IMG/VR virus record: IMGVR_UViG_3300001336_000010
Location: 11,286 to 75,285 of that record
From: a virus
Reading direction: 5' to 3' (one strand)
DNA: 64,000 bases
The position numbers were made by a program, and so were the translations under genes. Position 1 is the stretch's first letter. Every line of letters begins with the position of its first letter. Positions 1 to 64,000 of this stretch are shown one piece after another. The notes below the pieces were generated by a model. It had not been told where the DNA came from. It was given only the letters and a program-made list of their open reading frames with translations, and ran no database searches.

Positions 1-754
1 CGCTGCACAGGTTCGAGCCCTTGATGATCATGCCTTTGTCGAGATAGACGTCTGGGGCCAGGCGGTTCACCGTGTCGTGGAAAACGATGTAGGGGAAGCC
101 TGTCTCGTAACGCTTCTTGTGAACCCTGGCCCAGATCTGGCGCTTCTTGGGGTCACCGGCTTCCATTTCTTCCAACCACTGGTCCGTGACCGTGATGCCG
201 AGGGACAGCTGTTGGATCAGCGAACCCTCCTCACGACACCCGAGGAATTCCTCGATATCGGGGTGTTCGATCGGCAAATACGCGGCGAAGTTCCCCCGAC
301 GCACGTTCCCCTGGCTGATCACGTCGATCTGGGTTTCGAACAAGCGCATGAAATGCACAGGGCCATCGGCGTGACCACCCGTATTGATCTCTGACCCCCG
401 TGGGCGTAGATCCCCGAAGAAGCCCGATGTGCCAGCTCCGTTCTTGGTCATCATGCCGACCTCGCCGAGCTTGGTCATCATGCCGGCGATGTCGTCAGGA
501 ATGTAGCTGTTGTTGCAGGAGATCGGCAGGCTGTAGCGGCCGAAGTTGGACATGACCGGGCTGGCCACGCTGTACCAGCCACGGCTGGCATAATCGTAGA
601 ACTTCCGGGCGAAGCCGGGGCTTTCCAGGATCAGTTCAGCGGTCTGGGCCATTTCCCAGAAACGCTGTTCGGTTGTCTGGCCTTCAGCCAGATAGCCCCG
701 CGCCTGGAACTGGCGGGAGGCGGGGTTGGCCCATGAGAAGGGGATGCGTGTCAA
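1..754 (-). CDS. nrdA: Ribonucleotide reductase class I alpha subunit, N-terminal part (runs off window)
   Basis: Manual translation from TTG at 754 (TTGA overlap with nrdB stop): SPVMSNFG, LPISC, SQGNVRRG, HPDIEEFL, TGFPYI, ending GSNLCS at the window edge. Confidence 0.93.
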   Translation of the reverse strand, partial: MTRIPFSWANPASRQFQARGYLAEGQTTEQRFWEMAQTAELILESPGFARKFYDYASRGWYSVASPVMSNFGRYSLPISCNNSYIPDDIAGMMTKLGEVGMMTKNGAGTSGFFGDLRPRGSEINTGGHADGPVHFMRLFETQIDVISQGNVRRGNFAAYLPIEHPDIEEFLGCREEGSLIQQLSLGITVTDQWLEEMEAGDPKKRQIWARVHKKRYETGFPYIVFHDTVNRLAPDVYLDKGMIIKGSNLCS

Positions 755-1734
755 AATAGGTCTCCTGCGTCAAACGACTGCGTCCCTTTTCCGTATTCGA
801 CGGGACGTTTCTGGAAGAAATCGGTGGTCGTGGTGCCGAGAGACTCCTCGTCCATCCACCGGGTGAGGGTCAGCATCTCCTTGCTGACCGGGAGAACCGG
901 GGCGAACCCGATTGCGTCCAAGGACGTGTTGATGCGATCGGCGATGTAATTCTTGAGGACTTCGGGGGAGATCCCGGGCTCGGCATGAGCGTAGTCTCCC
1001 AGGATCCATTCAATCACCTGGCCCTCGGCCAGAAAGGCTTCGAATGCCTCGCTGCGAACGCGCTCTTCCAGTTCGGCGTCGAACAGGTCGGGGTATTCTT
1101 CCCGCAGGGTGTTGATGATCTTGATGCCCACTTGGGCGTGGAGCTGTTCTTCGTTCCGGGTGTATTCGACCTGCTGGGCCGTATCCTTGAGGACGTTGTG
1201 GAACCGGTTGAAGTGCATCACGATGAGAAACTGGCTGAACAGCGAGACGTTCTCGACGAAGAGGGTGAAGAGAGCAATCGCGTAGATGTATTGCTTGCGG
1301 TCGTCTTCGTAGGTCCGGTTGAGATACTTTCGCAGATACTTGACCCGGCCTTCAACAACGGGCTCCTTCAGGTTGTCCTCGAAGACGCTCTGCAGGCCAA
1401 GGACGCTCAAAAGCTTCTCATAGGCCTGATTGTGGATGACCTCGTTCTGCGCCATGACAAAGCCAAGGTCCGTGAGGCCGGGGTGGGGGAGATTGTCGCC
1501 CAGATTGGCCCAGAATTTCTTGACCGCGATCTCGATCTGCCCGATGGCAGAGAGGGTGCGGACGATGACGCCTCGTTGTTCCGCGGTCAGTTCCCCATGA
1601 AACTGGGCATAATCGGACCGGAAGTTGAACTCGTTCGGCGTCCAGTGGCTCTGCCAGATTGCGTCGATGAAATCCTGGGTCCAAGGATACTTGTTCGGTT
1701 TTCGGGAAACCTGCTCAGTGAACAGCATGCGCAA
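751..1734 (-). CDS. nrdB: Ribonucleotide reductase class I beta subunit
   Basis: KYPW, W..NEFNF..D, EVIHNQAY, ENVSLFSQF, EEQLH di-metal ligands, TDFFQKRPVEY tail. Confidence 0.95.
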   Translation of the reverse strand: MRMLFTEQVSRKPNKYPWTQDFIDAIWQSHWTPNEFNFRSDYAQFHGELTAEQRGVIVRTLSAIGQIEIAVKKFWANLGDNLPHPGLTDLGFVMAQNEVIHNQAYEKLLSVLGLQSVFEDNLKEPVVEGRVKYLRKYLNRTYEDDRKQYIYAIALFTLFVENVSLFSQFLIVMHFNRFHNVLKDTAQQVEYTRNEEQLHAQVGIKIINTLREEYPDLFDAELEERVRSEAFEAFLAEGQVIEWILGDYAHAEPGISPEVLKNYIADRINTSLDAIGFAPVLPVSKEMLTLTRWMDEESLGTTTTDFFQKRPVEYGKGTQSFDAGDLF

Positions 1735-1742
1735 CTCCGGTT

Positions 1743-1779
1743 GAAATGAAAAGGTCCGGTGAGCAAGTCGCCGGACCTT
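1743..1779 (-). terminator. Terminator-like hairpin immediately upstream of nrdB
   Basis: AAGGTCCGG...CCGGACCTT stem followed by TTCATTTC on - strand. Confidence 0.5.
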
Positions 1780-1806
1780 CAGAACTACCAGATCGTTAAG
1801 TCAAAG

Positions 1807-2115
1807 TCATTCTTGACTTCGGGAAATGGGCTGGATTTTTTTAATCGTTTGCTGGGCCATATGGGCCGCTCGGGCCTCCATGTCGCCGGAGTCAACGTCC
1901 AAGGCCCACCAGATCTTATGGAGGTTCCTCTCGGCCAGAGCCAGTTTGGCTTCCAACACATCCAAGCTGTCGGCCATTCTCTCCATCATCGGAATGGTCC
2001 CCAGCCGGGGGGAGTGGCCCGCCCGGTCAAGCAGACGGATCTGCTTCTCGATCGCTTCTCGGCTGATGTCAGTGTCGAATTCTGAAAAGCGATCGATGTC
2101 CTCTTGCGTGATCAT
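1807..2115 (-). CDS. Hypothetical protein
   Basis: 102-aa ORF, ATGA overlap with upstream gene, co-oriented. Confidence 0.7.
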   Translation of the reverse strand: MITQEDIDRFSEFDTDISREAIEKQIRLLDRAGHSPRLGTIPMMERMADSLDVLEAKLALAERNLHKIWWALDVDSGDMEARAAHMAQQTIKKIQPISRSQE

Positions 2116-2651
2116 GTTCCGACAGCCTCCATCTCGGCGGCGACATCCCGGTTGACCGCTGCCTCGGTTGTGAACTTTTCAGGATACCGGGCAGACAGCT
2201 TGCCGATATTGGCCTGCTTGAGGTCGTCCAAGGTCCATCCCTCGTCTTCGGCCAGGATCTGGACAGCATATAGGACACTCCCGACATGCTGGCCAAACCG
2301 CGCTTCGTCGAGGTCCAGGCCATAGAACAAGCTGCGTTTGATGCAATCCAGACCCTCGCCTGCCGAGCCGAGCAATGCCCGGAAGGGGTCTTCCTCGACT
2401 AGCTCCCGGTTGCAGAGCAGGATCAGCTTCTCGATCTCGTCAAGCTCGAAGACCGAGGCCACGATCGCCACATACCAGAGGATATCGCCGAGCTCTTCCT
2501 TGACATTGGTCACATCCTCGTCGCTGAGCAGCAGCTCGGCGACCTCGGTCGACATCCCGACGGCCGCATGGAGAAGTCGGGGTGTGTCCACCTTGAAGAG
2601 GTCGATGCTTTCGGTGCGGGTGGCTTGGTCGATGTAGTCTTTCATGGTCAT
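2112..2651 (-). CDS. MazG-like nucleoside triphosphate pyrophosphohydrolase
   Basis: LLHAAVGMSTEVAE, KEELGDILWYVA and NIGKLSARYPEKF motifs; second degenerate MazG-like repeat. Confidence 0.85.
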   Translation of the reverse strand: MTMKDYIDQATRTESIDLFKVDTPRLLHAAVGMSTEVAELLLSDEDVTNVKEELGDILWYVAIVASVFELDEIEKLILLCNRELVEEDPFRALLGSAGEGLDCIKRSLFYGLDLDEARFGQHVGSVLYAVQILAEDEGWTLDDLKQANIGKLSARYPEKFTTEAAVNRDVAAEMEAVGT

Positions 2652-2995
2652 TCCTGTTCTGTAAGCTGGAGAAAGTCTTCGCTGGTCATCAGGCTCATCG
2701 GGCTGTCGGCGCCGTTGTACCAGGTGCAGCTGAAGGGTCGTGCCTCGTCGAGGGCCAGTTCGAGGCCGTAGGAGATACCCAGCGCCCCCATATATTCCTG
2801 AGAGATCGCGTGAGTTGGATCAAAGAACACCCCATAGGGGTCTGCCCTCTCGGCGGCGATGAACGCAACGGTGCCGTCGTAGCTGATCTGCAACTCTGAT
2901 CTGTCCCGGTCGAGAACTTCGAACAAGGCGGCAGGGTCTTTTGGGGGGTTGAGTACCGGGGCCATAAGGCCCCGGCTAAATACATCACCGCTCAT
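2648..2995 (-). CDS. Hypothetical protein
   Basis: 115-aa ORF overlapping both neighbours in the operon. Confidence 0.65.
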   Translation of the reverse strand: MSGDVFSRGLMAPVLNPPKDPAALFEVLDRDRSELQISYDGTVAFIAAERADPYGVFFDPTHAISQEYMGALGISYGLELALDEARPFSCTWYNGADSPMSLMTSEDFLQLTEQE

Positions 2996-3821
2996 GGGCA
3001 GCCTCCCCGGGGATCATCTTGCGGAACTGGCACCACCCATACAGGTTGCCATGCAGTTCTGGCTTGCCCCAGCGTTTGCGCGACCAGCGCTTGTCAGGTG
3101 TGGCCTGATGTTCTGTCGGGCTGGCATGTTTCGGGTCTCCTCCCATGAGACGATCGAACAGTGCCTTATCGGCCTCCAAAGTCGTGGAGACACCATCGTG
3201 GGTCAGATAGCTGACCCGGGCGCAGCGCGCGGCAGAGACCTTGCGGGCCGTCTCGAGGTCAAGGGAGGGGTCTGTGGCGTAGGGAAGATGCCACTCACCA
3301 GGTTCCAACGGGGTTGGCTCCGATGCCTCGAGCGCGTCCAATATGGCGAAGGCCAAGGCCTGGATCGTAGGGTCGGCGTCCTCGTGTGCCCGGAGAGCGA
3401 AGAAGTTTGCCCAGTCCGTGCCCGTGGCAACCACCTCGATATGGCTCCAGGGCTCGAGCATACGGTTCGCGACCTGCTTGTGCGCCCCGGCCCACTGCGA
3501 CACCCTGGCCCCCAGGATAGCGGCGCGCTTGACGCTGTGCCAGGCCAGACGCACCAGAACCCGGCGGATGCCGGTGAGCTCTGCTCCAGCTTGCATCCCC
3601 GGCTGGTTGGAGCCCCACGCGACGGGTTCGGCCGGATCGGCCAGGATGTTCTTGATCACCCGCTTGATCGGGACCGCCCGACTGGAGCCCGCGTTCCGGC
3701 TGGGCTTTCGATGCGTCATGAATTCAGAGTGGATAAGGCGGGGGTATTTGAGCTGGAAAGTGGTGAGCCGGATACCTTCCGGGCTCACACTGTCCAGAAT
3801 AACCTTGGCTTCGATGCTCAC
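2985..3821 (-). CDS. thyX: Flavin-dependent thymidylate synthase
   Basis: HSEFMTHRKPSRNAGSSRAVP motif, NFFALRAH, SAARCARVSY, HASPTEHQA typical of phage Thy1. Confidence 0.9.
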   Translation of the reverse strand: MSIEAKVILDSVSPEGIRLTTFQLKYPRLIHSEFMTHRKPSRNAGSSRAVPIKRVIKNILADPAEPVAWGSNQPGMQAGAELTGIRRVLVRLAWHSVKRAAILGARVSQWAGAHKQVANRMLEPWSHIEVVATGTDWANFFALRAHEDADPTIQALAFAILDALEASEPTPLEPGEWHLPYATDPSLDLETARKVSAARCARVSYLTHDGVSTTLEADKALFDRLMGGDPKHASPTEHQATPDKRWSRKRWGKPELHGNLYGWCQFRKMIPGEAAHER

Positions 3822-4051
3822 AGCTCAACCTCATTGAGCTGCGCGACCGCGCCGGCCAGGTGGTGGTCGATCAAGGTGGCGATAAGCGCCTCGTCCACGC
3901 CGGCCTGCTTGGCCTCCTGGTAGCAGTCCTTGTAGCAATGGATGAGATCCAATGCGGACTCGCGAATGATTGCCGTGAATTGTGCCGTCGCGTCGTTCAG
4001 TTCCCGGTGCAGAGTGCTCACGGGGTCTTCGGTTTGCATGATGGCTGTCAT
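3818..4051 (-). CDS. Hypothetical protein
   Basis: 77-aa ORF with 4-bp overlaps both sides. Confidence 0.65.
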   Translation of the reverse strand: MTAIMQTEDPVSTLHRELNDATAQFTAIIRESALDLIHCYKDCYQEAKQAGVDEALIATLIDHHLAGAVAQLNEVEL

Positions 4052-4605
4052 CTGGATCTTTCCTGTATGTAAGTGACTGCTTTTGCGTGAAGTTGTTCGA
4101 TGGAGCCGGTGTTGTAGAAGGTCTCACTCGCCTCCAACCGGTTCATTTCCATCTCAGAGATGTGGGGATCATTGCCCTCCAACCCTGGCCGGTGGACCCG
4201 GACTAGCTCACCACCCAGATCCTCGATCACACGATGCTCGTGTTCGAACCTGATGTCGGTGCAGATTACATCTACGCCTTTGATCAAGAGCTCCTCGGCT
4301 TTATGGCGGAAGATCTCCGACCAGATTAGGTGATCTGGGTCGATCATCCTCCCCCATTCGGTGCCAAGACTCTGCATCGCCAACCGCGGGGTCGCCCCAC
4401 GGAGGACTTCGCAAGGGGTCTGCTTCAGATCCCCATCGATCTTTCTCTGAATGATTTCCCCCTCCAGCCCTGCGGAGCGATACATCGACCAAAGCATACC
4501 CTTCAGAGGGTCGGCCATTTTCAGGACGAGGAACCCCCTCTGGATGAAAGGGTGCGAGAAGGTATCCTTCCCGCTGCCCTTGTTTCCTATCACACCAACC
4601 AGCAT
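4048..4605 (-). CDS. Deoxynucleoside monophosphate kinase
   Basis: GNKGSGKDT P-loop, ADPLK, TPRLAMQSLGTEWGR, TDIRFEHE, HISE; start at TGATG overlap at 4605. Confidence 0.88.
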   Translation of the reverse strand: MLVGVIGNKGSGKDTFSHPFIQRGFLVLKMADPLKGMLWSMYRSAGLEGEIIQRKIDGDLKQTPCEVLRGATPRLAMQSLGTEWGRMIDPDHLIWSEIFRHKAEELLIKGVDVICTDIRFEHEHRVIEDLGGELVRVHRPGLEGNDPHISEMEMNRLEASETFYNTGSIEQLHAKAVTYIQERSR

Positions 4606-4943
4606 CAGTAGAACCAGGGTGTGCGGCGGATTGGTTGCCGGGTGGAGGGGACGGCATACTGGATGATCCATTCACCATCCCGCCCCTGACACATGGTGAC
4701 GCGGCCACGGTCATGATCGCGCTTGGCGTCGATCAAGGTCTGGGCATCCTCCACCGGCCAGTGGGGTGCTGTGGCACGGCGGCGGGAGATGATATGCCGT
4801 TGGAGAGATGGCCGGCCCCACCCTGGGAGATGATCCCCCCGCTCCATCATCGTGGCCCGGATGTCTGACAGCTTGCAGCCTGTCATCCGCTGGACCTCAT
4901 ATGGGTTCCGTGTCTTCTCGAGGGCGTCCGGTATTTTCTTCAT
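4605..4943 (-). CDS. Hypothetical protein
   Basis: 112-aa ORF with coupled start/stop overlaps. Confidence 0.7.
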   Translation of the reverse strand: MKKIPDALEKTRNPYEVQRMTGCKLSDIRATMMERGDHLPGWGRPSLQRHIISRRRATAPHWPVEDAQTLIDAKRDHDRGRVTMCQGRDGEWIIQYAVPSTRQPIRRTPWFY

Positions 4944-6700
4944 TTTTTCAGCTCGATCGTGTTTTGGGTTTCGGGGCGCTTGTGAGTGACCAGGATCACC
5001 TGTGAGACCTGATCGGTGAGGCGTTGCAGTGCGTCGGCGGTGTAGGCCGCGCGGTCGTCGTCCATGGCTGCATCGACCTCATCGGCCATGAACAATGAGA
5101 AGACCCGGTTGGTTAGGATCTGACCGAGGGCGATGCGGATGGCCAGGTTGGCCACGGCCTTGCCGCTCCCGGAGAGCGTGTTGATCCGCTGCTGGTCGAT
5201 CAGGATCTCGAAATCTTCGTCGACCTCGACCTCGTAGCGTTCACCGCCGGTCATGCGCGACAGCAGCATTGAGGCCACCTTGTTTAGCGACGGGAGAAGA
5301 TGCGTCTTCACGCTGACCTTCAGCGCCTGGATGATCTCGCGGGCCTTCAGGAACTCGCCCGACTTCTTCTCAAGGGCCTCGACCTCGGCTGTTTTCTCGT
5401 TGAACACCTCGAGGTCACGCTCGTAGCGCTTCTGGTCACGCTCGTAGATCTGGGCCATCTGAAGCTCTGTCTCCAGTGCGGCCAACTCCTGGTCCACACC
5501 CTCGAGCTCGGCGAAGCGCGCCTTCTTCTCTTCGAGGCCAGTGTTGTATTCGTTCCAGGCCTTCAACTGGCGCTGGTAGGTGTCCAGCTTGCCTTCGTAG
5601 TCCAGGACCAGAGACAGTTCTTCGGAGCGATCCGGCATGTCGGCCAGGGTCGTCTCCATCGTCTCGATCCGCTCCTGCAGGTCGAGGATCTGGTCCGCGT
5701 TGCCCAGACGAGCCCGATGCTGATCCACCTGGCGACGGCTCATGTCCGGGCGCTCGGCCGGCTCGACGTCTGCCAACTCGCCAAGGTCGGCAACTGGCCA
5801 CTCGTGCTGGCACTCGGGGCAGCAGATGTGACCTTGGGCCAGCAGGCGCTTCTTCTGGTCCCAACGGTCGGCGGCGTCGTGCTGGCTCTCGATCCCGTCC
5901 AGATCGGCTGCGGCCCATTCCTCGGGCTCGATGCCCTCGACCTTGCGGGTCAGGTTCTGGACCGACTGGATCAGGTTGTCCCGGGCCACACGGTAGTCCT
6001 TCAGCTCTTTCGAGCTGGCCTCGGACGGGCTGTCACCGGGGGCGACCGGCTCCCGCGGCGTGTGGGACAGGAACCCTTTCAGCTGGTTGAACTCGGCGAG
6101 GTCGGTGCGCAGCGACTGCACGTCGATCTCTGAAGAGGGACGGTAGCCCTCGGGCTTGACCGGCACGGACGGCTCGATCAGGCCGGAGGCCAGTGCAGCC
6201 GCCTCCCGCTTGAGTGCGTTGCCTTCGCTGCCGCAGTGCTTGATCAGATCGTCCAGCACGTTGAGGCCTACCGTCTGGTCCACCATGGCCTTGCGGTTGG
6301 CCGGGGTCATCTCGGACAGGGCTTCGATGTTGCCCTGGTTGCAGGCGTTGGCCACGTCGAACACGTTCAGGTCGTAGCCCAGCACCCGGCGGATGGCCTC
6401 GTCGACCGGCTTGGTGCCAGCCACGTTCAGGGTGTCGCCGGTCAGCGTGACCTTGGCGCCCTTGCGGACCACGGAGTAGTCCTCGCCGGCCACGATGAAG
6501 TCCAGCTCGACATGGAGCTTCTTGTAGTCCTCACCCTTGCCCCGTAGGGCCTTCGAGCCGAACAGCGCGTAGCGGATCATCTCGACGATCAACGACTTGC
6601 CGCTCTCGTTGGGGCCGATGACCCCGGTCAGGCCGGTCTCGAACGTGAACGTCCGGTCCTGATGGGTGAAGCAGTTGTCGAGGTATAAACGGGTGATCAT
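4940..6700 (-). CDS. SbcC/Rad50-like ABC ATPase (recombination nuclease subunit)
   Basis: GPNESGKS Walker A, coiled coil with central CPEC zinc hook, LSGSG signature, ADEVD Walker B, VTH. Confidence 0.9.
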   Translation of the reverse strand: MITRLYLDNCFTHQDRTFTFETGLTGVIGPNESGKSLIVEMIRYALFGSKALRGKGEDYKKLHVELDFIVAGEDYSVVRKGAKVTLTGDTLNVAGTKPVDEAIRRVLGYDLNVFDVANACNQGNIEALSEMTPANRKAMVDQTVGLNVLDDLIKHCGSEGNALKREAAALASGLIEPSVPVKPEGYRPSSEIDVQSLRTDLAEFNQLKGFLSHTPREPVAPGDSPSEASSKELKDYRVARDNLIQSVQNLTRKVEGIEPEEWAAADLDGIESQHDAADRWDQKKRLLAQGHICCPECQHEWPVADLGELADVEPAERPDMSRRQVDQHRARLGNADQILDLQERIETMETTLADMPDRSEELSLVLDYEGKLDTYQRQLKAWNEYNTGLEEKKARFAELEGVDQELAALETELQMAQIYERDQKRYERDLEVFNEKTAEVEALEKKSGEFLKAREIIQALKVSVKTHLLPSLNKVASMLLSRMTGGERYEVEVDEDFEILIDQQRINTLSGSGKAVANLAIRIALGQILTNRVFSLFMADEVDAAMDDDRAAYTADALQRLTDQVSQVILVTHKRPETQNTIELKK

Positions 6701-7599
6701 TGCTCAAAAAACTCCATCAGTTCGTCCTTGATCGACAGCCCGTCCAAGGCCGAAGCCAGGAGCTGGTTAATGTCGAGGCTTTCGAATTCCGAGGTGTCCA
6801 CAACCACGTCCTCCCTGGCCTCACGCTTCGCAGTGAGCGACAGGCAGTCCAGATCATGGGGCAGGGTCTCGCCTTCCTTCAGCAGGACACGGACATTCAG
6901 GTTGGTGACGTCTTGCTCAATCGGCAGGCCAGTCGTCACATAGAGACGGCCGTCGGGATCCTCGGCATGGGTGTAGGGCTGCATCGAACCCGTCACGATG
7001 ATCTTGACCCCATGGCGCTTCTCTTCGCGGGCCAGGTGGTCATGGCCAGAGATAGCCAGGGTGATGCCTTTCTTGGCCAGGAGCGCCGTGGGGATCACGT
7101 TGTGACCACCCCAATCCTGAATATCCCAGTGGCCGAAAACCGCGTCGAGCCCGTCTGGTAGCTCGGCCACCAGCTCTTCAGTCGGCAGGAAAGGGTGGTA
7201 GGGAACGAACCCAAAATTGCCGAAGACCACTGGTACGTCCTGGACGACAAGGATATTGTCCTGTGCCTCGACCAGTGCGGTGAAGAGATCGAAGCTGGAC
7301 GACTTGCTGCAGTCCTTGGCCCGGTCGTGGTTGCCTTCCAGGATCACGAAGGTTGTGTTCGGGTTTTTGTTCGCCGCTCCGATGTAAAGCTCGGCCGCTT
7401 TCAGAACGACCTCGGGCGGAACCACGAACTTGTCAAACAGATCGCCCATGTTGACGTGATAGTCCGTATCGACGCTGTTGAGCCCGGTCTCGAACTCTTT
7501 CCAGACCATCGCCTCGCGATCGCCAACCCGGTGGAGGGGCACCCCCGTCTTGAAAACGCGACCCAGATGCGGGTCGCCCATGGTCGTGTAACTCTTCAT
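6697..7599 (-). CDS. SbcD/Mre11-like metallophosphoesterase nuclease
   Basis: GDPHLG, GDLFD, GNHD, GH, SGHDH motifs; adjacent to SbcC-like gene. Confidence 0.9.
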   Translation of the reverse strand: MKSYTTMGDPHLGRVFKTGVPLHRVGDREAMVWKEFETGLNSVDTDYHVNMGDLFDKFVVPPEVVLKAAELYIGAANKNPNTTFVILEGNHDRAKDCSKSSSFDLFTALVEAQDNILVVQDVPVVFGNFGFVPYHPFLPTEELVAELPDGLDAVFGHWDIQDWGGHNVIPTALLAKKGITLAISGHDHLAREEKRHGVKIIVTGSMQPYTHAEDPDGRLYVTTGLPIEQDVTNLNVRVLLKEGETLPHDLDCLSLTAKREAREDVVVDTSEFESLDINQLLASALDGLSIKDELMEFFEQ

Positions 7600-8129
7600 T
7601 TGGACGCCTCCTTGTTATCAAGGGCGGTGAACAGGGTGACGATCTGATGCAGAACGTCGTGGAGGGCGTTGTGGGCATCCCCTGAGAAGGGCAGTTCCCG
7701 GTCCAGGTTCGGCTGGCCAAGGGCCCAGGTGATGCTGCGCAAATCCTTGCAGTCCCAGTAGGCGAAGGGTTTGGCTATGCCATATTCGGCGAAGTAGCTC
7801 TCCAGGAACGGATACTCGAACGAGATCGGCTTCGCCCAGAGCGTGACGTTCGTACCACACCAGGCTCCGAATTCCTGGATCACAGTGCGAGGGTCACGCA
7901 TGCGGCGCCAGATGCCTTCGAGGATGTGTTCGTCCTGAGTGGCCCACCAGTCGCGGGTCTCTTCCTGCCAGTAACGATTGGCTGGTACACCCAGGCACTG
8001 GTTGAACATGTTCATGTCGAGAGACCGGGTCTCCAGATCGAACTTTACGGCAGCAATCTGGATGATCGCTGTGTGGTTCGGGTTCGTCCCGGTGGTTTCG
8101 ATGTCGACCATGATGTTGCTATATGTCAT
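7596..8129 (-). CDS. DEDDh 3'-5' exonuclease
   Basis: MVDIETTG and HNALHD motifs. Confidence 0.85.
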   Translation of the reverse strand: MTYSNIMVDIETTGTNPNHTAIIQIAAVKFDLETRSLDMNMFNQCLGVPANRYWQEETRDWWATQDEHILEGIWRRMRDPRTVIQEFGAWCGTNVTLWAKPISFEYPFLESYFAEYGIAKPFAYWDCKDLRSITWALGQPNLDRELPFSGDAHNALHDVLHQIVTLFTALDNKEASK

Positions 8130-8535
8130 ACTTGAATTCTTCCAGTTCTTGCCAGGTCATGGACTTCTTTGACCTTAGGGTGGTGTGGACAACTGGGGCG
8201 GGGATGCAGAACCATTGGTCCAACTCTTCTGCTCTGACGAAGAAGAAGTAGATGCCTCCAGCAGCGACGGTGCGGCGCGAGGCAGCGATCTGCCCCTTGC
8301 GCAAGTTCTTGAAATGAAAGTGTTTTGGATCGATGGTGGATTTCACTTCAGCGAAAAACCACTCCCCAGAAACCACACAGATGTAATCCGCGGGTTGGGC
8401 GGCAACGAAAGCCCTAGCGCCTCCGGTAGCCTTGGCTGCGGCCGTGTCCGTAAGACGGAACACGGCCGCATCCTTGCCATACTGCTCGAAGTGAGCTTCG
8501 AATGCCTGTTCGGCTTTTTTCCACTTTGCTCTCAT
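8119..8535 (-). CDS. RecU-like Holliday junction resolvase (PD-(D/E)XK)
   Basis: QPADY...FAEVKS...NLRKGQ pattern; recombination gene context. Confidence 0.75.
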   Translation of the reverse strand: MRAKWKKAEQAFEAHFEQYGKDAAVFRLTDTAAAKATGGARAFVAAQPADYICVVSGEWFFAEVKSTIDPKHFHFKNLRKGQIAASRRTVAAGGIYFFFVRAEELDQWFCIPAPVVHTTLRSKKSMTWQELEEFKYDI

Positions 8536-8727
8536 GAAGTCGTTCTATATCACGACTTCAGTCGTGACTAGTTTCGACTTCTGGAAATCAGGATATCGAT
8601 GGTCGGCTGATCCTCAACCGTGGTTACGACTTGGACACCTTCGATATGCCTGAGGGGCAGACAAGCGTCCTTGTAGGTCAAGGAGCCTTCGCAGTGGCAC
8701 TCCTGGATAAAATCCGCCTGTTGTTGC

Positions 8728-8754
8728 AAAGAAAGGAGGATCCGAAGATCCTCC
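8728..8754 (-). terminator. Rho-independent terminator
   Basis: GGAGGATC-TTCG-GATCCTCC then TTTCTTT on - strand (cUUCGg loop). Confidence 0.75.
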
Positions 8755-8816
8755 CTACGTTCTCCCGCAAACTGCGTTTGCGGGAGTGGAAATCGCGAGG
8801 ATCATGAAGGCCGCGA

Positions 8817-9059
8817 TCATGAGGAACCCACCAACGAGCTCAGATTGGACGCAACAGCCTTGGCCTTGCGGCCCTCGGCCTTTGCCAGATTGCACCGCTT
8901 CTGGCACTGCTCTGCGGCTTCGGCCTCACGCTTGGCCCGCTCTTCCTCGGCCGCGGCCAGCGTCTCGAGCTGGTCGATGGTCTTCTGGAAGGAACCAACG
9001 ATCTGTTCCACCGACGGCTTCGGGAAAAGGCGGTTCCAGAGATATTGAAACACGTTCAT
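8817..9059 (-). CDS. Hypothetical coiled-coil protein
   Basis: 80-aa ORF, TGATG overlap with gapR-like gene. Confidence 0.7.
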   Translation of the reverse strand: MNVFQYLWNRLFPKPSVEQIVGSFQKTIDQLETLAAAEEERAKREAEAAEQCQKRCNLAKAEGRKAKAVASNLSSLVGSS

Positions 9060-9316
9060 CAGTTCATCCCCAGTGCTTGGCGATACATTTCTTCGACCGC
9101 TTCTTCTTCGGCGATGTCGTCGGCTTCACGCTTGCGCAGGGCGATGATCTTGCGCATCACCTTGGTGTCGTATCCACGCCCCTTGGCCTCGGCCATGACC
9201 TCTTTCTGCTGGTCGGCGATGTCCTTCTTTTCAGCCTCGAGCCGCTCATAGCGCTCGATGAACTGGCGCAGCTCGTCGGCGGTCACGCGGTAGCTGTTGT
9301 AATCGTGATCGGTCAT
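9059..9316 (-). CDS. gapR: GapR/DUF2312 (UPF0335) nucleoid-associated protein homologue
   Basis: ADELRQFIERYERLEAEKKDIADQQKEVMAEAKGRGYDTKVMRKIIALRK is the DUF2312 consensus. Confidence 0.93.
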   Translation of the reverse strand: MTDHDYNSYRVTADELRQFIERYERLEAEKKDIADQQKEVMAEAKGRGYDTKVMRKIIALRKREADDIAEEEAVEEMYRQALGMN

Positions 9317-9532
9317 TTATGTCTCCCCTTGACACTCTTGGCATTCAGAAAAATCGTCGACCTCGTGGGGCTGAACCCACCACCCACAGCTCGAACACTC
9401 GATCGCGGCTTCGTCGAAGCCGCGGAGAAAATCTCCGGTTTCGTCGAAGAAATCATCCGGGAGCATTTCACATGATCCGAGAATCTTCTCACCGACCGCA
9501 CGTCCCCGTTCAAAATCAGCCTGGTCGGTCAT
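9317..9532 (-). CDS. Small acidic zinc-ribbon protein
   Basis: CSSC...CQEC pairs in 71 aa. Confidence 0.65.
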   Translation of the reverse strand: MTDQADFERGRAVGEKILGSCEMLPDDFFDETGDFLRGFDEAAIECSSCGWWVQPHEVDDFSECQECQGET

Positions 9533-9753
9533 GCCGGCAACTCCTTGGCCAGCTGCTCGGGCCGGGACAGGAAGCGACCGTTCGAGCCGATCTTCTTGGT
9601 CGGGGTGCGCCGGCGGTTTTTCTTCGTCGACAGCTCACGGAACCCACTTGGGTTCATGGCTGCCATCTCGGCCCATAGGGCTATCTTGGTCAGAGCATCT
9701 CCCTTCCCATGCAGGGGGATGTGGACCGGGGCGAACTTACGCCGCTGCAGCAT
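9529..9753 (-). CDS. Hypothetical basic protein
   Basis: ATG at 9753 with GAGGAG upstream; C-terminal part of ORF 9529..10011. Confidence 0.55.
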   Translation of the reverse strand: MLQRRKFAPVHIPLHGKGDALTKIALWAEMAAMNPSGFRELSTKKNRRRTPTKKIGSNGRFLSRPEQLAKELPA

Positions 9754-12268
9754 ACTGCTTCTCCTCAAAAAGGTAGTGGATGACCTGCTGGATTTGTTCG
9801 TCATCCAGCCTCTGGTCCTTAGTCTCAGCGGGGAGCCAGCCCTCCAGGGCAGGAGCCTCGTCGAGTTCGATTTGCCCCAGAGGGGCCCGCTCTGGGTGGT
9901 AGGGCTCGAAAGTCCGACCCATAGAGGCGGTTGCGTCAACAGCCAGGTTGCTGATGATTTCGGGATGGTGGCACATGGCCGTCTTGACCAGTTTGATGAA
10001 CTCGATCGCATCGTCGCGGTGGACCGAGAAAACCAATTCGTCGTGGATCGGGATCATGAACCGGGCGCGCAGGCCACGGGCCTTGATCTGCTTGTTGATC
10101 TCCAGGATCGACCGCTTGGCCAGTGTGGCGCAGCTGCCTTGGATCATCGAGTTGACGATCTGGTTGCCAGCACGGTTGGTGAGCTTGCGGACGAACAGGT
10201 TCCCGAAGTTGGCCAGACCCTGCTGGTCTGTGGACTCCCACCGGGAGCGCCACATGTGTTGCCATTGGTAGCTGGCTTCAAACTTTTGCCGACGGTGGCC
10301 ATCTGGCAAGGTCACAAAGCCTTTGTCCCGGGCCTCGTTGATCAGATCAACGCGCCACTGCTCGGCTTCAGGGAAGGTCTCGCGGTAGGCTGCGGTCATC
10401 TCCCACATCTTTTCGGAGGACCAGCCCATAGCTTCGCCGGTGGTGTTGAGGGCTCCAGAATACCAGTAGCCGAAGTTGCTCACCTTACCGACCTTGCCGC
10501 GAAGATCCTTGGTGACCTCAGAGACGAGGATCCCGAACATATCGGCGGCAGCTTTTTTGTGGAGATCCTTGAAAGGGATCTGGCCGTAGGCTTCCTTGAA
10601 GCCTTCGTCGCCCGAGAACTCACCGATCAGAACCAGCTCGATCTGAGACCAGTCTACCGAAACGATCACATGGTCGTCTTCATCCGGGAGATAGAAACCG
10701 CGGATGTAGGTGCTTTCTCCCTTCTTGGCCAGCTGCATCGGGTTGGGGAAAGACGCTGCCATCCGCCGGCTGTTCAACTGCGAACTGACCACGGGGTAGA
10801 CCCGCTGAGTTTCGGGGTCGCACAGCTGCAGATAGGGGGTCAGATACAGCTTCATGCGCTGCTCGATCCCCGCCATGTCGTTCAGGATTTTGATCAGAGG
10901 AGCGACATACTCGTTCTTCTTCTCCAACTTCTCCCGAGCATCCTTGTCCGAGGCGACCTTCCCCTTGGAGTAGATCGGTTTGATCCCTGGCAGGTCGTAC
11001 ATCAGGGTCCGCATCATCATGTAGTGCGAGAAGTTGGGCCCCTTCGGCTTGGGCAAGCCCCGTTCCCCGGCCCAGGCGTTCGACACCGCGCCAGCCGTGG
11101 TCGCGGCGACCTCGAACAGATCGTGGCTGTGGGCCGGCAGATCCTTGGTGGCCCAGGCCGTGATCCGGTCACGGTAGGTCTTGCCCCGGCTCTTACCGTA
11201 CCAGGTCTCGTTCATCAGCCACTGGTTCGGTTCCTCTGGGAACGGCAGCATCTCCCGAACCAGGGCCTGGAGCTCAATGACCTTCTCGGCATAGTGGTCG
11301 CGTTCAATGGCGCGGCGCTTGTGAACCTGATCCAGGTTGATCCGCATCCCCTTCTGCCAGATCTCCGAGAACACATAGATCATCGGATTTTCCTGCTCAA
11401 AGAAGGTGTTGAGCAGTTTATCGTTCTGATACATCAGCATCGGCAGCAGGCGGTGGAAGATCTTCACGGCCCAGTAGGCATCGTCAGCGCCGTAGGCAGC
11501 GACCTCCTCGCCCGTCAGCTGGCCCATATGGGCCTTGCCGTTCAACACCTGGTCAAACGTGGTCTGCTCATAGTAGAACAGGCTCTTGACCAGCTTCTTC
11601 AGGCCGTAGCCATAGGCCAGGTCTTTGACCATTGCGTTGTAGCTGAACGAACTGGAGGTCGTCTTGCCGATGATCTTTCCCAGCAAGTCGGCTTGCTTCT
11701 CTGTCAGCTCCCCGTAGGGGTCCATATCCGAGAAAGTGGCGCCGATAGCCGCAAGCATGTTGCGCATGCCTCCGAAGCCCTCTCCGATCATCTTGCCGGG
11801 TTCGTACTGATCTTCGTTGAATGCCGAGACGGCCATTTGGAGGGTGCAGATGACGTTCTCGAGCTCATAACCGAGCGAGGTGTTCATCATCGTGATTTCG
11901 AACGGCCCATTGTGGCAGATCCAGTGAGCCCCCTCAGGCTTGGCGTCTAGGATCTGGCGGGCCTCTTCCCAAGGGATCCGGTTCTCTACGTCTGCATGGG
12001 CCAGGTTGAGATAGTAGGCGGTTTCGCCTTCATCACAGTACCAGGAGAAACCTGTGACGGTGGTACGACGGGTGTCGAAGATCAGTTTCTTTGCCTTCGA
12101 CTTGTGGCCATCGTCGTTGACTTTCATAAACTGGTTCAGACCTTCGTGGCGATCGGCGTCCTGGGTCTCGATGTCGAAACCAACCAGGCCAGCGGTAGAA
12201 ATCTCCTCGAGAAGATCCTCCTTGATGTGCTCCCAATTACGGGCATCTACCAGAGTGGATTTGATCAT
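9737..12268 (-). CDS. Family A DNA polymerase with 3'-5' exonuclease domain
   Basis: GFDIET exo I, YGADDA exo III, VDWSQIEL motif A, KVSNFGYWY motif B, IHDEL motif C. Confidence 0.95.
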   Translation of the reverse strand: MIKSTLVDARNWEHIKEDLLEEISTAGLVGFDIETQDADRHEGLNQFMKVNDDGHKSKAKKLIFDTRRTTVTGFSWYCDEGETAYYLNLAHADVENRIPWEEARQILDAKPEGAHWICHNGPFEITMMNTSLGYELENVICTLQMAVSAFNEDQYEPGKMIGEGFGGMRNMLAAIGATFSDMDPYGELTEKQADLLGKIIGKTTSSSFSYNAMVKDLAYGYGLKKLVKSLFYYEQTTFDQVLNGKAHMGQLTGEEVAAYGADDAYWAVKIFHRLLPMLMYQNDKLLNTFFEQENPMIYVFSEIWQKGMRINLDQVHKRRAIERDHYAEKVIELQALVREMLPFPEEPNQWLMNETWYGKSRGKTYRDRITAWATKDLPAHSHDLFEVAATTAGAVSNAWAGERGLPKPKGPNFSHYMMMRTLMYDLPGIKPIYSKGKVASDKDAREKLEKKNEYVAPLIKILNDMAGIEQRMKLYLTPYLQLCDPETQRVYPVVSSQLNSRRMAASFPNPMQLAKKGESTYIRGFYLPDEDDHVIVSVDWSQIELVLIGEFSGDEGFKEAYGQIPFKDLHKKAAADMFGILVSEVTKDLRGKVGKVSNFGYWYSGALNTTGEAMGWSSEKMWEMTAAYRETFPEAEQWRVDLINEARDKGFVTLPDGHRRQKFEASYQWQHMWRSRWESTDQQGLANFGNLFVRKLTNRAGNQIVNSMIQGSCATLAKRSILEINKQIKARGLRARFMIPIHDELVFSVHRDDAIEFIKLVKTAMCHHPEIISNLAVDATASMGRTFEPYHPERAPLGQIELDEAPALEGWLPAETKDQRLDDEQIQQVIHYLFEEKQYAAAA

Positions 12269-12359
12269 GACTTATCCTATCAGGCACGAGGCCTGTTGTC
12301 TGAAACAGCAGTGTGAGGAAAGTTGCGCGCCCAACCTGGGGCTGAGCGCGCGGGGTGAA

Positions 12360-13046
12360 TTACTTCACCAGCTCGAAGCTGACAGTGCCCCAGTTGTTGC
12401 CGTTGTGTTCGATCTCCTTGGCGATGACATTCACCTTGATGACCTGGTCAGTCTTGCCCTGGTCGTCCATCGCCTCGTAGAAGTCCGACCAGTCGCTGAA
12501 GCGCGACGGGGCCGACGTATCATAGCCGATGATCGTGCCGGCCGGGATCGTTTCTTCCTTGAGCTTGATGTCCTTGGTCAGGGTCAGCTTGATCTCGGCT
12601 GCGAAATAGGGCTCTGCGTTGCCGCCGGAAGCCTGCCGTGCCTTCATCAGAGCGTCGTGCCAGGAGCCGCCCTTGTTGCAGGTCACGCCGTCATAGGACG
12701 ACAGATACTGCGCCGGGTTGCCGAAGCGGACAGTGTGCTTCAGCTGGAAGCCGCGGCCTTCGTTCATGTCGAGCTCGGCTTCGAAGTCCTGGATCAGATC
12801 CTTGTTCTTGCCGACCCGGAAACCGTACTCGGTCGGCTTCAGGTAGAGGGTGCTGCGGGGCAGCAGGCCAGTCGCGGCCTGGACGCTTTTCATCGACGGC
12901 TTGGCGAAAGTCACGGCATGGCCGTTGCTGTTCACGTTGCCTTCGATCAGGTCAGTGCCGGGGGTGGCTGCTGCCTGGCTTTCATCGGCGGCCATTTTCT
13001 CGGCGGCGGCGGAAGCTTGGTTGATCGCGTCTTGAATAGATGCCAT
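12360..13046 (-). CDS. Conserved replication-module protein, possibly ssDNA-binding
   Basis: 228 aa, strongly biased codons, between polymerase and helicase; function from position only. Confidence 0.5.
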   Translation of the reverse strand: MASIQDAINQASAAAEKMAADESQAAATPGTDLIEGNVNSNGHAVTFAKPSMKSVQAATGLLPRSTLYLKPTEYGFRVGKNKDLIQDFEAELDMNEGRGFQLKHTVRFGNPAQYLSSYDGVTCNKGGSWHDALMKARQASGGNAEPYFAAEIKLTLTKDIKLKEETIPAGTIIGYDTSAPSRFSDWSDFYEAMDDQGKTDQVIKVNVIAKEIEHNGNNWGTVSFELVK

Positions 13047-13207
13047 GTTATTTAGTCCTTAGTCAGGGTTGGTTGCTACGAATGATCTCTTTGGCTGGGA
13101 ACGTGAGGGGGAAGCTCCAACTTCCCCCTCACACCATCCGAGGAGCATGCCGACAGTGTATCGACACGGCTACTAATGATTGATTTGAGATCAACAATCA
13201 ATCACTT

Positions 13208-13241
13208 TGTCCGACTTAATTTCCGGAAATCAAGTCGGACA
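13208..13241. repeat. 34-bp near-perfect palindrome centred on ATTTCCGGAAAT
   Basis: TGTCCGACTTAATTTCCGGAAATCAAGTCGGACA, one mismatched pair. Confidence 0.9.
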
Positions 13242-14652
13242 TTCTCAAGGCTCCACTCTGCTTCGGCTTCGGAAGCGGCTTCGCCTTCTTGCTGGACTGC
13301 TTGAGCTTGATCCGCTCTTTGGTCTCGTCGACCGAGTGCGCGAGGGCCGACTTCTTGTCGACGATCTCGAAGATCTTCTGGTCCATGCTGTTCTCGTATT
13401 CCATCACGGTGATCAGCAGGGGAGTCTCACGCTTGCCGCGGATGGCGCGGCGGTATGCCTGGACGAAGCTGCTGTCCATGTAATCCAGCGAGATGAAGAT
13501 GATGTGGTCCACATGAGGCCAGTTGAAGCCCACGCCGGCCGTCGCGGCCGAGGCGATCACGATGTCCAGCTCACCAGCTTGGAACGCCGCGTCGATCTCG
13601 GACCGCTTCTTCGACGAGACCCGGCCGTCGATCATGCCGACCCGGAACCCCATCTTCTTGCATTGCGCCACGAGGCGGTCGTGCTGCTCAGTCAGCGCCG
13701 AGAAGATGACCAGTGGTTTGCCAGTGCGCTTGTGATCCTCCAAGTGGATCTGCAGGCGTTCTTCCTTGCCAGTGGTCTTGATCTTGTCGAGCGGCGGGCC
13801 GAAGGCCTGGGGATGCTCCATCAACTGGCGACACCGGATCAGGTTCACCCCTGGAAGGGTGCCGTCCAGAAAGCTCTCCTCGAGCTCGAGCAGGGCGGTC
13901 TCCTCGAACTCAGTGTAGAACTCGCGCTGTTTGGGGTCCATCTCGCAGAGCTCGTGGACGATCACCTTGGCCTCGGGGCCGTAGGCTTCCTCGAAGGTGT
14001 GCCGGATGGCGAAGTTCTTGAACAAGGCGCCAACCATCGGGGCCTTCTGCCAGGCCACGACGCGCCCGTAGTCGTCCTCGATCGCGTGGCGCATCTTGAA
14101 GTGGAAGTGGTTCTGGTAGGCCCCCGGCGCACACAGCTGGATCAGCGGAAAGGCTGTGTCCAGGCGACCGTCGATGATGGTGCCTGTCATAGCCACGAGG
14201 TAGGTGGTTCGTTCCATGAAAGCGTAGAGCGATTGTGTCCGCTGCGACTCGTCGGATTTGAACCCCATGTGCCATTCGTCACCGATCAGACAATCGATGT
14301 CAGGATGATACTCAACCAGGGTTTGCCAGTTGCGGGCGAAGCAGTCGAAGCCCATCAGGAAGACCTTGGCGTCGGACCGCATCTGCTGGTCACGCTTGGT
14401 CGGCGTCCCATCGACGATGACCACGTCCTGCTCGTCGAAGTGATCGTTCCACTGCAGGAGCTCGTCCCGGTTTTTCTTCAGCAGAGACTTGGGCATCGTC
14501 CAGATGGTTCGGACGCCTTTCTCTCTGTAGAGCCACCCCATGAAAACGCAGACAGGAGCCGTTTTACCGACTCCGGGGTCACTGAAATTCCCTGTTCTGG
14601 GTTTCAGCATCATGAAGGCTAGGTCTGCGACCTGGTAATCTCGTAGTTCCAT
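13216..14652 (-). CDS. SF2 (SNF2-like) DNA helicase
   Basis: LRDYQ, DPGVGKT, IGDEWH, AMTGT, AGVGFN, QAYRRAIR. Confidence 0.92.
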   Translation of the reverse strand: MELRDYQVADLAFMMLKPRTGNFSDPGVGKTAPVCVFMGWLYREKGVRTIWTMPKSLLKKNRDELLQWNDHFDEQDVVIVDGTPTKRDQQMRSDAKVFLMGFDCFARNWQTLVEYHPDIDCLIGDEWHMGFKSDESQRTQSLYAFMERTTYLVAMTGTIIDGRLDTAFPLIQLCAPGAYQNHFHFKMRHAIEDDYGRVVAWQKAPMVGALFKNFAIRHTFEEAYGPEAKVIVHELCEMDPKQREFYTEFEETALLELEESFLDGTLPGVNLIRCRQLMEHPQAFGPPLDKIKTTGKEERLQIHLEDHKRTGKPLVIFSALTEQHDRLVAQCKKMGFRVGMIDGRVSSKKRSEIDAAFQAGELDIVIASAATAGVGFNWPHVDHIIFISLDYMDSSFVQAYRRAIRGKRETPLLITVMEYENSMDQKIFEIVDKKSALAHSVDETKERIKLKQSSKKAKPLPKPKQSGALRMSDLISGN

Positions 14653-14679
14653 ATGATCCTCTCGGATGGTTTGTGAATA

Positions 14680-15384
14680 TCAGGAGCGTTCGCGTATCTG
14701 TCTCGTGCGGCGATCCTCTCTGGTTTCCCATGGCGCATCGAGTTCTTCTCGACGAGCGTATCGTCGGATCAGGGTCGCCCCGAGGTTTTCCAAAGGAAGC
14801 ATCGTCAGATCCGAAAGGTCGAACTTTCTGATCTGTGTCTGGATCCTTTGAATGGGGGGGCGGGTGATAACCTCCGGTCGACCGACCAGGACTACCGGTC
14901 TGGCCACATACATCGAGAGCTTTCCGATTGTATCGACAAGTGATTGAGCCTTCTGGTCAACCTGGGTCAGAATTAGCGGCTGGATATTGGTGGCATTCAA
15001 TTCCTTTTCCAACTGCGTCATTTTCATTAACCAAGCGGGTCTGATTATTTGCTTAATGGGAGAACTCAGACGGGAAAGATTGGTCAGATAATAGGCCAGG
15101 GACTCCTCTGGGTCTTCAACATAGAAGACCCCTTGACCTGCCGGTTTGGGAATGGGCAGCATCGCTTGGACCAGTGGGTCTGGGAAGATCTGCATGAAGG
15201 TTTCCCAGTGGATCCGATCCGGCACCGGCGCCGCGGCGGGCACCAGGTGGTTGCACATCCCTCCTTTGACCTCGAAGGGACAAGTGCCTTTCAAACCAAC
15301 AAAATTGTTTCCCTTTCTCCCTTGGACCAGCCAGGCCACGGCGCCATCCCAGTGGATTCCGTAGCTCTCGACGAGCTGGGTCAT
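14680..15384 (-). CDS. Hypothetical protein
   Basis: 234-aa ORF, lower GC than flanks. Confidence 0.65.
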   Translation of the reverse strand: MTQLVESYGIHWDGAVAWLVQGRKGNNFVGLKGTCPFEVKGGMCNHLVPAAAPVPDRIHWETFMQIFPDPLVQAMLPIPKPAGQGVFYVEDPEESLAYYLTNLSRLSSPIKQIIRPAWLMKMTQLEKELNATNIQPLILTQVDQKAQSLVDTIGKLSMYVARPVVLVGRPEVITRPPIQRIQTQIRKFDLSDLTMLPLENLGATLIRRYARREELDAPWETREDRRTRQIRERS

Positions 15385-15539
15385 GCTGCCTCCTCTCGAG
15401 CTACAAAGGCCGCGGCGAGTCGCCCAGCCTTTCCCTTGTCATTGAAGGCCATTGATTTCAGAGACACCAGGTAGTGGTGGTGGCCTAGATGGTAGGCCCT
15501 GACAAAAGTCCAGTATCGTTTCAGTTGCGTGTCAACCAT
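15381..15539 (-). CDS. Small hypothetical protein
   Basis: ATG at 15539 preceded by GGAGG; stop overlaps next start. Confidence 0.5.
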   Translation of the reverse strand: MVDTQLKRYWTFVRAYHLGHHHYLVSLKSMAFNDKGKAGRLAAAFVAREEAA

Positions 15540-15918
15540 CGTTGTCCTCCAGTATATTCCCGATCTTTGTCTGAGTGTATGCGGCAATGTCCAGCAAATC
15601 CAGCAACTCGATTTCAGTTGTGCCTTGTTCGACCTTGCGCAACTTTATTACCGACCAGCCGAGATCGTTTGCAGCGTCGGTCACACCAACATCCATCTTG
15701 TGGCGAAAAGTGTAAAGATGTACTCCGATCCTGGTGTGGGTGCGGCTGAGAGATTTCTTGTTCCGCAGGGTGCGAGGGCGGCGTGGGATGTTGTTTTCCA
15801 CCAGGATTTGAGAGACCCTCTTCTCAGAAAGGCCATAGCACCGGGCCAGTTCGTGAAGCTGCTTTCCATCCTGGTAGTCTTGGCAGATGTAGTTGTCCCG
15901 CTCGATGTTGCTCGTCAT
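15532..15918 (-). CDS. Tandem helix-turn-helix protein (Mor-like + XRE-like)
   Basis: LHELARCYGLSEKRVSQIL and DAANDLGWSVIKLRKVEQG. Confidence 0.7.
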   Translation of the reverse strand: MTSNIERDNYICQDYQDGKQLHELARCYGLSEKRVSQILVENNIPRRPRTLRNKKSLSRTHTRIGVHLYTFRHKMDVGVTDAANDLGWSVIKLRKVEQGTTEIELLDLLDIAAYTQTKIGNILEDNDG

Positions 15919-15926
15919 GATCGTCC

Positions 15927-16501
15927 TTATAGAATTCGTTTTACACTTTGTTTTACACTTTTGGATTTTCCCCTTCTTCCTTGGGCTTCCTTCGACATCG
16001 ATTTTCGATGTGCTTGGGCCCTATATTTCTGTGCCATTTCGAGCGTCCGGTGACCGGTGACGGCCTGGATCTCAGCGTCCGTTGCCCCGGTCTCGGCCAG
16101 CTCCTGGGCCGCGTTGTAGCGCCATCCGTGGATGACGTATTTCTCGGCCCCGATCCTGGTTCGGATCTCATGGATCCGGGTCTGGACCGCTCGTTTTGAA
16201 AGCGACCCACTGGTCTTTCTTCCTGGAAAGATCGGTCCCTGCTTCTTTCGAAAGGGAGCCAGGTATTCCTGAAGTCGCCGAGGGCAGTATACTTGGACGA
16301 CCGATAGTAATCGTCGATCAGATTGTTGAACGTGGTTTTCACGTTCTTGTCACCGGTGCCCAACCGGGCTTTCCAGTAGGCAACAGCAAACTCGGGGGTC
16401 TCCGGGTTGTCCGGAAGGCGGACGCTCTGTTCCCCCCTCCGGAAATAGTAGTAGGTCTTCCCTCTGGATTTGACCGGCTGGATGTATTTCAGCTTCACCA
16501 T
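15927..16501 (-). pseudogene. Tyrosine integrase remnant (internal deletion plus frameshift near 16280)
   Basis: N-term KTYYYFRRG..RLPDNPETPEF..AY in one frame; IHGWRYNAA..TGHRTLEMAQKY catalytic end in another; core missing. Confidence 0.85.
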
Positions 16502-16665
16502 GCAAAGCTTTCTCCAGACGTGTCACCAGAGAGGCGCTTCTCCATCTCGCTGACGTTCCACCGCGGGTGCTTGCCCCCAATGAAGGTCGGCGGCGGGACC
16601 GCTCCCGCGTCCACCAGATCCTGGAACTCTTTGATTTTCATATCGAGAAGTTGGGCGGTCATCAT
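16495..16665 (-). CDS. Excisionase/AlpA-like small protein
   Basis: Manual translation MMTAQLLDMKIKEFQDLVDAGAVPPPTFIGGKHPRWNVSEME; directly upstream of integrase. Confidence 0.65.
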   Translation of the reverse strand: MMTAQLLDMKIKEFQDLVDAGAVPPPTFIGGKHPRWNVSEMEKRLSGDTSGESFAW

Positions 16666-16689
16666 GAGATCCTCTCGGATGAGGTGGGG

Positions 16690-16905
16690 TCAGGCGACCT
16701 TTCTGAACGGATAGTCCTCCGGCCGGGACTTGATCAAGGCGTTGAAGCTGCGACCGACTGACGCAGCCGTGACGATCTCGTCGTGCAGTTCCGGGGGCAC
16801 GTTGTCGTAGTGGTATTCGGCCCCGCTGTTGAAGCGGACGCCCAGGACGTTGCCCTCATGGGCCACAGCGTCGATGTTGCTGCTGTCAACTTTCTGATAG
16901 ATCAT
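16690..16905 (-). CDS. KTSC domain protein
   Basis: VDSSNIDAVAH..LGVRFNSGAEYHYDNVP..A.SVGRSFN..IK. Confidence 0.88.
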   Translation of the reverse strand: MIYQKVDSSNIDAVAHEGNVLGVRFNSGAEYHYDNVPPELHDEIVTAASVGRSFNALIKSRPEDYPFRKVA

Positions 16906-17168
16906 GGTTTTCTCCAGTATCCAAGACATTCAGGGTGGGTTTTGTGGCCTCCGAAGTAGTACCCCTCGGGGGCCTTCTCATTCAGGCGACGGACCATGTC
17001 GAGATACAGGTCTACCCCCGCCTGGCTCTCCCACCACGGATCGAACGGCGGAAGGAGAGTTTGCTTGTAGCCGGCCAGGAGCCTGGACAGCTTGTGGACC
17101 ACTGGTCCAAGATCGCCTTCAAACTCGGCGATCAGTTCGTCTGTGAAAACTTGGCGGTCATTTGTCAT
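16902..17168 (-). CDS. Hypothetical protein
   Basis: ORF ending LNEKAPEGYYFGGH...CLGYW; ATG at 17168. Confidence 0.65.
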   Translation of the reverse strand: MTNDRQVFTDELIAEFEGDLGPVVHKLSRLLAGYKQTLLPPFDPWWESQAGVDLYLDMVRRLNEKAPEGYYFGGHKTHPECLGYWRKP

Positions 17169-17271
17169 TTCCAGAAATATACCACAGTCTGACTTGCTCA
17201 CCACACTAATATACTTGATTTCCGGAAATCAAAACACTACCGTCCCGACACCATCTGAGCAAAGGACTACT

Positions 17272-17646
17272 ATGACCCTCACCTTTCAGAAGAGTATGTC
17301 GATGACTGACGAAAACCTGACCTTGAAAGCCGCCGATCTTGTGGCTGCTTACGTCTCTCACAACACGATCAGTGCCTCCGAGCTCCCGGATCTACTGAAC
17401 AAGGTCATCCAGACCTTGCACCAGAGGGGCGAAGCACAAGGCCCCCAGCCGGCGGTGCCGATCGAGGACTCTGTGCATGACGACTATCTGGTCTGTCTGG
17501 AAGACGGAGAGAAGGTGGTCCTCCTCTCCCGGTATTTGAAGTCACATTTTGAAATGACACCAGAGGACTATCGCACCAAGTGGGGGCTCCCAGAGGATTA
17601 CCCGTGGATGAACGCATTCATTTCCGCGACAGAATTGAATTCATAG
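17272..17646 (+). CDS. MucR/Ros family protein, C-terminally truncated and divergent
   Basis: ADLVAAYVSHN..ELPDL, PAVP..SV.DDYLVCLEDG, MTPEDYRTKWGLPEDYP; AAAGGA RBS before ATG 17272. Confidence 0.85.
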   Translation: MTLTFQKSMSMTDENLTLKAADLVAAYVSHNTISASELPDLLNKVIQTLHQRGEAQGPQPAVPIEDSVHDDYLVCLEDGEKVVLLSRYLKSHFEMTPEDYRTKWGLPEDYPWMNAFISATELNS

Positions 17647-17780
17647 AGCTTGACCTGGCCGATGCGCGAAAGCGCATCGACCGAGGTTTCCCCGCCGTTG
17701 TAGGCGTCGACAGCGTCGACACCGAACACGACGGCGATTTCAAGCGGCGAATTTTTCCATTTCCAATTTCTTGGTTGCAT
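17598..17780 (-). CDS. Hypothetical protein, probably truncated where it meets the MucR gene
   Basis: 60-aa ORF whose 3' end overlaps the MucR 3' end. Confidence 0.45.
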   Translation of the reverse strand: MQPRNWKWKNSPLEIAVVFGVDAVDAYNGGETSVDALSRIGQVKLYEFNSVAEMNAFIHG

Positions 17781-18507
17781 AGACCATTTCCTTGTCAGGG
17801 TCTTTTTTCAAAGATCCCTTCGCCCGCAGACCCACCACGCAGGGTGAGGGGTCCAAGAAACGAAGGTCATGATCATCACCGTCGATCACTGGAAATCCGA
17901 ACAGGCTGCCACCGATCTCGTCTGTGATCGCAGCGACGTTCATGCCCGCCCGGAGGACTTCCCTGGCGTAATGCTCGTTATTCTCGTGGAGGGAAAAGGT
18001 GAGGTGGTAATTACTTGGCCGGTCACGAAACATCCTCTTGTGGTGCTTCGTGTAGTCGTAGAACTGCGTGTCGGGGAAGTCACGGAAGATTTCCGGAAAT
18101 TGACGCTCCCACTGCCAGTCCGAGAACACGTTCAGCCGGATGGCCGCGTCCTGGTTCCGGCTGATTTCCTTCCGAAGCTGGGCCATGAATTCGTCCCGGG
18201 CCCGGAAGAACCAGATGGTGCGAAAGATCCGCCCCATCCAGATCGGGTTCGATCCGTCCCTGCGGACGAAATGCTCGGCACCGCGGCCGGAAGTGAAGAT
18301 GCAGTGCTTCGTGCATTCGGGGGAACGGGAGGCGCAAACCTCCCATCCCGATATGTCGGCCGGGGCCAGTGACAGGCCCAGACCTTTCCAGTTTTTCTTG
18401 GATGATTTGCGGAGCTTGACGTTCTCGTTGCTCAGCAACTTTTGGGGGCGCCAGCCCGCAACAAAGCGCGCTTCGGCTTCACGCCGAGCGTTGTCGTAGA
18501 TATCCAT
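17740..18507 (-). CDS. GP88-family (radical-SAM-like Cys cluster) protein
   Basis: SLAPA..VC...SPEC..HC, IRLNVFSD, FYDYTK, NYHLTFS, DGDDHDLRFLD, VGLRAKG. Confidence 0.75.
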   Translation of the reverse strand: MDIYDNARREAEARFVAGWRPQKLLSNENVKLRKSSKKNWKGLGLSLAPADISGWEVCASRSPECTKHCIFTSGRGAEHFVRRDGSNPIWMGRIFRTIWFFRARDEFMAQLRKEISRNQDAAIRLNVFSDWQWERQFPEIFRDFPDTQFYDYTKHHKRMFRDRPSNYHLTFSLHENNEHYAREVLRAGMNVAAITDEIGGSLFGFPVIDGDDHDLRFLDPSPCVVGLRAKGSLKKDPDKEMVYATKKLEMEKFAA

Positions 18508-18535
18508 AAGATCCTCGCGGATGAGTGGTTGGGGT

Positions 18536-18841
18536 TTAGTGGAGCAGCTCGTCGATACGGTCGAGATAGATGGCCATCGCCATTGTGAGATCCTTCAGGT
18601 CGGCCTCGCGGGCCATCTCCCGGATCTGGATGTCCTTGCGTGGGGTGAAGTTGGGCTTCACCTCCACTTCGGGTTCGGCCGGTGCCCCGACCAGATCGGT
18701 CAGGACGTCCAGCGCTGGTTGGACCAGGGGTTGAACCTCCTCGTAGCTGGCCTTGTTGGATTGGGCCGACTTGCTGATCAGCTCCAGGGTTTCGACGATT
18801 TTGGCGACCCGCTTCCGGTTCGTGTCGTTGTCAAAGCTCAT
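18536..18841 (-). CDS. Hypothetical protein
   Basis: ORF in early operon. Confidence 0.6.
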   Translation of the reverse strand: MSFDNDTNRKRVAKIVETLELISKSAQSNKASYEEVQPLVQPALDVLTDLVGAPAEPEVEVKPNFTPRKDIQIREMAREADLKDLTMAMAIYLDRIDELLH

Positions 18842-19199
18842 CGTCGGACACCCAGATCCAGGCCTGGACATACGCCCCCGGATCTTCGCCCTTGGAGACG
18901 ATGGCCGTGCTATCGATCTCCAGTTCTCCGTCCTTCTGGCGATCCATCGCGGCCTTCACATAGGGATCATCCGAGTTGTCGGGGGGAAAGACGTCATGCT
19001 CCACGACCTGGATGCTATCCATGAAGGATAGGCGGTCGCAGAGATGGTCAAAGCCCTCCCGCCAGTCTTCGGGAGCGGGATCGAACTCGAAATACGAGGA
19101 AACCCACTCGTGGGCCAGTTTGTCGGCCTCGGCCGCAGTGTTCACCACGACCGTGTCGACGCCAGAGTCGTCGTTGTATGTGATGGTCCAGATTTTCAT
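18831..19199 (-). CDS. Hypothetical acidic protein
   Basis: 122-aa ORF ending GAYVQAWIWV. Confidence 0.65.
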   Translation of the reverse strand: MKIWTITYNDDSGVDTVVVNTAAEADKLAHEWVSSYFEFDPAPEDWREGFDHLCDRLSFMDSIQVVEHDVFPPDNSDDPYVKAAMDRQKDGELEIDSTAIVSKGEDPGAYVQAWIWVSDDEL

Positions 19200-19438
19200 G
19201 CCATGATACTCCCGGCTGCGCGGGCTGCATCAGCGTAGACTGACAGAGGATGCTCAGCAGTGAACCAGCGGTCGCACAGCCCGAACAGGATGTCGGGGTC
19301 TTCGGGGTCCATTTCAGTGATGAGCCAGGTGGCTGCGCCCCAAGGACAGAAGATCTTCAGGACTGGTTTGTAGTCCTCGCCGGGGGTGGCACCATTCTTG
19401 AGCAGCTGGCGCTCGATTTCCTTGGTGATCAGTTTCAT
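19196..19438 (-). CDS. DUF2958-like protein with apparent internal deletion
   Basis: PVLKIFCPWGAATWLITEMDP..DILFGLCD joined directly to RWFTAEHPLSVYA. Confidence 0.7.
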   Translation of the reverse strand: MKLITKEIERQLLKNGATPGEDYKPVLKIFCPWGAATWLITEMDPEDPDILFGLCDRWFTAEHPLSVYADAARAAGSIMA

Positions 19439-19497
19439 GCTATCCTCCTTCGGATACGGGTTGAATTGGTAGCAAACGTCAGCGAACCGGTTGGGCA

Positions 19498-19749
19498 TCA
19501 GGAGTATTCGAGCTCCTCGATGAAGTGTTCGAGACGGTTGATCGTTTCTTCCCCAAGCCAGGAGACCGCCTCGTCCCTGCGTAGCTTGAGACCGTTCAGG
19601 GTCAGGTGATCGAACTGAGCCGTCACCTGGATCCCTGCGGGCGCGAAGGGCTCCGCGGGGAAGCGTTCGACATCCAGTTCGAAACTGGCTGGAACCCCCT
19701 CGAGGTAGCCGTGTGGGGTGTCGATTTCGACTTCTGCTTCATACTGCAT
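19498..19749 (-). CDS. Hypothetical protein
   Basis: 83-aa ORF in early operon. Confidence 0.6.
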   Translation of the reverse strand: MQYEAEVEIDTPHGYLEGVPASFELDVERFPAEPFAPAGIQVTAQFDHLTLNGLKLRRDEAVSWLGEETINRLEHFIEELEYS

Positions 19750-20074
19750 AGCTGAATAGCTCCCATGTCAGATTGTGGCCGGCCGCAGTCTTGAGCCGCA
19801 GTAGGCGGGTCAGAAACTCGTCCGACTTGAAGTTGACGCTGATCTCGACGCCGGTGACGTCGCAGGGTTCGACCCCCACCATGGTGTGGCCGGAACTCGC
19901 CTGCCCGAAATCTCCGAACTCCCCGGTCACACGGATCGGTTTGCCCGCCAGGGCTTTGATCGGGATCAGGGTTTCCAACCCCTCCTGGTTCAGGATCGAA
20001 ACCGAGTGCTGGTTGGCCCCAGCCGCAGTGACGCCGTAGAAAGTCCCCAAGGGGACGTCGATGTTGCGTTTCAT
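19739..20074 (-). CDS. Hypothetical protein
   Basis: 111-aa ORF with overlaps. Confidence 0.6.
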   Translation of the reverse strand: MKRNIDVPLGTFYGVTAAGANQHSVSILNQEGLETLIPIKALAGKPIRVTGEFGDFGQASSGHTMVGVEPCDVTGVEISVNFKSDEFLTRLLRLKTAAGHNLTWELFSYAV

Positions 20075-20730
20075 GTCAGATGTCCCTTGTTGATGGAGGT
20101 CAGGTATTCCCTAACCATGTCGTGCGGGACGCCCTCCATCATTGGCCTGGAGATCACATCCTCCCAACAGGTTGGGGTATGCTGATCCAGGAGCATTTCA
20201 ACGATCTCCTCGACCTCTTCTGGCGACCAGGGGTCATCGAGATCCGGCATCGGAGGGATCTCGCTGATAGGCGGGGGCTTATGCTCCCCCGTCACCTCAC
20301 GGATTTCAAAATGCAGCGGGTTCACACAAAGCGGAGTGCCGCAGTGGTTGGCCATTTTGAATTCATAGGACGGTTTGTAGAGCAATAAGAAGAGAACGCG
20401 ATGAACAGGGGTCTGTTTTTTCTGCCAGTTGATGACCCCGTATTGCCTTTCGTTGAAGACTTGGGTCACTCGGAGCCCTTGCTTTCGGCAGTTGATTGAC
20501 TTGACCCTGCCATTCGAGGTTCTGGCCATTTTGGCCCCTGTCCAGGGGAGGCAGTCCATCGTCAGATCCTCATGGGGCACCTCCCCCAGGAGGATCTTCT
20601 CCAGGAGGGGGTAGTTGGTCTTCTCGGCCAGTCGTTTGAACAAGGTTTCACGGCGCATCTTCAAGGTTCTCCCACAAGGCAATTTCGGCTGGGTCTGTCG
20701 GGCCGATCCAGTCACTAGCATGAGGCTCAA
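20071..20730 (-). CDS. HNH/His-Cys-like domain protein (degenerate)
   Basis: CLPWTGA..YGVI..VHRV..HCGTPLCVNPLH; start may be 20658. Confidence 0.6.
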   Translation of the reverse strand: MSLMLVTGSARQTQPKLPCGRTLKMRRETLFKRLAEKTNYPLLEKILLGEVPHEDLTMDCLPWTGAKMARTSNGRVKSINCRKQGLRVTQVFNERQYGVINWQKKQTPVHRVLFLLLYKPSYEFKMANHCGTPLCVNPLHFEIREVTGEHKPPPISEIPPMPDLDDPWSPEEVEEIVEMLLDQHTPTCWEDVISRPMMEGVPHDMVREYLTSINKGHLT

Positions 20731-21080
20731 CCCCCCACCGTTTCTGCGAAGACCGCCCCAGGGTAGGCTTCTTCGAGGGTTCGGTGAACTTCCTCAACCT
20801 CGGCCCAGGTCAGGTCTTCCCATTCCTGGAATGGATCCTCGCCGTCGGGGCGCAGAACCACGTCGAAGTGGGTGATTTCTTCACCGACTTGCGCCGCAGT
20901 GTCGCCGTTCATGGCGAAGGTCTCAACCATAAGTTGTTTGCCGAATGCATCGGCCAGCCGGGCCATCTTGCGCATCTCGGCCCGGGCTTGAACCACGCCT
21001 TCGGCGTTGCCCTTGGTCAGCAGGGCTTCAATGACGCTGCACATATCCTCCCAATTGGGCTTGATGTTGATCGTTTTCAT
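20727..21080 (-). CDS. Hypothetical protein
   Basis: 117-aa ORF with RBS. Confidence 0.6.
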   Translation of the reverse strand: MKTINIKPNWEDMCSVIEALLTKGNAEGVVQARAEMRKMARLADAFGKQLMVETFAMNGDTAAQVGEEITHFDVVLRPDGEDPFQEWEDLTWAEVEEVHRTLEEAYPGAVFAETVGG

Positions 21081-21244
21081 GTTTGGATTCCTTCGATTTG
21101 AAACTCACTGTTGTCGACTTCGGTCAGATCGAAGTCTTCAGGGTCGCCATTCTCGATTTGAGCGATGGCATCCTCTGCCGTCTCGGCTTGCACGACGCAG
21201 AGGTAGTAGACGGTCTGAGACCGGGTGAGATTGAAGTCCTTCAT
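21077..21244 (-). CDS. Small acidic hypothetical protein (not in ORF track)
   Basis: MKDFNLTRSQTVYYLCVVQAETAEDAIAQIENG...; fills gap with ATGA overlaps on both sides. Confidence 0.6.
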   Translation of the reverse strand: MKDFNLTRSQTVYYLCVVQAETAEDAIAQIENGDPEDFDLTEVDNSEFQIEGIQT

Positions 21245-21639
21245 GGAGACACCCTCGCGCTGTCGGGCCCCAGACTGACGCTCACCGGCTCATCCTCGCC
21301 CGGGGCGTAACAGTGGACGCGGACCTCGCCGTTCTCGACCTCGATCCAGATCGAGGCCCCGGTTTCGAAAAGGAGATCAACGCGGATGGCCTCTTGCTCG
21401 ATCAAGTATTCGACTGAGGTTCCGTCTTCAGGATCCCAAGACTCGAGGGTTTGCGGGGCCAGTTCGAAATGATCAACGGTGCCTGCAATGAGTTCGGAAA
21501 GATCATCTCCAACCAGAGCCCACTCGTGGTCGTCATTCACGACCTGGAATTCGCCGGGGGACTCAGGGTTGACCTTGGGATCCCGTGGCCCAATTTTGAA
21601 GCCATTATTGTGCAACAGAATTTTGTTCATGTCTGGCAT
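21241..21639 (-). CDS. Hypothetical protein
   Basis: 132-aa acidic ORF. Confidence 0.6.
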   Translation of the reverse strand: MPDMNKILLHNNGFKIGPRDPKVNPESPGEFQVVNDDHEWALVGDDLSELIAGTVDHFELAPQTLESWDPEDGTSVEYLIEQEAIRVDLLFETGASIWIEVENGEVRVHCYAPGEDEPVSVSLGPDSARVSP

Positions 21640-22079
21640 TTGATTGCCGCTCCTATCAGTTTTTCCTGAACGCCGGCATAGCGCTTGCGCAGTGCCCGCT
21701 GGATGTGTCGGTTGAGGTGAAGCCAGCGTTTCGGGTCCAGATTGTCCCGCTGATCGGCCAGCTTCACCTTGATGGCGCGAATGTTTCCAGACGCGCAGAT
21801 CCGGTCTACATATTCCGCATAGGTCATCTCCTTCTTGTTGTGGGTGAGCAGGGCGACGGTCTCGACCACCTCGGGGGGATAGAGAACCGCCAGATCGTCC
21901 AGGGTCACGTCGGTGTCCTCGACGATGTCGTGTAGCCAGGCTGCATGCTGGGTGGCCTCGTCCTCGTCCTTGAGAAAGGAGGCGACCCGCATCATGTGGT
22001 CAGCCATCGGCACACCACCGCGGTCCTCCTGGCCCGCGAATTTCTCGCGGACCAGGGCTTCGGTTTCATGCAGGTTCAT
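21627..22079 (-). CDS. HD-domain hydrolase (SpoT/MESH1-like)
   Basis: GQEDRGGVP..DH..RVA, AAWLHDIVEDT, VALLTH, VKLAD..DN. Confidence 0.82.
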   Translation of the reverse strand: MNLHETEALVREKFAGQEDRGGVPMADHMMRVASFLKDEDEATQHAAWLHDIVEDTDVTLDDLAVLYPPEVVETVALLTHNKKEMTYAEYVDRICASGNIRAIKVKLADQRDNLDPKRWLHLNRHIQRALRKRYAGVQEKLIGAAIKCQT

Positions 22080-22641
22080 TTTCGAGATCCAGGAATTCTT
22101 CGCTGGTTGGCAGGTTGTCGAGGAGGTAGGTGGCGACCAGAGAGACCGGACGATAATACTCGGCGCTCGGGTCGTCCATTTCAGCGAAACGGCCAGTGCA
22201 GCCTTCAGTGCGGAAGCCGCTGTAGACCTCGAACGTGTTTGCATCGAGATCAATCACATAGGCCCATTCACAGAACATGCCTTCGGCAGCGAAATCGAGA
22301 CTGTCTTTCAGTGCCAGTCCCCCGTTGTCGAGGACCAGCTGGAGGACACCAGCGCCGGTGCTGCGGTGCAGCTCCGGGAATTTTTCGTCGAACCTGTCGG
22401 AGATAGCCATTGTGGCCCAACCACTGTCATCCGCCCCGACTTCCTGCCAGCGGTCCCAGATCTCTTCCTCCGAGAGGAAGCTGCAATTCCCGACAGCGGC
22501 TTTGAACCGATCCAGCGGCGTCTTCCGCAGAAAGTTCAGTGCGGTCAGGCCCTGGCCACCTGGGTAGCCGTCCCACTGGCAGTATTGCGCGACTTTGTGT
22601 TCGCCGTTCAGATAGACGGCGGTCAGATTACGGGTTCCCAT
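22066..22641 (-). CDS. Conserved phage hypothetical protein
   Basis: MGTRNLTAV..KVAQYCQWDGYP..G, FCEWAYVIDLD. Confidence 0.7.
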   Translation of the reverse strand: MGTRNLTAVYLNGEHKVAQYCQWDGYPGGQGLTALNFLRKTPLDRFKAAVGNCSFLSEEEIWDRWQEVGADDSGWATMAISDRFDEKFPELHRSTGAGVLQLVLDNGGLALKDSLDFAAEGMFCEWAYVIDLDANTFEVYSGFRTEGCTGRFAEMDDPSAEYYRPVSLVATYLLDNLPTSEEFLDLENEPA

Positions 22642-22799
22642 CAGATGGTCTCCTTGTAGATTTCGTGGCAGAATTGGTTGTCGGTGTGGTCCGAGATCAG
22701 ATCTTCGCCGTCATTGACCGAGATGGTCAGCCCGCGGCTCAGGATGGCGTCGATCAGCTTGTTGACGATCCGGGTTTCAGTGGGGGAGAGATATCTCAT
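22641..22799 (-). CDS. Short hypothetical protein, probably internally deleted
   Basis: IVNKLIDAILSRGLTISVNDGE joined to DLISDHTDN. Confidence 0.5.
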   Translation of the reverse strand: MRYLSPTETRIVNKLIDAILSRGLTISVNDGEDLISDHTDNQFCHEIYKETI

Positions 22800-23194
22800 A
22801 TGATCTCGAGCCCCCGGAGGTAGCTGGTGTCGATCCACTTCTGCCAGCGGTCGGCGGTGTCAAAACCGTGGCGGGCTTCGTCCATCGTGAGCAGAAGGCC
22901 TTCTTCGTCCCGACAGTATCGGGCATACTGTCCCGTTTCTGCGTTGTAGAGCTCGAAGCCTGCGTTGTAAGCGTCCCCTGCTTCATAGGTCCAGATGAAC
23001 GAGAGTTTGTTCGCCTTCAGAAGGTTGTAGACATCATGGTCGAGCTCCCCGTAATTGACCTCGTCGAAGGTCATGAAACCTTCAACCATGGTCTCTGGTC
23101 CCATGATCTCCTTGATCTGGGAGAGCAGTGCCTCCCAGTGTGGCTTCTGGACCCGCCCGATTACGGACAGTGTGCAGTATGTGCGGTCACCCAT
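22796..23194 (-). CDS. Hypothetical protein
   Basis: ATG 23194 after GGAGGAT RBS. Confidence 0.65.
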   Translation of the reverse strand: MGDRTYCTLSVIGRVQKPHWEALLSQIKEIMGPETMVEGFMTFDEVNYGELDHDVYNLLKANKLSFIWTYEAGDAYNAGFELYNAETGQYARYCRDEEGLLLTMDEARHGFDTADRWQKWIDTSYLRGLEII

Positions 23195-23263
23195 GTGATC
23201 CTCCATTGGATTTGGTCCAGCCACCGAGGTGTGGCGGCTGGATGGTGTCATGCGGGTCGTCCG

Positions 23264-23602
23264 TCACAGCGGAACGGTGCCCACCTTGCGAAGCGGGGTT
23301 TTCAAGACCAGCGGGTCGTTGCATTTGGTGTCGACTTCGTTCACCCGATAGAGGGTCGTCCCGCCGACCAGGATGTCTCCGACCTCGACGGACCCCTGGT
23401 CCACCTCGATGTGGTATCTCCGGCTCTCAGCCGCGCCGATCGCGATCGTGTAGGGAACCACTTCTTCGAGGGTCGCTGGGTCAAAGGCTTTGACGCCACC
23501 CCCGCCCTTGAGCTCGAGGACCAGCCAGTTGCGGCTGTCCTTGGCCAGCAATGTGCCGTACTGATCGTCCTTGGTTTTGTAGATGGGCTTCGCTTTTGTC
23601 AT
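23264..23602 (-). CDS. Hypothetical protein
   Basis: ATG 23602 after AAGGAG; C-terminal part of ORF 23264..23863. Confidence 0.65.
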   Translation of the reverse strand: MTKAKPIYKTKDDQYGTLLAKDSRNWLVLELKGGGGVKAFDPATLEEVVPYTIAIGAAESRRYHIEVDQGSVEVGDILVGGTTLYRVNEVDTKCNDPLVLKTPLRKVGTVPL

Positions 23603-23739
23603 GGACTTCTCCTTCTCTGTCTTGACAAGTTCAAAATGTGCTGCAGCGCGGTTGATGCAGCTGTGATGGGTCTTGATGTAATGGGTGGTGATCGTGTGAG
23701 GTTTCACCCAGACCACCCTCTGGTGAGCGAAGCCGGAAC

Positions 23740-23950
23740 GCAGCATGTCATCGGCCTCGGCAAAAGCTGGTAATCCCGAGAACCAGATCCGCGGGTCACC
23801 TTGCTTGGTCTTCGGCCTGTAGAGCGAGACCCGCGACACCGTGGCCCGATCCACGTCGACCAATCTCGCGTCCAGTTGCTCCCCGTGTTCGCTGGCGCCC
23901 AGACCTTGGCCATCGTAGTCGTGAAGTCCATGATCGCGAAGGTAGTTTCT
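23740..23950 (-). pseudogene. Fragment resembling the N-terminal region of MvaI/BcnI-family restriction endonucleases
   Basis: RNYLRDHGLHDY..QG..SLYRPKTKQGDPRIWFSGL..A..DDML, no start, directly after MTase stop. Confidence 0.6.
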
Positions 23951-25377
23951 TAATTGAGTGCGTTATCCAAGATATTGCGGAAGTGTCGACCGACTGCTTC
24001 GGCTAAACCGACGGGTACCGCGTTTCCAATCTGCGTGTACTTTGGAACTTCCCGGTCGAACAACCCCTCAAGGGGGTTGCCAGCCCGCCGCAGGCCACCA
24101 GTGGTGCGTTTACCCTTAAATTGGTACCAGTCAGGGAATAGCTGCAAGCGAGCCCATTCGCGAACCGTCAGGACCCGTGGCTGACTAAAATGGACGTAAT
24201 CGTCTGGGAGAGACGTCGCAGTGATATTCGGCGAGTGGTTGCCCCAGCGGGCACGCAACACTCTCTGATAAAACTTCTTGGTCTTGAATTGTTCGGGGAT
24301 CTCACCGTCGTTGATCAGCATGTGCGAGAATTTCTCGACAACGGCCAATTTGTGCTTGCTGTACTCCTGATCCGTCAGGACGACCTTCATGTCAGGCGCC
24401 CACTCCGGGGGACGTCGCAGGGTCTCGGCGACGCCGGGTTTCGGTTTGCGGGGGTACTTTGTGGTTTCGAAGACTCCTTTTTGGAAGTCTTGCGAACGCA
24501 GGATCTCTTCGACGCGATCGTCAACGAGGTCTCCCAAGAGATCAACCAAGTCGGGATAGGGGCGCTCTCCTGCTGCTGGAAGGAAGCGGCACTTCACGGC
24601 ATCCTCGGGATGTGCATTCGGGTCGAGGAGATCCGAGGAGGAGACGATATCCTTCCGAATCCCGACCAACAGGACTCGCGGTCGATTCTGCGGAACGCCG
24701 TAATCTTTCGCGTAGACGAGCTTCCAGCGTACCTCGTACCCGGGGATCGACTTGAACTCCGCGAACACGTCCGGCCAGATCGGCTCGCCACCCTCCTTTG
24801 TCCACTTCGCATTCAAGAGACCGCGCACGTTCTCGAACAGGAAAACCCTCGGACGAAGGCGGCGAATGATTTCAGCCATCCTTTGGTACAACTGGTTCGA
24901 CGGGATCTCCCTACGATCTACTGCGTATGAACGCCGTATCCCGATCCCGGAATATCCCTGGCAGGGTGGGCCGCCGGTTAGCACGTCTAGGGAGCTTCCA
25001 CCCCCGGCTTTCGTGCTCACGGTGTCGAATTTCAGACCGATCTCGCCGAGGTTGGCGAGGTCGGCCACGAGTTGTTCAAGGCGTTTTCCCTGCAGTTCGT
25101 GCGCGTCGTTGCACCTAAGCGAGGCATTCGCGGAAAATTTTTGTCCCCCGAGTTCGTGCTGCCGGTTCGCGAGGTATGTGGCCATCGCATGTTCGTTCAG
25201 CTCGTTCACGAAGGCGGGGGTGAAACCTGCATTTTCGAAGCCTAGCGACAGCCCGCCACAGCCCGCAAAAAGGTCGACCATGCCATACACGCGAGACTTG
25301 GAGCGGACGCTCTTCGCGTTGGACGCCCCGTGTTGTTCTGTCGTGTCGTGCGTGGCCGGAATTTGCAGCATGCTCAC
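23950..25377 (-). CDS. DNA (cytosine-5) methyltransferase
   Basis: DLFAGCGG, GGPPCQGYS, FENVRG, YGVPQNRPR, LTVREWARLQ.FPD, QIGNAVP. Confidence 0.96.
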   Translation of the reverse strand: MSMLQIPATHDTTEQHGASNAKSVRSKSRVYGMVDLFAGCGGLSLGFENAGFTPAFVNELNEHAMATYLANRQHELGGQKFSANASLRCNDAHELQGKRLEQLVADLANLGEIGLKFDTVSTKAGGGSSLDVLTGGPPCQGYSGIGIRRSYAVDRREIPSNQLYQRMAEIIRRLRPRVFLFENVRGLLNAKWTKEGGEPIWPDVFAEFKSIPGYEVRWKLVYAKDYGVPQNRPRVLLVGIRKDIVSSSDLLDPNAHPEDAVKCRFLPAAGERPYPDLVDLLGDLVDDRVEEILRSQDFQKGVFETTKYPRKPKPGVAETLRRPPEWAPDMKVVLTDQEYSKHKLAVVEKFSHMLINDGEIPEQFKTKKFYQRVLRARWGNHSPNITATSLPDDYVHFSQPRVLTVREWARLQLFPDWYQFKGKRTTGGLRRAGNPLEGLFDREVPKYTQIGNAVPVGLAEAVGRHFRNILDNALN

Positions 25378-25482
25378 CTCAGGTTTTTAGTGCCGTTTGC
25401 TTCGTGGCACCGATAGCATATGTGGCGGGTGCTGTCCAGGCGAAAACCGGATATAGTGCCCATCGATCGCGCGCCCGTTGGC

Positions 25483-26034
25483 TCATGGCACGGGCGCCAC
25501 CTGATCATTCGACGACCTCCACGAAGCCACCGAATGACTGCGTTTGAACGTGTCCATCTGCGCCTCCTGGATAGATGCCAGGATTTCGGTAGGCACCTCT
25601 GGTTGGACCTTCTCGGTCGCCAGAGCATTCATCCACAGCAGTGGATAGTGGTTCTCTTCGAGATACTCGCTGCCACGACACTTCGGGCACCAACCACCAG
25701 TCTGGTCCATGTGGCCACAGTAGCCGCACTTGAAGAACTGCCGGCGATACTCGTTCAGCTCTTCGAGGTTGATGATGTAATGGCCCCAACGACAACGGCG
25801 GTTGATCGACATGTAGTCGGCCCAGTCATGGATCCGGACGCCACAGGTCGTGTTGACCTGGTCATCGAACAAGTGCTGGGGATCGACTTCGAACTCGTGC
25901 GTCCCGGGCTGGTGGAACCCACCGCCCCCATTGCCCCAGACATTGAAGTGCTCGTGAGCAGTGTCGAAAAGATGTCTCGGGTAGTCCGGGTCATCGACTG
26001 TAACTGGGCCGTAGCCCACGACTTGGATTTTCAT
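25483..26034 (-). CDS. Zinc-ribbon-containing hypothetical protein
   Basis: CGYCG..WCPKCRGS; RBS present; C-terminus may be cut by MTase insertion. Confidence 0.65.
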   Translation of the reverse strand: MKIQVVGYGPVTVDDPDYPRHLFDTAHEHFNVWGNGGGGFHQPGTHEFEVDPQHLFDDQVNTTCGVRIHDWADYMSINRRCRWGHYIINLEELNEYRRQFFKCGYCGHMDQTGGWCPKCRGSEYLEENHYPLLWMNALATEKVQPEVPTEILASIQEAQMDTFKRSHSVASWRSSNDQVAPVP

Positions 26035-26103
26035 GCTATCCTCCTACGGATACTTTGGACCTAGCAGTGGCTCGAAAGTCCTGCTAGGTCCGATTTCGGG
26101 AAA

Positions 26104-26507
26104 TCACCAAGAGGAATCGTATTCGAAATCCCACTTGTTTACGGGGAAGAGCTCCAGCACCCGGTCGATCTCGCTGACCGTGTATTCCAGGTCTTTGAGA
26201 TACCACTCGTCGTATTCGGTGGCGCCAAAGAAGAACCCCGACTGGGTCGGGAGGGTCTCTGCGGCCGTCTCTGGGTTGTCCAGAACCCCTTGGCAGACGT
26301 TGCGCAGCTGGGTGAGCTGCTCCCGGCTGACCTGGTGGGGACGATGTCCACGAACCACTTGTGGATGGCGTTGGCCTTGCGCCAGTAGATCGCCTCGCAC
26401 GCGATCGAGGTGATCTTGGCCCCGGCCGGGATCAGATCCGGCAGTTGGGGTTGGTGTTCGTCGAACCAGATGATCCGGTTCGCTTTGAGAAACATGTCAA
26501 GTCCCAT
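26104..26507 (-). pseudogene. Conserved phage protein split by a frameshifting deletion near 26345
   Basis: MGLDMFL..YWRKANAIHKWFVD in one frame, LPTQSGFFFGATEYDEWY..FEYDSSW in another. Confidence 0.75.
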
Positions 26508-26539
26508 TTGATCCTCCTACGGATTTCAGATTTCAGATT

Positions 26540-26764
26540 TCAGGCGTTCTGCAGTTTCTCCAGAACGATTTGCAGGTCTGTGATCCCGAGCTTGATGCGC
26601 TGGATCGCAGTATCCCGGTCGAAGCATTCCTCATCGTCGGAAAGCTCGGCCAGGACGAACGAGAGCAGGGCATCCCCGTGCTTGTCGTCGTAGCGATATT
26701 CGGGGATGTCCGAGAACTCACCGAAGGCATAGACCTTCAGGGCTTCCTTCTGGAACTGGTTCAT
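26540..26764 (-). CDS. Hypothetical protein
   Basis: 74-aa ORF, TGATG overlap with ligase. Confidence 0.6.
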   Translation of the reverse strand: MNQFQKEALKVYAFGEFSDIPEYRYDDKHGDALLSFVLAELSDDEECFDRDTAIQRIKLGITDLQIVLEKLQNA

Positions 26765-27819
26765 CAGTCGCTCCTCTTCTGGTCAAAGCCCCAATCGACG
26801 ACGACCGGGAAGCGTGGGATCCCGTCCGGGGTCGGGGTGAAGTAGCGGACCGTGGCCCAGACGGGCAGGGGCCCTTCCAGCAGTGCCTTCATCGCCGGCT
26901 GCGTGCCACGCACCCCCGCGCCGAAGACCCGGCCGTCAGGGAGGCTGACGCGGAACCTCTTGGCGAAACCCGACCAGTTGCCGACCCCTTCTTCGACGGC
27001 CACGACCGAGAATTCATCCGAAAGGAATTCCTTGCGCTTCAGGAGCGTCTTGGACCGCTTGCCAGGTTCATATGGCCTGTCGGCCCGGATCATCTGACCT
27101 TCGTAGCCCTCGTCCAGCCATTCGGCATACAAGGCGTCCAGTGTGTCGATGCCGGTGAAGTAGTGTGTGCTGACCTGGTGAACCCCCTGGATACCGCGGA
27201 GCAGCTGCAGTCGATCTTCAAAATTTAAACTCGTGTCGACCAGGTCATAGACGTGGTATTGCACCAGTGCTTCGGCCTCGGCCGTGGCCTTGTCCTTGCG
27301 GACGAGGCTGGTGATCTGGTTGAAATCGTCCTTCAGCTCGTGGTTGTAGAGCTCCCCATCCAGGATCAGGTGCGGCTTGTCCTCGAACAAGCGCGTCAGC
27401 CTGGAGCGGATGTGGGTCAGGGACCTGATCGGCTTTCCAGTGCGGGTCCACAGCCCATCGGCCCGGGCGATGCACCGGATGCCGTCCAGCTTGGGCTGGG
27501 CATACCCTTGGGTGATCGACCCGTCCCAGGTCTTGGCCAGCATCGGCTTGGTGAAGTGGACCTTGTCGATATTCCCGATGTCGTAGAAATAACCCTGGTC
27601 CAGCTTTTTGCGATACTCGGCATTGACCTCGAGCTTCGCTTGCTGCTCGGGGCTGGTCTCGTTGCTCCGTCCGACGTTCTTGGGCCAGGCCTTGGTCCAG
27701 CCAGAGGTGGTAAGTTTGCCGCCTCGCCGGCCCGAGATGCTACGGTAGCGGTCACCGTCGAGTTCCATGGACCACTGGCGGATTTCGCCGGTGGTGTCGC
27801 GCTTGTAGAGCGTCATCAT
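26764..27819 (-). CDS. ATP-dependent DNA ligase
   Basis: QPKLDGIRC, LDGELY, YHVYDL, GYEGQMIR, LLKRK, GIPRFP. Confidence 0.93.
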   Translation of the reverse strand: MMTLYKRDTTGEIRQWSMELDGDRYRSISGRRGGKLTTSGWTKAWPKNVGRSNETSPEQQAKLEVNAEYRKKLDQGYFYDIGNIDKVHFTKPMLAKTWDGSITQGYAQPKLDGIRCIARADGLWTRTGKPIRSLTHIRSRLTRLFEDKPHLILDGELYNHELKDDFNQITSLVRKDKATAEAEALVQYHVYDLVDTSLNFEDRLQLLRGIQGVHQVSTHYFTGIDTLDALYAEWLDEGYEGQMIRADRPYEPGKRSKTLLKRKEFLSDEFSVVAVEEGVGNWSGFAKRFRVSLPDGRVFGAGVRGTQPAMKALLEGPLPVWATVRYFTPTPDGIPRFPVVVDWGFDQKRSD

Positions 27820-28244
27820 TTCTGCAGTTTCCTTGCGATGGTCGAAGCCAGGCTGTAGCTGTCGTTCTGGTTCGGGATGGAGTTCAGGAGGTTCAGTGCG
27901 GACTGCAGCAGCTCGGTTTCAGTCGGCAGGAAGTCGAGCTTCTTGCACATCTCGCGCCAGTCCGGTTTCAGATCGGGGTCGGCGTGGATGAATGCCTTCG
28001 CGGTGTCCCAGATCACGCAGTTTTCCATGAACCATGGGACGAATTCCCAGTCGAAGGCGTAGCCATCCATCCGGTCGCCCTTGTTGGCGATATGGTAGCC
28101 CTCGCTGATCTTGGGGCCGAGCGACACGCAACACAGACGGGCGTTTCCCGTGCCGCCAAGGAGTTCGAAATCATACCCGGACTCGAGCATATGCTCCCAG
28201 GCACACAGGGAAGCCTCAACGTGCGTGGCATAGTAGAACTTCAT
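27816..28244 (-). CDS. Hypothetical protein
   Basis: 142-aa ORF with 4-bp overlaps. Confidence 0.65.
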   Translation of the reverse strand: MKFYYATHVEASLCAWEHMLESGYDFELLGGTGNARLCCVSLGPKISEGYHIANKGDRMDGYAFDWEFVPWFMENCVIWDTAKAFIHADPDLKPDWREMCKKLDFLPTETELLQSALNLLNSIPNQNDSYSLASTIARKLQK

Positions 28245-28852
28245 GCTGCTCTCCTTTCGAGAAAGTTGATGATCCGCCAGAAGCGGTCAGCTTGTGGGCC
28301 ATCCCACATCGCGTTGTGGACCCCGCCATTGCAGAGGAAATTTTCCATCAGGCCGATTTCGTCGAGATCCGGATCTTCGATCCGAGCGGCGCACTCGACC
28401 AGTGTTCCGATCTGGTTGTGATCCCAGTCCTCGATCGGCCCCCAGTCCTCGGGGTCAGGCGAGTAGAAGGAAATGAACCCGGAGCGACTGGTGAACCGCT
28501 CCCGACACACGGCCCGGAAGGCTTCGGCCGGCACCATTTCCTGCAGGCGCTCGATATCCTCGGGGGTCAGGTCCACGAAGATCCGGTCGGTCTCGAAGTT
28601 GTATCCCCGCGGCGAGATCAGGCTTTCGAATTTCCCGTCCAGCCCCAGCCATTCGAGGAACGCCGCCGCATACGCTTTGGCGTATTCCAGCCGCGCCGAC
28701 CCGAAGTCAGCGGCGTCGTAGGCCAGGTTGGTCAGGGTGTCAGAGGCCGGGACGTTCTCCAGTGACCGCTCGATCTCATTGTCGAATTCGGCGTCGTGGA
28801 CCGAGCAGTAGAACCCTGAGAAAGGGATCGTGCTGTTAAATGACGCGGACAT
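28241..28852 (-). CDS. Conserved phage hypothetical protein
   Basis: IPFSGFY.S, SPRGYNFETDRIF, FTSRSGFISFY, WDHNQ. Confidence 0.7.
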   Translation of the reverse strand: MSASFNSTIPFSGFYCSVHDAEFDNEIERSLENVPASDTLTNLAYDAADFGSARLEYAKAYAAAFLEWLGLDGKFESLISPRGYNFETDRIFVDLTPEDIERLQEMVPAEAFRAVCRERFTSRSGFISFYSPDPEDWGPIEDWDHNQIGTLVECAARIEDPDLDEIGLMENFLCNGGVHNAMWDGPQADRFWRIINFLERRAA

Positions 28853-29117
28853 AGTAGGTCACTCCTCTCAGTTCGGCGTAGTGCCAGTCGAATTGGAAAT
28901 ACTCGCGGACCGCCGACTCCCAGTCGATGTGCTTGAAGAGCCAGTTGTCGTCGGTCAGCTCACTGATCGACTTCAGGTAATCAGCCCGCTCGTCTTCAGC
29001 GATGAGTTCGGCCCCGTGGTCCCATTCGCAGTAGGGCCGCAGCTCGTCCCGGAAGGCGATCAGCTCTTCGAGATCGACGTCGTCGTCGATTTCAAGATCG
29101 ATGTGCTTACTGTTCAT
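28836..29117 (-). CDS. Hypothetical acidic protein
   Basis: IDWESAVRE..G.TYYVR. Confidence 0.6.
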   Translation of the reverse strand: MNSKHIDLEIDDDVDLEELIAFRDELRPYCEWDHGAELIAEDERADYLKSISELTDDNWLFKHIDWESAVREYFQFDWHYAELRGVTYYVRVI

Positions 29118-29409
29118 CTTGCGACCTCGCCCAATCCCAGTATCCGAGGCGCGTGTCGCCGTTGGAGACTTCGTAAATCCAGTCGTCGACGGGTTGGTTG
29201 GGGTGGTCGTCCCAGATCGACCCAGAATTGACGACCCGGTCGAAGTAGACCTCCAGTCGCCAGGTATCGATCAGGGACTCCGGGCGGAGGAAGCCGGCAC
29301 CGAAGAGCTGGCGCTGGATCGCGATGCGGAGGTCGATTGCGTCCTCCTCAATATCAGGGGTCGCCTCCATCTCCATGTAGATGTGGGCTTCAAGTGTATG
29401 GATGGGCAT
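29107..29409 (-). CDS. Hypothetical protein
   Basis: DWIYEVSNGDTRLGYWDW; ATG 29409 after GGAGGAT. Confidence 0.65.
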   Translation of the reverse strand: MPIHTLEAHIYMEMEATPDIEEDAIDLRIAIQRQLFGAGFLRPESLIDTWRLEVYFDRVVNSGSIWDDHPNQPVDDWIYEVSNGDTRLGYWDWARSQDEQ

Positions 29410-29586
29410 ATGATCCTCCATCGGATGCAGTGGTTTAGTCCTCGAGAATTTCCCGGACTTTCTTCAGGGCGCGGCGCGTTCCAGTGTTGGGTATCGGCCC
29501 AGCAGGAAAGGTTTCGTGTCGTTCGACACGTGATCCTCCATCGGATGACTTGCTTTTGGTAGTAGCAAGCCGCTAGGCTTGCTGCT

Positions 29587-29817
29587 CTATCGGATATGTG
29601 TCGAAGAGATTGCATGCTTGCAGCACGACCCGGAACTTTTTCGGCTTCGGTGGTAGGAAATGCCATTCGAACCGGGTTCGCGGTTCGGCCTGGAGGAAGT
29701 GCTGGATCCCCTCGGACAGGCTGCGCCACCGATGCAGCAGACCGTGCCACAGTCGGCTTTGGGTTTGTGGTGGGTGGCCTTCAGATACTCGTCGAACGTC
29801 TCGAGGTCCGGTTGCAT
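29587..29817 (-). CDS. Hypothetical protein, possibly a truncated fragment
   Basis: CGTVCCIGG motif then low-quality sequence. Confidence 0.4.
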   Translation of the reverse strand: MQPDLETFDEYLKATHHKPKADCGTVCCIGGAACPRGSSTSSRPNREPGSNGISYHRSRKSSGSCCKHAISSTHIR

Positions 29818-30293
29818 CAGATCAGTCCTTTGCTTCTGAATGAGGTTTCGGTGCCCTTGCCGACGATGATGTGGTCATGGACCACGATCCCGAGCGTCTC
29901 GGCCGCGGCCACGATCTGCTTGGTCATTTCGATGTCAGCAGGGCTGGGTTCGGGATTCCCCGACGGATGGTTGTGGATCAGGATCACCGCCGATGCGTTC
30001 AGCAAAAGTGCAGTACACATGATCTCGCGAGGATAGACCGGGACGTGGTCAACGGTTCCGGTGCCGTGGTGGTGGTCCTTGATCAGCCGGTTGCTGCGGT
30101 CCAGATACAGGACGTGGAAATTCTCGAGGGACGCCTGATAGGTGACCTGGCAGTAATCCAGCAGCCGGTCCCAGGAGGTGATCACTGGCCGCGAGTTGAG
30201 TTCCCGGGCCAGCTCGGCCCGGACTTTTTCCATAAGCTCGGTCACCATGACGTTGCCCCATTTCGAGGCGGTCTCGACGAGTTTCCGGGTCAT
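29817..30293 (-). CDS. RadC-like JAB domain protein
   Basis: ENFHVLYLD..N, GTVDHVPVYPREI, HNHPSGNPEPSPAD, HDHIIVG. Confidence 0.9.
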   Translation of the reverse strand: MTRKLVETASKWGNVMVTELMEKVRAELARELNSRPVITSWDRLLDYCQVTYQASLENFHVLYLDRSNRLIKDHHHGTGTVDHVPVYPREIMCTALLLNASAVILIHNHPSGNPEPSPADIEMTKQIVAAAETLGIVVHDHIIVGKGTETSFRSKGLI

Positions 30294-30586
30294 TTGAGCG
30301 TCTCCAGTCTGAGATCTTCGAGGGCGTATTCGAGGGCGCGCATCTTGGTCAGCACATGCTGGGCTCGGTCCTGCAGCAGATCTTCGGCTGCGGTCTCGAT
30401 CGCCTCGTTCACCATCTCCTCGAAGACCCGGATCGGGATCTGGACGTTGTTGATCCAGACCTCGGCGGTCAGTGTCTCGCTGTTCCGCCACTCGGGGGTG
30501 TCCGCGATCTCGATCGCGGTCTGCCGGTCCTGCATGGCCAGGTGGGCCACCAGGATGCTGCTGATCTTGGATCGGGTCATTGTCAT
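30290..30586 (-). CDS. Hypothetical protein
   Basis: ATG 30586 overlapping upstream stop. Confidence 0.6.
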   Translation of the reverse strand: MTMTRSKISSILVAHLAMQDRQTAIEIADTPEWRNSETLTAEVWINNVQIPIRVFEEMVNEAIETAAEDLLQDRAQHVLTKMRALEYALEDLRLETLK

Positions 30587-31461
30587 TCGAAGATCTCCTC
30601 GATGCAGTCGCTCAGGTCGAAGTCGGGATCGGGCTCCTCGCCGTTGGCCCATTGGGAGAAGATCTCGACCTCAGCCTTCAGGATGAGTTCAATTTTTGAA
30701 CGGAGCTTGGGCGCGATCCGCTTGACGCCGTATTCCTTGCGGACGTCGGAGCGGGAGACGTAGATGTAGCCGGTCTGGCCACTGTCCCCTGGGCAGTGGA
30801 AGCCCGTGGTGTTGAACGCGACCCCGCCGTGCTCGTAGCGGTAGACCGGGAGCCAGATGCAGTCGCTCAGGTCGAAGTCGGGATCGGGCTCCTCGTCGCC
30901 GCAGTGGCGGATTGCCAGGGTGCCGAAGTTGCATGAGAATGTCATCCTTCCATTGGTGTGGGGGGCGAAGCTGCGGGCGTCTTCGAGGCCGTCGCAGTAA
31001 TCGGAGCAGTGGAACGGATCGGTCAGAACCACTTGGTTGTCCGAAGGGCGGCACATCCAGTTGTGCCGGTGGCCATCGAACCAGAATGGTTTCTGGTCTT
31101 CGCGCCGGCCGGTGATGTCCCACATGACCTGCTCAAGCTCGGTCCCGAAATCGACCCCGTCGATATCGTGGTAATCCATCAGGTGCATGAACCCGGTGCG
31201 GGAGACGTGGTCGATCCTGGTCAGCTCCTCCATCACGGCCAGGAATGTGTTCGATCTGAAATCGACATGGACCGCGTGGATGCGAGGCATCCAGGGGTAG
31301 GGGGAGGGGTGCGAGAGGCAGTATCCGGCCCAGTAGAGCCAGCAGTCCCGACTGGCGTTGACGCCGCGTTTGACCACGGTGCCGGGGGTGGTGCCTTTGT
31401 AGACGTGGGCATAGCTGCCGGATCCAGTGCGGTTTTCGGGCTCATAGGTGAAATCAAACAT
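30583..31461 (-). CDS. T7 gp0.7-like protein kinase fused to a fragment of a second phage protein
   Basis: GSGSYAHVY Gly loop, VVKR, AVMEEL, DGHRHNWM catalytic loop, VLTDP; C-terminal part unrelated. Confidence 0.72.
   Translation of the reverse strand: MFDFTYEPENRTGSGSYAHVYKGTTPGTVVKRGVNASRDCWLYWAGYCLSHPSPYPWMPRIHAVHVDFRSNTFLAVMEELTRIDHVSRTGFMHLMDYHDIDGVDFGTELEQVMWDITGRREDQKPFWFDGHRHNWMCRPSDNQVVLTDPFHCSDYCDGLEDARSFAPHTNGRMTFSCNFGTLAIRHCGDEEPDPDFDLSDCIWLPVYRYEHGGVAFNTTGFHCPGDSGQTGYIYVSRSDVRKEYGVKRIAPKLRSKIELILKAEVEIFSQWANGEEPDPDFDLSDCIEEIFE
30601..30895. repeat. 40-bp exact direct repeat (30601-30640, 30856-30895)
   Basis: GATGCAGTCGCTCAGGTCGAAGTCGGGATCGGGCTCCTCG twice (EEPDPDFDLSDCI). Confidence 0.92.
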
Positions 31462-31933
31462 CGATGATCTCCAGATTTTGGCGACACCATGCAGGGAGGC
31501 GCACAAGTCGGCTGGTGGTCTTGGACCTGTAGGTGGCACGGTGGTGGTGGACGAAATCCGTCCCCCAACCCGGTGCGGGTTCGGGGATGCGGATGGTCTG
31601 GCCGGGTTTGGGCTTGGGTCGGTTGTTCCAGGTGCGGGACCGTTCGCGGAACTCGACGGCATGCTCGTTGTGCGGCGGCGGGGCCAGTTTGAGGATGGTC
31701 GGGGGGCACCGGCAGTATTGCGGGGCCGGCCCCATGGTCTCGTCCATGTCCTTGTACATGAACTCGCCGCGGTATCGCTGGGTCAGGATCACGATGATCG
31801 GGAGGTCAGTAGCCGCGGCGAACCAGACGCTGCCCACCTTTTGCAGGCGCAGCAGATCGTGGTTGACGAAGAGGGTCTCGATGAATGCCTTCTCATCGAA
31901 GCAGTAGGGAATGTTGAAACCAGTCCAGCCCAT
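31454..31933 (-). CDS. DUF6927-like protein
   Basis: MGW..., YKDMDETMGP..CP..IL.L..HAVEFRER. Confidence 0.65.
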   Translation of the reverse strand: MGWTGFNIPYCFDEKAFIETLFVNHDLLRLQKVGSVWFAAATDLPIIVILTQRYRGEFMYKDMDETMGPAPQYCRCPPTILKLAPPPHNEHAVEFRERSRTWNNRPKPKPGQTIRIPEPAPGWGTDFVHHHRATYRSKTTSRLVRLPAWCRQNLEIIDV

Positions 31934-31934
31934 G

Positions 31935-32354
31935 TCAGTACTCCGCTCTGGTGTTGACGTCTTCGACGGCGTGGATGTCGTCGAGGTTGATCTCGCTGAT
32001 CACCTCGCCCGTGGCGTCGATCGCGATCGCAGCTCCCGTGAGGTAGCGGAGCTTCTCGTTTCCGACTTCGATCCAGACGAACAGCCCGCCGGGGTCGTCG
32101 GCGAAGGCCAGGTGGACGACGTCCAGCAGGCTCAGGTCTTCGTCTTCGGTGTAGGAGTGGCCGAGGATGCCGAGGAAGTCGGCATCCTCGGCTTCGGGCA
32201 TAATGGTCGGGGTGCCATAGGGGTCGACACTGAGGATGCAGTTCAGATCGCCCTTGCTCGGGGTCTGGATCGGGAAGAGCATTTGCAGTGCGTCAAGCTT
32301 GACGGGATCGAACCGGACATAGTTCGACCGGGCAGTTGCGTCGTAGTTGGCCAT
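31935..32354 (-). CDS. Hypothetical protein
   Basis: MANY.ATARSNY..EVGNEKLRYL.G.A. Confidence 0.7.
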   Translation of the reverse strand: MANYDATARSNYVRFDPVKLDALQMLFPIQTPSKGDLNCILSVDPYGTPTIMPEAEDADFLGILGHSYTEDEDLSLLDVVHLAFADDPGGLFVWIEVGNEKLRYLTGAAIAIDATGEVISEINLDDIHAVEDVNTRAEY

Positions 32355-32358
32355 GGGA

Positions 32359-32667
32359 TCAATCCTCCGCTTGCTGTGTGGGGGTAGTCGGGTGGCTCAG
32401 GTAGGGTGGCCTACGAATGAGCGAGATGGCTCTGTGCGAGCCTTTCCGGGCCTCCGACGGATAGGGTTCCTGCAGTCCACGGTTCCAGACGTTGACGTCG
32501 TCATTCATCCACGGTTCGAAATACCCGTCGGCCATGAGGTGGCCGATAGCGCAGGCGTGGCCTTCGGGGGTACGGTAGACGCAGTTGTTGTGGTCGCCCT
32601 TTGCGAGGGCGTTCTGGGTAATGACGCCAGTCACGGCGATGTCGAAGAACTTCTGGAATTTATGCAT
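32359..32667 (-). CDS. Hypothetical protein (C-terminus runs into repeat)
   Basis: CVYRTPEGHACAIGHL motif. Confidence 0.55.
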   Translation of the reverse strand: MHKFQKFFDIAVTGVITQNALAKGDHNNCVYRTPEGHACAIGHLMADGYFEPWMNDDVNVWNRGLQEPYPSEARKGSHRAISLIRRPPYLSHPTTPTQQAED

Positions 32668-32882
32668 CAGATTACTCCCATCATGATGGCTGCAGATTGG
32701 CAGGAATTGGTGCCACAGGACTCGCACCATCCAGCGTCCTGATCGGGTTCGAACTCGGTCGAGTAGTCGCAGTCTTCGTTCATGCAGATTGCTGGCATGA
32801 CTCCGTCGAAAACGTAGTCTTCGACCATTTCTTCGGGGGTGGCGTAGCCCCAGTCGCGGGCCAGGGTGTTCAGTTTGTCCAT
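32667..32882 (-). CDS. Small zinc-finger-like protein
   Basis: CMNEDC..EPDQDAGWCESCGT. Confidence 0.7.
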   Translation of the reverse strand: MDKLNTLARDWGYATPEEMVEDYVFDGVMPAICMNEDCDYSTEFEPDQDAGWCESCGTNSCQSAAIMMGVI

Positions 32883-32938
32883 GGGATCAATCCTCCGCTT
32901 GCTGTGTGGGGGTAGTCGGGTGGCTCAGGTAGGGTGGC

Positions 32939-33319
32939 CTACGAATGGGTGATGACGTTCTCAGAGAGGCGTTTCATGGTCGCCTCGAGATCGGGCAGTA
33001 TCGGGGAGCCGATTTCACGGCCGGTTTCGATGAGATCAGCCAGGTTGCGCTGGAAGTCGCGTTCACGGGCGGCGAGGGGCGTTTCCTGGTCGAGAACCCA
33101 CTGACGCAAGGTTTCGAGGGTCTCAGGGATCCTCTCGCAATCGAGGGCGTATAGGACGGGGCTGCGGATCCGCTTGTTGTTGCGGTCCATCTCGATACTG
33201 ATGGCGAAGGGCTTGCCACAGAAGTTGAGGTAGGGGGAGGTCTCGACGCGCTTGAAGCCCAGCTCTACGGCGAGGGTTTCGAGGGCCTGGACACGGTTGA
33301 GTAGCGTTTGAAGTTCCAT
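32939..33319 (-). CDS. Hypothetical protein, first gene of leftward early operon
   Basis: ATG 33319 after GGAGGAT. Confidence 0.7.
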   Translation of the reverse strand: MELQTLLNRVQALETLAVELGFKRVETSPYLNFCGKPFAISIEMDRNNKRIRSPVLYALDCERIPETLETLRQWVLDQETPLAARERDFQRNLADLIETGREIGSPILPDLEATMKRLSENVITHS

Positions 33320-33389
33320 GATATCCTCCATCGGATGGTTAGATTTGCAGTGCAAGTTTTGCAGTGCGCGATTGGCGGGGGTGGTGTCA

Positions 33390-33480
33390 GGCGCAGCACG
33401 TCATGCCGGGTAGGGTATGTCCGGCGCAGCACGTCATGCCGGGTAGGTATGTCCGGCGCAGCACGTCATGCCGGGTAGGG
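33390..33480. repeat. Tandem repeat, about 2.8 x 32-33 bp
   Basis: GGCGCAGCACGTCATGCCGGGTAGG(G)TATGTCC units. Confidence 0.92.
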
Positions 33481-33548
33481 TTCGATCATTTCTGGAAATC
33501 GAACAGAGGGTTGTAGGGTTGTAGGGTCGGGTTCGAAGGCGAAGTCTC

Positions 33549-33790
33549 AGGGGTCTACTTTCAATTCTCTCTATTAACTTTAATTTAATTTCTAGAAATC
33601 GAAAAATTTCACCAGAGACTAAAAAAAAGTAGACCCCTTAAACTTTTAACTTTCTCTCTTCTTCTCTTCTTTTTTCCTTGACTGATCTTCTTAGAAAGAA
33701 GAAAAGAAGAAATATATAGAGAAAACAGCAAAAAAGCTATTAAAAACAAGAACTTATAAGCCGTTCTTAAAGTTGCCATTTCCGGAAATT
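33549..33790. promoter_or_regulatory. AT-rich control region with 90-bp dyad (candidate origin / packaging site / early promoter)
   Basis: AGGGGTCTACTTT and AAAGTAGACCCCT symmetric about ATTTCTAGAAAT; lowest-GC stretch of the window. Confidence 0.6.
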
Positions 33791-33951
33791 GACAGGATGT
33801 CGCAGGCAAATCGTCCAACCCTGTTGGTATCCCACGAACTCTTTTTGGCCGATGTTCACGTTTTGTCTCGCGAGAGCGTGACCTCTCCCGGCCGAACCCG
33901 AGCCCGAACCAGAACACTTTTCGAACCCGACTGGTATCCAGAAGCACCAAA

Positions 33952-34140
33952 TCACGATCTGCCTCGCGGGGGCGTGAGCCCTTCTGGTCGCTTGTCGGTG
34001 TAAATCACATACAACTCTGCAATCAGAGCGAGTGCGCCGAGAACCACGAACATACCTGAGACAACCAAAGCCAACCACAGTATCGTGTCGGGCAAGCCTT
34101 GGTTCAGACCAACCAGTTCACCTGGAATTGTTTCTCGCAT
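33952..34140 (-). CDS. Small membrane protein
   Basis: GAGGAG RBS; hydrophobic ILWLALVVSGMFVVLGALALIA. Confidence 0.55.
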   Translation of the reverse strand: MRETIPGELVGLNQGLPDTILWLALVVSGMFVVLGALALIAELYVIYTDKRPEGLTPPRGRS

Positions 34141-34493
34141 AGTTTTTTCTCCTCATAGTTGCGAACCCGCACCAGAAACTGGCTCGGGTTCGAGGGTTCA
34201 AAATTTGAACTCGGGGAAAAAAGTCGGAATTTTCCTCTCGCGGATACTCCGGCTTTTGCATACGCGCGTCTGCGCGCCCCTGGGGGTGCCCGGAGGGCTG
34301 CTAGGTAGCAGCCCACCGCTTGCGTGGCCCTTCGCCACGCGGCGTATATTCGCGCCTTGTGCCGGGTTTGACCCTGACAGGCGGGGCGGGATCCGGCATG
34401 GCCACGGGCACAGTATCCCGCCAATGGTCACGGATCGCGCGTGCCGTCTGACCAACCTTTTTAGGGTTGGCCAGCGTTGGCAAGGCGTATAGG

Positions 34494-35180
34494 TCAAGCG
34501 GCATTGGCATCGGCCAGCAGAGCCGCGCGGCGCTCTTGCTCGGCTTGTGCCGCGTCAATCAGACTGGCCAGCGCCTCATCCGACAGGCCGGACAGGTCAG
34601 GTGCGGCCATGGGCTGGCCATTGTCTGACTGGTCAATCGTGGCGATTGCCCTGGCGATAACCGGCTCATCAAGACCCATGGAAAGCAAGCCAGTTGCGCT
34701 TTGCGCCGCGCTTTCCATGGCTTCCACCGCTTCCGCTTTCTTGGCTTCCGCTTCCGCTTTCTTTTCATCCTTCATTTTTTGCGCATGGTTTGCGTCGCCA
34801 TACTTGGCCCAATCGACCAGCCGCAAAACAGACCCGGCGTCGCTGGCTTCTGCCGCGAAAAAACAGGCCTGAATAAAATGTTGCACACTAGTATACTCGC
34901 TGGTCAATTCGGCCGCGAATAGGTTACCGAATTCTTTTGCAATGGCCATGGCTTGGCTTGCTTTGGTGCTACACTCACCCTTGCCCCGGCCAGCAGCGGC
35001 CAGCGCCGCGCGGATATTGGTTTGCATAGTGGCGGGTTTAACATCACCCAGCATTGTTTCGCGATAGGCTGTGAAGGAGAGCCAGATCATGCCGCGCATA
35101 GCCAAGCGTGATCCCGTGGCGGTCTCGCTTGCGCCCGTTGCCAGCAACGTTTCTGTAGTCGTGTCATAAAGCATGTTCAT
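34494..35180 (-). CDS. Ala-rich hypothetical protein with atypical codon usage
   Basis: AAAGGA RBS before ATG 35180; long ORF. Confidence 0.7.
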   Translation of the reverse strand: MNMLYDTTTETLLATGASETATGSRLAMRGMIWLSFTAYRETMLGDVKPATMQTNIRAALAAAGRGKGECSTKASQAMAIAKEFGNLFAAELTSEYTSVQHFIQACFFAAEASDAGSVLRLVDWAKYGDANHAQKMKDEKKAEAEAKKAEAVEAMESAAQSATGLLSMGLDEPVIARAIATIDQSDNGQPMAAPDLSGLSDEALASLIDAAQAEQERRAALLADANAA

Positions 35181-35445
35181 TGTGTTATTCCTTTGTCTGT
35201 GGTGGTTCAAAATTTGAACCTGTTGCAATTTGGACACAGCTCCGCCACCCCCCTCGCGGGGCTGCGTGTGTGTCCGGTTTGGTTCGGAGGCTTGCTGGGG
35301 ACGAACCCCGGCCCGAGAACCTGGCACCTGTATGAGCCTTTATAGGGGCAGCGTCATTCTGGGGGGACCACCGTGCCCTATTCAGTCCCCGGAAAATTTT
35401 GAGATTTCACTTTTAACCAAAGTGAACCACCTCTATACTCCTGGT

Positions 35446-35628
35446 ATGAAATGTCCTCATTGCTCCAACGACTTGTCGCCGACCGCAAAGAGCTGCCCTC
35501 AATGTGGTCACGTAATCGAGCCGTCACTCACGGACCAGATCCTTGCACCACCCGGCGTGGGTTTCGCGATCTTCTGGGGAATTTGCACGTTGCTATTTCT
35601 CTGGGTGCTTTTCTCGGCTGTGGGCTGA
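35446..35628 (+). CDS. Zinc-ribbon membrane protein
   Basis: MKCPHC..CPQCG plus C-terminal transmembrane segment. Confidence 0.7.
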   Translation: MKCPHCSNDLSPTAKSCPQCGHVIEPSLTDQILAPPGVGFAIFWGICTLLFLWVLFSAVG

Positions 35629-35810
35629 AATGAAACTGACGCACCGCGAGAAATGGTTCGTGGACCAAAGTCTTCGAACCCGAACCTATTTGAACAGGCT
35701 CGGCATCAGCGCCACGAGAGGCTTATCTCGTGGGGCTGGTGCAAAAGATGCCCCTTAGAAGGGGTTTCACTAACCCCACTGGTTTCGAGAACACTCGGCG
35801 CATAATTAAG

Positions 35811-35833
35811 GGGGTGTCCATTTCGGACACCCC
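35811..35833. terminator. Hairpin between convergent genes
   Basis: GGGGTGTCC-ATTTC-GGACACCCC. Confidence 0.5.
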
Positions 35834-35940
35834 TAGTCTTGTAAGCCCCATGGCATCCGATAGAGGATCCTAAGAAGGCGATCGTCTACGAACCCTGATC
35901 TGTTGGACTTTGATGGGTTCGTAGACATCCGCGTAGACGG

Positions 35941-38388
35941 TCACGACGTCTTCTCGTTCACAAGTGTGATCAAGTCGTAATACGTCTCTTGGCCTCCCAT
36001 CGCGTTGGTCTCGATCACCAGGTTGAACTTCATTTCGCTCTGCATTTCCCGCATTTGCTGACGGAAGGCCCTCAAACCAACAGGCTTCGCACCCCCCGGA
36101 CCGAAGCAGAAACTCCAATACTCTTTGTACAGCTTGTTTTCCAAGGTGCGGCTCGAATGATTGGGACAGGAGTCCCGAACGATCCTGATCGCTGGGGACT
36201 CCTCCATAAAAAAACGCACAGAGTTGTTCTCCTGTGCCACTTCCCGCAGGAGTTGTTTGTGAGACATAGGCAGGGTGTATTCGCTGTTGCGCACCAGACG
36301 CGCCAGGCCCAGGACTGCCCAAGCGACGATCGACTCGCGTTCCTCCGACACGATGATGTTACCAAGGTCCACCCGGCGCTTGCTGGGGTCCACCGGCTTG
36401 TTGAACTCGAGGATCAGCCACCGTCGGTTGAAGCCCTCCGAGGTGTCGTCTGTCTTCGGCGTGTGATTGGATGCGAACCAGTGTGTGCAGTTGGGCCTGA
36501 ACTTGAAGATCTGCTGGCCTTTCTGCTGGCCCGACATCTCTGCGCCATCGACGATATCCTTGAAGCGCTGGCCGTCGATCTTCTTCTTTTCCGACAGCTC
36601 CCCGCACACGTTGATCAGCTTCTCATGCATCATCGTGGGCATGAACTTGTCGCCCCATTCGTTCGGAGGCACAAAACACTTGGCCTCCTCCGGCACCAGC
36701 GACTGAGCAATGGTCAGCATCTGAGATTTGCCGGATTTTGCCACCCCCTGGCACAGCACCACTCGCTGGTAGCGCGGGCCGAGCCCGAAAAGGGTCACGG
36801 ACAGTGCCTCCTGGAGCGCATCGACCTTGTCATAGAAGTCTTCGTCATGGCCCCAGCTGTCATGCAGGAACTGAAAGAAGTGGGGGCTGTTACCGGCCTC
36901 CTCGGGCAGGTATCGAAACGGCAGCGTGTAGACCATCCCGAAGTCAGGGCTGTGGTCATGCAGGACCAGGTCTTCGTCCAGAAACCCGTTGGCGAAGTTT
37001 ACGCCCCGCTTCTCGCTGGTCTTGATACCTGTGTCGGCCAGGTTCAGGATGGTCGCGTAGATGCCTTTGTGGTCGGAATGCTTCTTTCCGGCCTGCAAAT
37101 GCCCATATTCCTGCGAAATTCGGGCCATAATGGTCTCTTGGGGCATTTCTTCCCAGTGTGAGCCCATATAACGCCACAAACCGGCGCCATAACGGCGAAT
37201 TTCGTTCAACTGGGTCAGATCCTCCAACACGGCCTGGGCGATCTCGTTATGATCCGACCCAGTGATGCCATTGGACCTTAGTTCGCGGATCCGCTGCTTC
37301 AGCAGGGGGGCCCGGGCCCCGATTGCCCCCACATCGGCGATATACTGGACCAGTCGGCCTTCATCCAAGCTGCTGAGGTTGCTCGATCGGGCCACGCGCT
37401 CCAAAATCTGATCAACCGCGGCCGCACGACCCCGGCTCTGCTCCGGGTGGCGTGTAAACTCGTCCTGGAGGAAGTCGATCATCTCGTCGTAGGACCACTC
37501 TTCGTCGTCCTTGCTGAAATTCAGGCCGAGTTCGCGCTTTTCCTCCTCGGTCATGTCCGCGTCCCAACCCTCGGGCAACGGCTTGCGCTTCTCGTGGACG
37601 TCACGATGGAGGAAGCGGATCAGGTTGTCGACGTGCTTCTCGACATCAACGCCGTCCCCGGCCACGGCTTCGACGAACTCGGTGTTGTAGGAGCGCAGCA
37701 TACCCACGGCTTCCTTGACCGTGCGCTCCCCGCGCATCACAGCGTAGGCGAACAGGCCGGCCTTCTCGGTAAGCGAGATGTCACGCGCCCCGGAGGACAC
37801 GAAATCGGTGACCCGGCTGGATCCGGAGATAGACAGCTGGACGCCACCCTCAGTCTGTAGGGCACCCCGAAGGATTTCCTCGATCTGAGGGTCCAGAACC
37901 GGCAGTTTGTCCAAGACCGACAGCAGATCGCAGTTGGCCTTATAGGGCATGCCGGTCTTAGGGTGGATCGAGGGAGGCAACACCACCTGGGTCCGCTCCG
38001 ACAGCAACTCGCAGAGGCTTTCACCCGAAGCGGTCTTGATCCGGAATGTCTTGTGACCGGTGTATTTGAAGGCCAGAACCATACCCTTCTGGCCGATCCG
38101 GACCCAGGGGGACGGGGGCAGAAGGTCTCGAATGAGCTGGATCAGCCCCTCGTTCTCGGTATCGATGTCGAGAACACAGATCCCCGACTGCTTGCCCAGA
38201 ACGAGGCCTATGTTCCCGGTCGAGCAGGACTGAAGCCAGTCGGCTTGGACCTGTTCGGGGACCGGGGTGTCGTGATACTGGCTCCATTCCATGGGAACGG
38301 GGCGTTTTTCGCGGGAGTAGAGGGGGATGACTGACAGCCCCTGGGCGAAATACCTTGGGGCTGTATCGGCGAAAATATTGTCGCTCAT
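35941..38388 (-). CDS. Primase-polymerase fused to D5-like SF3 helicase
   Basis: NIGLVLG..VLDID, VLPPSIHP prim-pol motifs; VNFANG, GVAKSGKS, ASNHTP, GFNRRW. Confidence 0.92.
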   Translation of the reverse strand: MSDNIFADTAPRYFAQGLSVIPLYSREKRPVPMEWSQYHDTPVPEQVQADWLQSCSTGNIGLVLGKQSGICVLDIDTENEGLIQLIRDLLPPSPWVRIGQKGMVLAFKYTGHKTFRIKTASGESLCELLSERTQVVLPPSIHPKTGMPYKANCDLLSVLDKLPVLDPQIEEILRGALQTEGGVQLSISGSSRVTDFVSSGARDISLTEKAGLFAYAVMRGERTVKEAVGMLRSYNTEFVEAVAGDGVDVEKHVDNLIRFLHRDVHEKRKPLPEGWDADMTEEEKRELGLNFSKDDEEWSYDEMIDFLQDEFTRHPEQSRGRAAAVDQILERVARSSNLSSLDEGRLVQYIADVGAIGARAPLLKQRIRELRSNGITGSDHNEIAQAVLEDLTQLNEIRRYGAGLWRYMGSHWEEMPQETIMARISQEYGHLQAGKKHSDHKGIYATILNLADTGIKTSEKRGVNFANGFLDEDLVLHDHSPDFGMVYTLPFRYLPEEAGNSPHFFQFLHDSWGHDEDFYDKVDALQEALSVTLFGLGPRYQRVVLCQGVAKSGKSQMLTIAQSLVPEEAKCFVPPNEWGDKFMPTMMHEKLINVCGELSEKKKIDGQRFKDIVDGAEMSGQQKGQQIFKFRPNCTHWFASNHTPKTDDTSEGFNRRWLILEFNKPVDPSKRRVDLGNIIVSEERESIVAWAVLGLARLVRNSEYTLPMSHKQLLREVAQENNSVRFFMEESPAIRIVRDSCPNHSSRTLENKLYKEYWSFCFGPGGAKPVGLRAFRQQMREMQSEMKFNLVIETNAMGGQETYYDLITLVNEKTS

Positions 38389-38861
38389 GTCGAGGGTTCC
38401 AATGCTTCCTGAAGCCGTTCCATCACCTTCGTGCGCTGGGTAGCGTCCATCTCATCTTCCATGATCGAGAGCACGGTGTCGTGGAAGCGGCTGATTTGCT
38501 TGAGATTGGCCGTGCGTTCCTGAATGCCGACGATTTTGTCGAGCAGCGCGGTCGCGGTGCGGAAGTAGGCCATCGTTTCGGTGTTGTCCTTGGCATCCAG
38601 CTTCTTGCTGAAGTCCGTCAGCAGCTTGAACAGGTCATTGCTTTCCCGCTCCAACCTGGCCCATTTGCCGCCCTCGAGCGGCTCGTCTTCCTCGGACGCG
38701 GCCGCGGCGACTTGGGTCACCAGCTTGTCCAAGACCACCAGCTCGTCCCCCGAATAGGGGGCATCGAGGAGGTACTCGGGGTCGCTTTCTATGTTCTGCA
38801 GGATGATGTCGAGTGCAAACGCCGCACCCTCGGGTAGCGGGGGATAGTAGAAGTCGTTCAT
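38385..38861 (-). CDS. Helical hypothetical protein divergent from terminase (possible small terminase)
   Basis: 158 aa; function from position only. Confidence 0.55.
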   Translation of the reverse strand: MNDFYYPPLPEGAAFALDIILQNIESDPEYLLDAPYSGDELVVLDKLVTQVAAAASEEDEPLEGGKWARLERESNDLFKLLTDFSKKLDAKDNTETMAYFRTATALLDKIVGIQERTANLKQISRFHDTVLSIMEDEMDATQRTKVMERLQEALEPST

Positions 38862-38996
38862 GTAGCTCTCCAGTTTGGCAAAACCGTTATACAGTCAAAA
38901 ACTGAAACATAAAGTTTTGCTTTTCGTTCATTTCGGGAAATTGAAGTCGTCTTGCAGTTAGAATGAAGATGAGCTAGAGGTATATCAAGTCTACGT

Positions 38997-40754
38997 TTGA
39001 GGATTTTCGTGCAAAACCCGTACCTCCTGGAGCTGATCCGTCGGGCGCAAGCCCGATACAACATCGAGACCGTCGATATGGCTCTGGGGGAATGGATCTG
39101 TCAGAACACGCACCTGCGTGGCCGACCCTTCAATTTCGACAGATATCCCTTCCAGCGGCAGATCACGGACGACCTCCACCCCAACATGGATGTGATCAAG
39201 CCGTCGCAGGTGGGCCTGAGCGAAGTGCAGATCCGTAAGTCTCTGGCGTTCATCGCCCGGAACCGCGGCACCACCCTGATCTTCACCATGCCGAACGAGA
39301 AGATGTTCAAGCGCATGTCGACCACCAGGATCAAACCACTGGTGGAAGAGGAGAAAGCCTTCAACCTAGAGACGCGGACAGGCGAGAAGCCGGCGCGATC
39401 CATGGGTCTGTTCCAGGTCGGAAGCAGTTTCATGTTCGTGACCGGTGCGACCGAGGGGGATGCCACCTCGATCTCGGCCGATGTGGTTATGAACGACGAG
39501 ATTGACTTGACTGACCAGCAGATGCTGACGTTGTTCAACTCTCGCCTGCAGAACTCTGACTGGAAGATCAATCAGCGCTTCTCGACCCCGACTTTCTCCA
39601 ACTTTGGAGTGGACAAGGGCTACTCGGTGTCGGACCAGCGCGAGTATCTGTGCAAATGCACGGCCTGTAACCACTGGCAGGCCCCGCTGTTCCGGCCGCA
39701 ATTCATCCATGTTCCAGGGTTGTCGAGCGACGTTGGAGATCTGCTGGAGATCGACGAGCAGATGATCGACGAGGGCAAGGTCGACATTCAGGGCAGCTAC
39801 GTCAAATGTGAGAAGTGCCATTCGCCCCTGGACCTCGGGAACTCCGAGAACCGGGAGTGGGTGGCCCGTTTCGCCTCCCGGACGCATCACCGTGGCTACC
39901 GCGTGTCGCCATTCTCGACCGATCGACTGCCTCCGGAATACATCCTGACCCAGATGATGAAGTACAAGTCCCGCGACTACATGCGGGGCTGGTATAACAC
40001 CGTGCTGGGGGAGGCCCACACTGATGGCAACTCGCGCCTGTCGGACGCCGACATCCAGGCGTGTTTCACCTCACAGATGAGCATCCCTAAGGTCGATATC
40101 GTCAAGCCAACATGGGTTGGCATCGATATGGGGGCGGTCTGCCATGTGATCGTGGCCCAGGGCGACAGCGTCGAGAGCCTGGACCTGATCCGTTTCAGCG
40201 AAGTGCCAGTCAAGGAGCTGAATGACCATGTCAAGGACATCCTGGCCACATACAACGTGATTGGAGGGGCCGTCGACAGGCACCCCTACACTCCGAATGC
40301 CGACGATCTTTTCGAGATTTCCCAAGGCAAGATCCTGCCTGTGGAATACCGGGGCCAGAAGAGCGTCAACCTGGTCGAGGACCAGGTGACGGAAGAGGTG
40401 ATCTACGCCCAGGCCCACCGGACGACGGCCATTGACGCGGTCGCGGCCGCGGTGCGCCGGAAGCGGTGGCGCTTCTCAGGATATGGTAACCAGAAGTCGA
40501 TCATCACGGATCATCTCAAGGACATGGTGCGGGACGAGAACCCGGAGAAGGAAGCGACCTGGGTCAAGCTGAGCAACAACGACCACTATTTCCACGCCAT
40601 GGTGTTCCTGGGCCTGGGTCTGAAGCTGAAAGAGACCCAACGAGGCCTAACCGAGAACCCTCGGACCAGTGCCATCGTCTCGAGCGCGAACATGACCCAC
40701 GCGCACAACAACCTCCTGCATAAGCCCAAACGACCCGGCGCCGGATTGCTCTAA
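38997..40754 (+). CDS. Terminase large subunit (lambda gpA-like)
   Basis: YPFQ, KPSQVGLSE, NDEID, FSTPT, SDQR, CxxC pairs, GIDMG nuclease, DHYFHA. Confidence 0.9.
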   Translation: MRIFVQNPYLLELIRRAQARYNIETVDMALGEWICQNTHLRGRPFNFDRYPFQRQITDDLHPNMDVIKPSQVGLSEVQIRKSLAFIARNRGTTLIFTMPNEKMFKRMSTTRIKPLVEEEKAFNLETRTGEKPARSMGLFQVGSSFMFVTGATEGDATSISADVVMNDEIDLTDQQMLTLFNSRLQNSDWKINQRFSTPTFSNFGVDKGYSVSDQREYLCKCTACNHWQAPLFRPQFIHVPGLSSDVGDLLEIDEQMIDEGKVDIQGSYVKCEKCHSPLDLGNSENREWVARFASRTHHRGYRVSPFSTDRLPPEYILTQMMKYKSRDYMRGWYNTVLGEAHTDGNSRLSDADIQACFTSQMSIPKVDIVKPTWVGIDMGAVCHVIVAQGDSVESLDLIRFSEVPVKELNDHVKDILATYNVIGGAVDRHPYTPNADDLFEISQGKILPVEYRGQKSVNLVEDQVTEEVIYAQAHRTTAIDAVAAAVRRKRWRFSGYGNQKSIITDHLKDMVRDENPEKEATWVKLSNNDHYFHAMVFLGLGLKLKETQRGLTENPRTSAIVSSANMTHAHNNLLHKPKRPGAGLL

Positions 40755-40832
40755 GGCAGATTTTCAAGATGCCCTCTAGTAGGCTGAAGTCCTTATCTGG
40801 TATATGTCAAGTCAAACCGGATAGGATTTCTA

Positions 40833-42314
40833 ATGGCTGGCGCTCTCGACAGTATTCTCAAAGTCGTATTCCCACGGCGAATGAAGCCCAAGGGCACTGC
40901 TCAAACGAACACCTATTCGGCTGACCGAACAGACCAAGTCCTGTCGGCCCCCGACTACCGAGACCACCTCAAGGATCTGTTCAACACTCGGCAGAGCGAG
41001 AGCAGCCAAAGCCTCCTCAAAGAGCTGTTTGTCCACGACCCGGATGTTTCAGCGGCGGTCAACGCTTTTCTGACCGTGGCGGATACCGAGCCGGTATTCA
41101 CTGTGCGGGATCCAGACGGCAAGTTCGATCGCGAGGGCCAGAAGGCTCTGAACACGATCATCGCCACATTGACCACCCGCTACGATTACTCGAAGGGCTT
41201 CATGATGAAGCCGTCGATCCGCGCCTTGTGCGAGGACATGCGGTATATGCTGCTGCTGCGCGGGGGCATTGGCGAGGAACTGGTCTTCGACAAGTCCCAG
41301 ATGCCTGTCGAGGTGCGCCACGTTGACATGCAGAGCGTGGAGTGGTTCGAGAAAGAGCCCAACATGTTCGTGCCGCAGCAGCGGGCACCAGCCTCCAACG
41401 AGGAGATCAGCCTGGACGTGCCGACCTTCTTCGTGAAGTTCTTCCGCCGCGACCCGACCTCGATCTATACCTTCTCTCCCTTCGTCAGCTCGATCAACAC
41501 CGTCGCCGCCCGCCAACAGGTCATCAATGACCTGTATCGGATCATGCAGACCACGGGTTTCCCCCGGATCGAGGCCAGCGTGATGGAAGAGGTGCTTCTG
41601 AAAAACGCACCGGCCGAGATCCAGGCAAACGGCAAGAAGCAGCGTGAATACGTCGAGCAGGAGATCGCCCGCGTTCAGACCTTCCTGTCCAACGTCCGCG
41701 CCGACCAGGCCCTGGTCCACACAGACGCGGTCGAGATGTCGATGTTCAATGACAAGAACCCGAGCAATGGTCTGGACATCACCAGCATCATCGGGGCTTT
41801 GAACGCCATGAACCAGGCCGGCCTGCGCTCCATGGCCACCATCCTGGGACGCGGCGAAAGCGGGGTCAACACGGCCTCCGTCGAGGCGCGGATCTTCTCC
41901 ATGCATGCTGAGGCACTGAACAAGCCGATCGCCGATCTTCTGTCCCAGATGCTGACCATGGCGCTTCGCGTCGTGGCCCAGTCCGAGAGCCGGGTCGAGT
42001 GCCGCTTCCGTCCGGTCGAGCTGCGGCCGCAGACCGAGCTTGAGCCGCAGCTGACCATGCGGGCCGCGCGTCTCAAGGAGGATCTGTCCCTCGGGGTTAT
42101 CTCGGACGACGAGTATCACCTGGAGATGTACAACCGGATCCGCCCGGACGACGCCCCGGAGCTCTCTGGCACAGGCTTCATGCAATCGCAAAACATCGGC
42201 GTGGACGAGAACAACGTCACCCCGAACGCCGACCCGATGGGACGGTCTTTGACCCCCAAAGGTAGCGCGTCGGCGAAGGGCAGCGACGTCACCAAGAAGC
42301 CAGCTCCGAAGTAA
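40833..42314 (+). CDS. Portal protein
   Basis: 493 aa directly after terminase. Confidence 0.8.
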   Translation: MAGALDSILKVVFPRRMKPKGTAQTNTYSADRTDQVLSAPDYRDHLKDLFNTRQSESSQSLLKELFVHDPDVSAAVNAFLTVADTEPVFTVRDPDGKFDREGQKALNTIIATLTTRYDYSKGFMMKPSIRALCEDMRYMLLLRGGIGEELVFDKSQMPVEVRHVDMQSVEWFEKEPNMFVPQQRAPASNEEISLDVPTFFVKFFRRDPTSIYTFSPFVSSINTVAARQQVINDLYRIMQTTGFPRIEASVMEEVLLKNAPAEIQANGKKQREYVEQEIARVQTFLSNVRADQALVHTDAVEMSMFNDKNPSNGLDITSIIGALNAMNQAGLRSMATILGRGESGVNTASVEARIFSMHAEALNKPIADLLSQMLTMALRVVAQSESRVECRFRPVELRPQTELEPQLTMRAARLKEDLSLGVISDDEYHLEMYNRIRPDDAPELSGTGFMQSQNIGVDENNVTPNADPMGRSLTPKGSASAKGSDVTKKPAPK

Positions 42315-42330
42315 CAGGTAGGAATCATCC

Positions 42331-43206
42331 ATGACGCTTTCCACAACCATTGTTACAGGGGTGCTCTATAACCCCGCAGGCGCGGTTCTTGCCAATAAGC
42401 GGATCGAAATCAGGCCCCTTTCAGGCGGCATCTCGAGTGTTGCGGGTGGCGCCCGTATCCCCCTCCAAATGGTTGGGTCAACCGACGAGAATGGGGCAAT
42501 CGGCCTCCAGTCAGAGAATGGGTTTACTGTTGGAGTTCCCCTTTCCATGGGGAAATACCACCTCAACGTGGACCGTATGACCCAAGTTCTCACGATCGAC
42601 GCCGCCATGGTGGCAAGTGGGGCTGTGAACCTTCAAGACACACTGGTGGGGGAGACTGAGGTTGTCCCCCGAGACCGGGGGTTGCCCCCAGGGGGCGTTT
42701 TTGGGCAGGTTCTGGCCAAGACGTCTTCGCTTGAATATGCAGTTTCATGGGTAACCCCCACGAACGCAGAAACGGAAGATGGGGCAACCCTGGTCACCTG
42801 GGAAAGCGTTACGGACAAACCGGCCACCTTCCCACCGACGAGCCACCAGCATCAGATCTCAGACATCTCCGGTCTCCAGGAGGCCATTTCGGCCGAGATC
42901 CTGTGGGGGGATATTAGTCAGAAACCAGAACTCTACTCCAGGGCCCAAGTCGATACCCTGGTGCAGAATTTCGAGACGTCTTCCCAGATTGACCAACGAG
43001 ATTTGGCAAACCGGGATCGGGGCAACCACGAGGGGACACAAGCGGCCGAGACTATTTCTGATTTCAATGCAGCTGTGGATGCCCGACTGCAAAGCAGCGA
43101 CAAGGTCTCCAGCAGCAGCGTCACGAACATCGTTTCGCTGACCCAGACTGAATATGACGCTCTCGAGACCATAAGCCCCACCACGCTCTATGTGATTGTC
43201 GAATGA
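42331..43206 (+). CDS. Fibre-like virion protein
   Basis: GLPPGG..GQVLAK, W..VTDKP.TFPP..H.H.ISDI.GL, LTQTEYDAL..TTLYVI fibre motifs. Confidence 0.65.
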   Translation: MTLSTTIVTGVLYNPAGAVLANKRIEIRPLSGGISSVAGGARIPLQMVGSTDENGAIGLQSENGFTVGVPLSMGKYHLNVDRMTQVLTIDAAMVASGAVNLQDTLVGETEVVPRDRGLPPGGVFGQVLAKTSSLEYAVSWVTPTNAETEDGATLVTWESVTDKPATFPPTSHQHQISDISGLQEAISAEILWGDISQKPELYSRAQVDTLVQNFETSSQIDQRDLANRDRGNHEGTQAAETISDFNAAVDARLQSSDKVSSSSVTNIVSLTQTEYDALETISPTTLYVIVE

Positions 43207-44003
43207 GACTGGATAAGCTTTTTCTGGGGCAACTGCCCGCCAGCCAGGCTTATCTTGGGGGTAGCCTGATCTCCACGGGACAGGTGCTTCCGCCCACTGA
43301 TGAAGGGGGAGGTGATAGTGAAAACCAGATTTTCCCGACGTCTTTCTATGGGGTGGGCCCTGGACAGATACCGACACATTGGGATTTTCGGGCCGCGGCT
43401 GCAACGCAGAGCCTCGCGGACTCGGCTCCCTACGGCCCAACCCCCAACCTGGGTGGGGCGGGATCGATGTTCAATCTAACCCCAGGGCCGGATCCTGTGC
43501 TTTACGACAGTACCTTTGACGCCAGCCAGAACAACGGCACTACCAGCCGGATGGAGATAGACAACCGGGTAGATCTCGTGGGGGTACACACCATGTTCAC
43601 TGGCTACCTGACCAAGGATGCTGCAACCACCCTTGGTTTCAACAAGAGCTTTAAGACTGAGATACGTTTCATTCCTGGCAATAATCGCGTGAACATCACC
43701 TCGTCTGAGGGTACACGGTCGTTTTTTGGGCCCGTGCCAGACAACCAGTGGTTTGTGGGAGAGCTTATATGTGATGGCAGTACGCTCGATGTCCGCATCA
43801 ATGGGCAGAGCCTCGGCCAGCAACCCCTAGCTTTGTCCCCGGGGGATTTGGCTGTCGACGTGCTGTTCAACCGGGCGTCCCACACAGTTCCATTCAATGG
43901 CTACTGCACCGACGCATTGGGGATCATCCTCGGGGGAGATCCTGAAGTCTACACCACTGCGCGCCAGTACCTGGCCGACAAAGTAGGGATTACTCTCCCA
44001 TGA
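43203..44003 (+). CDS. Beta-rich (lectin/LamG-like) partner of fibre protein
   Basis: Overlaps fibre gene; ends YLADKVGITLP. Confidence 0.5.
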   Translation: MRLDKLFLGQLPASQAYLGGSLISTGQVLPPTDEGGGDSENQIFPTSFYGVGPGQIPTHWDFRAAAATQSLADSAPYGPTPNLGGAGSMFNLTPGPDPVLYDSTFDASQNNGTTSRMEIDNRVDLVGVHTMFTGYLTKDAATTLGFNKSFKTEIRFIPGNNRVNITSSEGTRSFFGPVPDNQWFVGELICDGSTLDVRINGQSLGQQPLALSPGDLAVDVLFNRASHTVPFNGYCTDALGIILGGDPEVYTTARQYLADKVGITLP

Positions 44004-44350
44004 TAAAAAGGCTCTGGGATATTTTCAAAGTTCCAGGGGGGAACACGACGCCGCACCACCGGGGGGCGACTTTCTTCTGGCACTGGGGGCTGGGCATTCT
44101 GCCAGGAGCTTTGCTGGGAACCTGGGGGTGGGAACCTGGGCTGGCCACAGCCCTAACTGTGGGGGTGGTCTACTGGGGGCTCAAGGAGCGCCAGGACATC
44201 GCGTCTGGAGGGTCTCGTCGTGACAGTTTCGAGGACTCCCTTGCTGTGGCTTTGGGGGGAACAGCAGGGGCCATGGTGCCTGAAGTGTTCGTCCCAGTCC
44301 TTCTAGGACATCTGGGGGCGTTGATTGTCACAGCGGCAAATCCGCGCTGA
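44000..44350 (+). CDS. Membrane protein
   Basis: Hydrophobic helices, KE..D...DS.ED motif. Confidence 0.6.
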   Translation: MIKRLWDIFKVPGGNTTPHHRGATFFWHWGLGILPGALLGTWGWEPGLATALTVGVVYWGLKERQDIASGGSRRDSFEDSLAVALGGTAGAMVPEVFVPVLLGHLGALIVTAANPR

Positions 44351-44437
44351 AGATTTTCAAATAACTACTTGGCTTGACTTGGAGGTATCGGTTATCTTGC
44401 CAGTCAAATAACCACCTAACGGATGTGAACCAGGTAG

Positions 44438-45550
44438 ATGCTGCGTCAAAAGCAAGTCGAAATCACGGACGAGATTGTTGCCCAGATCGAGCAGGTTACC
44501 AAAACCTCGATCGATCGGAACAACATCATCGTCTTCGAAGCCGCCGCGCTTTCGACCGAGCCACTCCACAAGCGCGGCTCGATCTACCATGAAGCGCGCG
44601 CGGTGCGTAGCACCCTCGAGGACATGGTTCAGCGGCTCAACTCCGGTGAGGAGAGCGTCCCTCTCCACACAATGCATATGCAGAGCAACGAGCTGCCCAA
44701 GGGGCGTGTGTTCCAGGCCCGTATTTCGGACGAGCCCAACGGCTCCAGTGTTCTGCGGGCGATGTTCTATCTGCCGCTCTCAGAGCGGGAGCTGATCGAG
44801 AAGATCAATCTGTCGATCCTGGACGAAGTCTCGGTTGGCCTGAAGTCAAAGCAGGCGCTCTGCTCCAAATGTGGGTTCGATTTCTTCGGCCCGGAAGCCG
44901 ACTTCATGAACCTCATGACGCAGACTTGCGACAATGATCACATCATCGGCGAAGATGGCATGCACCTGAAGCTGGTCGGTATCGATCGGTGGATGGAACT
45001 GTCGCTGGTTTCGCGCGGTGCGTCGGACAAGCCCAAGATCCTGAGCCGCGTAAAGAACCTGGTCTCCAAGGTCGAACAGGACCGGATGGCCGCGGATGGC
45101 AAGCCTCTCGAGGCGCTTTGCCTCTTCACCTCAACAGCAATGGAGACTCCCCAAATGGCGGACAAGACTGAGACCAAGGACTTCGATGCAAAAGCTGCGA
45201 TCGAAGCTCTGGAGGCCAAGATCACGGAACTGACCGAGAACCTGGCCAGCAAGGACAAAGAACCGGATGCAGAACTTCAGGCCCAGCTGGACGCGGCCAA
45301 CGCCCGCGTGGCCGAGCTGGAAGCTGCCGCTGATCCCGAGCCCGATCTGCAGGCACAGCTGGACGCGGCCAACGCCCGCATCGCTGAGCTGGAAGCTGAG
45401 CCCGAGCCCGAGCCCGAGCCCGAACCCAAAACCAACGCTGCACCGGATGTCCCGGTTGGCGGGGTGGCTGCCTCCGCAGTCTCTGACGCGAAGAAGGACG
45501 ATCATCTGCATCTTCGTGCTTCCGCGTTCAAAACCAACCGTCGCGCATAA
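44438..45550 (+). CDS. Prohead protease / scaffold
   Basis: H..LPKGRVF, EVSVG, ELSLVSRGA; coiled-coil C-terminus. Confidence 0.8.
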   Translation: MLRQKQVEITDEIVAQIEQVTKTSIDRNNIIVFEAAALSTEPLHKRGSIYHEARAVRSTLEDMVQRLNSGEESVPLHTMHMQSNELPKGRVFQARISDEPNGSSVLRAMFYLPLSERELIEKINLSILDEVSVGLKSKQALCSKCGFDFFGPEADFMNLMTQTCDNDHIIGEDGMHLKLVGIDRWMELSLVSRGASDKPKILSRVKNLVSKVEQDRMAADGKPLEALCLFTSTAMETPQMADKTETKDFDAKAAIEALEAKITELTENLASKDKEPDAELQAQLDAANARVAELEAAADPEPDLQAQLDAANARIAELEAEPEPEPEPEPKTNAAPDVPVGGVAASAVSDAKKDDHLHLRASAFKTNRRA

Positions 45551-45561
45551 GGAGAATAGAT

Positions 45562-45984
45562 ATGGCGATTATCGGTCAGGGGATCTCCCTGCGTGGGATG
45601 ACCCACGAAAAATTTCACTATCCGTTCTACCTGGTTGCAGGGATCACGAGCGCGGACGTCGGCAAGGCTGTCGCGATTGACACCTCGGCTGCAAATACCG
45701 TGAAGCTGGCCGGCGACGGTGAGCAGGTCATCGGCAACCTCGTTGTTGTTGAAGACCGAGGTGTCGAGGGCGTCCTGGTGGGCACGATCGCTCTGCGTGG
45801 TGGTTTCCGTTTCCAGGAAGTCGACACACCGGCACTGGCCCTGGCCATCGGCGACACAGTCGTTGGCGCTGGCGACGGCGAGGTGCGCGCTCGTACCAAT
45901 GCCGCAGGTGACGCCAAAGAGGCCGATCACTCGGACAACATCGTCGTCGACGTTGACGGCACCAACATCACAATCGTGCGCTAA
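45562..45984 (+). CDS. Head decoration protein
   Basis: 140-aa Gly/Ala/Val-rich gene between scaffold and capsid. Confidence 0.7.
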   Translation: MAIIGQGISLRGMTHEKFHYPFYLVAGITSADVGKAVAIDTSAANTVKLAGDGEQVIGNLVVVEDRGVEGVLVGTIALRGGFRFQEVDTPALALAIGDTVVGAGDGEVRARTNAAGDAKEADHSDNIVVDVDGTNITIVR

Positions 45985-45998
45985 GGGAGACACAGCAC

Positions 45999-47189
45999 AT
46001 GAAACATTTCGATCTTACTGGTGTGCGCAAAACGCCTGTCGAGAACGTGCTGGCCGCTCTGAAAGCGGAAAGCGCTCACGACTCGCGTGAAGCCGGCGCC
46101 AAGCTGATTGCCCAAGCCCGGGACGTCGGCCTGAACCTTCGCGACTATCTTACCCTCGCGATCGACACCCGGGCAGGGGAACACAAGGAGCGTTTCGGCG
46201 CTGCCAACCTGAACGGCTACGAAGCCGCTTTGGATTACCTGAACCTGCCCTTCCACAATGACCTCGAGCAGGGTGTCCTGCTGCAGGCCGCGTCGGAAAC
46301 CTTCCAGACATTCCCCGGCACCCGGGCGCTGTTCCCCGAAGTCGTGGACGACATGCTGCGCTGGCAGAACCGCCAGGAGCAGTTCGAGAACACCGACGCT
46401 CTGGTGGGCCAGTCCCGCACGATCTCGGGTATCGAGATGGTCTCGACCGTGGTCCTGGACGACAGTGAAGAGCGCGACACGTATATCGTGCCGGAACTCG
46501 CCAACATCCCTGTCCGCACGATCCGCACCAGCGAGACGTCGGTGAAGATGTTCAAGCACGGTTCGGCCTATCGTACGTCGTACGAGTTCAACCGTCGTGC
46601 CTCGTTGGACATTCTGACCCCGTTCGCCACGCGCGTTCAGCGTCAGCTGGAGATCTCGAAGGTCACGGCTGCAATCTCCGTCCTGGTCAACGGCGACGGC
46701 GTCAACGGCGCGGCTCCCACGGAAGACCTGTCGGCCTACGGCGCAGACTTCTCGGGCGGCAAGAGCCTGAAGGACAACTATCGCGCCCTGGCGAAGTTCC
46801 TGATGTCCCGTGCCCGCAACGGCAACCCAGTGGATACCCTTGTTGGCAACTTCGACACCTATGTCGAGCTGATGTTCATGTTCATGCCGACCTTGAACAA
46901 CGCGAACAGCTCGGACGCAGAAGCTCTCGCCTCCATGGGTGGTCCCAGCCTGCAGCTGCCGATCATGGGCGGTACCGTTCGCTTCGCAGTCGCTTCGGCA
47001 ATGCCCGCGAACCGCCTGATGGCCTTCTCGAAGGGTGAAACCCTGGAAGAGCTGGTCGAGGCTGGTGCTGCGATCTCGGAGAACGAGCGTTCGATCACCA
47101 ACCAGGCGCTGACGTACGTGCGCTCGGAAGTGACTGGCTACAAGCTGGCGTTCGGCGATACCCGCACGATTCTGCGCACCAACGCCTAA
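45999..47189 (+). CDS. Major capsid protein
   Basis: 396 aa, biased codons, followed by terminator. Confidence 0.85.
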   Translation: MKHFDLTGVRKTPVENVLAALKAESAHDSREAGAKLIAQARDVGLNLRDYLTLAIDTRAGEHKERFGAANLNGYEAALDYLNLPFHNDLEQGVLLQAASETFQTFPGTRALFPEVVDDMLRWQNRQEQFENTDALVGQSRTISGIEMVSTVVLDDSEERDTYIVPELANIPVRTIRTSETSVKMFKHGSAYRTSYEFNRRASLDILTPFATRVQRQLEISKVTAAISVLVNGDGVNGAAPTEDLSAYGADFSGGKSLKDNYRALAKFLMSRARNGNPVDTLVGNFDTYVELMFMFMPTLNNANSSDAEALASMGGPSLQLPIMGGTVRFAVASAMPANRLMAFSKGETLEELVEAGAAISENERSITNQALTYVRSEVTGYKLAFGDTRTILRTNA

Positions 47190-47210
47190 ACCCAGCTGGT
47201 CTGGACATAT

Positions 47211-47242
47211 AGGCCCACCCGCGCCCGTGGGTGGGCCTTTTT
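47211..47242 (+). terminator. Rho-independent terminator after capsid gene
   Basis: AGGCCCACCC...GGGTGGGCCT then TTTT. Confidence 0.85.
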
Positions 47243-47258
47243 CGTAAAGGATGGAACC

Positions 47259-47582
47259 ATGAAAGTAATCGCGAAGACCACCGGGCCGTTCATGTTGATG
47301 GACACCCAGACGAACGACCTCCTGGTCGACTACGAACCCCGGGTCGTCACCTGGACCCAGTTCAAGGAAGCCAGGTCGGGAAAGGGCCAGATCAAGTCCC
47401 TGGCGTCGAACCTGCCCAACGAGGCGAATGACGCGGATTTCCAGGAATACCTGGCCGAAGCCGGCGATGAAGACTTGGCTGTGGCGTCCTATGTTTCCGC
47501 TTTGAGCCCGGAGCCCGAACCCAAGCCGAAGCCGAAACCGAAGCGGGCAACCAAGCAGACTCCGGCCGAGACGGGGGAGTAA
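47259..47582 (+). CDS. Hypothetical virion-module protein
   Basis: 107 aa with RBS. Confidence 0.7.
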   Translation: MKVIAKTTGPFMLMDTQTNDLLVDYEPRVVTWTQFKEARSGKGQIKSLASNLPNEANDADFQEYLAEAGDEDLAVASYVSALSPEPEPKPKPKPKRATKQTPAETGE

Positions 47583-47585
47583 ACC

Positions 47586-48293
47586 ATGTGGTTCACCGCC
47601 AATGAGGACGTCACACTGACGATCGAGTTCAAGGTCAATGGCGATTACGTCATCCCGACGGAGGCCACGGCCACCGTTCGGGATGCGGAGGGCGCCCCGA
47701 TCAGTGGGCTCGAAGATATCTCACTGGCGGTGGGTTCCACCAATGCACCCCTGGTTATCCCCGCGGTGCATAACATGGTCACCCCTGGGAACTCTTTCGA
47801 GACGCGGTTTGTCACTGTGGGGTTCGTTCACAACACGCGGCACTGGCGGATCTCAAAAAGCTACAGGATCAGCCCGCTCCTGCTGATGACCACCGGGCCG
47901 GATGACGTGCGACGGGAGCTGGGTCTGGATGGCTCCGAGCTGCCCGACGAGGATATCGATCTTACCAGTGCCTACCTGCGACTTGAGGATGAGCTCGGCA
48001 GCATATTCACCGAGGCCCTCAAGTCTGGAAACTCCAAGGCCATTTCCGCAAACCGGGCCATCTCCCTTCGGGCGGCGCTAGATATCGTGGACAGCCTACC
48101 CTTCCGTGTGGCTGTCAAGATGAAAGCCGAGGACAGCTCCATTGATCGGATGAAGGAGTTCGACGTGGCGATGATAAGGCTACGTCTGGGCCAGCGACTT
48201 TCCGAAATGACCGACCATCTAGAGAATTTCACTGACACTGGGCGCACCTCCTTCGTGGTTGGAACACCAACAGACGCCATAACGGGAGCCTAA
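47586..48293 (+). CDS. Putative head-tail adaptor
   Basis: Position; DVRRELG...ELPDEDI. Confidence 0.6.
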   Translation: MWFTANEDVTLTIEFKVNGDYVIPTEATATVRDAEGAPISGLEDISLAVGSTNAPLVIPAVHNMVTPGNSFETRFVTVGFVHNTRHWRISKSYRISPLLLMTTGPDDVRRELGLDGSELPDEDIDLTSAYLRLEDELGSIFTEALKSGNSKAISANRAISLRAALDIVDSLPFRVAVKMKAEDSSIDRMKEFDVAMIRLRLGQRLSEMTDHLENFTDTGRTSFVVGTPTDAITGA

Positions 48294-48294
48294 C

Positions 48295-48813
48295 ATGCAC
48301 CGCAAGATGCGAGATCGCTTCTCGGTCACCATGCGCACCCGAGAAGGACACCAGTTCAACGCTCAGTTCGGAGACCCAGGGGCCTACCCCCGGCCGCGAA
48401 AGGAGATCCAAAACCTTCCCCACAGAGCTGTGGTTACCCACCGCGACTCTGTGGCCAAGGCTGGCGATCTTGTGGTCTACGATGGCGTTGAATATCTTCT
48501 ATGCGGTCAGCACGTCATGGCCAACCTGAAGCGGTTTCTGGCTGTGGAGATCAATGCCAGGGTGCGTTGGGTGCGCGCTGGAGACGTCATTGACCCCGTC
48601 ACTCTGATGAAACGCTCCTGGGATGAGGTAGAACTTGATCCCCAGTTGAGTGTCACCCGAGAACCAGGACGGGCTTTCGAGGAAGCCGATTTCAAGATGT
48701 CGCAGAACCGTATGTTCACCTATGCCGATGTGCAGCTGGGAGACCGTCTGGATGACATGAAGGTGATCCTGGTCGAAGATCTATTCGGGATCCGCATGCT
48801 AGAGGTCGCCTAA
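48295..48813 (+). CDS. Putative head closure protein
   Basis: Position in neck module. Confidence 0.5.
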   Translation: MHRKMRDRFSVTMRTREGHQFNAQFGDPGAYPRPRKEIQNLPHRAVVTHRDSVAKAGDLVVYDGVEYLLCGQHVMANLKRFLAVEINARVRWVRAGDVIDPVTLMKRSWDEVELDPQLSVTREPGRAFEEADFKMSQNRMFTYADVQLGDRLDDMKVILVEDLFGIRMLEVA

Positions 48814-49544
48814 TGGCCAACCCAAACGCCCAGAAGTTTGCTGCCATGAGACAGCAGGTCGCGGGAACCCTCCAGAACTCCTTCAATCGAAGCACGGAAG
48901 AAATCCGCCTGAGCATTACTCGGCAGATCCAGCAGTATGCCCGGGATTTCTACAAAGGCATGTTGGGCGAAGGCCTGGCCCAAGAGTCCCAGTTCTATTC
49001 GCCCCTGAGTGCCAGATACCAGGCTCGGAAGGACCGACTAACCGGCAGCAAAACCGGCCGGGGGTTCTACGAGTTCTCAGGGGGCTTGAAAAGATCGCTC
49101 CTGAAGCGCGACCCAATGGCCGACTTCGGGGTGCCAGAGGTCAACTACGTCTCGCAGTTCGGCAATAAAACCAGATCTGGATACAAAGCCGCAGGGCCAA
49201 ACCTTTTCCGGGATCCTAAAGGCAGGTTCGCCAGCCCTGGCGCTGCTCTTGATCTGTTCGCTGTCCTTGGGGTGGAGCTCTTTCCCAAACTCGTGGGTAA
49301 GAACAAGGGGGCGATACTGGGCATTTATCCTAATGTGAAAACCCGCGTCACGCTGGCCCAACGTGGCCGAAAGGCTACCACCTACAAATACACCCGAGCA
49401 GGTCTGCGCACCCGCCTCGAGATGATGGAGTATGGCCACGGAGGGAAGCCCCCACCACGGCCGCTCTTGTTCGAGTATATGCGCCGGTACCGCGGGGTTC
49501 GGCTGAAGAGCAAGATCGAAGCAATCATGAATAGAGGTTTCTGA
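48813..49544 (+). CDS. Putative neck/tail completion protein
   Basis: Basic protein, EYG..PPRPL; position. Confidence 0.5.
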   Translation: MANPNAQKFAAMRQQVAGTLQNSFNRSTEEIRLSITRQIQQYARDFYKGMLGEGLAQESQFYSPLSARYQARKDRLTGSKTGRGFYEFSGGLKRSLLKRDPMADFGVPEVNYVSQFGNKTRSGYKAAGPNLFRDPKGRFASPGAALDLFAVLGVELFPKLVGKNKGAILGIYPNVKTRVTLAQRGRKATTYKYTRAGLRTRLEMMEYGHGGKPPPRPLLFEYMRRYRGVRLKSKIEAIMNRGF

Positions 49545-49987
49545 TGTTCCCGACCCAGTACCACAACATCCAATCGTCATTGCTGCGCTTCTGCAGTCAG
49601 TTCCGCCTCGACATGGCCGCAAAGGGGGTCTCCCTGGAGACCGTGAACATGGACGCGCATACAGATGAGAGCGAATGGCCGGAGGGGGATTTCATCGGGG
49701 TAGGGGAGTCTGAGATCCTGATCGAAGAGACATACTCAGGGTCGTGCTTCTTTGCCCTCTCCACCTTGGATGACACCAACCTCTATCGTATGGGTCAGTT
49801 GATGAAGGAGCTGTCCTCCAGGCTGCTGCCGAACAGGAGCATCCCCGTCTATGATACAGAGACGGGGATGCAAATCGGGAGCATTTTCGTATTGCAGGGA
49901 ACGAAGATCGAAGCGCCGATGCCGACAAAGACCCAGCCGATCCAGCCCATCCTCGTCAACTACGAGACGGACCTCCGTTCCTTTTGA
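49544..49987 (+). CDS. Putative tail terminator
   Basis: 147-aa acidic protein before tail tube gene. Confidence 0.55.
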   Translation: MFPTQYHNIQSSLLRFCSQFRLDMAAKGVSLETVNMDAHTDESEWPEGDFIGVGESEILIEETYSGSCFFALSTLDDTNLYRMGQLMKELSSRLLPNRSIPVYDTETGMQIGSIFVLQGTKIEAPMPTKTQPIQPILVNYETDLRSF

Positions 49988-50144
49988 GGACTTCCAGATC
50001 GCTTTCGACGTTCGCGTCGATTGCGCTCTCCAACAGGACACCAATCTCACCGTTGCGCGCCCGACGATTGAGCTTGGCGCGGGCGTCAATTTGATCGACC
50101 AGCCGTTTTGGGAGTCGGATGGTGAATGCCTTCAAGTCGTCCAT
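49956..50144 (-). CDS. Arc-family ribbon-helix-helix DNA-binding protein
   Basis: FTIRLPKRLVDQIDARAKLNRRARNGEI; AGGAG RBS. Confidence 0.82.
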   Translation of the reverse strand: MDDLKAFTIRLPKRLVDQIDARAKLNRRARNGEIGVLLESAIDANVESDLEVLKRNGGPSRS

Positions 50145-50261
50145 GGTTTTCTCCTAATTTGGACTTTAGATACACTGAAAATAACCTGAAAGAACCTTTG
50201 TGTCGACCCTGGTTTGAAAGTAATGTCTGGTTCAAATTCAAGTCAAACAGGAGATTGACCC

Positions 50262-51026
50262 ATGGCCGGTGAAGCCAAAACCTCTGCCTTTATGCTCGGC
50301 ACCGCAACCGTGATGCTGGGTATGCCCGACAAGCTTTTCGATCTGAACCCCGAGGACCACAGCATCGGCCTGGTCAAGAATTTTCGCATCACTGCGGAAC
50401 CCAGCTACACTGATCTGACCCAAGGGGTCCGCAACCAGATCGTTTACTCGGTGATGACCGGGAACATGGTCAAGGCTGCGATGGAGACCTACGAATACAC
50501 GGGCAGCAACATCGCCTACTCGCTGGGCCTGGAAGGCGCAGGGTTTACCGGTCAGACCGAAGAAACCAACGTCACGACCGCCTCGATCGCTGATGCCACT
50601 GATCTGGCCGTTGATGACGAGAGCGGTTTCGCTGTCGGCGACTGGGTCATGATCTCGGGTTCGACCAATGATCGTGTCCAGGTGCGCAAGTTGACCGCGG
50701 CTTCCACTGGCTCCCTTGAGTTCGCTCAGCCTCTGCTGTTGCCCGTCGCCGCTGGCGCGGTGGTCCAGAAGGCCAACGCAATCGGTGTGGGTTCCAAAGC
50801 CGAACAGCCCTTCCTCTCCGCGAAGATTGTGGGTGTCCTGGCCGACGGCACCGAAGTGGTGCTGCTGTGCCCGAAGGTCCGGATCACCAACGGTTTCTCG
50901 CTGGGCTTCACAACCGAGAACTTCGACAATCTGCCGTACGAATTCACGTTCTACGACCAGGTGGCCTCGGACCCCTTCTTCACCGAGTTCGCTGGTGAAC
51001 AGGCGAAGCTTCTCACCACGAAGTAA
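50262..51026 (+). CDS. Major tail (tube) protein
   Basis: 254 aa, precedes chaperones and tape measure. Confidence 0.78.
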   Translation: MAGEAKTSAFMLGTATVMLGMPDKLFDLNPEDHSIGLVKNFRITAEPSYTDLTQGVRNQIVYSVMTGNMVKAAMETYEYTGSNIAYSLGLEGAGFTGQTEETNVTTASIADATDLAVDDESGFAVGDWVMISGSTNDRVQVRKLTAASTGSLEFAQPLLLPVAAGAVVQKANAIGVGSKAEQPFLSAKIVGVLADGTEVVLLCPKVRITNGFSLGFTTENFDNLPYEFTFYDQVASDPFFTEFAGEQAKLLTTK

Positions 51027-51101
51027 TCGAACTGGTGTATTGCTTGATCGCTGCGTATGTTTTATTACAGGCGCAGCGATTTTAATTTGAGGTAGACACC
51101 T

Positions 51102-51491
51102 ATGACGCAAGAGAAACCCCAGCACACCTTTACAATTACTGTGGATGGACAGCCGAAGGACATCAAGATGACCTTCGGGCTGTTGAACCAGCTGGTCCGC
51201 ACGATCGGGGACATCGAGTCCGTCGCGGACATCAGCTTCGATATTGAGCTGCGGGAGGCCCTCTTGCAGGAGTGCCTGGCCCCCCGGGACGAGAACGGCC
51301 GCATCGAAAAAGAGGTCAACCTCTTCCTGATCGACGTGAACCCTGATGATGTCATCGACCTTCTGGATTGGGTGGGGGCGCACGTCACCGATTTTTTGCT
51401 GGCGCAGATGACGCGCGCGAAAGAGATGATGGAGCACCGCAGCGATCAGGTGAAAGCCCTGATGCCTACATCAACTGGTACTCCAGCCTAA
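51102..51491 (+). CDS. Tail assembly chaperone (G-like)
   Basis: Position; contains T TTT TTG slippery site at 51392-51398. Confidence 0.75.
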   Translation: MTQEKPQHTFTITVDGQPKDIKMTFGLLNQLVRTIGDIESVADISFDIELREALLQECLAPRDENGRIEKEVNLFLIDVNPDDVIDLLDWVGAHVTDFLLAQMTRAKEMMEHRSDQVKALMPTSTGTPA

Positions 51492-51757
51492 ATTTTTCGG
51501 AGGCACTCGTCCTGGCTTTTGGATGTGTGCCTTCGGAACTCGACAAGATGTACTGGGTCTACACTTTGGACGACTTGAAGACCAAGACGCGGTTGTTCTT
51601 GTCGGACAAGCAGGCTCAGGCGGCTCAGGATTTCCAGAACCTCGCTCTGGTGGCGAGACAACTTTTCGGTGGAAAGTCTGATAAACCGACCGAGGAAATT
51701 GAAGTCCCGAAGAACATCCACGAGATGAAGTCGGCTTTCAACAAAGTATTCGGATAA
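51392..51757 (+). CDS. Tail assembly chaperone GT-like -1 frameshift extension
   Basis: -1 frame open from slippery site to 51757. Confidence 0.65.
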   Translation, partial: FFAGADDARERDDGAPQRSGESPDAYINWYSSLNFSEALVLAFGCVPSELDKMYWVYTLDDLKTKTRLFLSDKQAQAAQDFQNLALVARQLFGGKSDKPTEEIEVPKNIHEMKSAFNKVFG

Positions 51758-51828
51758 GTAAACCACCATGAACCACTTAGGAGAGGTAAGTATGGGGGGA
51801 TATTCGCCCTCATTCGGACCTCTCCTTC

Positions 51829-54800
51829 ATGGCAACTGGCAATAACTCAGGGAACGGATCGACGCGCCTCGAGATAGGCCCGTCCACCCGATCTCAATCT
51901 GACATCCAAAAGTTCCTGACGGTCCTCCGAAATATCGAGAAGACCGTCTCGGAGACGACTGCCAAGTTCAACCTCATGGGGTTGGGGCTGGACCGATCGT
52001 CCAAGACTCTGGGAGAAATGAAAGCCCAGATGCAGCAGTTCAAGCTGCTGTCTCAGAGCATCGAACGCAACTCCATTATGCAGTCCCCTGGCAGGTATTT
52101 TCAGGGCCAGCAGTTCCAGGCTGCACAACGGGTCGAGCGGACCTCACGGCTCGGAACCAATACCGGGCAGGAGATAGCCCTCCAGAAAGAAGGTCTTGCT
52201 CTCGCGAAGGAGGGCGCACGGTATTACCGTCAGCGCAACATGCAGCAGCGGGTGTTCAATCTTGACCTGCAGGCTACCACCGAGAGCTTCCGCAAGATCC
52301 AGACCATTCAGAAGGCCCGCCAGATCAGCGAAGCGGCCCTGGTGCGTATGGGGGGAGAGGTTCAGCAGGGCAACACGGCTGCCGCCCGGGCCTCTGAGCG
52401 CCTCCACCGTCTCGCCGAAGCGCGGGTGCGTATGCTCCAGAACGAGGCCAAGGTTGCCAAGGATCTGACACGAGAGACCGAGAAACGCGCTGCAGCCATA
52501 CGAAAGTCGGCTCTGGGCGATCGTCAGCTGGAGGAAGCCAAGCGCCAGGAGCGCCGCCGCATGATCAACGGCGACGGCGGTGCCAGCCTGTTCATGATCC
52601 AGGCCAGCATCATGGCGAACTATGTTGCCATGAATGCCTTGCGGCAGTCGGTCACAGGGGGCATCGAATTCGCGGGTCAGCTGGACGAGAGCCTGCGAAA
52701 CCTCCAGGCGATCACAGTCGTCACTGACACGAACCTTGGTGAGCTGAAGACGGAAATCCTGGCGGTGTCTGAGGCCACCAAGTTCTTCGCAACCGACATC
52801 GCCGATGCGGCCGTCACCTTGGGCCAGGCCGGCTTTTCCACCAAGGAGATCAAAGACTCCATCCGGGCCGTAGCCCTGCTGGCCACGGCCACAGGCACCG
52901 ATCTGAAACGCTCGGTCGATCTGGCCACCTCGATCCTTGGGGTGTTCAAGATGGAGTCCGCTCAGATGACCGGGGTGGCCAACACCCTCACAGCGGCGGT
53001 GAACAACTCGAAGCTGAACCTCGACAAACTGGCCCTAGGCCTTCAATACGCCGGTAACACCGCGGCACAGTCCGGGGTGAGCTTCGAAGAGCTGACGGCG
53101 TCTCTCGGCGCAATGGCCAACGCCGGTATCCGGTCCGGTTCCACACTCGGCACCGGCATGCGGCAGATCATGATCTCCCTGCAGAAACCCTCTGGCAACT
53201 TCAAGGATACCTTGGACCGTCTGGGGATTTCGATGGGGGATGTGAGCCTCCAGGGCAATGGGCTCTACGGTGTGATGCGCAACCTCAAGGAGGGGGGTTT
53301 CACTGCAGCGGACGCCATTCGGTCCTTCGAAGTGCGCGCCGCGGCTGCGTTCAACGCCTTGTCGAACAACCTCGGAGACGTGGTCAAACTGGAGCGGGCC
53401 TTCCTGAACTCTGCGGCTGCTGCAAAAGCGAACGAGACGCAGATGCGGGCTGTGACCAACCAGGGGCGTCGGTTCCAGGCCAACCTTCAGGCACTGGTCT
53501 CCACCGGTCTCGAACCGATGGTTTATTTCCTTCGGGATGTTTTCGACTGGTCAGCTTCGCTCTTTGAAAGCTGGAGAAGCGCCCCTGGGGTAATCAGGGG
53601 GGTGACCACCGGGATTGTTGCACTAGGCACATCCCTTCTGGTCGCGCGAACCGCTTATCTGGCTCTGAACGTGCTGGGTATCATCTCGGGCTTCAAGGCT
53701 TTGAAAATTGCTATTCTGGGGGTGGCCACCGCGGGTGCCGTTGCTGGCAGCATGATCGCTCCGCTGGCCATTGCGGTTATCGGGGTCGCATCAGCGCTGG
53801 GAATGGCCTACATGGCCCACCAAAGCTATACCGACGAGATCAACCGGAGCAACGACGCCACCCGTCGAGCGCAAACGGAATTTGACAACCTCACAGGGGC
53901 CAGCGAAGCGACAGCAAGCCAGATTGGAATGGTCGAAGACCGGATCAAAAGCCTGACCGACCGGTCAAAGATGTTGAATTCGGAAAACCTTCTCCTCCAG
54001 CTGGAAGCGGACAAGGTCCGTGAGCAGTTCCATGAGATGGGGCTCGAGCTCGGCGAGAACGTCAACAGCGTCGATGATCTGGTCGAGGCCCTGACCCGGC
54101 TTCAAGAGAAACTCTCTGGAGAGTATGTTCTCAACCTTGGCAAGTCTGTCGAGGGGCTCGAGAACCTGCTTGAGGCTTACGAGAAGCAATACAAAACCCT
54201 TATGGGCGAAGGGGCTATCGGAGAGATCATCAACAACAGAGGGTACTCTGAGGCATACAGGAATGCTGGGGCAGGAGCCGCTGTTGAGGGCGCCCAACTG
54301 GCACTGACCCCTGGTGCCTCTATGACCGATCTGCAGAACGCCCGGTCGATGATGATGAACGCCCGGGAGGCTGACGGAGCTCACCAGGGTCTGCAGAAGC
54401 ATATGGACCAGGCGCTGGATCAGATCAACAAGATGATCGAGATCCGCCAGACGATCATGAGCCTGAGCCATGAGCTCAACGACATGACCCGTACCCAGGC
54501 CGACGCCATCAACCGGCAGGAGAACCCTGGGATCGTGGCCGCAGCAGCGGCGATGGAAATCACGAACGACTCCCGTGTGGCTGAAGCAGCGGCTACCGGC
54601 AGTGGACCTGTCGCCCAGTTCACCAACGCCCGGAGCGAGCTGAAGACTATTGAGGGTGAAGCCGAGGCGCTGATCGAGCAGATCAAGACCAACGAGGATC
54701 TCAACGAAGCCGTCAAGAAGGATCTGATCCAGACCGTCGAGAACTCGCTAACGTCCGTGCGGCTGTCGGTGGCCAATATGGGGGACGCTGCACGAGAGGT

Positions 54801-57216
54801 GGCCGAGACGGCCGCGGAAGTTGCCGATCTGCGGAGCAAGACAGCAGAAGCCCGGATCAAGGCCGAGCAGGCCAAGACCGAGAACCCCGCCGATGTTCGT
54901 CGCAAGGGCAACGCGCTGCTGATGAACCTCAAGAACCAGCAGGAAGCCGAAGAGGCGGGCCTGCTATCTGAATTCGATCAGGAAACAGGCTCCTCGGAAT
55001 ACCAGGCGCAGCTGGCCCAGATCCGCGAGGACTATGCGCGCCAGAGAGAGGAAACAGAGAGCGAAACCATCGATCACCTGAAGCGTGTCCAGGATCTTCA
55101 GATCAAGCATGACGAACAGCAGATCGAGAACCTGCGCAGCCAGATCGGGGAAACCCGTGATCCAGAGGTCCGGGCGTCCCTGCGTGAAGAGATTGCTGCC
55201 CTGCTGAATGGTATTGCTGGTATGCGACTGAGCCAGGAGGCCCTCGCTTCCGAAGGCGATGCGGCCCTTCGCAACCGCATGGCTGAGCTGGACGCAGACC
55301 TTAGCCAGGCTCTCAAGGAGCTGGATGAAGCAAACGCCGAAGATGTCACAAACCTCCGCATCAAGACTGAGCAAATTCGGGCGAGTGCCGAGGCCACGCG
55401 ACTTCAACTGGCACAATCTGACACCGAAGACCCTGATCAGATCCGCGCGCTTGGCGCCGACCGTCTGACTAATGCCTCCCGCTCCCAGAGCCTCGCGGAA
55501 GAAGTTCTTCGCAACAAGCCTGGACAGGATGTCTCCTCGAGCATCTTCAAGGCAGAGCTGGCAGCGCTGGAACAGGAAGCCCAGGAACAGAACCGTCGGA
55601 TCGAGGAAGAGACCGAGCAGCACCTCAGCCGGGTGGCTGACCTGAACATCAGGTCTATGGACATCCAACTCCAGCAACTGGAACGGGCGGTTGATAGATC
55701 GGGGGACGAGGACGAGCGGACCCAATTGCGTGACGAGATCGTTGATCTGGTCACCCGGCGGGCGGAAGCCTTGAAGGAGCAAGTCTACCTCCTGGTTGAT
55801 GCCGGGATCGAACAGGACAACATGATCGCCGAGATCGAGAACGACCTCTTGGCCGATCTCGAGGCTATCGAAGAAGCCAACCGCATAGACGACCTGGCCA
55901 TTGCCCAACGCAATACCCAGGCCGCGAAGGATGCCCTGGATGCCGTTATGCGCCTGGGCGACGACGCCAAGACGCATGCCGAGAACGCCTCCTGGTACCA
56001 GAAAGTCATCAAGGCCGCGAAGAATTGGGCCGATGCTCTACGCGCGGAAGCTGCGATCGCAGCCGAGGGAGACGGGGTCGGCGACGATACCGCTGGTGAC
56101 GCGGACACAGCCATCGGCAAGCTCTTCGAGGGGGTAGAAGACCGGCGGGATAGAAACGCCTCGCGGATCAACCGGGGCGGCCGTGGGGGCGGCCGTGGGG
56201 GCGGCCGGAACAAAAAAGATGAAGTCGACGAGCTGATCGAGAACCTCAAGGCCAAGATAGGGGCTGCTGAAAGCCTGATCGCGGCCGGCGAGGTCAGCAA
56301 CATCGAACTCGATAGCACCCTGAGCATGGCCGAAGACAAGCTGGGCGTCATCATCGGCCAGATCGGTACGATGCAGGACAAGCTGAACGCTGGAACCCTG
56401 ACCAGCGCCGAGCAGGAGAAGTTGAATGAGCTGGTCGATCAGCAGGCCAAGCTGACCTCTTTCATTGCGGCCGAGGAAATGCGGATCGCCCAGATCAAGA
56501 TGGAGCAGGGCCGCATCCAGGAAGGCATCCTGATGACGGTGCAGTCCTGGGCTCGGGAGAACATGTCGGTGACCCAGACCATCCAGGATGGGGTCGTCAA
56601 CGTCCTGGGCAACGCCAAGGGGGCAATCTCGACCTTCTTCACCGAGTGGGCAAACGGAACAAAGAGCGGCAAGGACGCCTTCCGCGACATGGCGTCCTCT
56701 GTCATCAAGTCGGTCCAGAACATCTTTGCAGAGATGATGGCCCTCTGGGTGCTGCAGAAGCTGATCGGGTTTGCCTTTCCTGGGGCGCAGAAGTCTGGCA
56801 GCTTTGGCGCTCTGGCGCGCAGCTCTGTCGGCTTGCGTGAAGGGGGAGACGTAAAGAAGGCCGCGGACGGCACACATGTGAAGGGCAACCTGAACCGGGA
56901 CAGCCAGCGATACGATCTCATGCCTGGGGAATACGTCCTGCGCCGGTCGGCTGTCCAAGCCATTGGGGTCGATCAGCTCGACAGCCTGAACGCCCTTGGC
57001 AACCGCACCGTCCAATCAGCAGGCCACCAGGGAGCTGCCTCCAACCAGCAAAAGACCTCGGCCCCCGGCCGGGACATGAACATCTACCTGGTTGACGAAA
57101 GATCACAGGCCACGGGCCTCGGCCCGAGCGATGTGATCGCGGTGATCTCTGATGACATCTCCCGCGGCGGCACGACCAAGAAGCTGATCAAGTCCGTCCA
57201 GATAGGAGCTGTGTGA
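51829..57216 (+). CDS. Tape measure protein
   Basis: 1795 aa helical, TP901-like core (LGQAGFS, LQYAG, ANAGIRSG.TLGT). Confidence 0.92.
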   Translation: MATGNNSGNGSTRLEIGPSTRSQSDIQKFLTVLRNIEKTVSETTAKFNLMGLGLDRSSKTLGEMKAQMQQFKLLSQSIERNSIMQSPGRYFQGQQFQAAQRVERTSRLGTNTGQEIALQKEGLALAKEGARYYRQRNMQQRVFNLDLQATTESFRKIQTIQKARQISEAALVRMGGEVQQGNTAAARASERLHRLAEARVRMLQNEAKVAKDLTRETEKRAAAIRKSALGDRQLEEAKRQERRRMINGDGGASLFMIQASIMANYVAMNALRQSVTGGIEFAGQLDESLRNLQAITVVTDTNLGELKTEILAVSEATKFFATDIADAAVTLGQAGFSTKEIKDSIRAVALLATATGTDLKRSVDLATSILGVFKMESAQMTGVANTLTAAVNNSKLNLDKLALGLQYAGNTAAQSGVSFEELTASLGAMANAGIRSGSTLGTGMRQIMISLQKPSGNFKDTLDRLGISMGDVSLQGNGLYGVMRNLKEGGFTAADAIRSFEVRAAAAFNALSNNLGDVVKLERAFLNSAAAAKANETQMRAVTNQGRRFQANLQALVSTGLEPMVYFLRDVFDWSASLFESWRSAPGVIRGVTTGIVALGTSLLVARTAYLALNVLGIISGFKALKIAILGVATAGAVAGSMIAPLAIAVIGVASALGMAYMAHQSYTDEINRSNDATRRAQTEFDNLTGASEATASQIGMVEDRIKSLTDRSKMLNSENLLLQLEADKVREQFHEMGLELGENVNSVDDLVEALTRLQEKLSGEYVLNLGKSVEGLENLLEAYEKQYKTLMGEGAIGEIINNRGYSEAYRNAGAGAAVEGAQLALTPGASMTDLQNARSMMMNAREADGAHQGLQKHMDQALDQINKMIEIRQTIMSLSHELNDMTRTQADAINRQENPGIVAAAAAMEITNDSRVAEAAATGSGPVAQFTNARSELKTIEGEAEALIEQIKTNEDLNEAVKKDLIQTVENSLTSVRLSVANMGDAAREVAETAAEVADLRSKTAEARIKAEQAKTENPADVRRKGNALLMNLKNQQEAEEAGLLSEFDQETGSSEYQAQLAQIREDYARQREETESETIDHLKRVQDLQIKHDEQQIENLRSQIGETRDPEVRASLREEIAALLNGIAGMRLSQEALASEGDAALRNRMAELDADLSQALKELDEANAEDVTNLRIKTEQIRASAEATRLQLAQSDTEDPDQIRALGADRLTNASRSQSLAEEVLRNKPGQDVSSSIFKAELAALEQEAQEQNRRIEEETEQHLSRVADLNIRSMDIQLQQLERAVDRSGDEDERTQLRDEIVDLVTRRAEALKEQVYLLVDAGIEQDNMIAEIENDLLADLEAIEEANRIDDLAIAQRNTQAAKDALDAVMRLGDDAKTHAENASWYQKVIKAAKNWADALRAEAAIAAEGDGVGDDTAGDADTAIGKLFEGVEDRRDRNASRINRGGRGGGRGGGRNKKDEVDELIENLKAKIGAAESLIAAGEVSNIELDSTLSMAEDKLGVIIGQIGTMQDKLNAGTLTSAEQEKLNELVDQQAKLTSFIAAEEMRIAQIKMEQGRIQEGILMTVQSWARENMSVTQTIQDGVVNVLGNAKGAISTFFTEWANGTKSGKDAFRDMASSVIKSVQNIFAEMMALWVLQKLIGFAFPGAQKSGSFGALARSSVGLREGGDVKKAADGTHVKGNLNRDSQRYDLMPGEYVLRRSAVQAIGVDQLDSLNALGNRTVQSAGHQGAASNQQKTSAPGRDMNIYLVDERSQATGLGPSDVIAVISDDISRGGTTKKLIKSVQIGAV

Positions 57217-57599
57217 TGGAGACCTTTCCCTGCCTCTACTTCCTGAGCTCGACCCGGTACCCCCAATCAGGGGTCCGGATCCAGCTGGGCAACAGCTACC
57301 AGTTCAACACCCCACCGGAGGCCCCGGACCAGAGGATATTCGTCCTGAAACTGGCAGGCCTGCAATACCTGGTCACGGAGCAAGGGCAGATCGACACTGT
57401 CTCTAAACCCGAGCGGAACATGGCCGTGTTGGAGCTTTTCTACAACCAGCACAAGCTGGCCTACAGCTTCATTTTCAACCACCCGGTTTACGGCCCTGTC
57501 ACCTGCAAATTCAACAAGCCCCTTGAAATCCCCGACGGGATCGTCGGCGGGAATGGGGTTCTTTCCGAGCTCACCGTCGAGCTGATTGAGGAACCATGA
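57213..57599 (+). CDS. Distal tail protein (gpM-like)
   Basis: Directly after tape measure. Confidence 0.65.
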   Translation: MMETFPCLYFLSSTRYPQSGVRIQLGNSYQFNTPPEAPDQRIFVLKLAGLQYLVTEQGQIDTVSKPERNMAVLELFYNQHKLAYSFIFNHPVYGPVTCKFNKPLEIPDGIVGGNGVLSELTVELIEEP

Positions 57600-58084
57600 G
57601 AACTGACATCCCAAGCTCTATTCAGCAGAGCATCCACGAGCTGGCCCCTGACGCACTGGTCCATCTCTACAAGATCGAACTGACTGACGAGACGACCATC
57701 CGGCTCTCGCCCAAGGGGGAAGTTGTCTGGCAGGGAAACACTTTCGAACCAGTCCCCTGCCACCTCACCGAGATCTCTCAGGACGCTGACGGCAAGCGGT
57801 CGCGGCCCAAGTTCACGTTCGCCAACCCTCAAGGCTTGTTCTCGAAGGAGATCTACGACCGCAAGCTCGATAATGCCATACTGACCCGATATCGGATCAT
57901 TCAGGCAGACCTGGTTGCAGATATGGACTTCGCGCTCACCGAGCAGTTCCGGGTGACGCGGGTCGTCAACGTCAGCAACATGACGGCCACGGTCGAGATG
58001 CGCAGCGCCATGGACGGCCATAACTTCAAGCTGCCGGCCAGGGCTTACTATCCCCCGGAGTTCCCCCATGTCAAACTTCAGTAA
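57596..58084 (+). CDS. Minor tail protein (gpL-like)
   Basis: VWQGNTFEP.P, RPKFTFAN, KLPAR. Confidence 0.7.
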   Translation: MRTDIPSSIQQSIHELAPDALVHLYKIELTDETTIRLSPKGEVVWQGNTFEPVPCHLTEISQDADGKRSRPKFTFANPQGLFSKEIYDRKLDNAILTRYRIIQADLVADMDFALTEQFRVTRVVNVSNMTATVEMRSAMDGHNFKLPARAYYPPEFPHVKLQ

Positions 58085-58634
58085 TCTGGTCGGTCTTCCC
58101 TATATCGATGGTCTACAGGACTGCTACTCTGTGGGGCGGCGATACTATTCCCAGGTCTGGGGCCTGGAACTGCCGAACATCGCAAGACCCCACCGGTTCT
58201 GGGACGACCCTGATCTCGATCTGTATTCGATGTATCAGCGCTATGGGTTCCAGCCCGTGTTCGATGACACCCCGCAGATCGGTGACGCGGTGCTGATGCC
58301 TATCCTGTCGCGGATGAACAACCATGCGGGGTTCGTGGTCGAGGACAATCAGATCCTGCACCACTTGCCAAACCAACTCAGTTGCGTTGACCGGCTGCGT
58401 CCCAAGTGGATGCCCCGGGTCACCGTCCAGCTTCGCCACCCGGCCATTCAAGAGGCCCAGGCCAAGCAGAAAGAAACAGTCCATCTTCACGAGGTCATTG
58501 ATGCTGACGTTTTCCGAGATCCAAGAGTTCAAGAAGAAATTGACCGGGTTCTGGAGTCCGAGCGTCGAAAGATGCGGGGTCATAACCCCAGAGATGGTGG
58601 TGGTGGAGACGCCGAACCATCATCCAACGCCTGA
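58068..58634 (+). CDS. NlpC/P60 domain tail protein
   Basis: GLPY.DG.QDCYS, NHAG, ILHH. Confidence 0.8.
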   Translation: MSNFSNLVGLPYIDGLQDCYSVGRRYYSQVWGLELPNIARPHRFWDDPDLDLYSMYQRYGFQPVFDDTPQIGDAVLMPILSRMNNHAGFVVEDNQILHHLPNQLSCVDRLRPKWMPRVTVQLRHPAIQEAQAKQKETVHLHEVIDADVFRDPRVQEEIDRVLESERRKMRGHNPRDGGGGDAEPSSNA

Positions 58635-58866
58635 AGCAAATTTCGAGTTTCTGATGGAGGAACTCGAAGGGGCGATTGGGACGTTCCACAGTCATCCCGA
58701 TGGAACCGCAAATCTGTCTATTGACGACTACAGATTTTTCCAGTCGTGGCCAAATCAATCTCACTTCATTATTTCAATGGACGAAGTAAGGTGCTATCTA
58801 GTCTGTGGAGGCTTGATTTACCTTGTCACAGAAGAAAAAGATTATCCTGCACGGCCACCTGGCTGA
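58501..58866 (+). CDS. JAB/MPN domain tail protein
   Basis: ERCGVI, FHSHP...LSIDD. Confidence 0.78.
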   Translation: MLTFSEIQEFKKKLTGFWSPSVERCGVITPEMVVVETPNHHPTPEANFEFLMEELEGAIGTFHSHPDGTANLSIDDYRFFQSWPNQSHFIISMDEVRCYLVCGGLIYLVTEEKDYPARPPG

Positions 58867-59554
58867 GAAGTATCCCCACGAGATCACTGTCGAGGCCGAC
58901 ACTGTCGCCGAAGCCCTGCGGTCTCTTTCCACCATCCCCGAGCTACAGCCCCCGTCAGGCACCCCCTGGCCGGTGACCGTTCGCAATGTGTCGAACGAGA
59001 TCGCCCTGTTTTCTGAGACATCGCTAGAGGAAATCCACGTCTACCCCCGGACCGGCGGCGCCAAGAAGGGGGGCCTGATGCAGGTTCTTCTCGGCGTTGT
59101 TCTTGTGGCGGTCGCAGTCATCAACCCGGTCGGGGCCATGGGGCTTCTGGGCCAGGTTGGCGTCACCCAAGGCATGCTTTTCACAGCCGGTGCGATGATG
59201 GCCCTCGGTGGGGTGCTTCAGATGTTGATGCCCACTCCTCAGGGTATGGAGGGTCAGAACGGGGACTCCTCTAAGTATCTCTCCGCGTCGGGCAACACCG
59301 TCCAGATCGGCACCCGCATCACCCTGGCCTATGGCAACAATCGAATTGGGGGCCACTATCTCTCCTTCGATGTCGATGCCGTCGATTGGGCCGGTGAGGA
59401 CACCGAGGAGGGGGAAGTCTCCCTCGTCGGGAACAACGTATTTGTCGAGCATGACAAGACCCCGGTCCCGACCGTCCCGGTCCAACCCGTATTCAATTCC
59501 CCCGTGACCGGCCCGTCCAACGTGCCGGTATCAGCATGGAGCGCCGCCGTATGA
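58823..59554 (+). CDS. Tail assembly protein (gpI-like)
   Basis: LHGHLA..TVAEALR, GAKKGG, hydrophobic segment, LAYG..RIGGH. Confidence 0.78.
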   Translation: MSQKKKIILHGHLAEKYPHEITVEADTVAEALRSLSTIPELQPPSGTPWPVTVRNVSNEIALFSETSLEEIHVYPRTGGAKKGGLMQVLLGVVLVAVAVINPVGAMGLLGQVGVTQGMLFTAGAMMALGGVLQMLMPTPQGMEGQNGDSSKYLSASGNTVQIGTRITLAYGNNRIGGHYLSFDVDAVDWAGEDTEEGEVSLVGNNVFVEHDKTPVPTVPVQPVFNSPVTGPSNVPVSAWSAAV

Positions 59555-62500
59555 AGAAGCTCACCGGATCGAAGATGGGCGGGAGCGGCAGCTCCCCTAC
59601 GACCACCCCGGACACATTGCTGTCGCGGGACGTTGTCGAATTCCAGCTCGGCGTCTGTGAAGGGCCGATTGCTGGCCTGGTCAACGGTCCGAAGAGCTTT
59701 TATCTGGACGACACCCCACTGGTTTCACCTTCCGGCGAGAACAATTTCAACCCCTTCGAGCTTCATGTATATCACGGGGATGCCTCGGCATCGCGGATCT
59801 ACAACGTCCTCGGCGGGACCACTTCCAACACCCAAGTGGGGGTGTCCCTGGCCCAGGATACGCCGGTTGTGCGGACCACCCCCGCGGCCCTTCGTGGAAA
59901 CATCGACCGGCTCGAGGTGCGGATCTATTTCAACAGCCTGCTTCGGTCGAACGAGCGGGGCGACCAGTTGGAAGAGACGGCCCAATTCACCCTGAAATAT
60001 CGCAAGGCCGGTGACCTGGAGTGGAAGCCTTTCTTCGAAACCCAGGACGGGGTCGGAGGCGTCTATGAGGCCACCACCCAGAGTGGTCTTGGGGATCGCG
60101 GTTCGCCTGCTCGTAGGACCACAACTGAAACTGAACTGGCCGAAGAGGGAACAATCGAGTTTCCGGACGAGATCAGCTCCGTCACACTTTCTGGTGGAAC
60201 AGCCGACAGCTCTCGCCCTGGGTTTGATCATTCCAAGGTTGGAACCTACGGCACACTGTTCTTCAACACCACGACCGGAGACTATCTCCTAGAGCCGGAT
60301 TATGACGCTCTGGAAACCGCGCCATACCCAGCACTGGACACTTTCGAGATCTCGGCCACGGGGCCGGGCAACTTTTTCTTTGATGGGGTGCTGAAGTTCA
60401 AGCAGCGCCACTCGCAGATCATGAGCCTGACCGGCAAGACCACCAGCGGTTACGCCAAGGAGTTCGTGCGAGGTGTCCCCAGGATCGACGATGACTGGGA
60501 AATCCAGCTGACCAAGATCAGCCCGGACAACGAGGAATTCTCCACGATCAACATGACCTGGGAGAGCTTCCAGTCGGTCACGACCGAAGACCGCTCCTAC
60601 GACAACCTGGCAGTGGTCCGGGGGCTGGGGCAGGCGTCCGATCAGTTCTCTGGGATCCCTCGTTTCTCAGGTGTCTATGGCTGCCTCATGGTCAAGGTGC
60701 CCTCGAACTATGACCCGATCACGCGCCACTACGACGGTCCTTGGGATGGCACGTTCAAGATCGCTCATACCGACAATCCGGCCTGGTGTCTCTACGACCT
60801 GGCAATGAACACCCGCTATGGCCTGAAATACCACTACCCGCACCTGAAGGCAGACCGCTTTTCGTTCTACGAAGCTGCCCAGTGGTGCGATGTCCTCGTG
60901 CCACGTCCTGGTGGTGGCTACCAGCCGCGCTTCACCTACAACGACAAGATCGAGCAGCCACGTGACGCGATCGAGCTCTTCTACCAGATCGCGGCCATCT
61001 TTGGCGGCGTCCCGATCGAAGACCTCAATGGCACCATCAGCATCAAGGTGGACAAACCCGGCAACCCGGTCCAGATCTTCGGCCCGGAAAGCATCACAGC
61101 CGACGGCTTCCAGTATGCCTTCACCGACGTGTCTCAGCGCCCGAATGATCTCCAGGTCAAGTTCCTGAACCCCGGGTTGAATTTCGAAACTGACGTGCGG
61201 CAGGTTTTCGATCAGGAGCTCATCGACAGCCAGGGCCGGATCCCTGACGAGATGGTGGCTTTGGGCTGCAACGATCCCTTTGAAGCCCAGCGCAGGGGTT
61301 TTCGCCGCCTGCTCCAGGCCAACACCGAGATCACCACGGTCACTTTCCAGACGGCCCGGATGGGCCTGGGTCTGCAGTCCTTCGATCTGATTGGCATTGT
61401 CGATCCGCAAATGCGTTGGGGTGTCAGCGGCAGGATCAAGGCCCAGAATGGTAATAGCATCCTGCTGCGTGATCCCTTGTTCCTGCCTGTGGATCAGGAT
61501 CTTGAATTCCAAATACAGACCCCTTCGGGGATCCACAGTCTCCAGGTTCAGGCCAACCAACCCGCGGCCACGGAGCTGACCATCGTTTCAGGCACCTGGC
61601 CCTCGGATGCGCCGGCCCGGGCCCAGTTCGCGATCCTGTCGCCCGAGACCGGTCTCGTGAAGCCGTTCCGGATCATGACCATTACCGAGAACTCCGAGAG
61701 CCCAGAGCTGCTGACCATCACCGCTCTGGAATACAACGTGAACAAGCACTCGGATGCCGACAACCTGGTATCCTCGGGCACGATCAACTATCAAGCCAAT
61801 CTTGCTGACCGGCCGGCACGGCCGCGGATCTACAACGTCGAAAGCGGCAATGACCTCATCCGGCTTTCCGCCGACGGTACGGTCACACCGCGCGTCCTGG
61901 TCCAGTGGGAACAACCCCCCTCCAGCTTTGTCGAGAACTTCGAACTGAACTACCGCGTCCAGGGAGACGGCTCGGAACTGCAGACCCGTATGGTCACGGG
62001 ACGCCAGGCATATATCGATGGTCTGGCTGAGGGTCAGGTGGTTGAGATTTCGGTAATAGCCATCAACATGCTGGGCCGCAAAAGCCCCCCGTCGAGCCAG
62101 AACATCCATACGGTTTCTGGCAAGACCACTGAGCCGACCCCTCCCGAGAACTGGCGCGTGGTTCCTGACGCATATTCCCTGGCCCTGACTGGTCAACCCA
62201 GCCCGGATCGGGATTTCAGCCACTATGAGTTCTATGGGGTGCCGGCCGAGGGCGAACCGGTTTTCCTCGATCAATCTGACAGCACCCGGTTCGTCTACAC
62301 CCCCGAGGACAGCGACGACTTCGACCACTTCGACATCGTGGCGGTCAACCGGTCTGGTATCCGCAGCGCTGCGTATTCCCTGATGAACCAGGCACTGCTC
62401 CAGATTGAATCTGGCAAGCTGGGGGAGAGCGTCACGACCCTGATTGACGATGCCTCCCAGAGTGCGCTTGAAGACAAGATCGCAGCGGTCGAGGCCGCGG

Positions 62501-64000
62501 GAGAAGCCTTCGATAACGCCGAGGCTGCGATCGATGCCTCGCTGGCCGCGGCCACCGCCCGGGACCAGGCCGTAGGGGCAAAGGAAGCCGTCGATCTGGC
62601 CAAGGCCGCAGCTGATGCTTTCGCCGCTGCAGCGGACAGCTCCAGCACTGACGCGACTGTTGCAAAGAACGAGTCCGAGGCCGCGCGTGACGCCGCAGAA
62701 CTGGCTCGGGACGCGGCCGACGCACTGGCCTCGTCGGCCTCTGATGCCAGTGTTGCCGCCGATCTGGCCAAGGATGCTGCTGAAGCTTTCGCCGACTCGG
62801 CCTCTGGTTCGAGCGCTGCCGCTGATCTGGCCAAAGTGGCCACCGAAGCTTTCGCGGCTTCGGCCGAGACTGCCAGTGGGGTTGCCGCTGATGCCCGGGA
62901 CGCTGCTGAGGCTTTCGCCAATTCGGCCTCCGGTTCCAGTGACCAAGCCGACCTCGCCAAGGCAGCGGCTGAAGCTTTCGCCAGTGACGCTTCCACGGCC
63001 AAGGATGCTGCTGAGACCGCCAGCGGTCTGTCGGCTACGGCCCGAGATGCCGCTGAGGCATTCGCCTCCGCGGCCTCCGGCGCCAGCGATGCAGCTTCAC
63101 TGGCTCAAGATGCCGCTGAAGCGGCAGCCCTTCTGGCAGATACTGCCAAGGGGGCCTCGCAGACGGCTCGGGACGAGTCCCAGGCCGCGCGGGATGCAGC
63201 TGAACTTTCCCAGGCGGCTGCACTGGCTTCCGAAAACAGTGCCTCCAACTCGGCCAGCGAAAGCGCTACCTCGGAGACCAATGCGGCGGCATCAGAAAGC
63301 GCTGCCGCGTCCTCAGCCACCACCGCTGCCACGGCTGCCAACGAGGCTGGCGACAGCGCAACGGCTGCTGCTTCGAGCGCCTCGACCGCGTCCACGAAGG
63401 CCACCGAGGCCAGCCAGTCGGCGAGTGCCGCAGAAGTATCCCTCCTGGCCGCAGAGACGGCCCAGGCCGGGGCCGAAACCGCTGAGACCAATGCAGCGAC
63501 CTCGGAAACGAACGCAGCTGGCTCCTCAGCTTCCGCTTCCAGTTCTGCCACGAACGCTGCCAGCTCCGCGAGTGACGCTGGCGACAGCGCTGACGCGGCT
63601 TCGACCAGTGCTTCGACCGCTTCCACGAAGGCGACCGAGGCCAGCCAGTCCGCTGAAGCTTCTGAAACAGCCCAGCTGGCTGCAGAGACCGCCAAGGCTG
63701 GGGCCGAAACCGCTGAGACCAACGCGGCGCGGCCAACTCCGCGAATGAAGCCGGCGACAGCGCTGACGCGGCGTCGACCAGTGCTTCGACCGCTTCCACG
63801 AAGGCGGATGAGGCCAGCCAGTCTGCAACCGCAGCCACCACGGCCAAGAACGCGGCCGAGACGGCCCAGGCCGGGGCCGAAACCGCCGAGACCAATGCGG
63901 CGACCTCGGAAACGAACGCGGAAGGGTCCGCAGCTTCGGCGGGCACGTCGGCCACCAACGCGGCCAACTCCGCAAACGCGGCTGGTGACAGCGCTGATGC
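59551..64000 (+). CDS. Tail tip/central fibre protein (gpJ-like), incomplete, with Ala/Ser-rich repeats and frameshift near 63730
   Basis: Manual translation: GVCEGPIAGL, KVPSNYDP, WDGTFK..TDNPAWCLYD; absent from ORF track because no stop within the window. Confidence 0.88.
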   Translation, partial: MKKLTGSKMGGSGSSPTTTPDTLLSRDVVEFQLGVCEGPIAGLVNGPKSFYLDDTPLVSPSGENNFNPFELHVYHGDASASRIYNVLGGTTSNTQVGVSLAQDTPVVRTTPAALRGNIDRLEVRIYFNSLLRSNERGDQLEETAQFTLKYRKAGDLEWKPFFETQDGVGGVYEATTQSGLGDRGSPARRTTTETELAEEGTIEFPDEISSVTLSGGTADSSRPGFDHSKVGTYGTLFFNTTTGDYLLEPDYDALETAPYPALDTFEISATGPGNFFFDGVLKFKQRHSQIMSLTGKTTSGYAKEFVRGVPRIDDDWEIQLTKISPDNEEFSTINMTWESFQSVTTEDRSYDNLAVVRGLGQASDQFSGIPRFSGVYGCLMVKVPSNYDPITRHYDGPWDGTFKIAHTDNPAWCLYDLAMNTRYGLKYHYPHLKADRFSFYEAAQWCDVLVPRPGGGYQPRFTYNDKIEQPRDAIELFYQIAAIFGGVPIEDLNGTISIKVDKPGNPVQIFGPESITADGFQYAFTDVSQRPNDLQVKFLNPGLNFETDVRQVFDQELIDSQGRIPDEMVALGCNDPFEAQRRGFRRLLQANTEITTVTFQTARMGLGLQSFDLIGIVDPQMRWGVSGRIKAQNGNSILLRDPLFLPVDQDLEFQIQTPSGIHSLQVQANQPAATELTIVSGTWPSDAPARAQFAILSPETGLVKPFRIMTITENSESPELLTITALEYNVNKHSDADNLVSSGTINYQANLADRPARPRIYNVESGNDLIRLSADGTVTPRVLVQWEQPPSSFVENFELNYRVQGDGSELQTRMVTGRQAYIDGLAEGQVVEISVIAINMLGRKSPPSSQNIHTVSGKTTEPTPPENWRVVPDAYSLALTGQPSPDRDFSHYEFYGVPAEGEPVFLDQSDSTRFVYTPEDSDDFDHFDIVAVNRSGIRSAAYSLMNQALLQIESGKLGESVTTLIDDASQSALEDKIAAVEAAGEAFDNAEAAIDASLAAATARDQAVGAKEAVDLAKAAADAFAAAADSSSTDATVAKNESEAARDAAELARDAADALASSASDASVAADLAKDAAEAFADSASGSSAAADLAKVATEAFAASAETASGVAADARDAAEAFANSASGSSDQADLAKAAAEAFASDASTAKDAAETASGLSATARDAAEAFASAASGASDAASLAQDAAEAAALLADTAKGASQTARDESQAARDAAELSQAAALASENSASNSASESATSETNAAASESAAASSATTAATAANEAGDSATAAASSASTASTKATEASQSASAAEVSLLAAETAQAGAETAETNAATSETNAAGSSASASSSATNAASSASDAGDSADAASTSASTASTKATEASQSAEASETAQLAAETAKAGAETAETNAARPTPRMKPATALTRRRPVLRPLPRRRMRPASLQPQPPRPRTRPRRPRPGPKPPRPMRRPRKRTRKGPQLRRARRPPTRPTPQTRLVTALM
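62590..64000 (+). repeat. Coding repeats: about 63-bp then 231-bp units
   Basis: GA(A/G)GCTTTCGC at 62782/62845/62908/62971; GG(C/T)GACAGCGC at 63349/63580/63753/63984. Confidence 0.85.

Follow-up and report, generated by a model that had tools for sequence, protein, structure and literature searches.

Why do early genes of one phage that have little else in common begin with the same small inverted repeat? The window analyzed here, a stretch of 64,000 nucleotides, is most of the 75-kb (75,285-bp) record of a JWF-like siphophage, the host of which is probably an alphaproteobacterium, as its GapR and MucR genes suggest. The element, ATCC-(4–6 nt)-GGAT-NNN-ATG, was scanned for as ATCCN{4,6}GGATNNNATG; the window has 11 matches, whereas 0.05 are expected (mean of 100 shuffles of the window, largest value 2). 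The whole record holds 10 reverse matches and one forward match, and the reversed pattern used as a control gave none on either strand. With a GTG site counted, ten copies bearing a Shine-Dalgarno (SD) sequence lie in the window, all on the minus strand and exactly 3 nt before a start codon. Every one heads an early or replication ORF, and none precedes a late gene. The first-pass annotation had reported these ten sites, and the start-linked motif is confirmed as real. Two of the 11 window matches differ in kind, at 35849-35868 and at 16153-16172. The latter, on the + strand, lies opposite an early ORF; its loop has no likeness to an SD, and it looks like chance.

The ten sites head a mixed set of genes. 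ATCC-GAGA-GGAT-CAT-ATG (14650..14667, minus strand, as are all that follow) heads an SNF2-type helicase (13216-14652), with an upstream stop codon 12 nt before the ATCC, and its arms are kept at the orthologous sites in relatives. ATCC-GAGA-GGAT-CTC-ATG (16663..16680) heads a 56-aa ORF (16495-16665), with the stop of the KTSC gene 9 nt upstream; a "xis-like" label once given to this ORF found no support in Pfam or PHROGs. The GP88-family gene (17740-18507) follows ATCC-GCGA-GGAT-CTT-ATG (18505..18522), and its ortholog in a related phage record, G001, carries ATCC-GAGA-GGAT. The remaining loops are longer. ATCC-GAAGGA-GGAT-AGC-ATG (19436..19455) heads a DUF2958 ORF (19196-19438), for which an in-frame alternative start at 19498 would place the motif within coding sequence, and ATCC-AATGGA-GGAT-CAC-ATG (23192..23211) heads a 132-aa ORF (22796-23194) and has a 9-bp stem-loop just upstream. 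The loop GTAGGA occurs in ATCC-GTAGGA-GGAT-AGC-ATG (26032..26051), before a 183-aa ORF (25483-26034) whose homolog in a second related record, G002, has ATCC-GTGA-GGAT instead, and in ATCC-GTAGGA-GGAT-CAA-ATG (26505..26524), before a 122-aa ORF (26139-26507) with a neutral coding score of about zero. The loop GATGGA occurs three times: in ATCC-GATGGA-GGAT-CAT-ATG (29407..29426), heading a 100-aa ORF (29107-29409); in ATCC-GATGGA-GGAT-CAC-GTG (29527..29546), heading a 21-codon ORF whose GTG (29527-29529) lies within a local hairpin with stem-loops on the flanks; and in ATCC-GATGGA-GGAT-ATC-ATG (33317..33336), heading a 126-aa ORF (32939-33319) and nearest of the copies to the start of the early arm.

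The motif is shared with relatives. Against 10 copies in this record there are 12 in G001 (helicase 73% identical) and 7 in G002 (57%), in both on the early strand only; JWF is without it. Beyond these two records, the motif precedes the helicase ortholog in 7 further metagenome sequences, being present in 8 (7 distinct sequences) of the 19 metagenome loci with a helicase start that were inspected. Of 42 aligned sites, which give the consensus ATCCGNNGGAGGAT, 41 have a 3-nt spacer to the start and one has a 4-nt spacer, and the start codon is ATG at 41. When this record and the two related records were compared using crude gene calls, limited to genes separated from the upstream gene by 15 nt or more, the motif preceded 22 of 91 early-strand and 0 of 52 late-strand genes (Fisher p = 2e-5), which bears out the earlier remark that structural genes lack it. 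Likewise, ATCC stands 4–6 nt upstream of GGATNNNATG at 27 of 46 early-strand versus 1 of 17 late-strand occurrences. A GGAT at −7 without the 5′ arm is found at no called early-strand start in this record, at 5 in G001 and at one in G002. The G001 exceptions include TTCC-GGAA, which is compensated, and AUCU-GGAU, a wobble variant.

Besides this sequence, placement and restriction to the early arm, the alignments show conserved arms around a free loop and covariation of the outer pair. The arms are nearly invariant; the 5′ arm departs from ATCC only at three sites with a compensated TTCC and at one with a wobble ATCT. This arm cannot pair with the anti-SD of 16S rRNA, and its conservation exceeds what base pairing to the 16S 3′ end would call for. 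The loop differs from site to site in both sequence and length (4, 5 or 6 nt). Within the window (GAGA twice, GCGA, GATGGA three times, GTAGGA twice, GAAGGA and AATGGA) it follows the proposed rule of a GNRA tetraloop or a GGA-ending hexaloop, but the rule fails in relatives, where the loops include GACA, AAGA, GATA, GAGGA (5 nt), GACAGA, AGATGA and GATTGA. Of the four pairs, three show no variation (U-A at 42 sites; C-G at 42; C-G at 41 and U-G at one) and therefore say nothing for or against pairing. The outer pair, the only one that lies outside the GGA of the SD and is not fixed by it, covaries: it is A-U at 37 sites, U-A at 3 and unpaired at 2, a degree of pairing equalled in 1 of 500 shuffles, the covariation consisting of three cells at one pair, with two of those sites found through a structure-aware model. 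The genes behind the three TTCC...GGAA sites, which come from two genomes, are not homologous to one another, and two sites in G002 combine ATCC with GGAA, an uncompensated break. In a 70-nt context the hairpin is predicted to form with a pair probability of at least 0.5 at 22 of 29 sites, with a weak stem of about −3 kcal/mol. The leaders of motif genes are 45% C and 11% G, compared with 29% C and 20% G for other early genes and 27% C and 23% G for late genes.

At the orthologous helicase site the arms are kept in 10 distinct lineages, while loop (GAGA, GGAA, GTGA, AAGA, GATA or AGATGA), spacer and leader all change. The motif is maintained in relatives down to ∼50% helicase identity, which supports the view that the element is kept under selection over that range. 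Core genes (helicase, GP88) retain the motif across deep divergence. Most genes downstream of it are non-orthologous accessory ORFs, and motif genes differ between relatives: 7 of the nine window motif genes compared have no homolog in G001, and only two of the nine have a motif-bearing ortholog there.

The reading that we prefer, and hold with about as much belief as doubt, is that the motif is a start-associated sequence particular to this lineage and works in cis on early mRNA as a self-contained ribosome-binding cassette. It often begins at the UAA of the upstream gene and runs through a C-rich, G-poor leader into 5′-AUCC, a loop of 4–6 nt (usually G-N-N-A or G-N-N-G-G-A), GGAU-3′, 3 nt and the AUG. 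The 3′ arm contributes its GGA to the gene's own SD. With its UCC and one further base, the 5′ arm would act as an internal anti-SD that pairs weakly with this SD, so that the hairpin would have to open before the 30S subunit could pair. We infer that a weak hairpin of this kind could give unrelated, swapped-in early genes one standard local start-site fold, independent of context, and that the shared sequence could offer a single handle for joint shut-off of the motif genes. At 4 of the 10 window sites a stop codon lies 9–15 nt before the hairpin, and initiation there may be tied to termination on the upstream ORF; at the other 6 the upstream ORF is at least 42 nt away or none is called, and coupling is therefore not a general role. 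Should the motif prove to insulate starts from their context or to co-regulate them, this would account for the way phages plug unrelated accessory genes into early operons. Against a cis-acting cassette, the strict sequence conservation of both arms also fits a sequence-specific reader, and the stem is weak. From the work of de Smit and van Duin on hairpins at ribosome-binding sites, a stem of about −3 kcal/mol should reportedly barely lower initiation at a strong SD.

Start-associated sequences (SAS) have been known in actinobacteriophages since 2011, and their role is still called unverified in a 2025 survey (PMC12699233). As published, they are short, multicopy elements of the non-structural arm, 3–7 bp before mostly ATG starts (PMC3203893; PMC7302621). 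The SAS of Cluster K mycobacteriophages, as described by Pope et al. 2011 (PMC3203893), has the consensus GGGATAGGAGCCC and occurs in 11–19 copies per genome over the ribosome-binding site in the non-structural half; its outer bases are symmetric (GGG...CCC), its orientation is uniform save for a single reversed copy off gene starts, it precedes genes of different families, and it is conserved beyond the needs of 16S pairing. The motif described here is likewise a short, multicopy box over the ribosome-binding site with symmetric ends, adjacent to starts, limited to non-structural genes of different families and conserved beyond 16S pairing. It is a new example of the still unexplained SAS of phages, and the term "undescribed" applied to it at first was too strong for the kind of element, since SAS with the same genomic behavior were published in 2011 (PMC3203893). 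However, GGGATAGGAGCCC has no match here at up to 2 mismatches (consensus here ATCCGNNGGAGGAT), and the phage lineage differs, being that of a JWF-like siphophage with a probably alphaproteobacterial host. In the Cluster K account the SD GGA falls in the loop, whereas here it is the 3′ stem arm; the loop length here varies from 4 to 6 nt and one pair covaries; and a C-rich leader takes the place of the 17-bp inverted repeats described for the extended Cluster K SAS (PMC3203893). Judged by sequence, then, the motif is an analogue and not a homologue of the Cluster K SAS. A similar relation holds to the element with consensus GGGAAAGGACCCC that Jacobs-Sera et al. 2020 (PMC7302621) described as the SAS of Cluster EF Microbacterium phages. 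It has about ten copies per genome at ribosome-binding positions of non-structural genes and symmetric outer bases, as here, but differs in sequence and host phylum and adds an upstream GTAGAG-centred element. The phenomenon is thus now seen outside actinobacteriophages, and this clade offers a cleaner case of it, with a 4-bp hairpin, a 3′ arm that is the SD itself, a variable loop length and one covarying pair. These clean hairpin features, together with the persistence of the motif at core genes, make the question of structure versus sequence reader directly testable.

A dedicated phage or host protein that binds or cuts the motif, RegA-, MS2 coat-, RegB- or CsrA-like, and so switches the early genes off, or on, together, would account for the restriction to the early arm and for two arms that stay invariant in sequence over 50–75% helicase identity, beyond what structure needs. 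We nevertheless consider such a protein improbable; the invariance of three of the pairs is already accounted for by the SD. CsrA and RsmA bind hairpins at SD sites with GGA in the loop, and the motif resembles their sites as a small SD hairpin containing GGA. GGA is indeed in the loop at 16 of 18 hexaloop sites (the exceptions being GACAGA and AGATGA). However, at the 19 tetraloop sites the SD GGA is the 3′ stem arm, unlike in CsrA sites, one of the 19 (loop GGAA) also having GGA in the loop. The CsrA family (PF02599) had no match in the three phage records, with a control that rang in 3 of 14 known genomes. Most alphaproteobacteria are not known to encode CsrA. T4 supplies a precedent, as RegA and RegB each act on many early mRNA start regions, with GGA at the core of the RegB site (PMC3014915; PMC1702504). 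As described there, however, RegA operators are A+U-rich, unstructured and placed over the AUG (PMC3014915), whereas the motif is G+C-rich and self-pairing, and the 11-nt RegB/S1 sites combine a single-stranded GGA with an A-rich tail (PMC1702504), whereas here the GGA is predicted to be paired and the downstream sequence is of the UCAU/UAUC type. Neither RegB (PF10715) nor RegA (PF01818) had a match in the three full records, in searches whose controls rang in no genome, which makes these two negatives weak. A Pfam scan of 58 early-arm proteins of this record, together with a 42-aa ORF on its + strand, brought up no family of RNA-binding proteins or RNases restricted to motif-bearing phages, and the gene of the KTSC protein, put forward as a candidate binder, has a tblastn match in motif-less JWF too. 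The first-pass interpretation, a post-transcriptional regulon read by an RNA-binding repressor or an RNase, is therefore partly supported: the ATCC half is conserved and covaries and is not equally common before late genes, but the searches gave no match to a CsrA, RegA or RegB reader.

The other window match that differs in kind (35849-35868; loop TCTATC, with no GGAG or GAGG in the loop), absent from the first-pass list, raises another possibility. It is a reversed copy of the motif, which would read GGAUCC-UCUAUC-GGAUGCC in the early-strand RNA (35852..35870, minus strand). The copy lies in the 3′UTR of the PrimPol gene and is complementary to the motif, at 18 of 20 positions for site 29407. 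PrimPol is the first large early gene. The copy could seed an antisense RNA, made early, that would form a loop-loop contact, then pair over 14–20 nt and block the start site, which we think quite unlikely; that this "anti-start" mini-hairpin and the motif form an RNA-RNA switch silencing about ten ribosome-binding sites together is equally doubtful. Exactly one early-strand match to the reverse-complement consensus (at most 1 mismatch) was found against about 0.012 expected by arithmetic. This match is flanked on one side by a 12-bp hairpin and on the other, 21 nt after it, by a terminator-like hairpin (GGGGTGTCC-GAAAT-GGACACCCC, then CTTAATTAT; 35811..35833, minus strand), within a stretch of 147 nt that is strongly structured (z = −4.46). 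The ORF of 42 codons behind it has a non-coding score. The predicted duplex energy averages −25.6 kcal/mol for 9 motif starts and −15.9 (sd 3.6) for 90 others, a difference partly true by construction, and tetraloop sites pair less well. However, the anti-motif is not conserved: in G001 and G002 the reversed consensus is matched only with 2 mismatches and never in the PrimPol 3′UTR, the G001 match at 73975 falls inside a called gene, and motif starts in G001 pair no better than others (−16.8 vs −17.9). No further relatives with the PrimPol 3′UTR region were found, and an inverted duplication could have left the copy behind as a relic. Cluster K phages are described with one reversed SAS unlinked to a gene start (PMC3203893), and the same RNA-RNA logic, if true, could explain such lone copies in mycobacteriophages.

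Slimmer still is the prospect that the ATCC half has no function of its own and that the cassette, spread through duplication and through recombination at gene junctions, marks accessory-gene swaps. The turnover of motif genes noted above is what such spread would produce, identical cassettes recur inside one genome, and JWF carries a set of repeated early leaders too, different from these. Against it stand the compensated TTCC-GGAA variants and the arms kept at the helicase in 10 lineages despite changing loop, spacer and leader, since neutral hitch-hiking would have decayed at such divergence. Finally, that early transcription is controlled by a dimeric regulator with the palindrome as its DNA operator, as the perfect inverted repeat and its confinement to one genome arm might suggest, is very improbable, since motif sites have no promoter-like signal alongside, half-site spacing varies (4, 5 or 6 bp), the gap before the start codon stays at 3 nt with the loop in a single orientation relative to the gene, and TTCC-GGAA stands beside ATCC-GGAT copies in one genome.

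A search for the motif, an ATCC-loop-GGAT-NNN-ATG mini-hairpin over the Shine-Dalgarno (SD) sequence of early genes, with the pattern ATCCN{4,6}GGATNNNATG returned 11 matches in the window versus 0.05 expected. Nine - strand matches are the ATG sites listed in the first-pass annotation, and its tenth site, 29527-29546, which precedes an ORF of merely 21 codons, was recovered when GTG was allowed. The + strand match at 16153 faces an early ORF on the other strand and its loop is not SD-like, so it is treated as chance; at 35849-35868, on the - strand, the motif occurs in reversed form. The 11 kb of the record beyond the window contain no additional matches. At the sites with a GATGGA loop (29407, 29527 and 33317), the loop contains an ATG in frame with and 12 nt upstream of the real start (ATG GAG GAT NNN ATG); this ATG has no SD of its own and is absent from the other loop types.

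The source record is 75,285 bp long (the window being its bases 11286-75285, with a G+C content of 58.5%) and its completeness is rated at 92%. Early and replication genes run on the - strand from ~38861 leftwards; the + strand carries, from 38997 on, the genes for terminase, portal, capsid and tail. The early arm encodes a PrimPol-D5 primase-helicase (35941-38388, - strand) and, also on the - strand, DNA ligase, RadC, a C5 methylase, GP88, KTSC, an SNF2 helicase, PolA, ribonucleotide reductase and a GapR-like DNA-binding protein (9059-9316, E = 2e-32). A ROS/MucR regulator is encoded on the + strand (17272-17646, E = 4e-30). This gene and the GapR-domain gene hint at an alphaproteobacterial host, both families being typical of Alphaproteobacteria. 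Protein searches showed the terminase and helicase to be 48-51% identical to their counterparts in Achromobacter phage JWF, with Caulobacter phage Seuss and Xylophilus phage Lumi as more distant relatives; when 7 kb of the DNA was searched for near-identical sequence among GenBank phages, there was no match. Scans of the window for tRNAs and Rfam families found nothing, and the ORF at 30583-31461 (- strand), a candidate T7 gp0.7-like kinase, matched no Pfam family at E ≤ 0.01.

Genes were called with a simple codon-score caller in the window's record and two related records, and the resulting motif counts are lower bounds because the caller missed known sites (26505 and 29527 in the window, one in the first relative, G001, and three in the second, G002). 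Among genes with an upstream spacer of at least 15 nt, the motif precedes 22 of 91 on the early strand versus 0 of 52 on the late strand (Fisher p = 2e-5), in agreement with the earlier remark that it is missing before structural genes; with a shorter or zero spacer the figures are 1 of 128 for the early strand and 0 of 49 for the late strand. Independently of gene calls, ATCC lies 4-6 nt upstream of GGATNNNATG at 27 of 46 early-strand versus 1 of 17 late-strand occurrences. The motif is therefore the start signal of early genes that are not overlap-coupled to the preceding gene. Taken as a whole, the feature is genuine, under selection and specific to early genes. In the 12 nt that precede ATCC, C (41%) and A (30%) are abundant and G makes up only 9% (38 sites; genomes, 28-29% G); other genes with long spacers, early or late, show no such shortage of G in this stretch. 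This leader often opens with TAACC, in which TAA is the stop codon of the upstream gene; the distance from stop codon to ATCC is 9-15 nt at four window sites and 42-270 nt at four others, and for two sites no upstream ORF was called nearby. A scan of 14000-33999 for sigma-70 promoters and intrinsic terminators gave fewer sites than shuffled sequence, none tied to the motif.

G001 (78.8 kb, with terminal repeats; helicase 73% identical) contains 12 exact motif matches, all on the early strand. In G002, which is 76.8 kb long and has a helicase 57% identical, the early strand carries seven sites resembling the motif, two with GGAA as the 3' arm; JWF has zero exact matches. A metagenome scan with a helicase alignment yielded 67 loci, and inspection of the helicase start at 19 of these revealed the motif at 8 (seven distinct sequences; helicase 50-75% identical), with ATCC-loop-GGAT 3-4 nt before the start, and its absence at 11. 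Across relatives, the helicase site has ATCC in all and GGAT in all except G002, while the spacer and the 12 nt upstream vary and the loop reads GAGA, GGAA, GTGA, AAGA, GATA or AGATGA. Likewise, the loop before the 183-aa gene at 25483-26034 is GTAGGA in the window and GTGA in the G002 homolog. The constancy of the arms, while loop, spacer and upstream sequence differ at orthologs, argues that the arms are under purifying selection and that the sequence and length of the loop are not. The pattern of GNRA tetraloops or GGA-ending hexaloops, put forward in the first-pass annotation, was rejected as a general rule since the loops of relatives deviate from it, GATA and AGATGA at the helicase start included. 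An exact scan of viral contigs for ATCCGNNGGAGGATNNNATG gave at least 112 stretches, nearly all single matches in unrelated contigs; apart from one contig with two matches, it was of no use for defining the family.

When the nine window motif genes were compared with G001, reciprocal best hits were obtained only for the helicase and GP88, both hits bearing the motif, and seven have no G001 homolog; conversely, the window orthologs of two G001 motif genes use other start signals. Thus the motif marks mosaic junctions and is shared by the two core genes and by accessory genes unrelated to each other.

A first alignment of 38 sites, picked by the ATCC pattern, had three invariant pairs and an outer A-U pair that was broken twice. 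A covariance model built from it, the check suggested in the first-pass annotation, was searched over 43 related loci and identified two new sites at one of them (L143), both TTCC-loop-GGAA, before PolA and an HTH regulator. A third compensated site, TTCC-GCTGGA-GGAA, precedes a 228-aa gene of G001, and the three genes are mutually non-homologous; a further G001 variant, AUCU-AGGA-GGAU, retains a wobble pair despite a C-to-U change. In the resulting 42-site alignment the outer pair covaries (A-U 37, U-A 3, unpaired 2), the second is U-A and the third C-G at all 42 sites, and the inner is C-G at 41 and U-G at 1. It makes sense that the sole free pair is the covarying one, the three invariant pairs using the GGA of the SD, which is unable to change. 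Overall 98.8% of cells are paired, equalled by 1 of 500 shuffles, a figure to be read knowing that the sites were chosen with the structure known and that the covariation consists of three cells at one pair. The hairpin is predicted to be weak (-2.4 to -3.2 kcal/mol), with a pair probability of at least 0.5 at 22 of 29 sites folded in a 70-nt context. Extension of the stem by a fifth pair, between the bases before ATCC and after GGAT, is weak (10 of 38 sites), and the idea that the 5' arm pairs with the 3' tail of the 16S rRNA was rejected on geometry. The PolA genes differ at their starts: that of G001 (50344-52881, - strand) has CCTC-CCAG-GAGG-ACTGT-ATG, another 4-bp self-pairing of the SD, that of L143 has the variant TTCC-GCGA-GGAA, and that of the window has neither type.

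JWF carries ten copies of the palindrome GTTCG-TWA-CGAAC versus 0.03 expected (among them 28997-29009, 31203-31215, 35022-35034, 37580-37592 and 41391-41403 of its 40000-81541 segment), several directly preceding the ribosome-binding sites of its earliest genes, and a repeated CA-rich early leader, CAGCACACAGACGAAGGA-N5-ATG. JWF thus has start-linked repeats of its own but not the ATCC/GGAT motif, and it seems that such repeats are a trait of the family whose sequences differ by lineage.

The start-associated sequences (SAS) of Cluster K mycobacteriophages are short, multicopy elements restricted to the non-structural arm that lie 3-7 bp ahead of a mostly ATG start, have symmetric outer bases, precede genes of different families and include one reversed copy per genome (PMC3203893). 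The motif agrees with this behavior point for point, and also matches the SAS of Cluster EF Microbacterium phages (PMC7302621). We read it as a probable SAS analogue that belongs to another lineage of phages and has the clearer architecture. The regulon had been called undescribed, and the listings, abstracts and passages covered gave no account of this motif or of JWF-like phages with repeated start boxes, which does not prove absence; as a type, however, SAS elements are already published (PMC3203893), and their role was still termed unverified in 2025 (PMC12699233). We regard the feature as a novel form of an element type that is known but still lacks an explanation. As to mechanism, we infer a cis effect on initiation, in which the internal anti-SD of the 5' arm would pair with the gene's own SD. 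This pairing could insulate the start site from its context, could provide partial coupling to upstream termination, or could serve as a common handle for shut-off.

The boldest reading is that RNA from the reversed copy acts as an antisense regulator of motif starts. The copy lies 73 nt after the PrimPol stop codon on the early strand (RNA GGAUCC-UCUAUC-GGAUGCC), where no other sequence matches the reversed consensus with one mismatch or fewer. It is complementary to site 29407 at 18 of 20 positions, and its predicted duplexes average -25.6 kcal/mol with motif starts versus -15.9 with other starts, as would fit such a regulator. The copy has a 12-bp hairpin on one side and a terminator-like hairpin on the other, and the stretch that holds them folds much more stably than shuffled sequence (z = -4.46). 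Behind the copy is a 42-codon ORF with a non-coding score. However, the reading failed when tested in G001 and G002, which have nothing comparable, and a search for further PrimPol-bearing relatives found G001 only; we therefore hold it at low probability and favor the cis effect. None of the searches for a trans-acting factor supported one. KTSC, earlier proposed as a binder, was rejected on co-occurrence, a tblastn match being present in motif-less JWF. The CsrA family gave no match in the three records, against a control signal in 3 of 14 known genomes, nor did RegB and RegA, for which the controls were silent in all genomes and the blanks are weak; Pfam scans covering 58 proteins of the early arm and a single 42-aa ORF on the + strand, all from the window's record, found no RNA-binding regulator.

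Other repeats were also noted. An exact 33-nt repeat ending in GCGGAGGATTGATCCC-ATG (32352-32384 and 32880-32912, - strand) precedes the genes at 31935-32354 and 32667-32882, with ATCC after the SD and not before it; the latter gene's orthologs in G001 and G002 are 72% identical, and the G001 ortholog has a normal motif. Palindromes of the form ATTTCNNGAAAT (ATTTC-NN-GAAAT) occur in nine exact copies (13219, 17167, 17218, 18089, 26093, 33488, 33588, 33778 and 38930), three of them clustered in the gene-free stretch 33400-33800; as only 26093 is near a motif site, they were treated as unrelated to the motif system. Directly downstream of PrimPol (3673-6117, - strand), G001 has CCTCTTCGGACCTCAG three times in tandem and then a terminator-like hairpin with a T-run, an array that occupies the place of the window's reversed motif copy.
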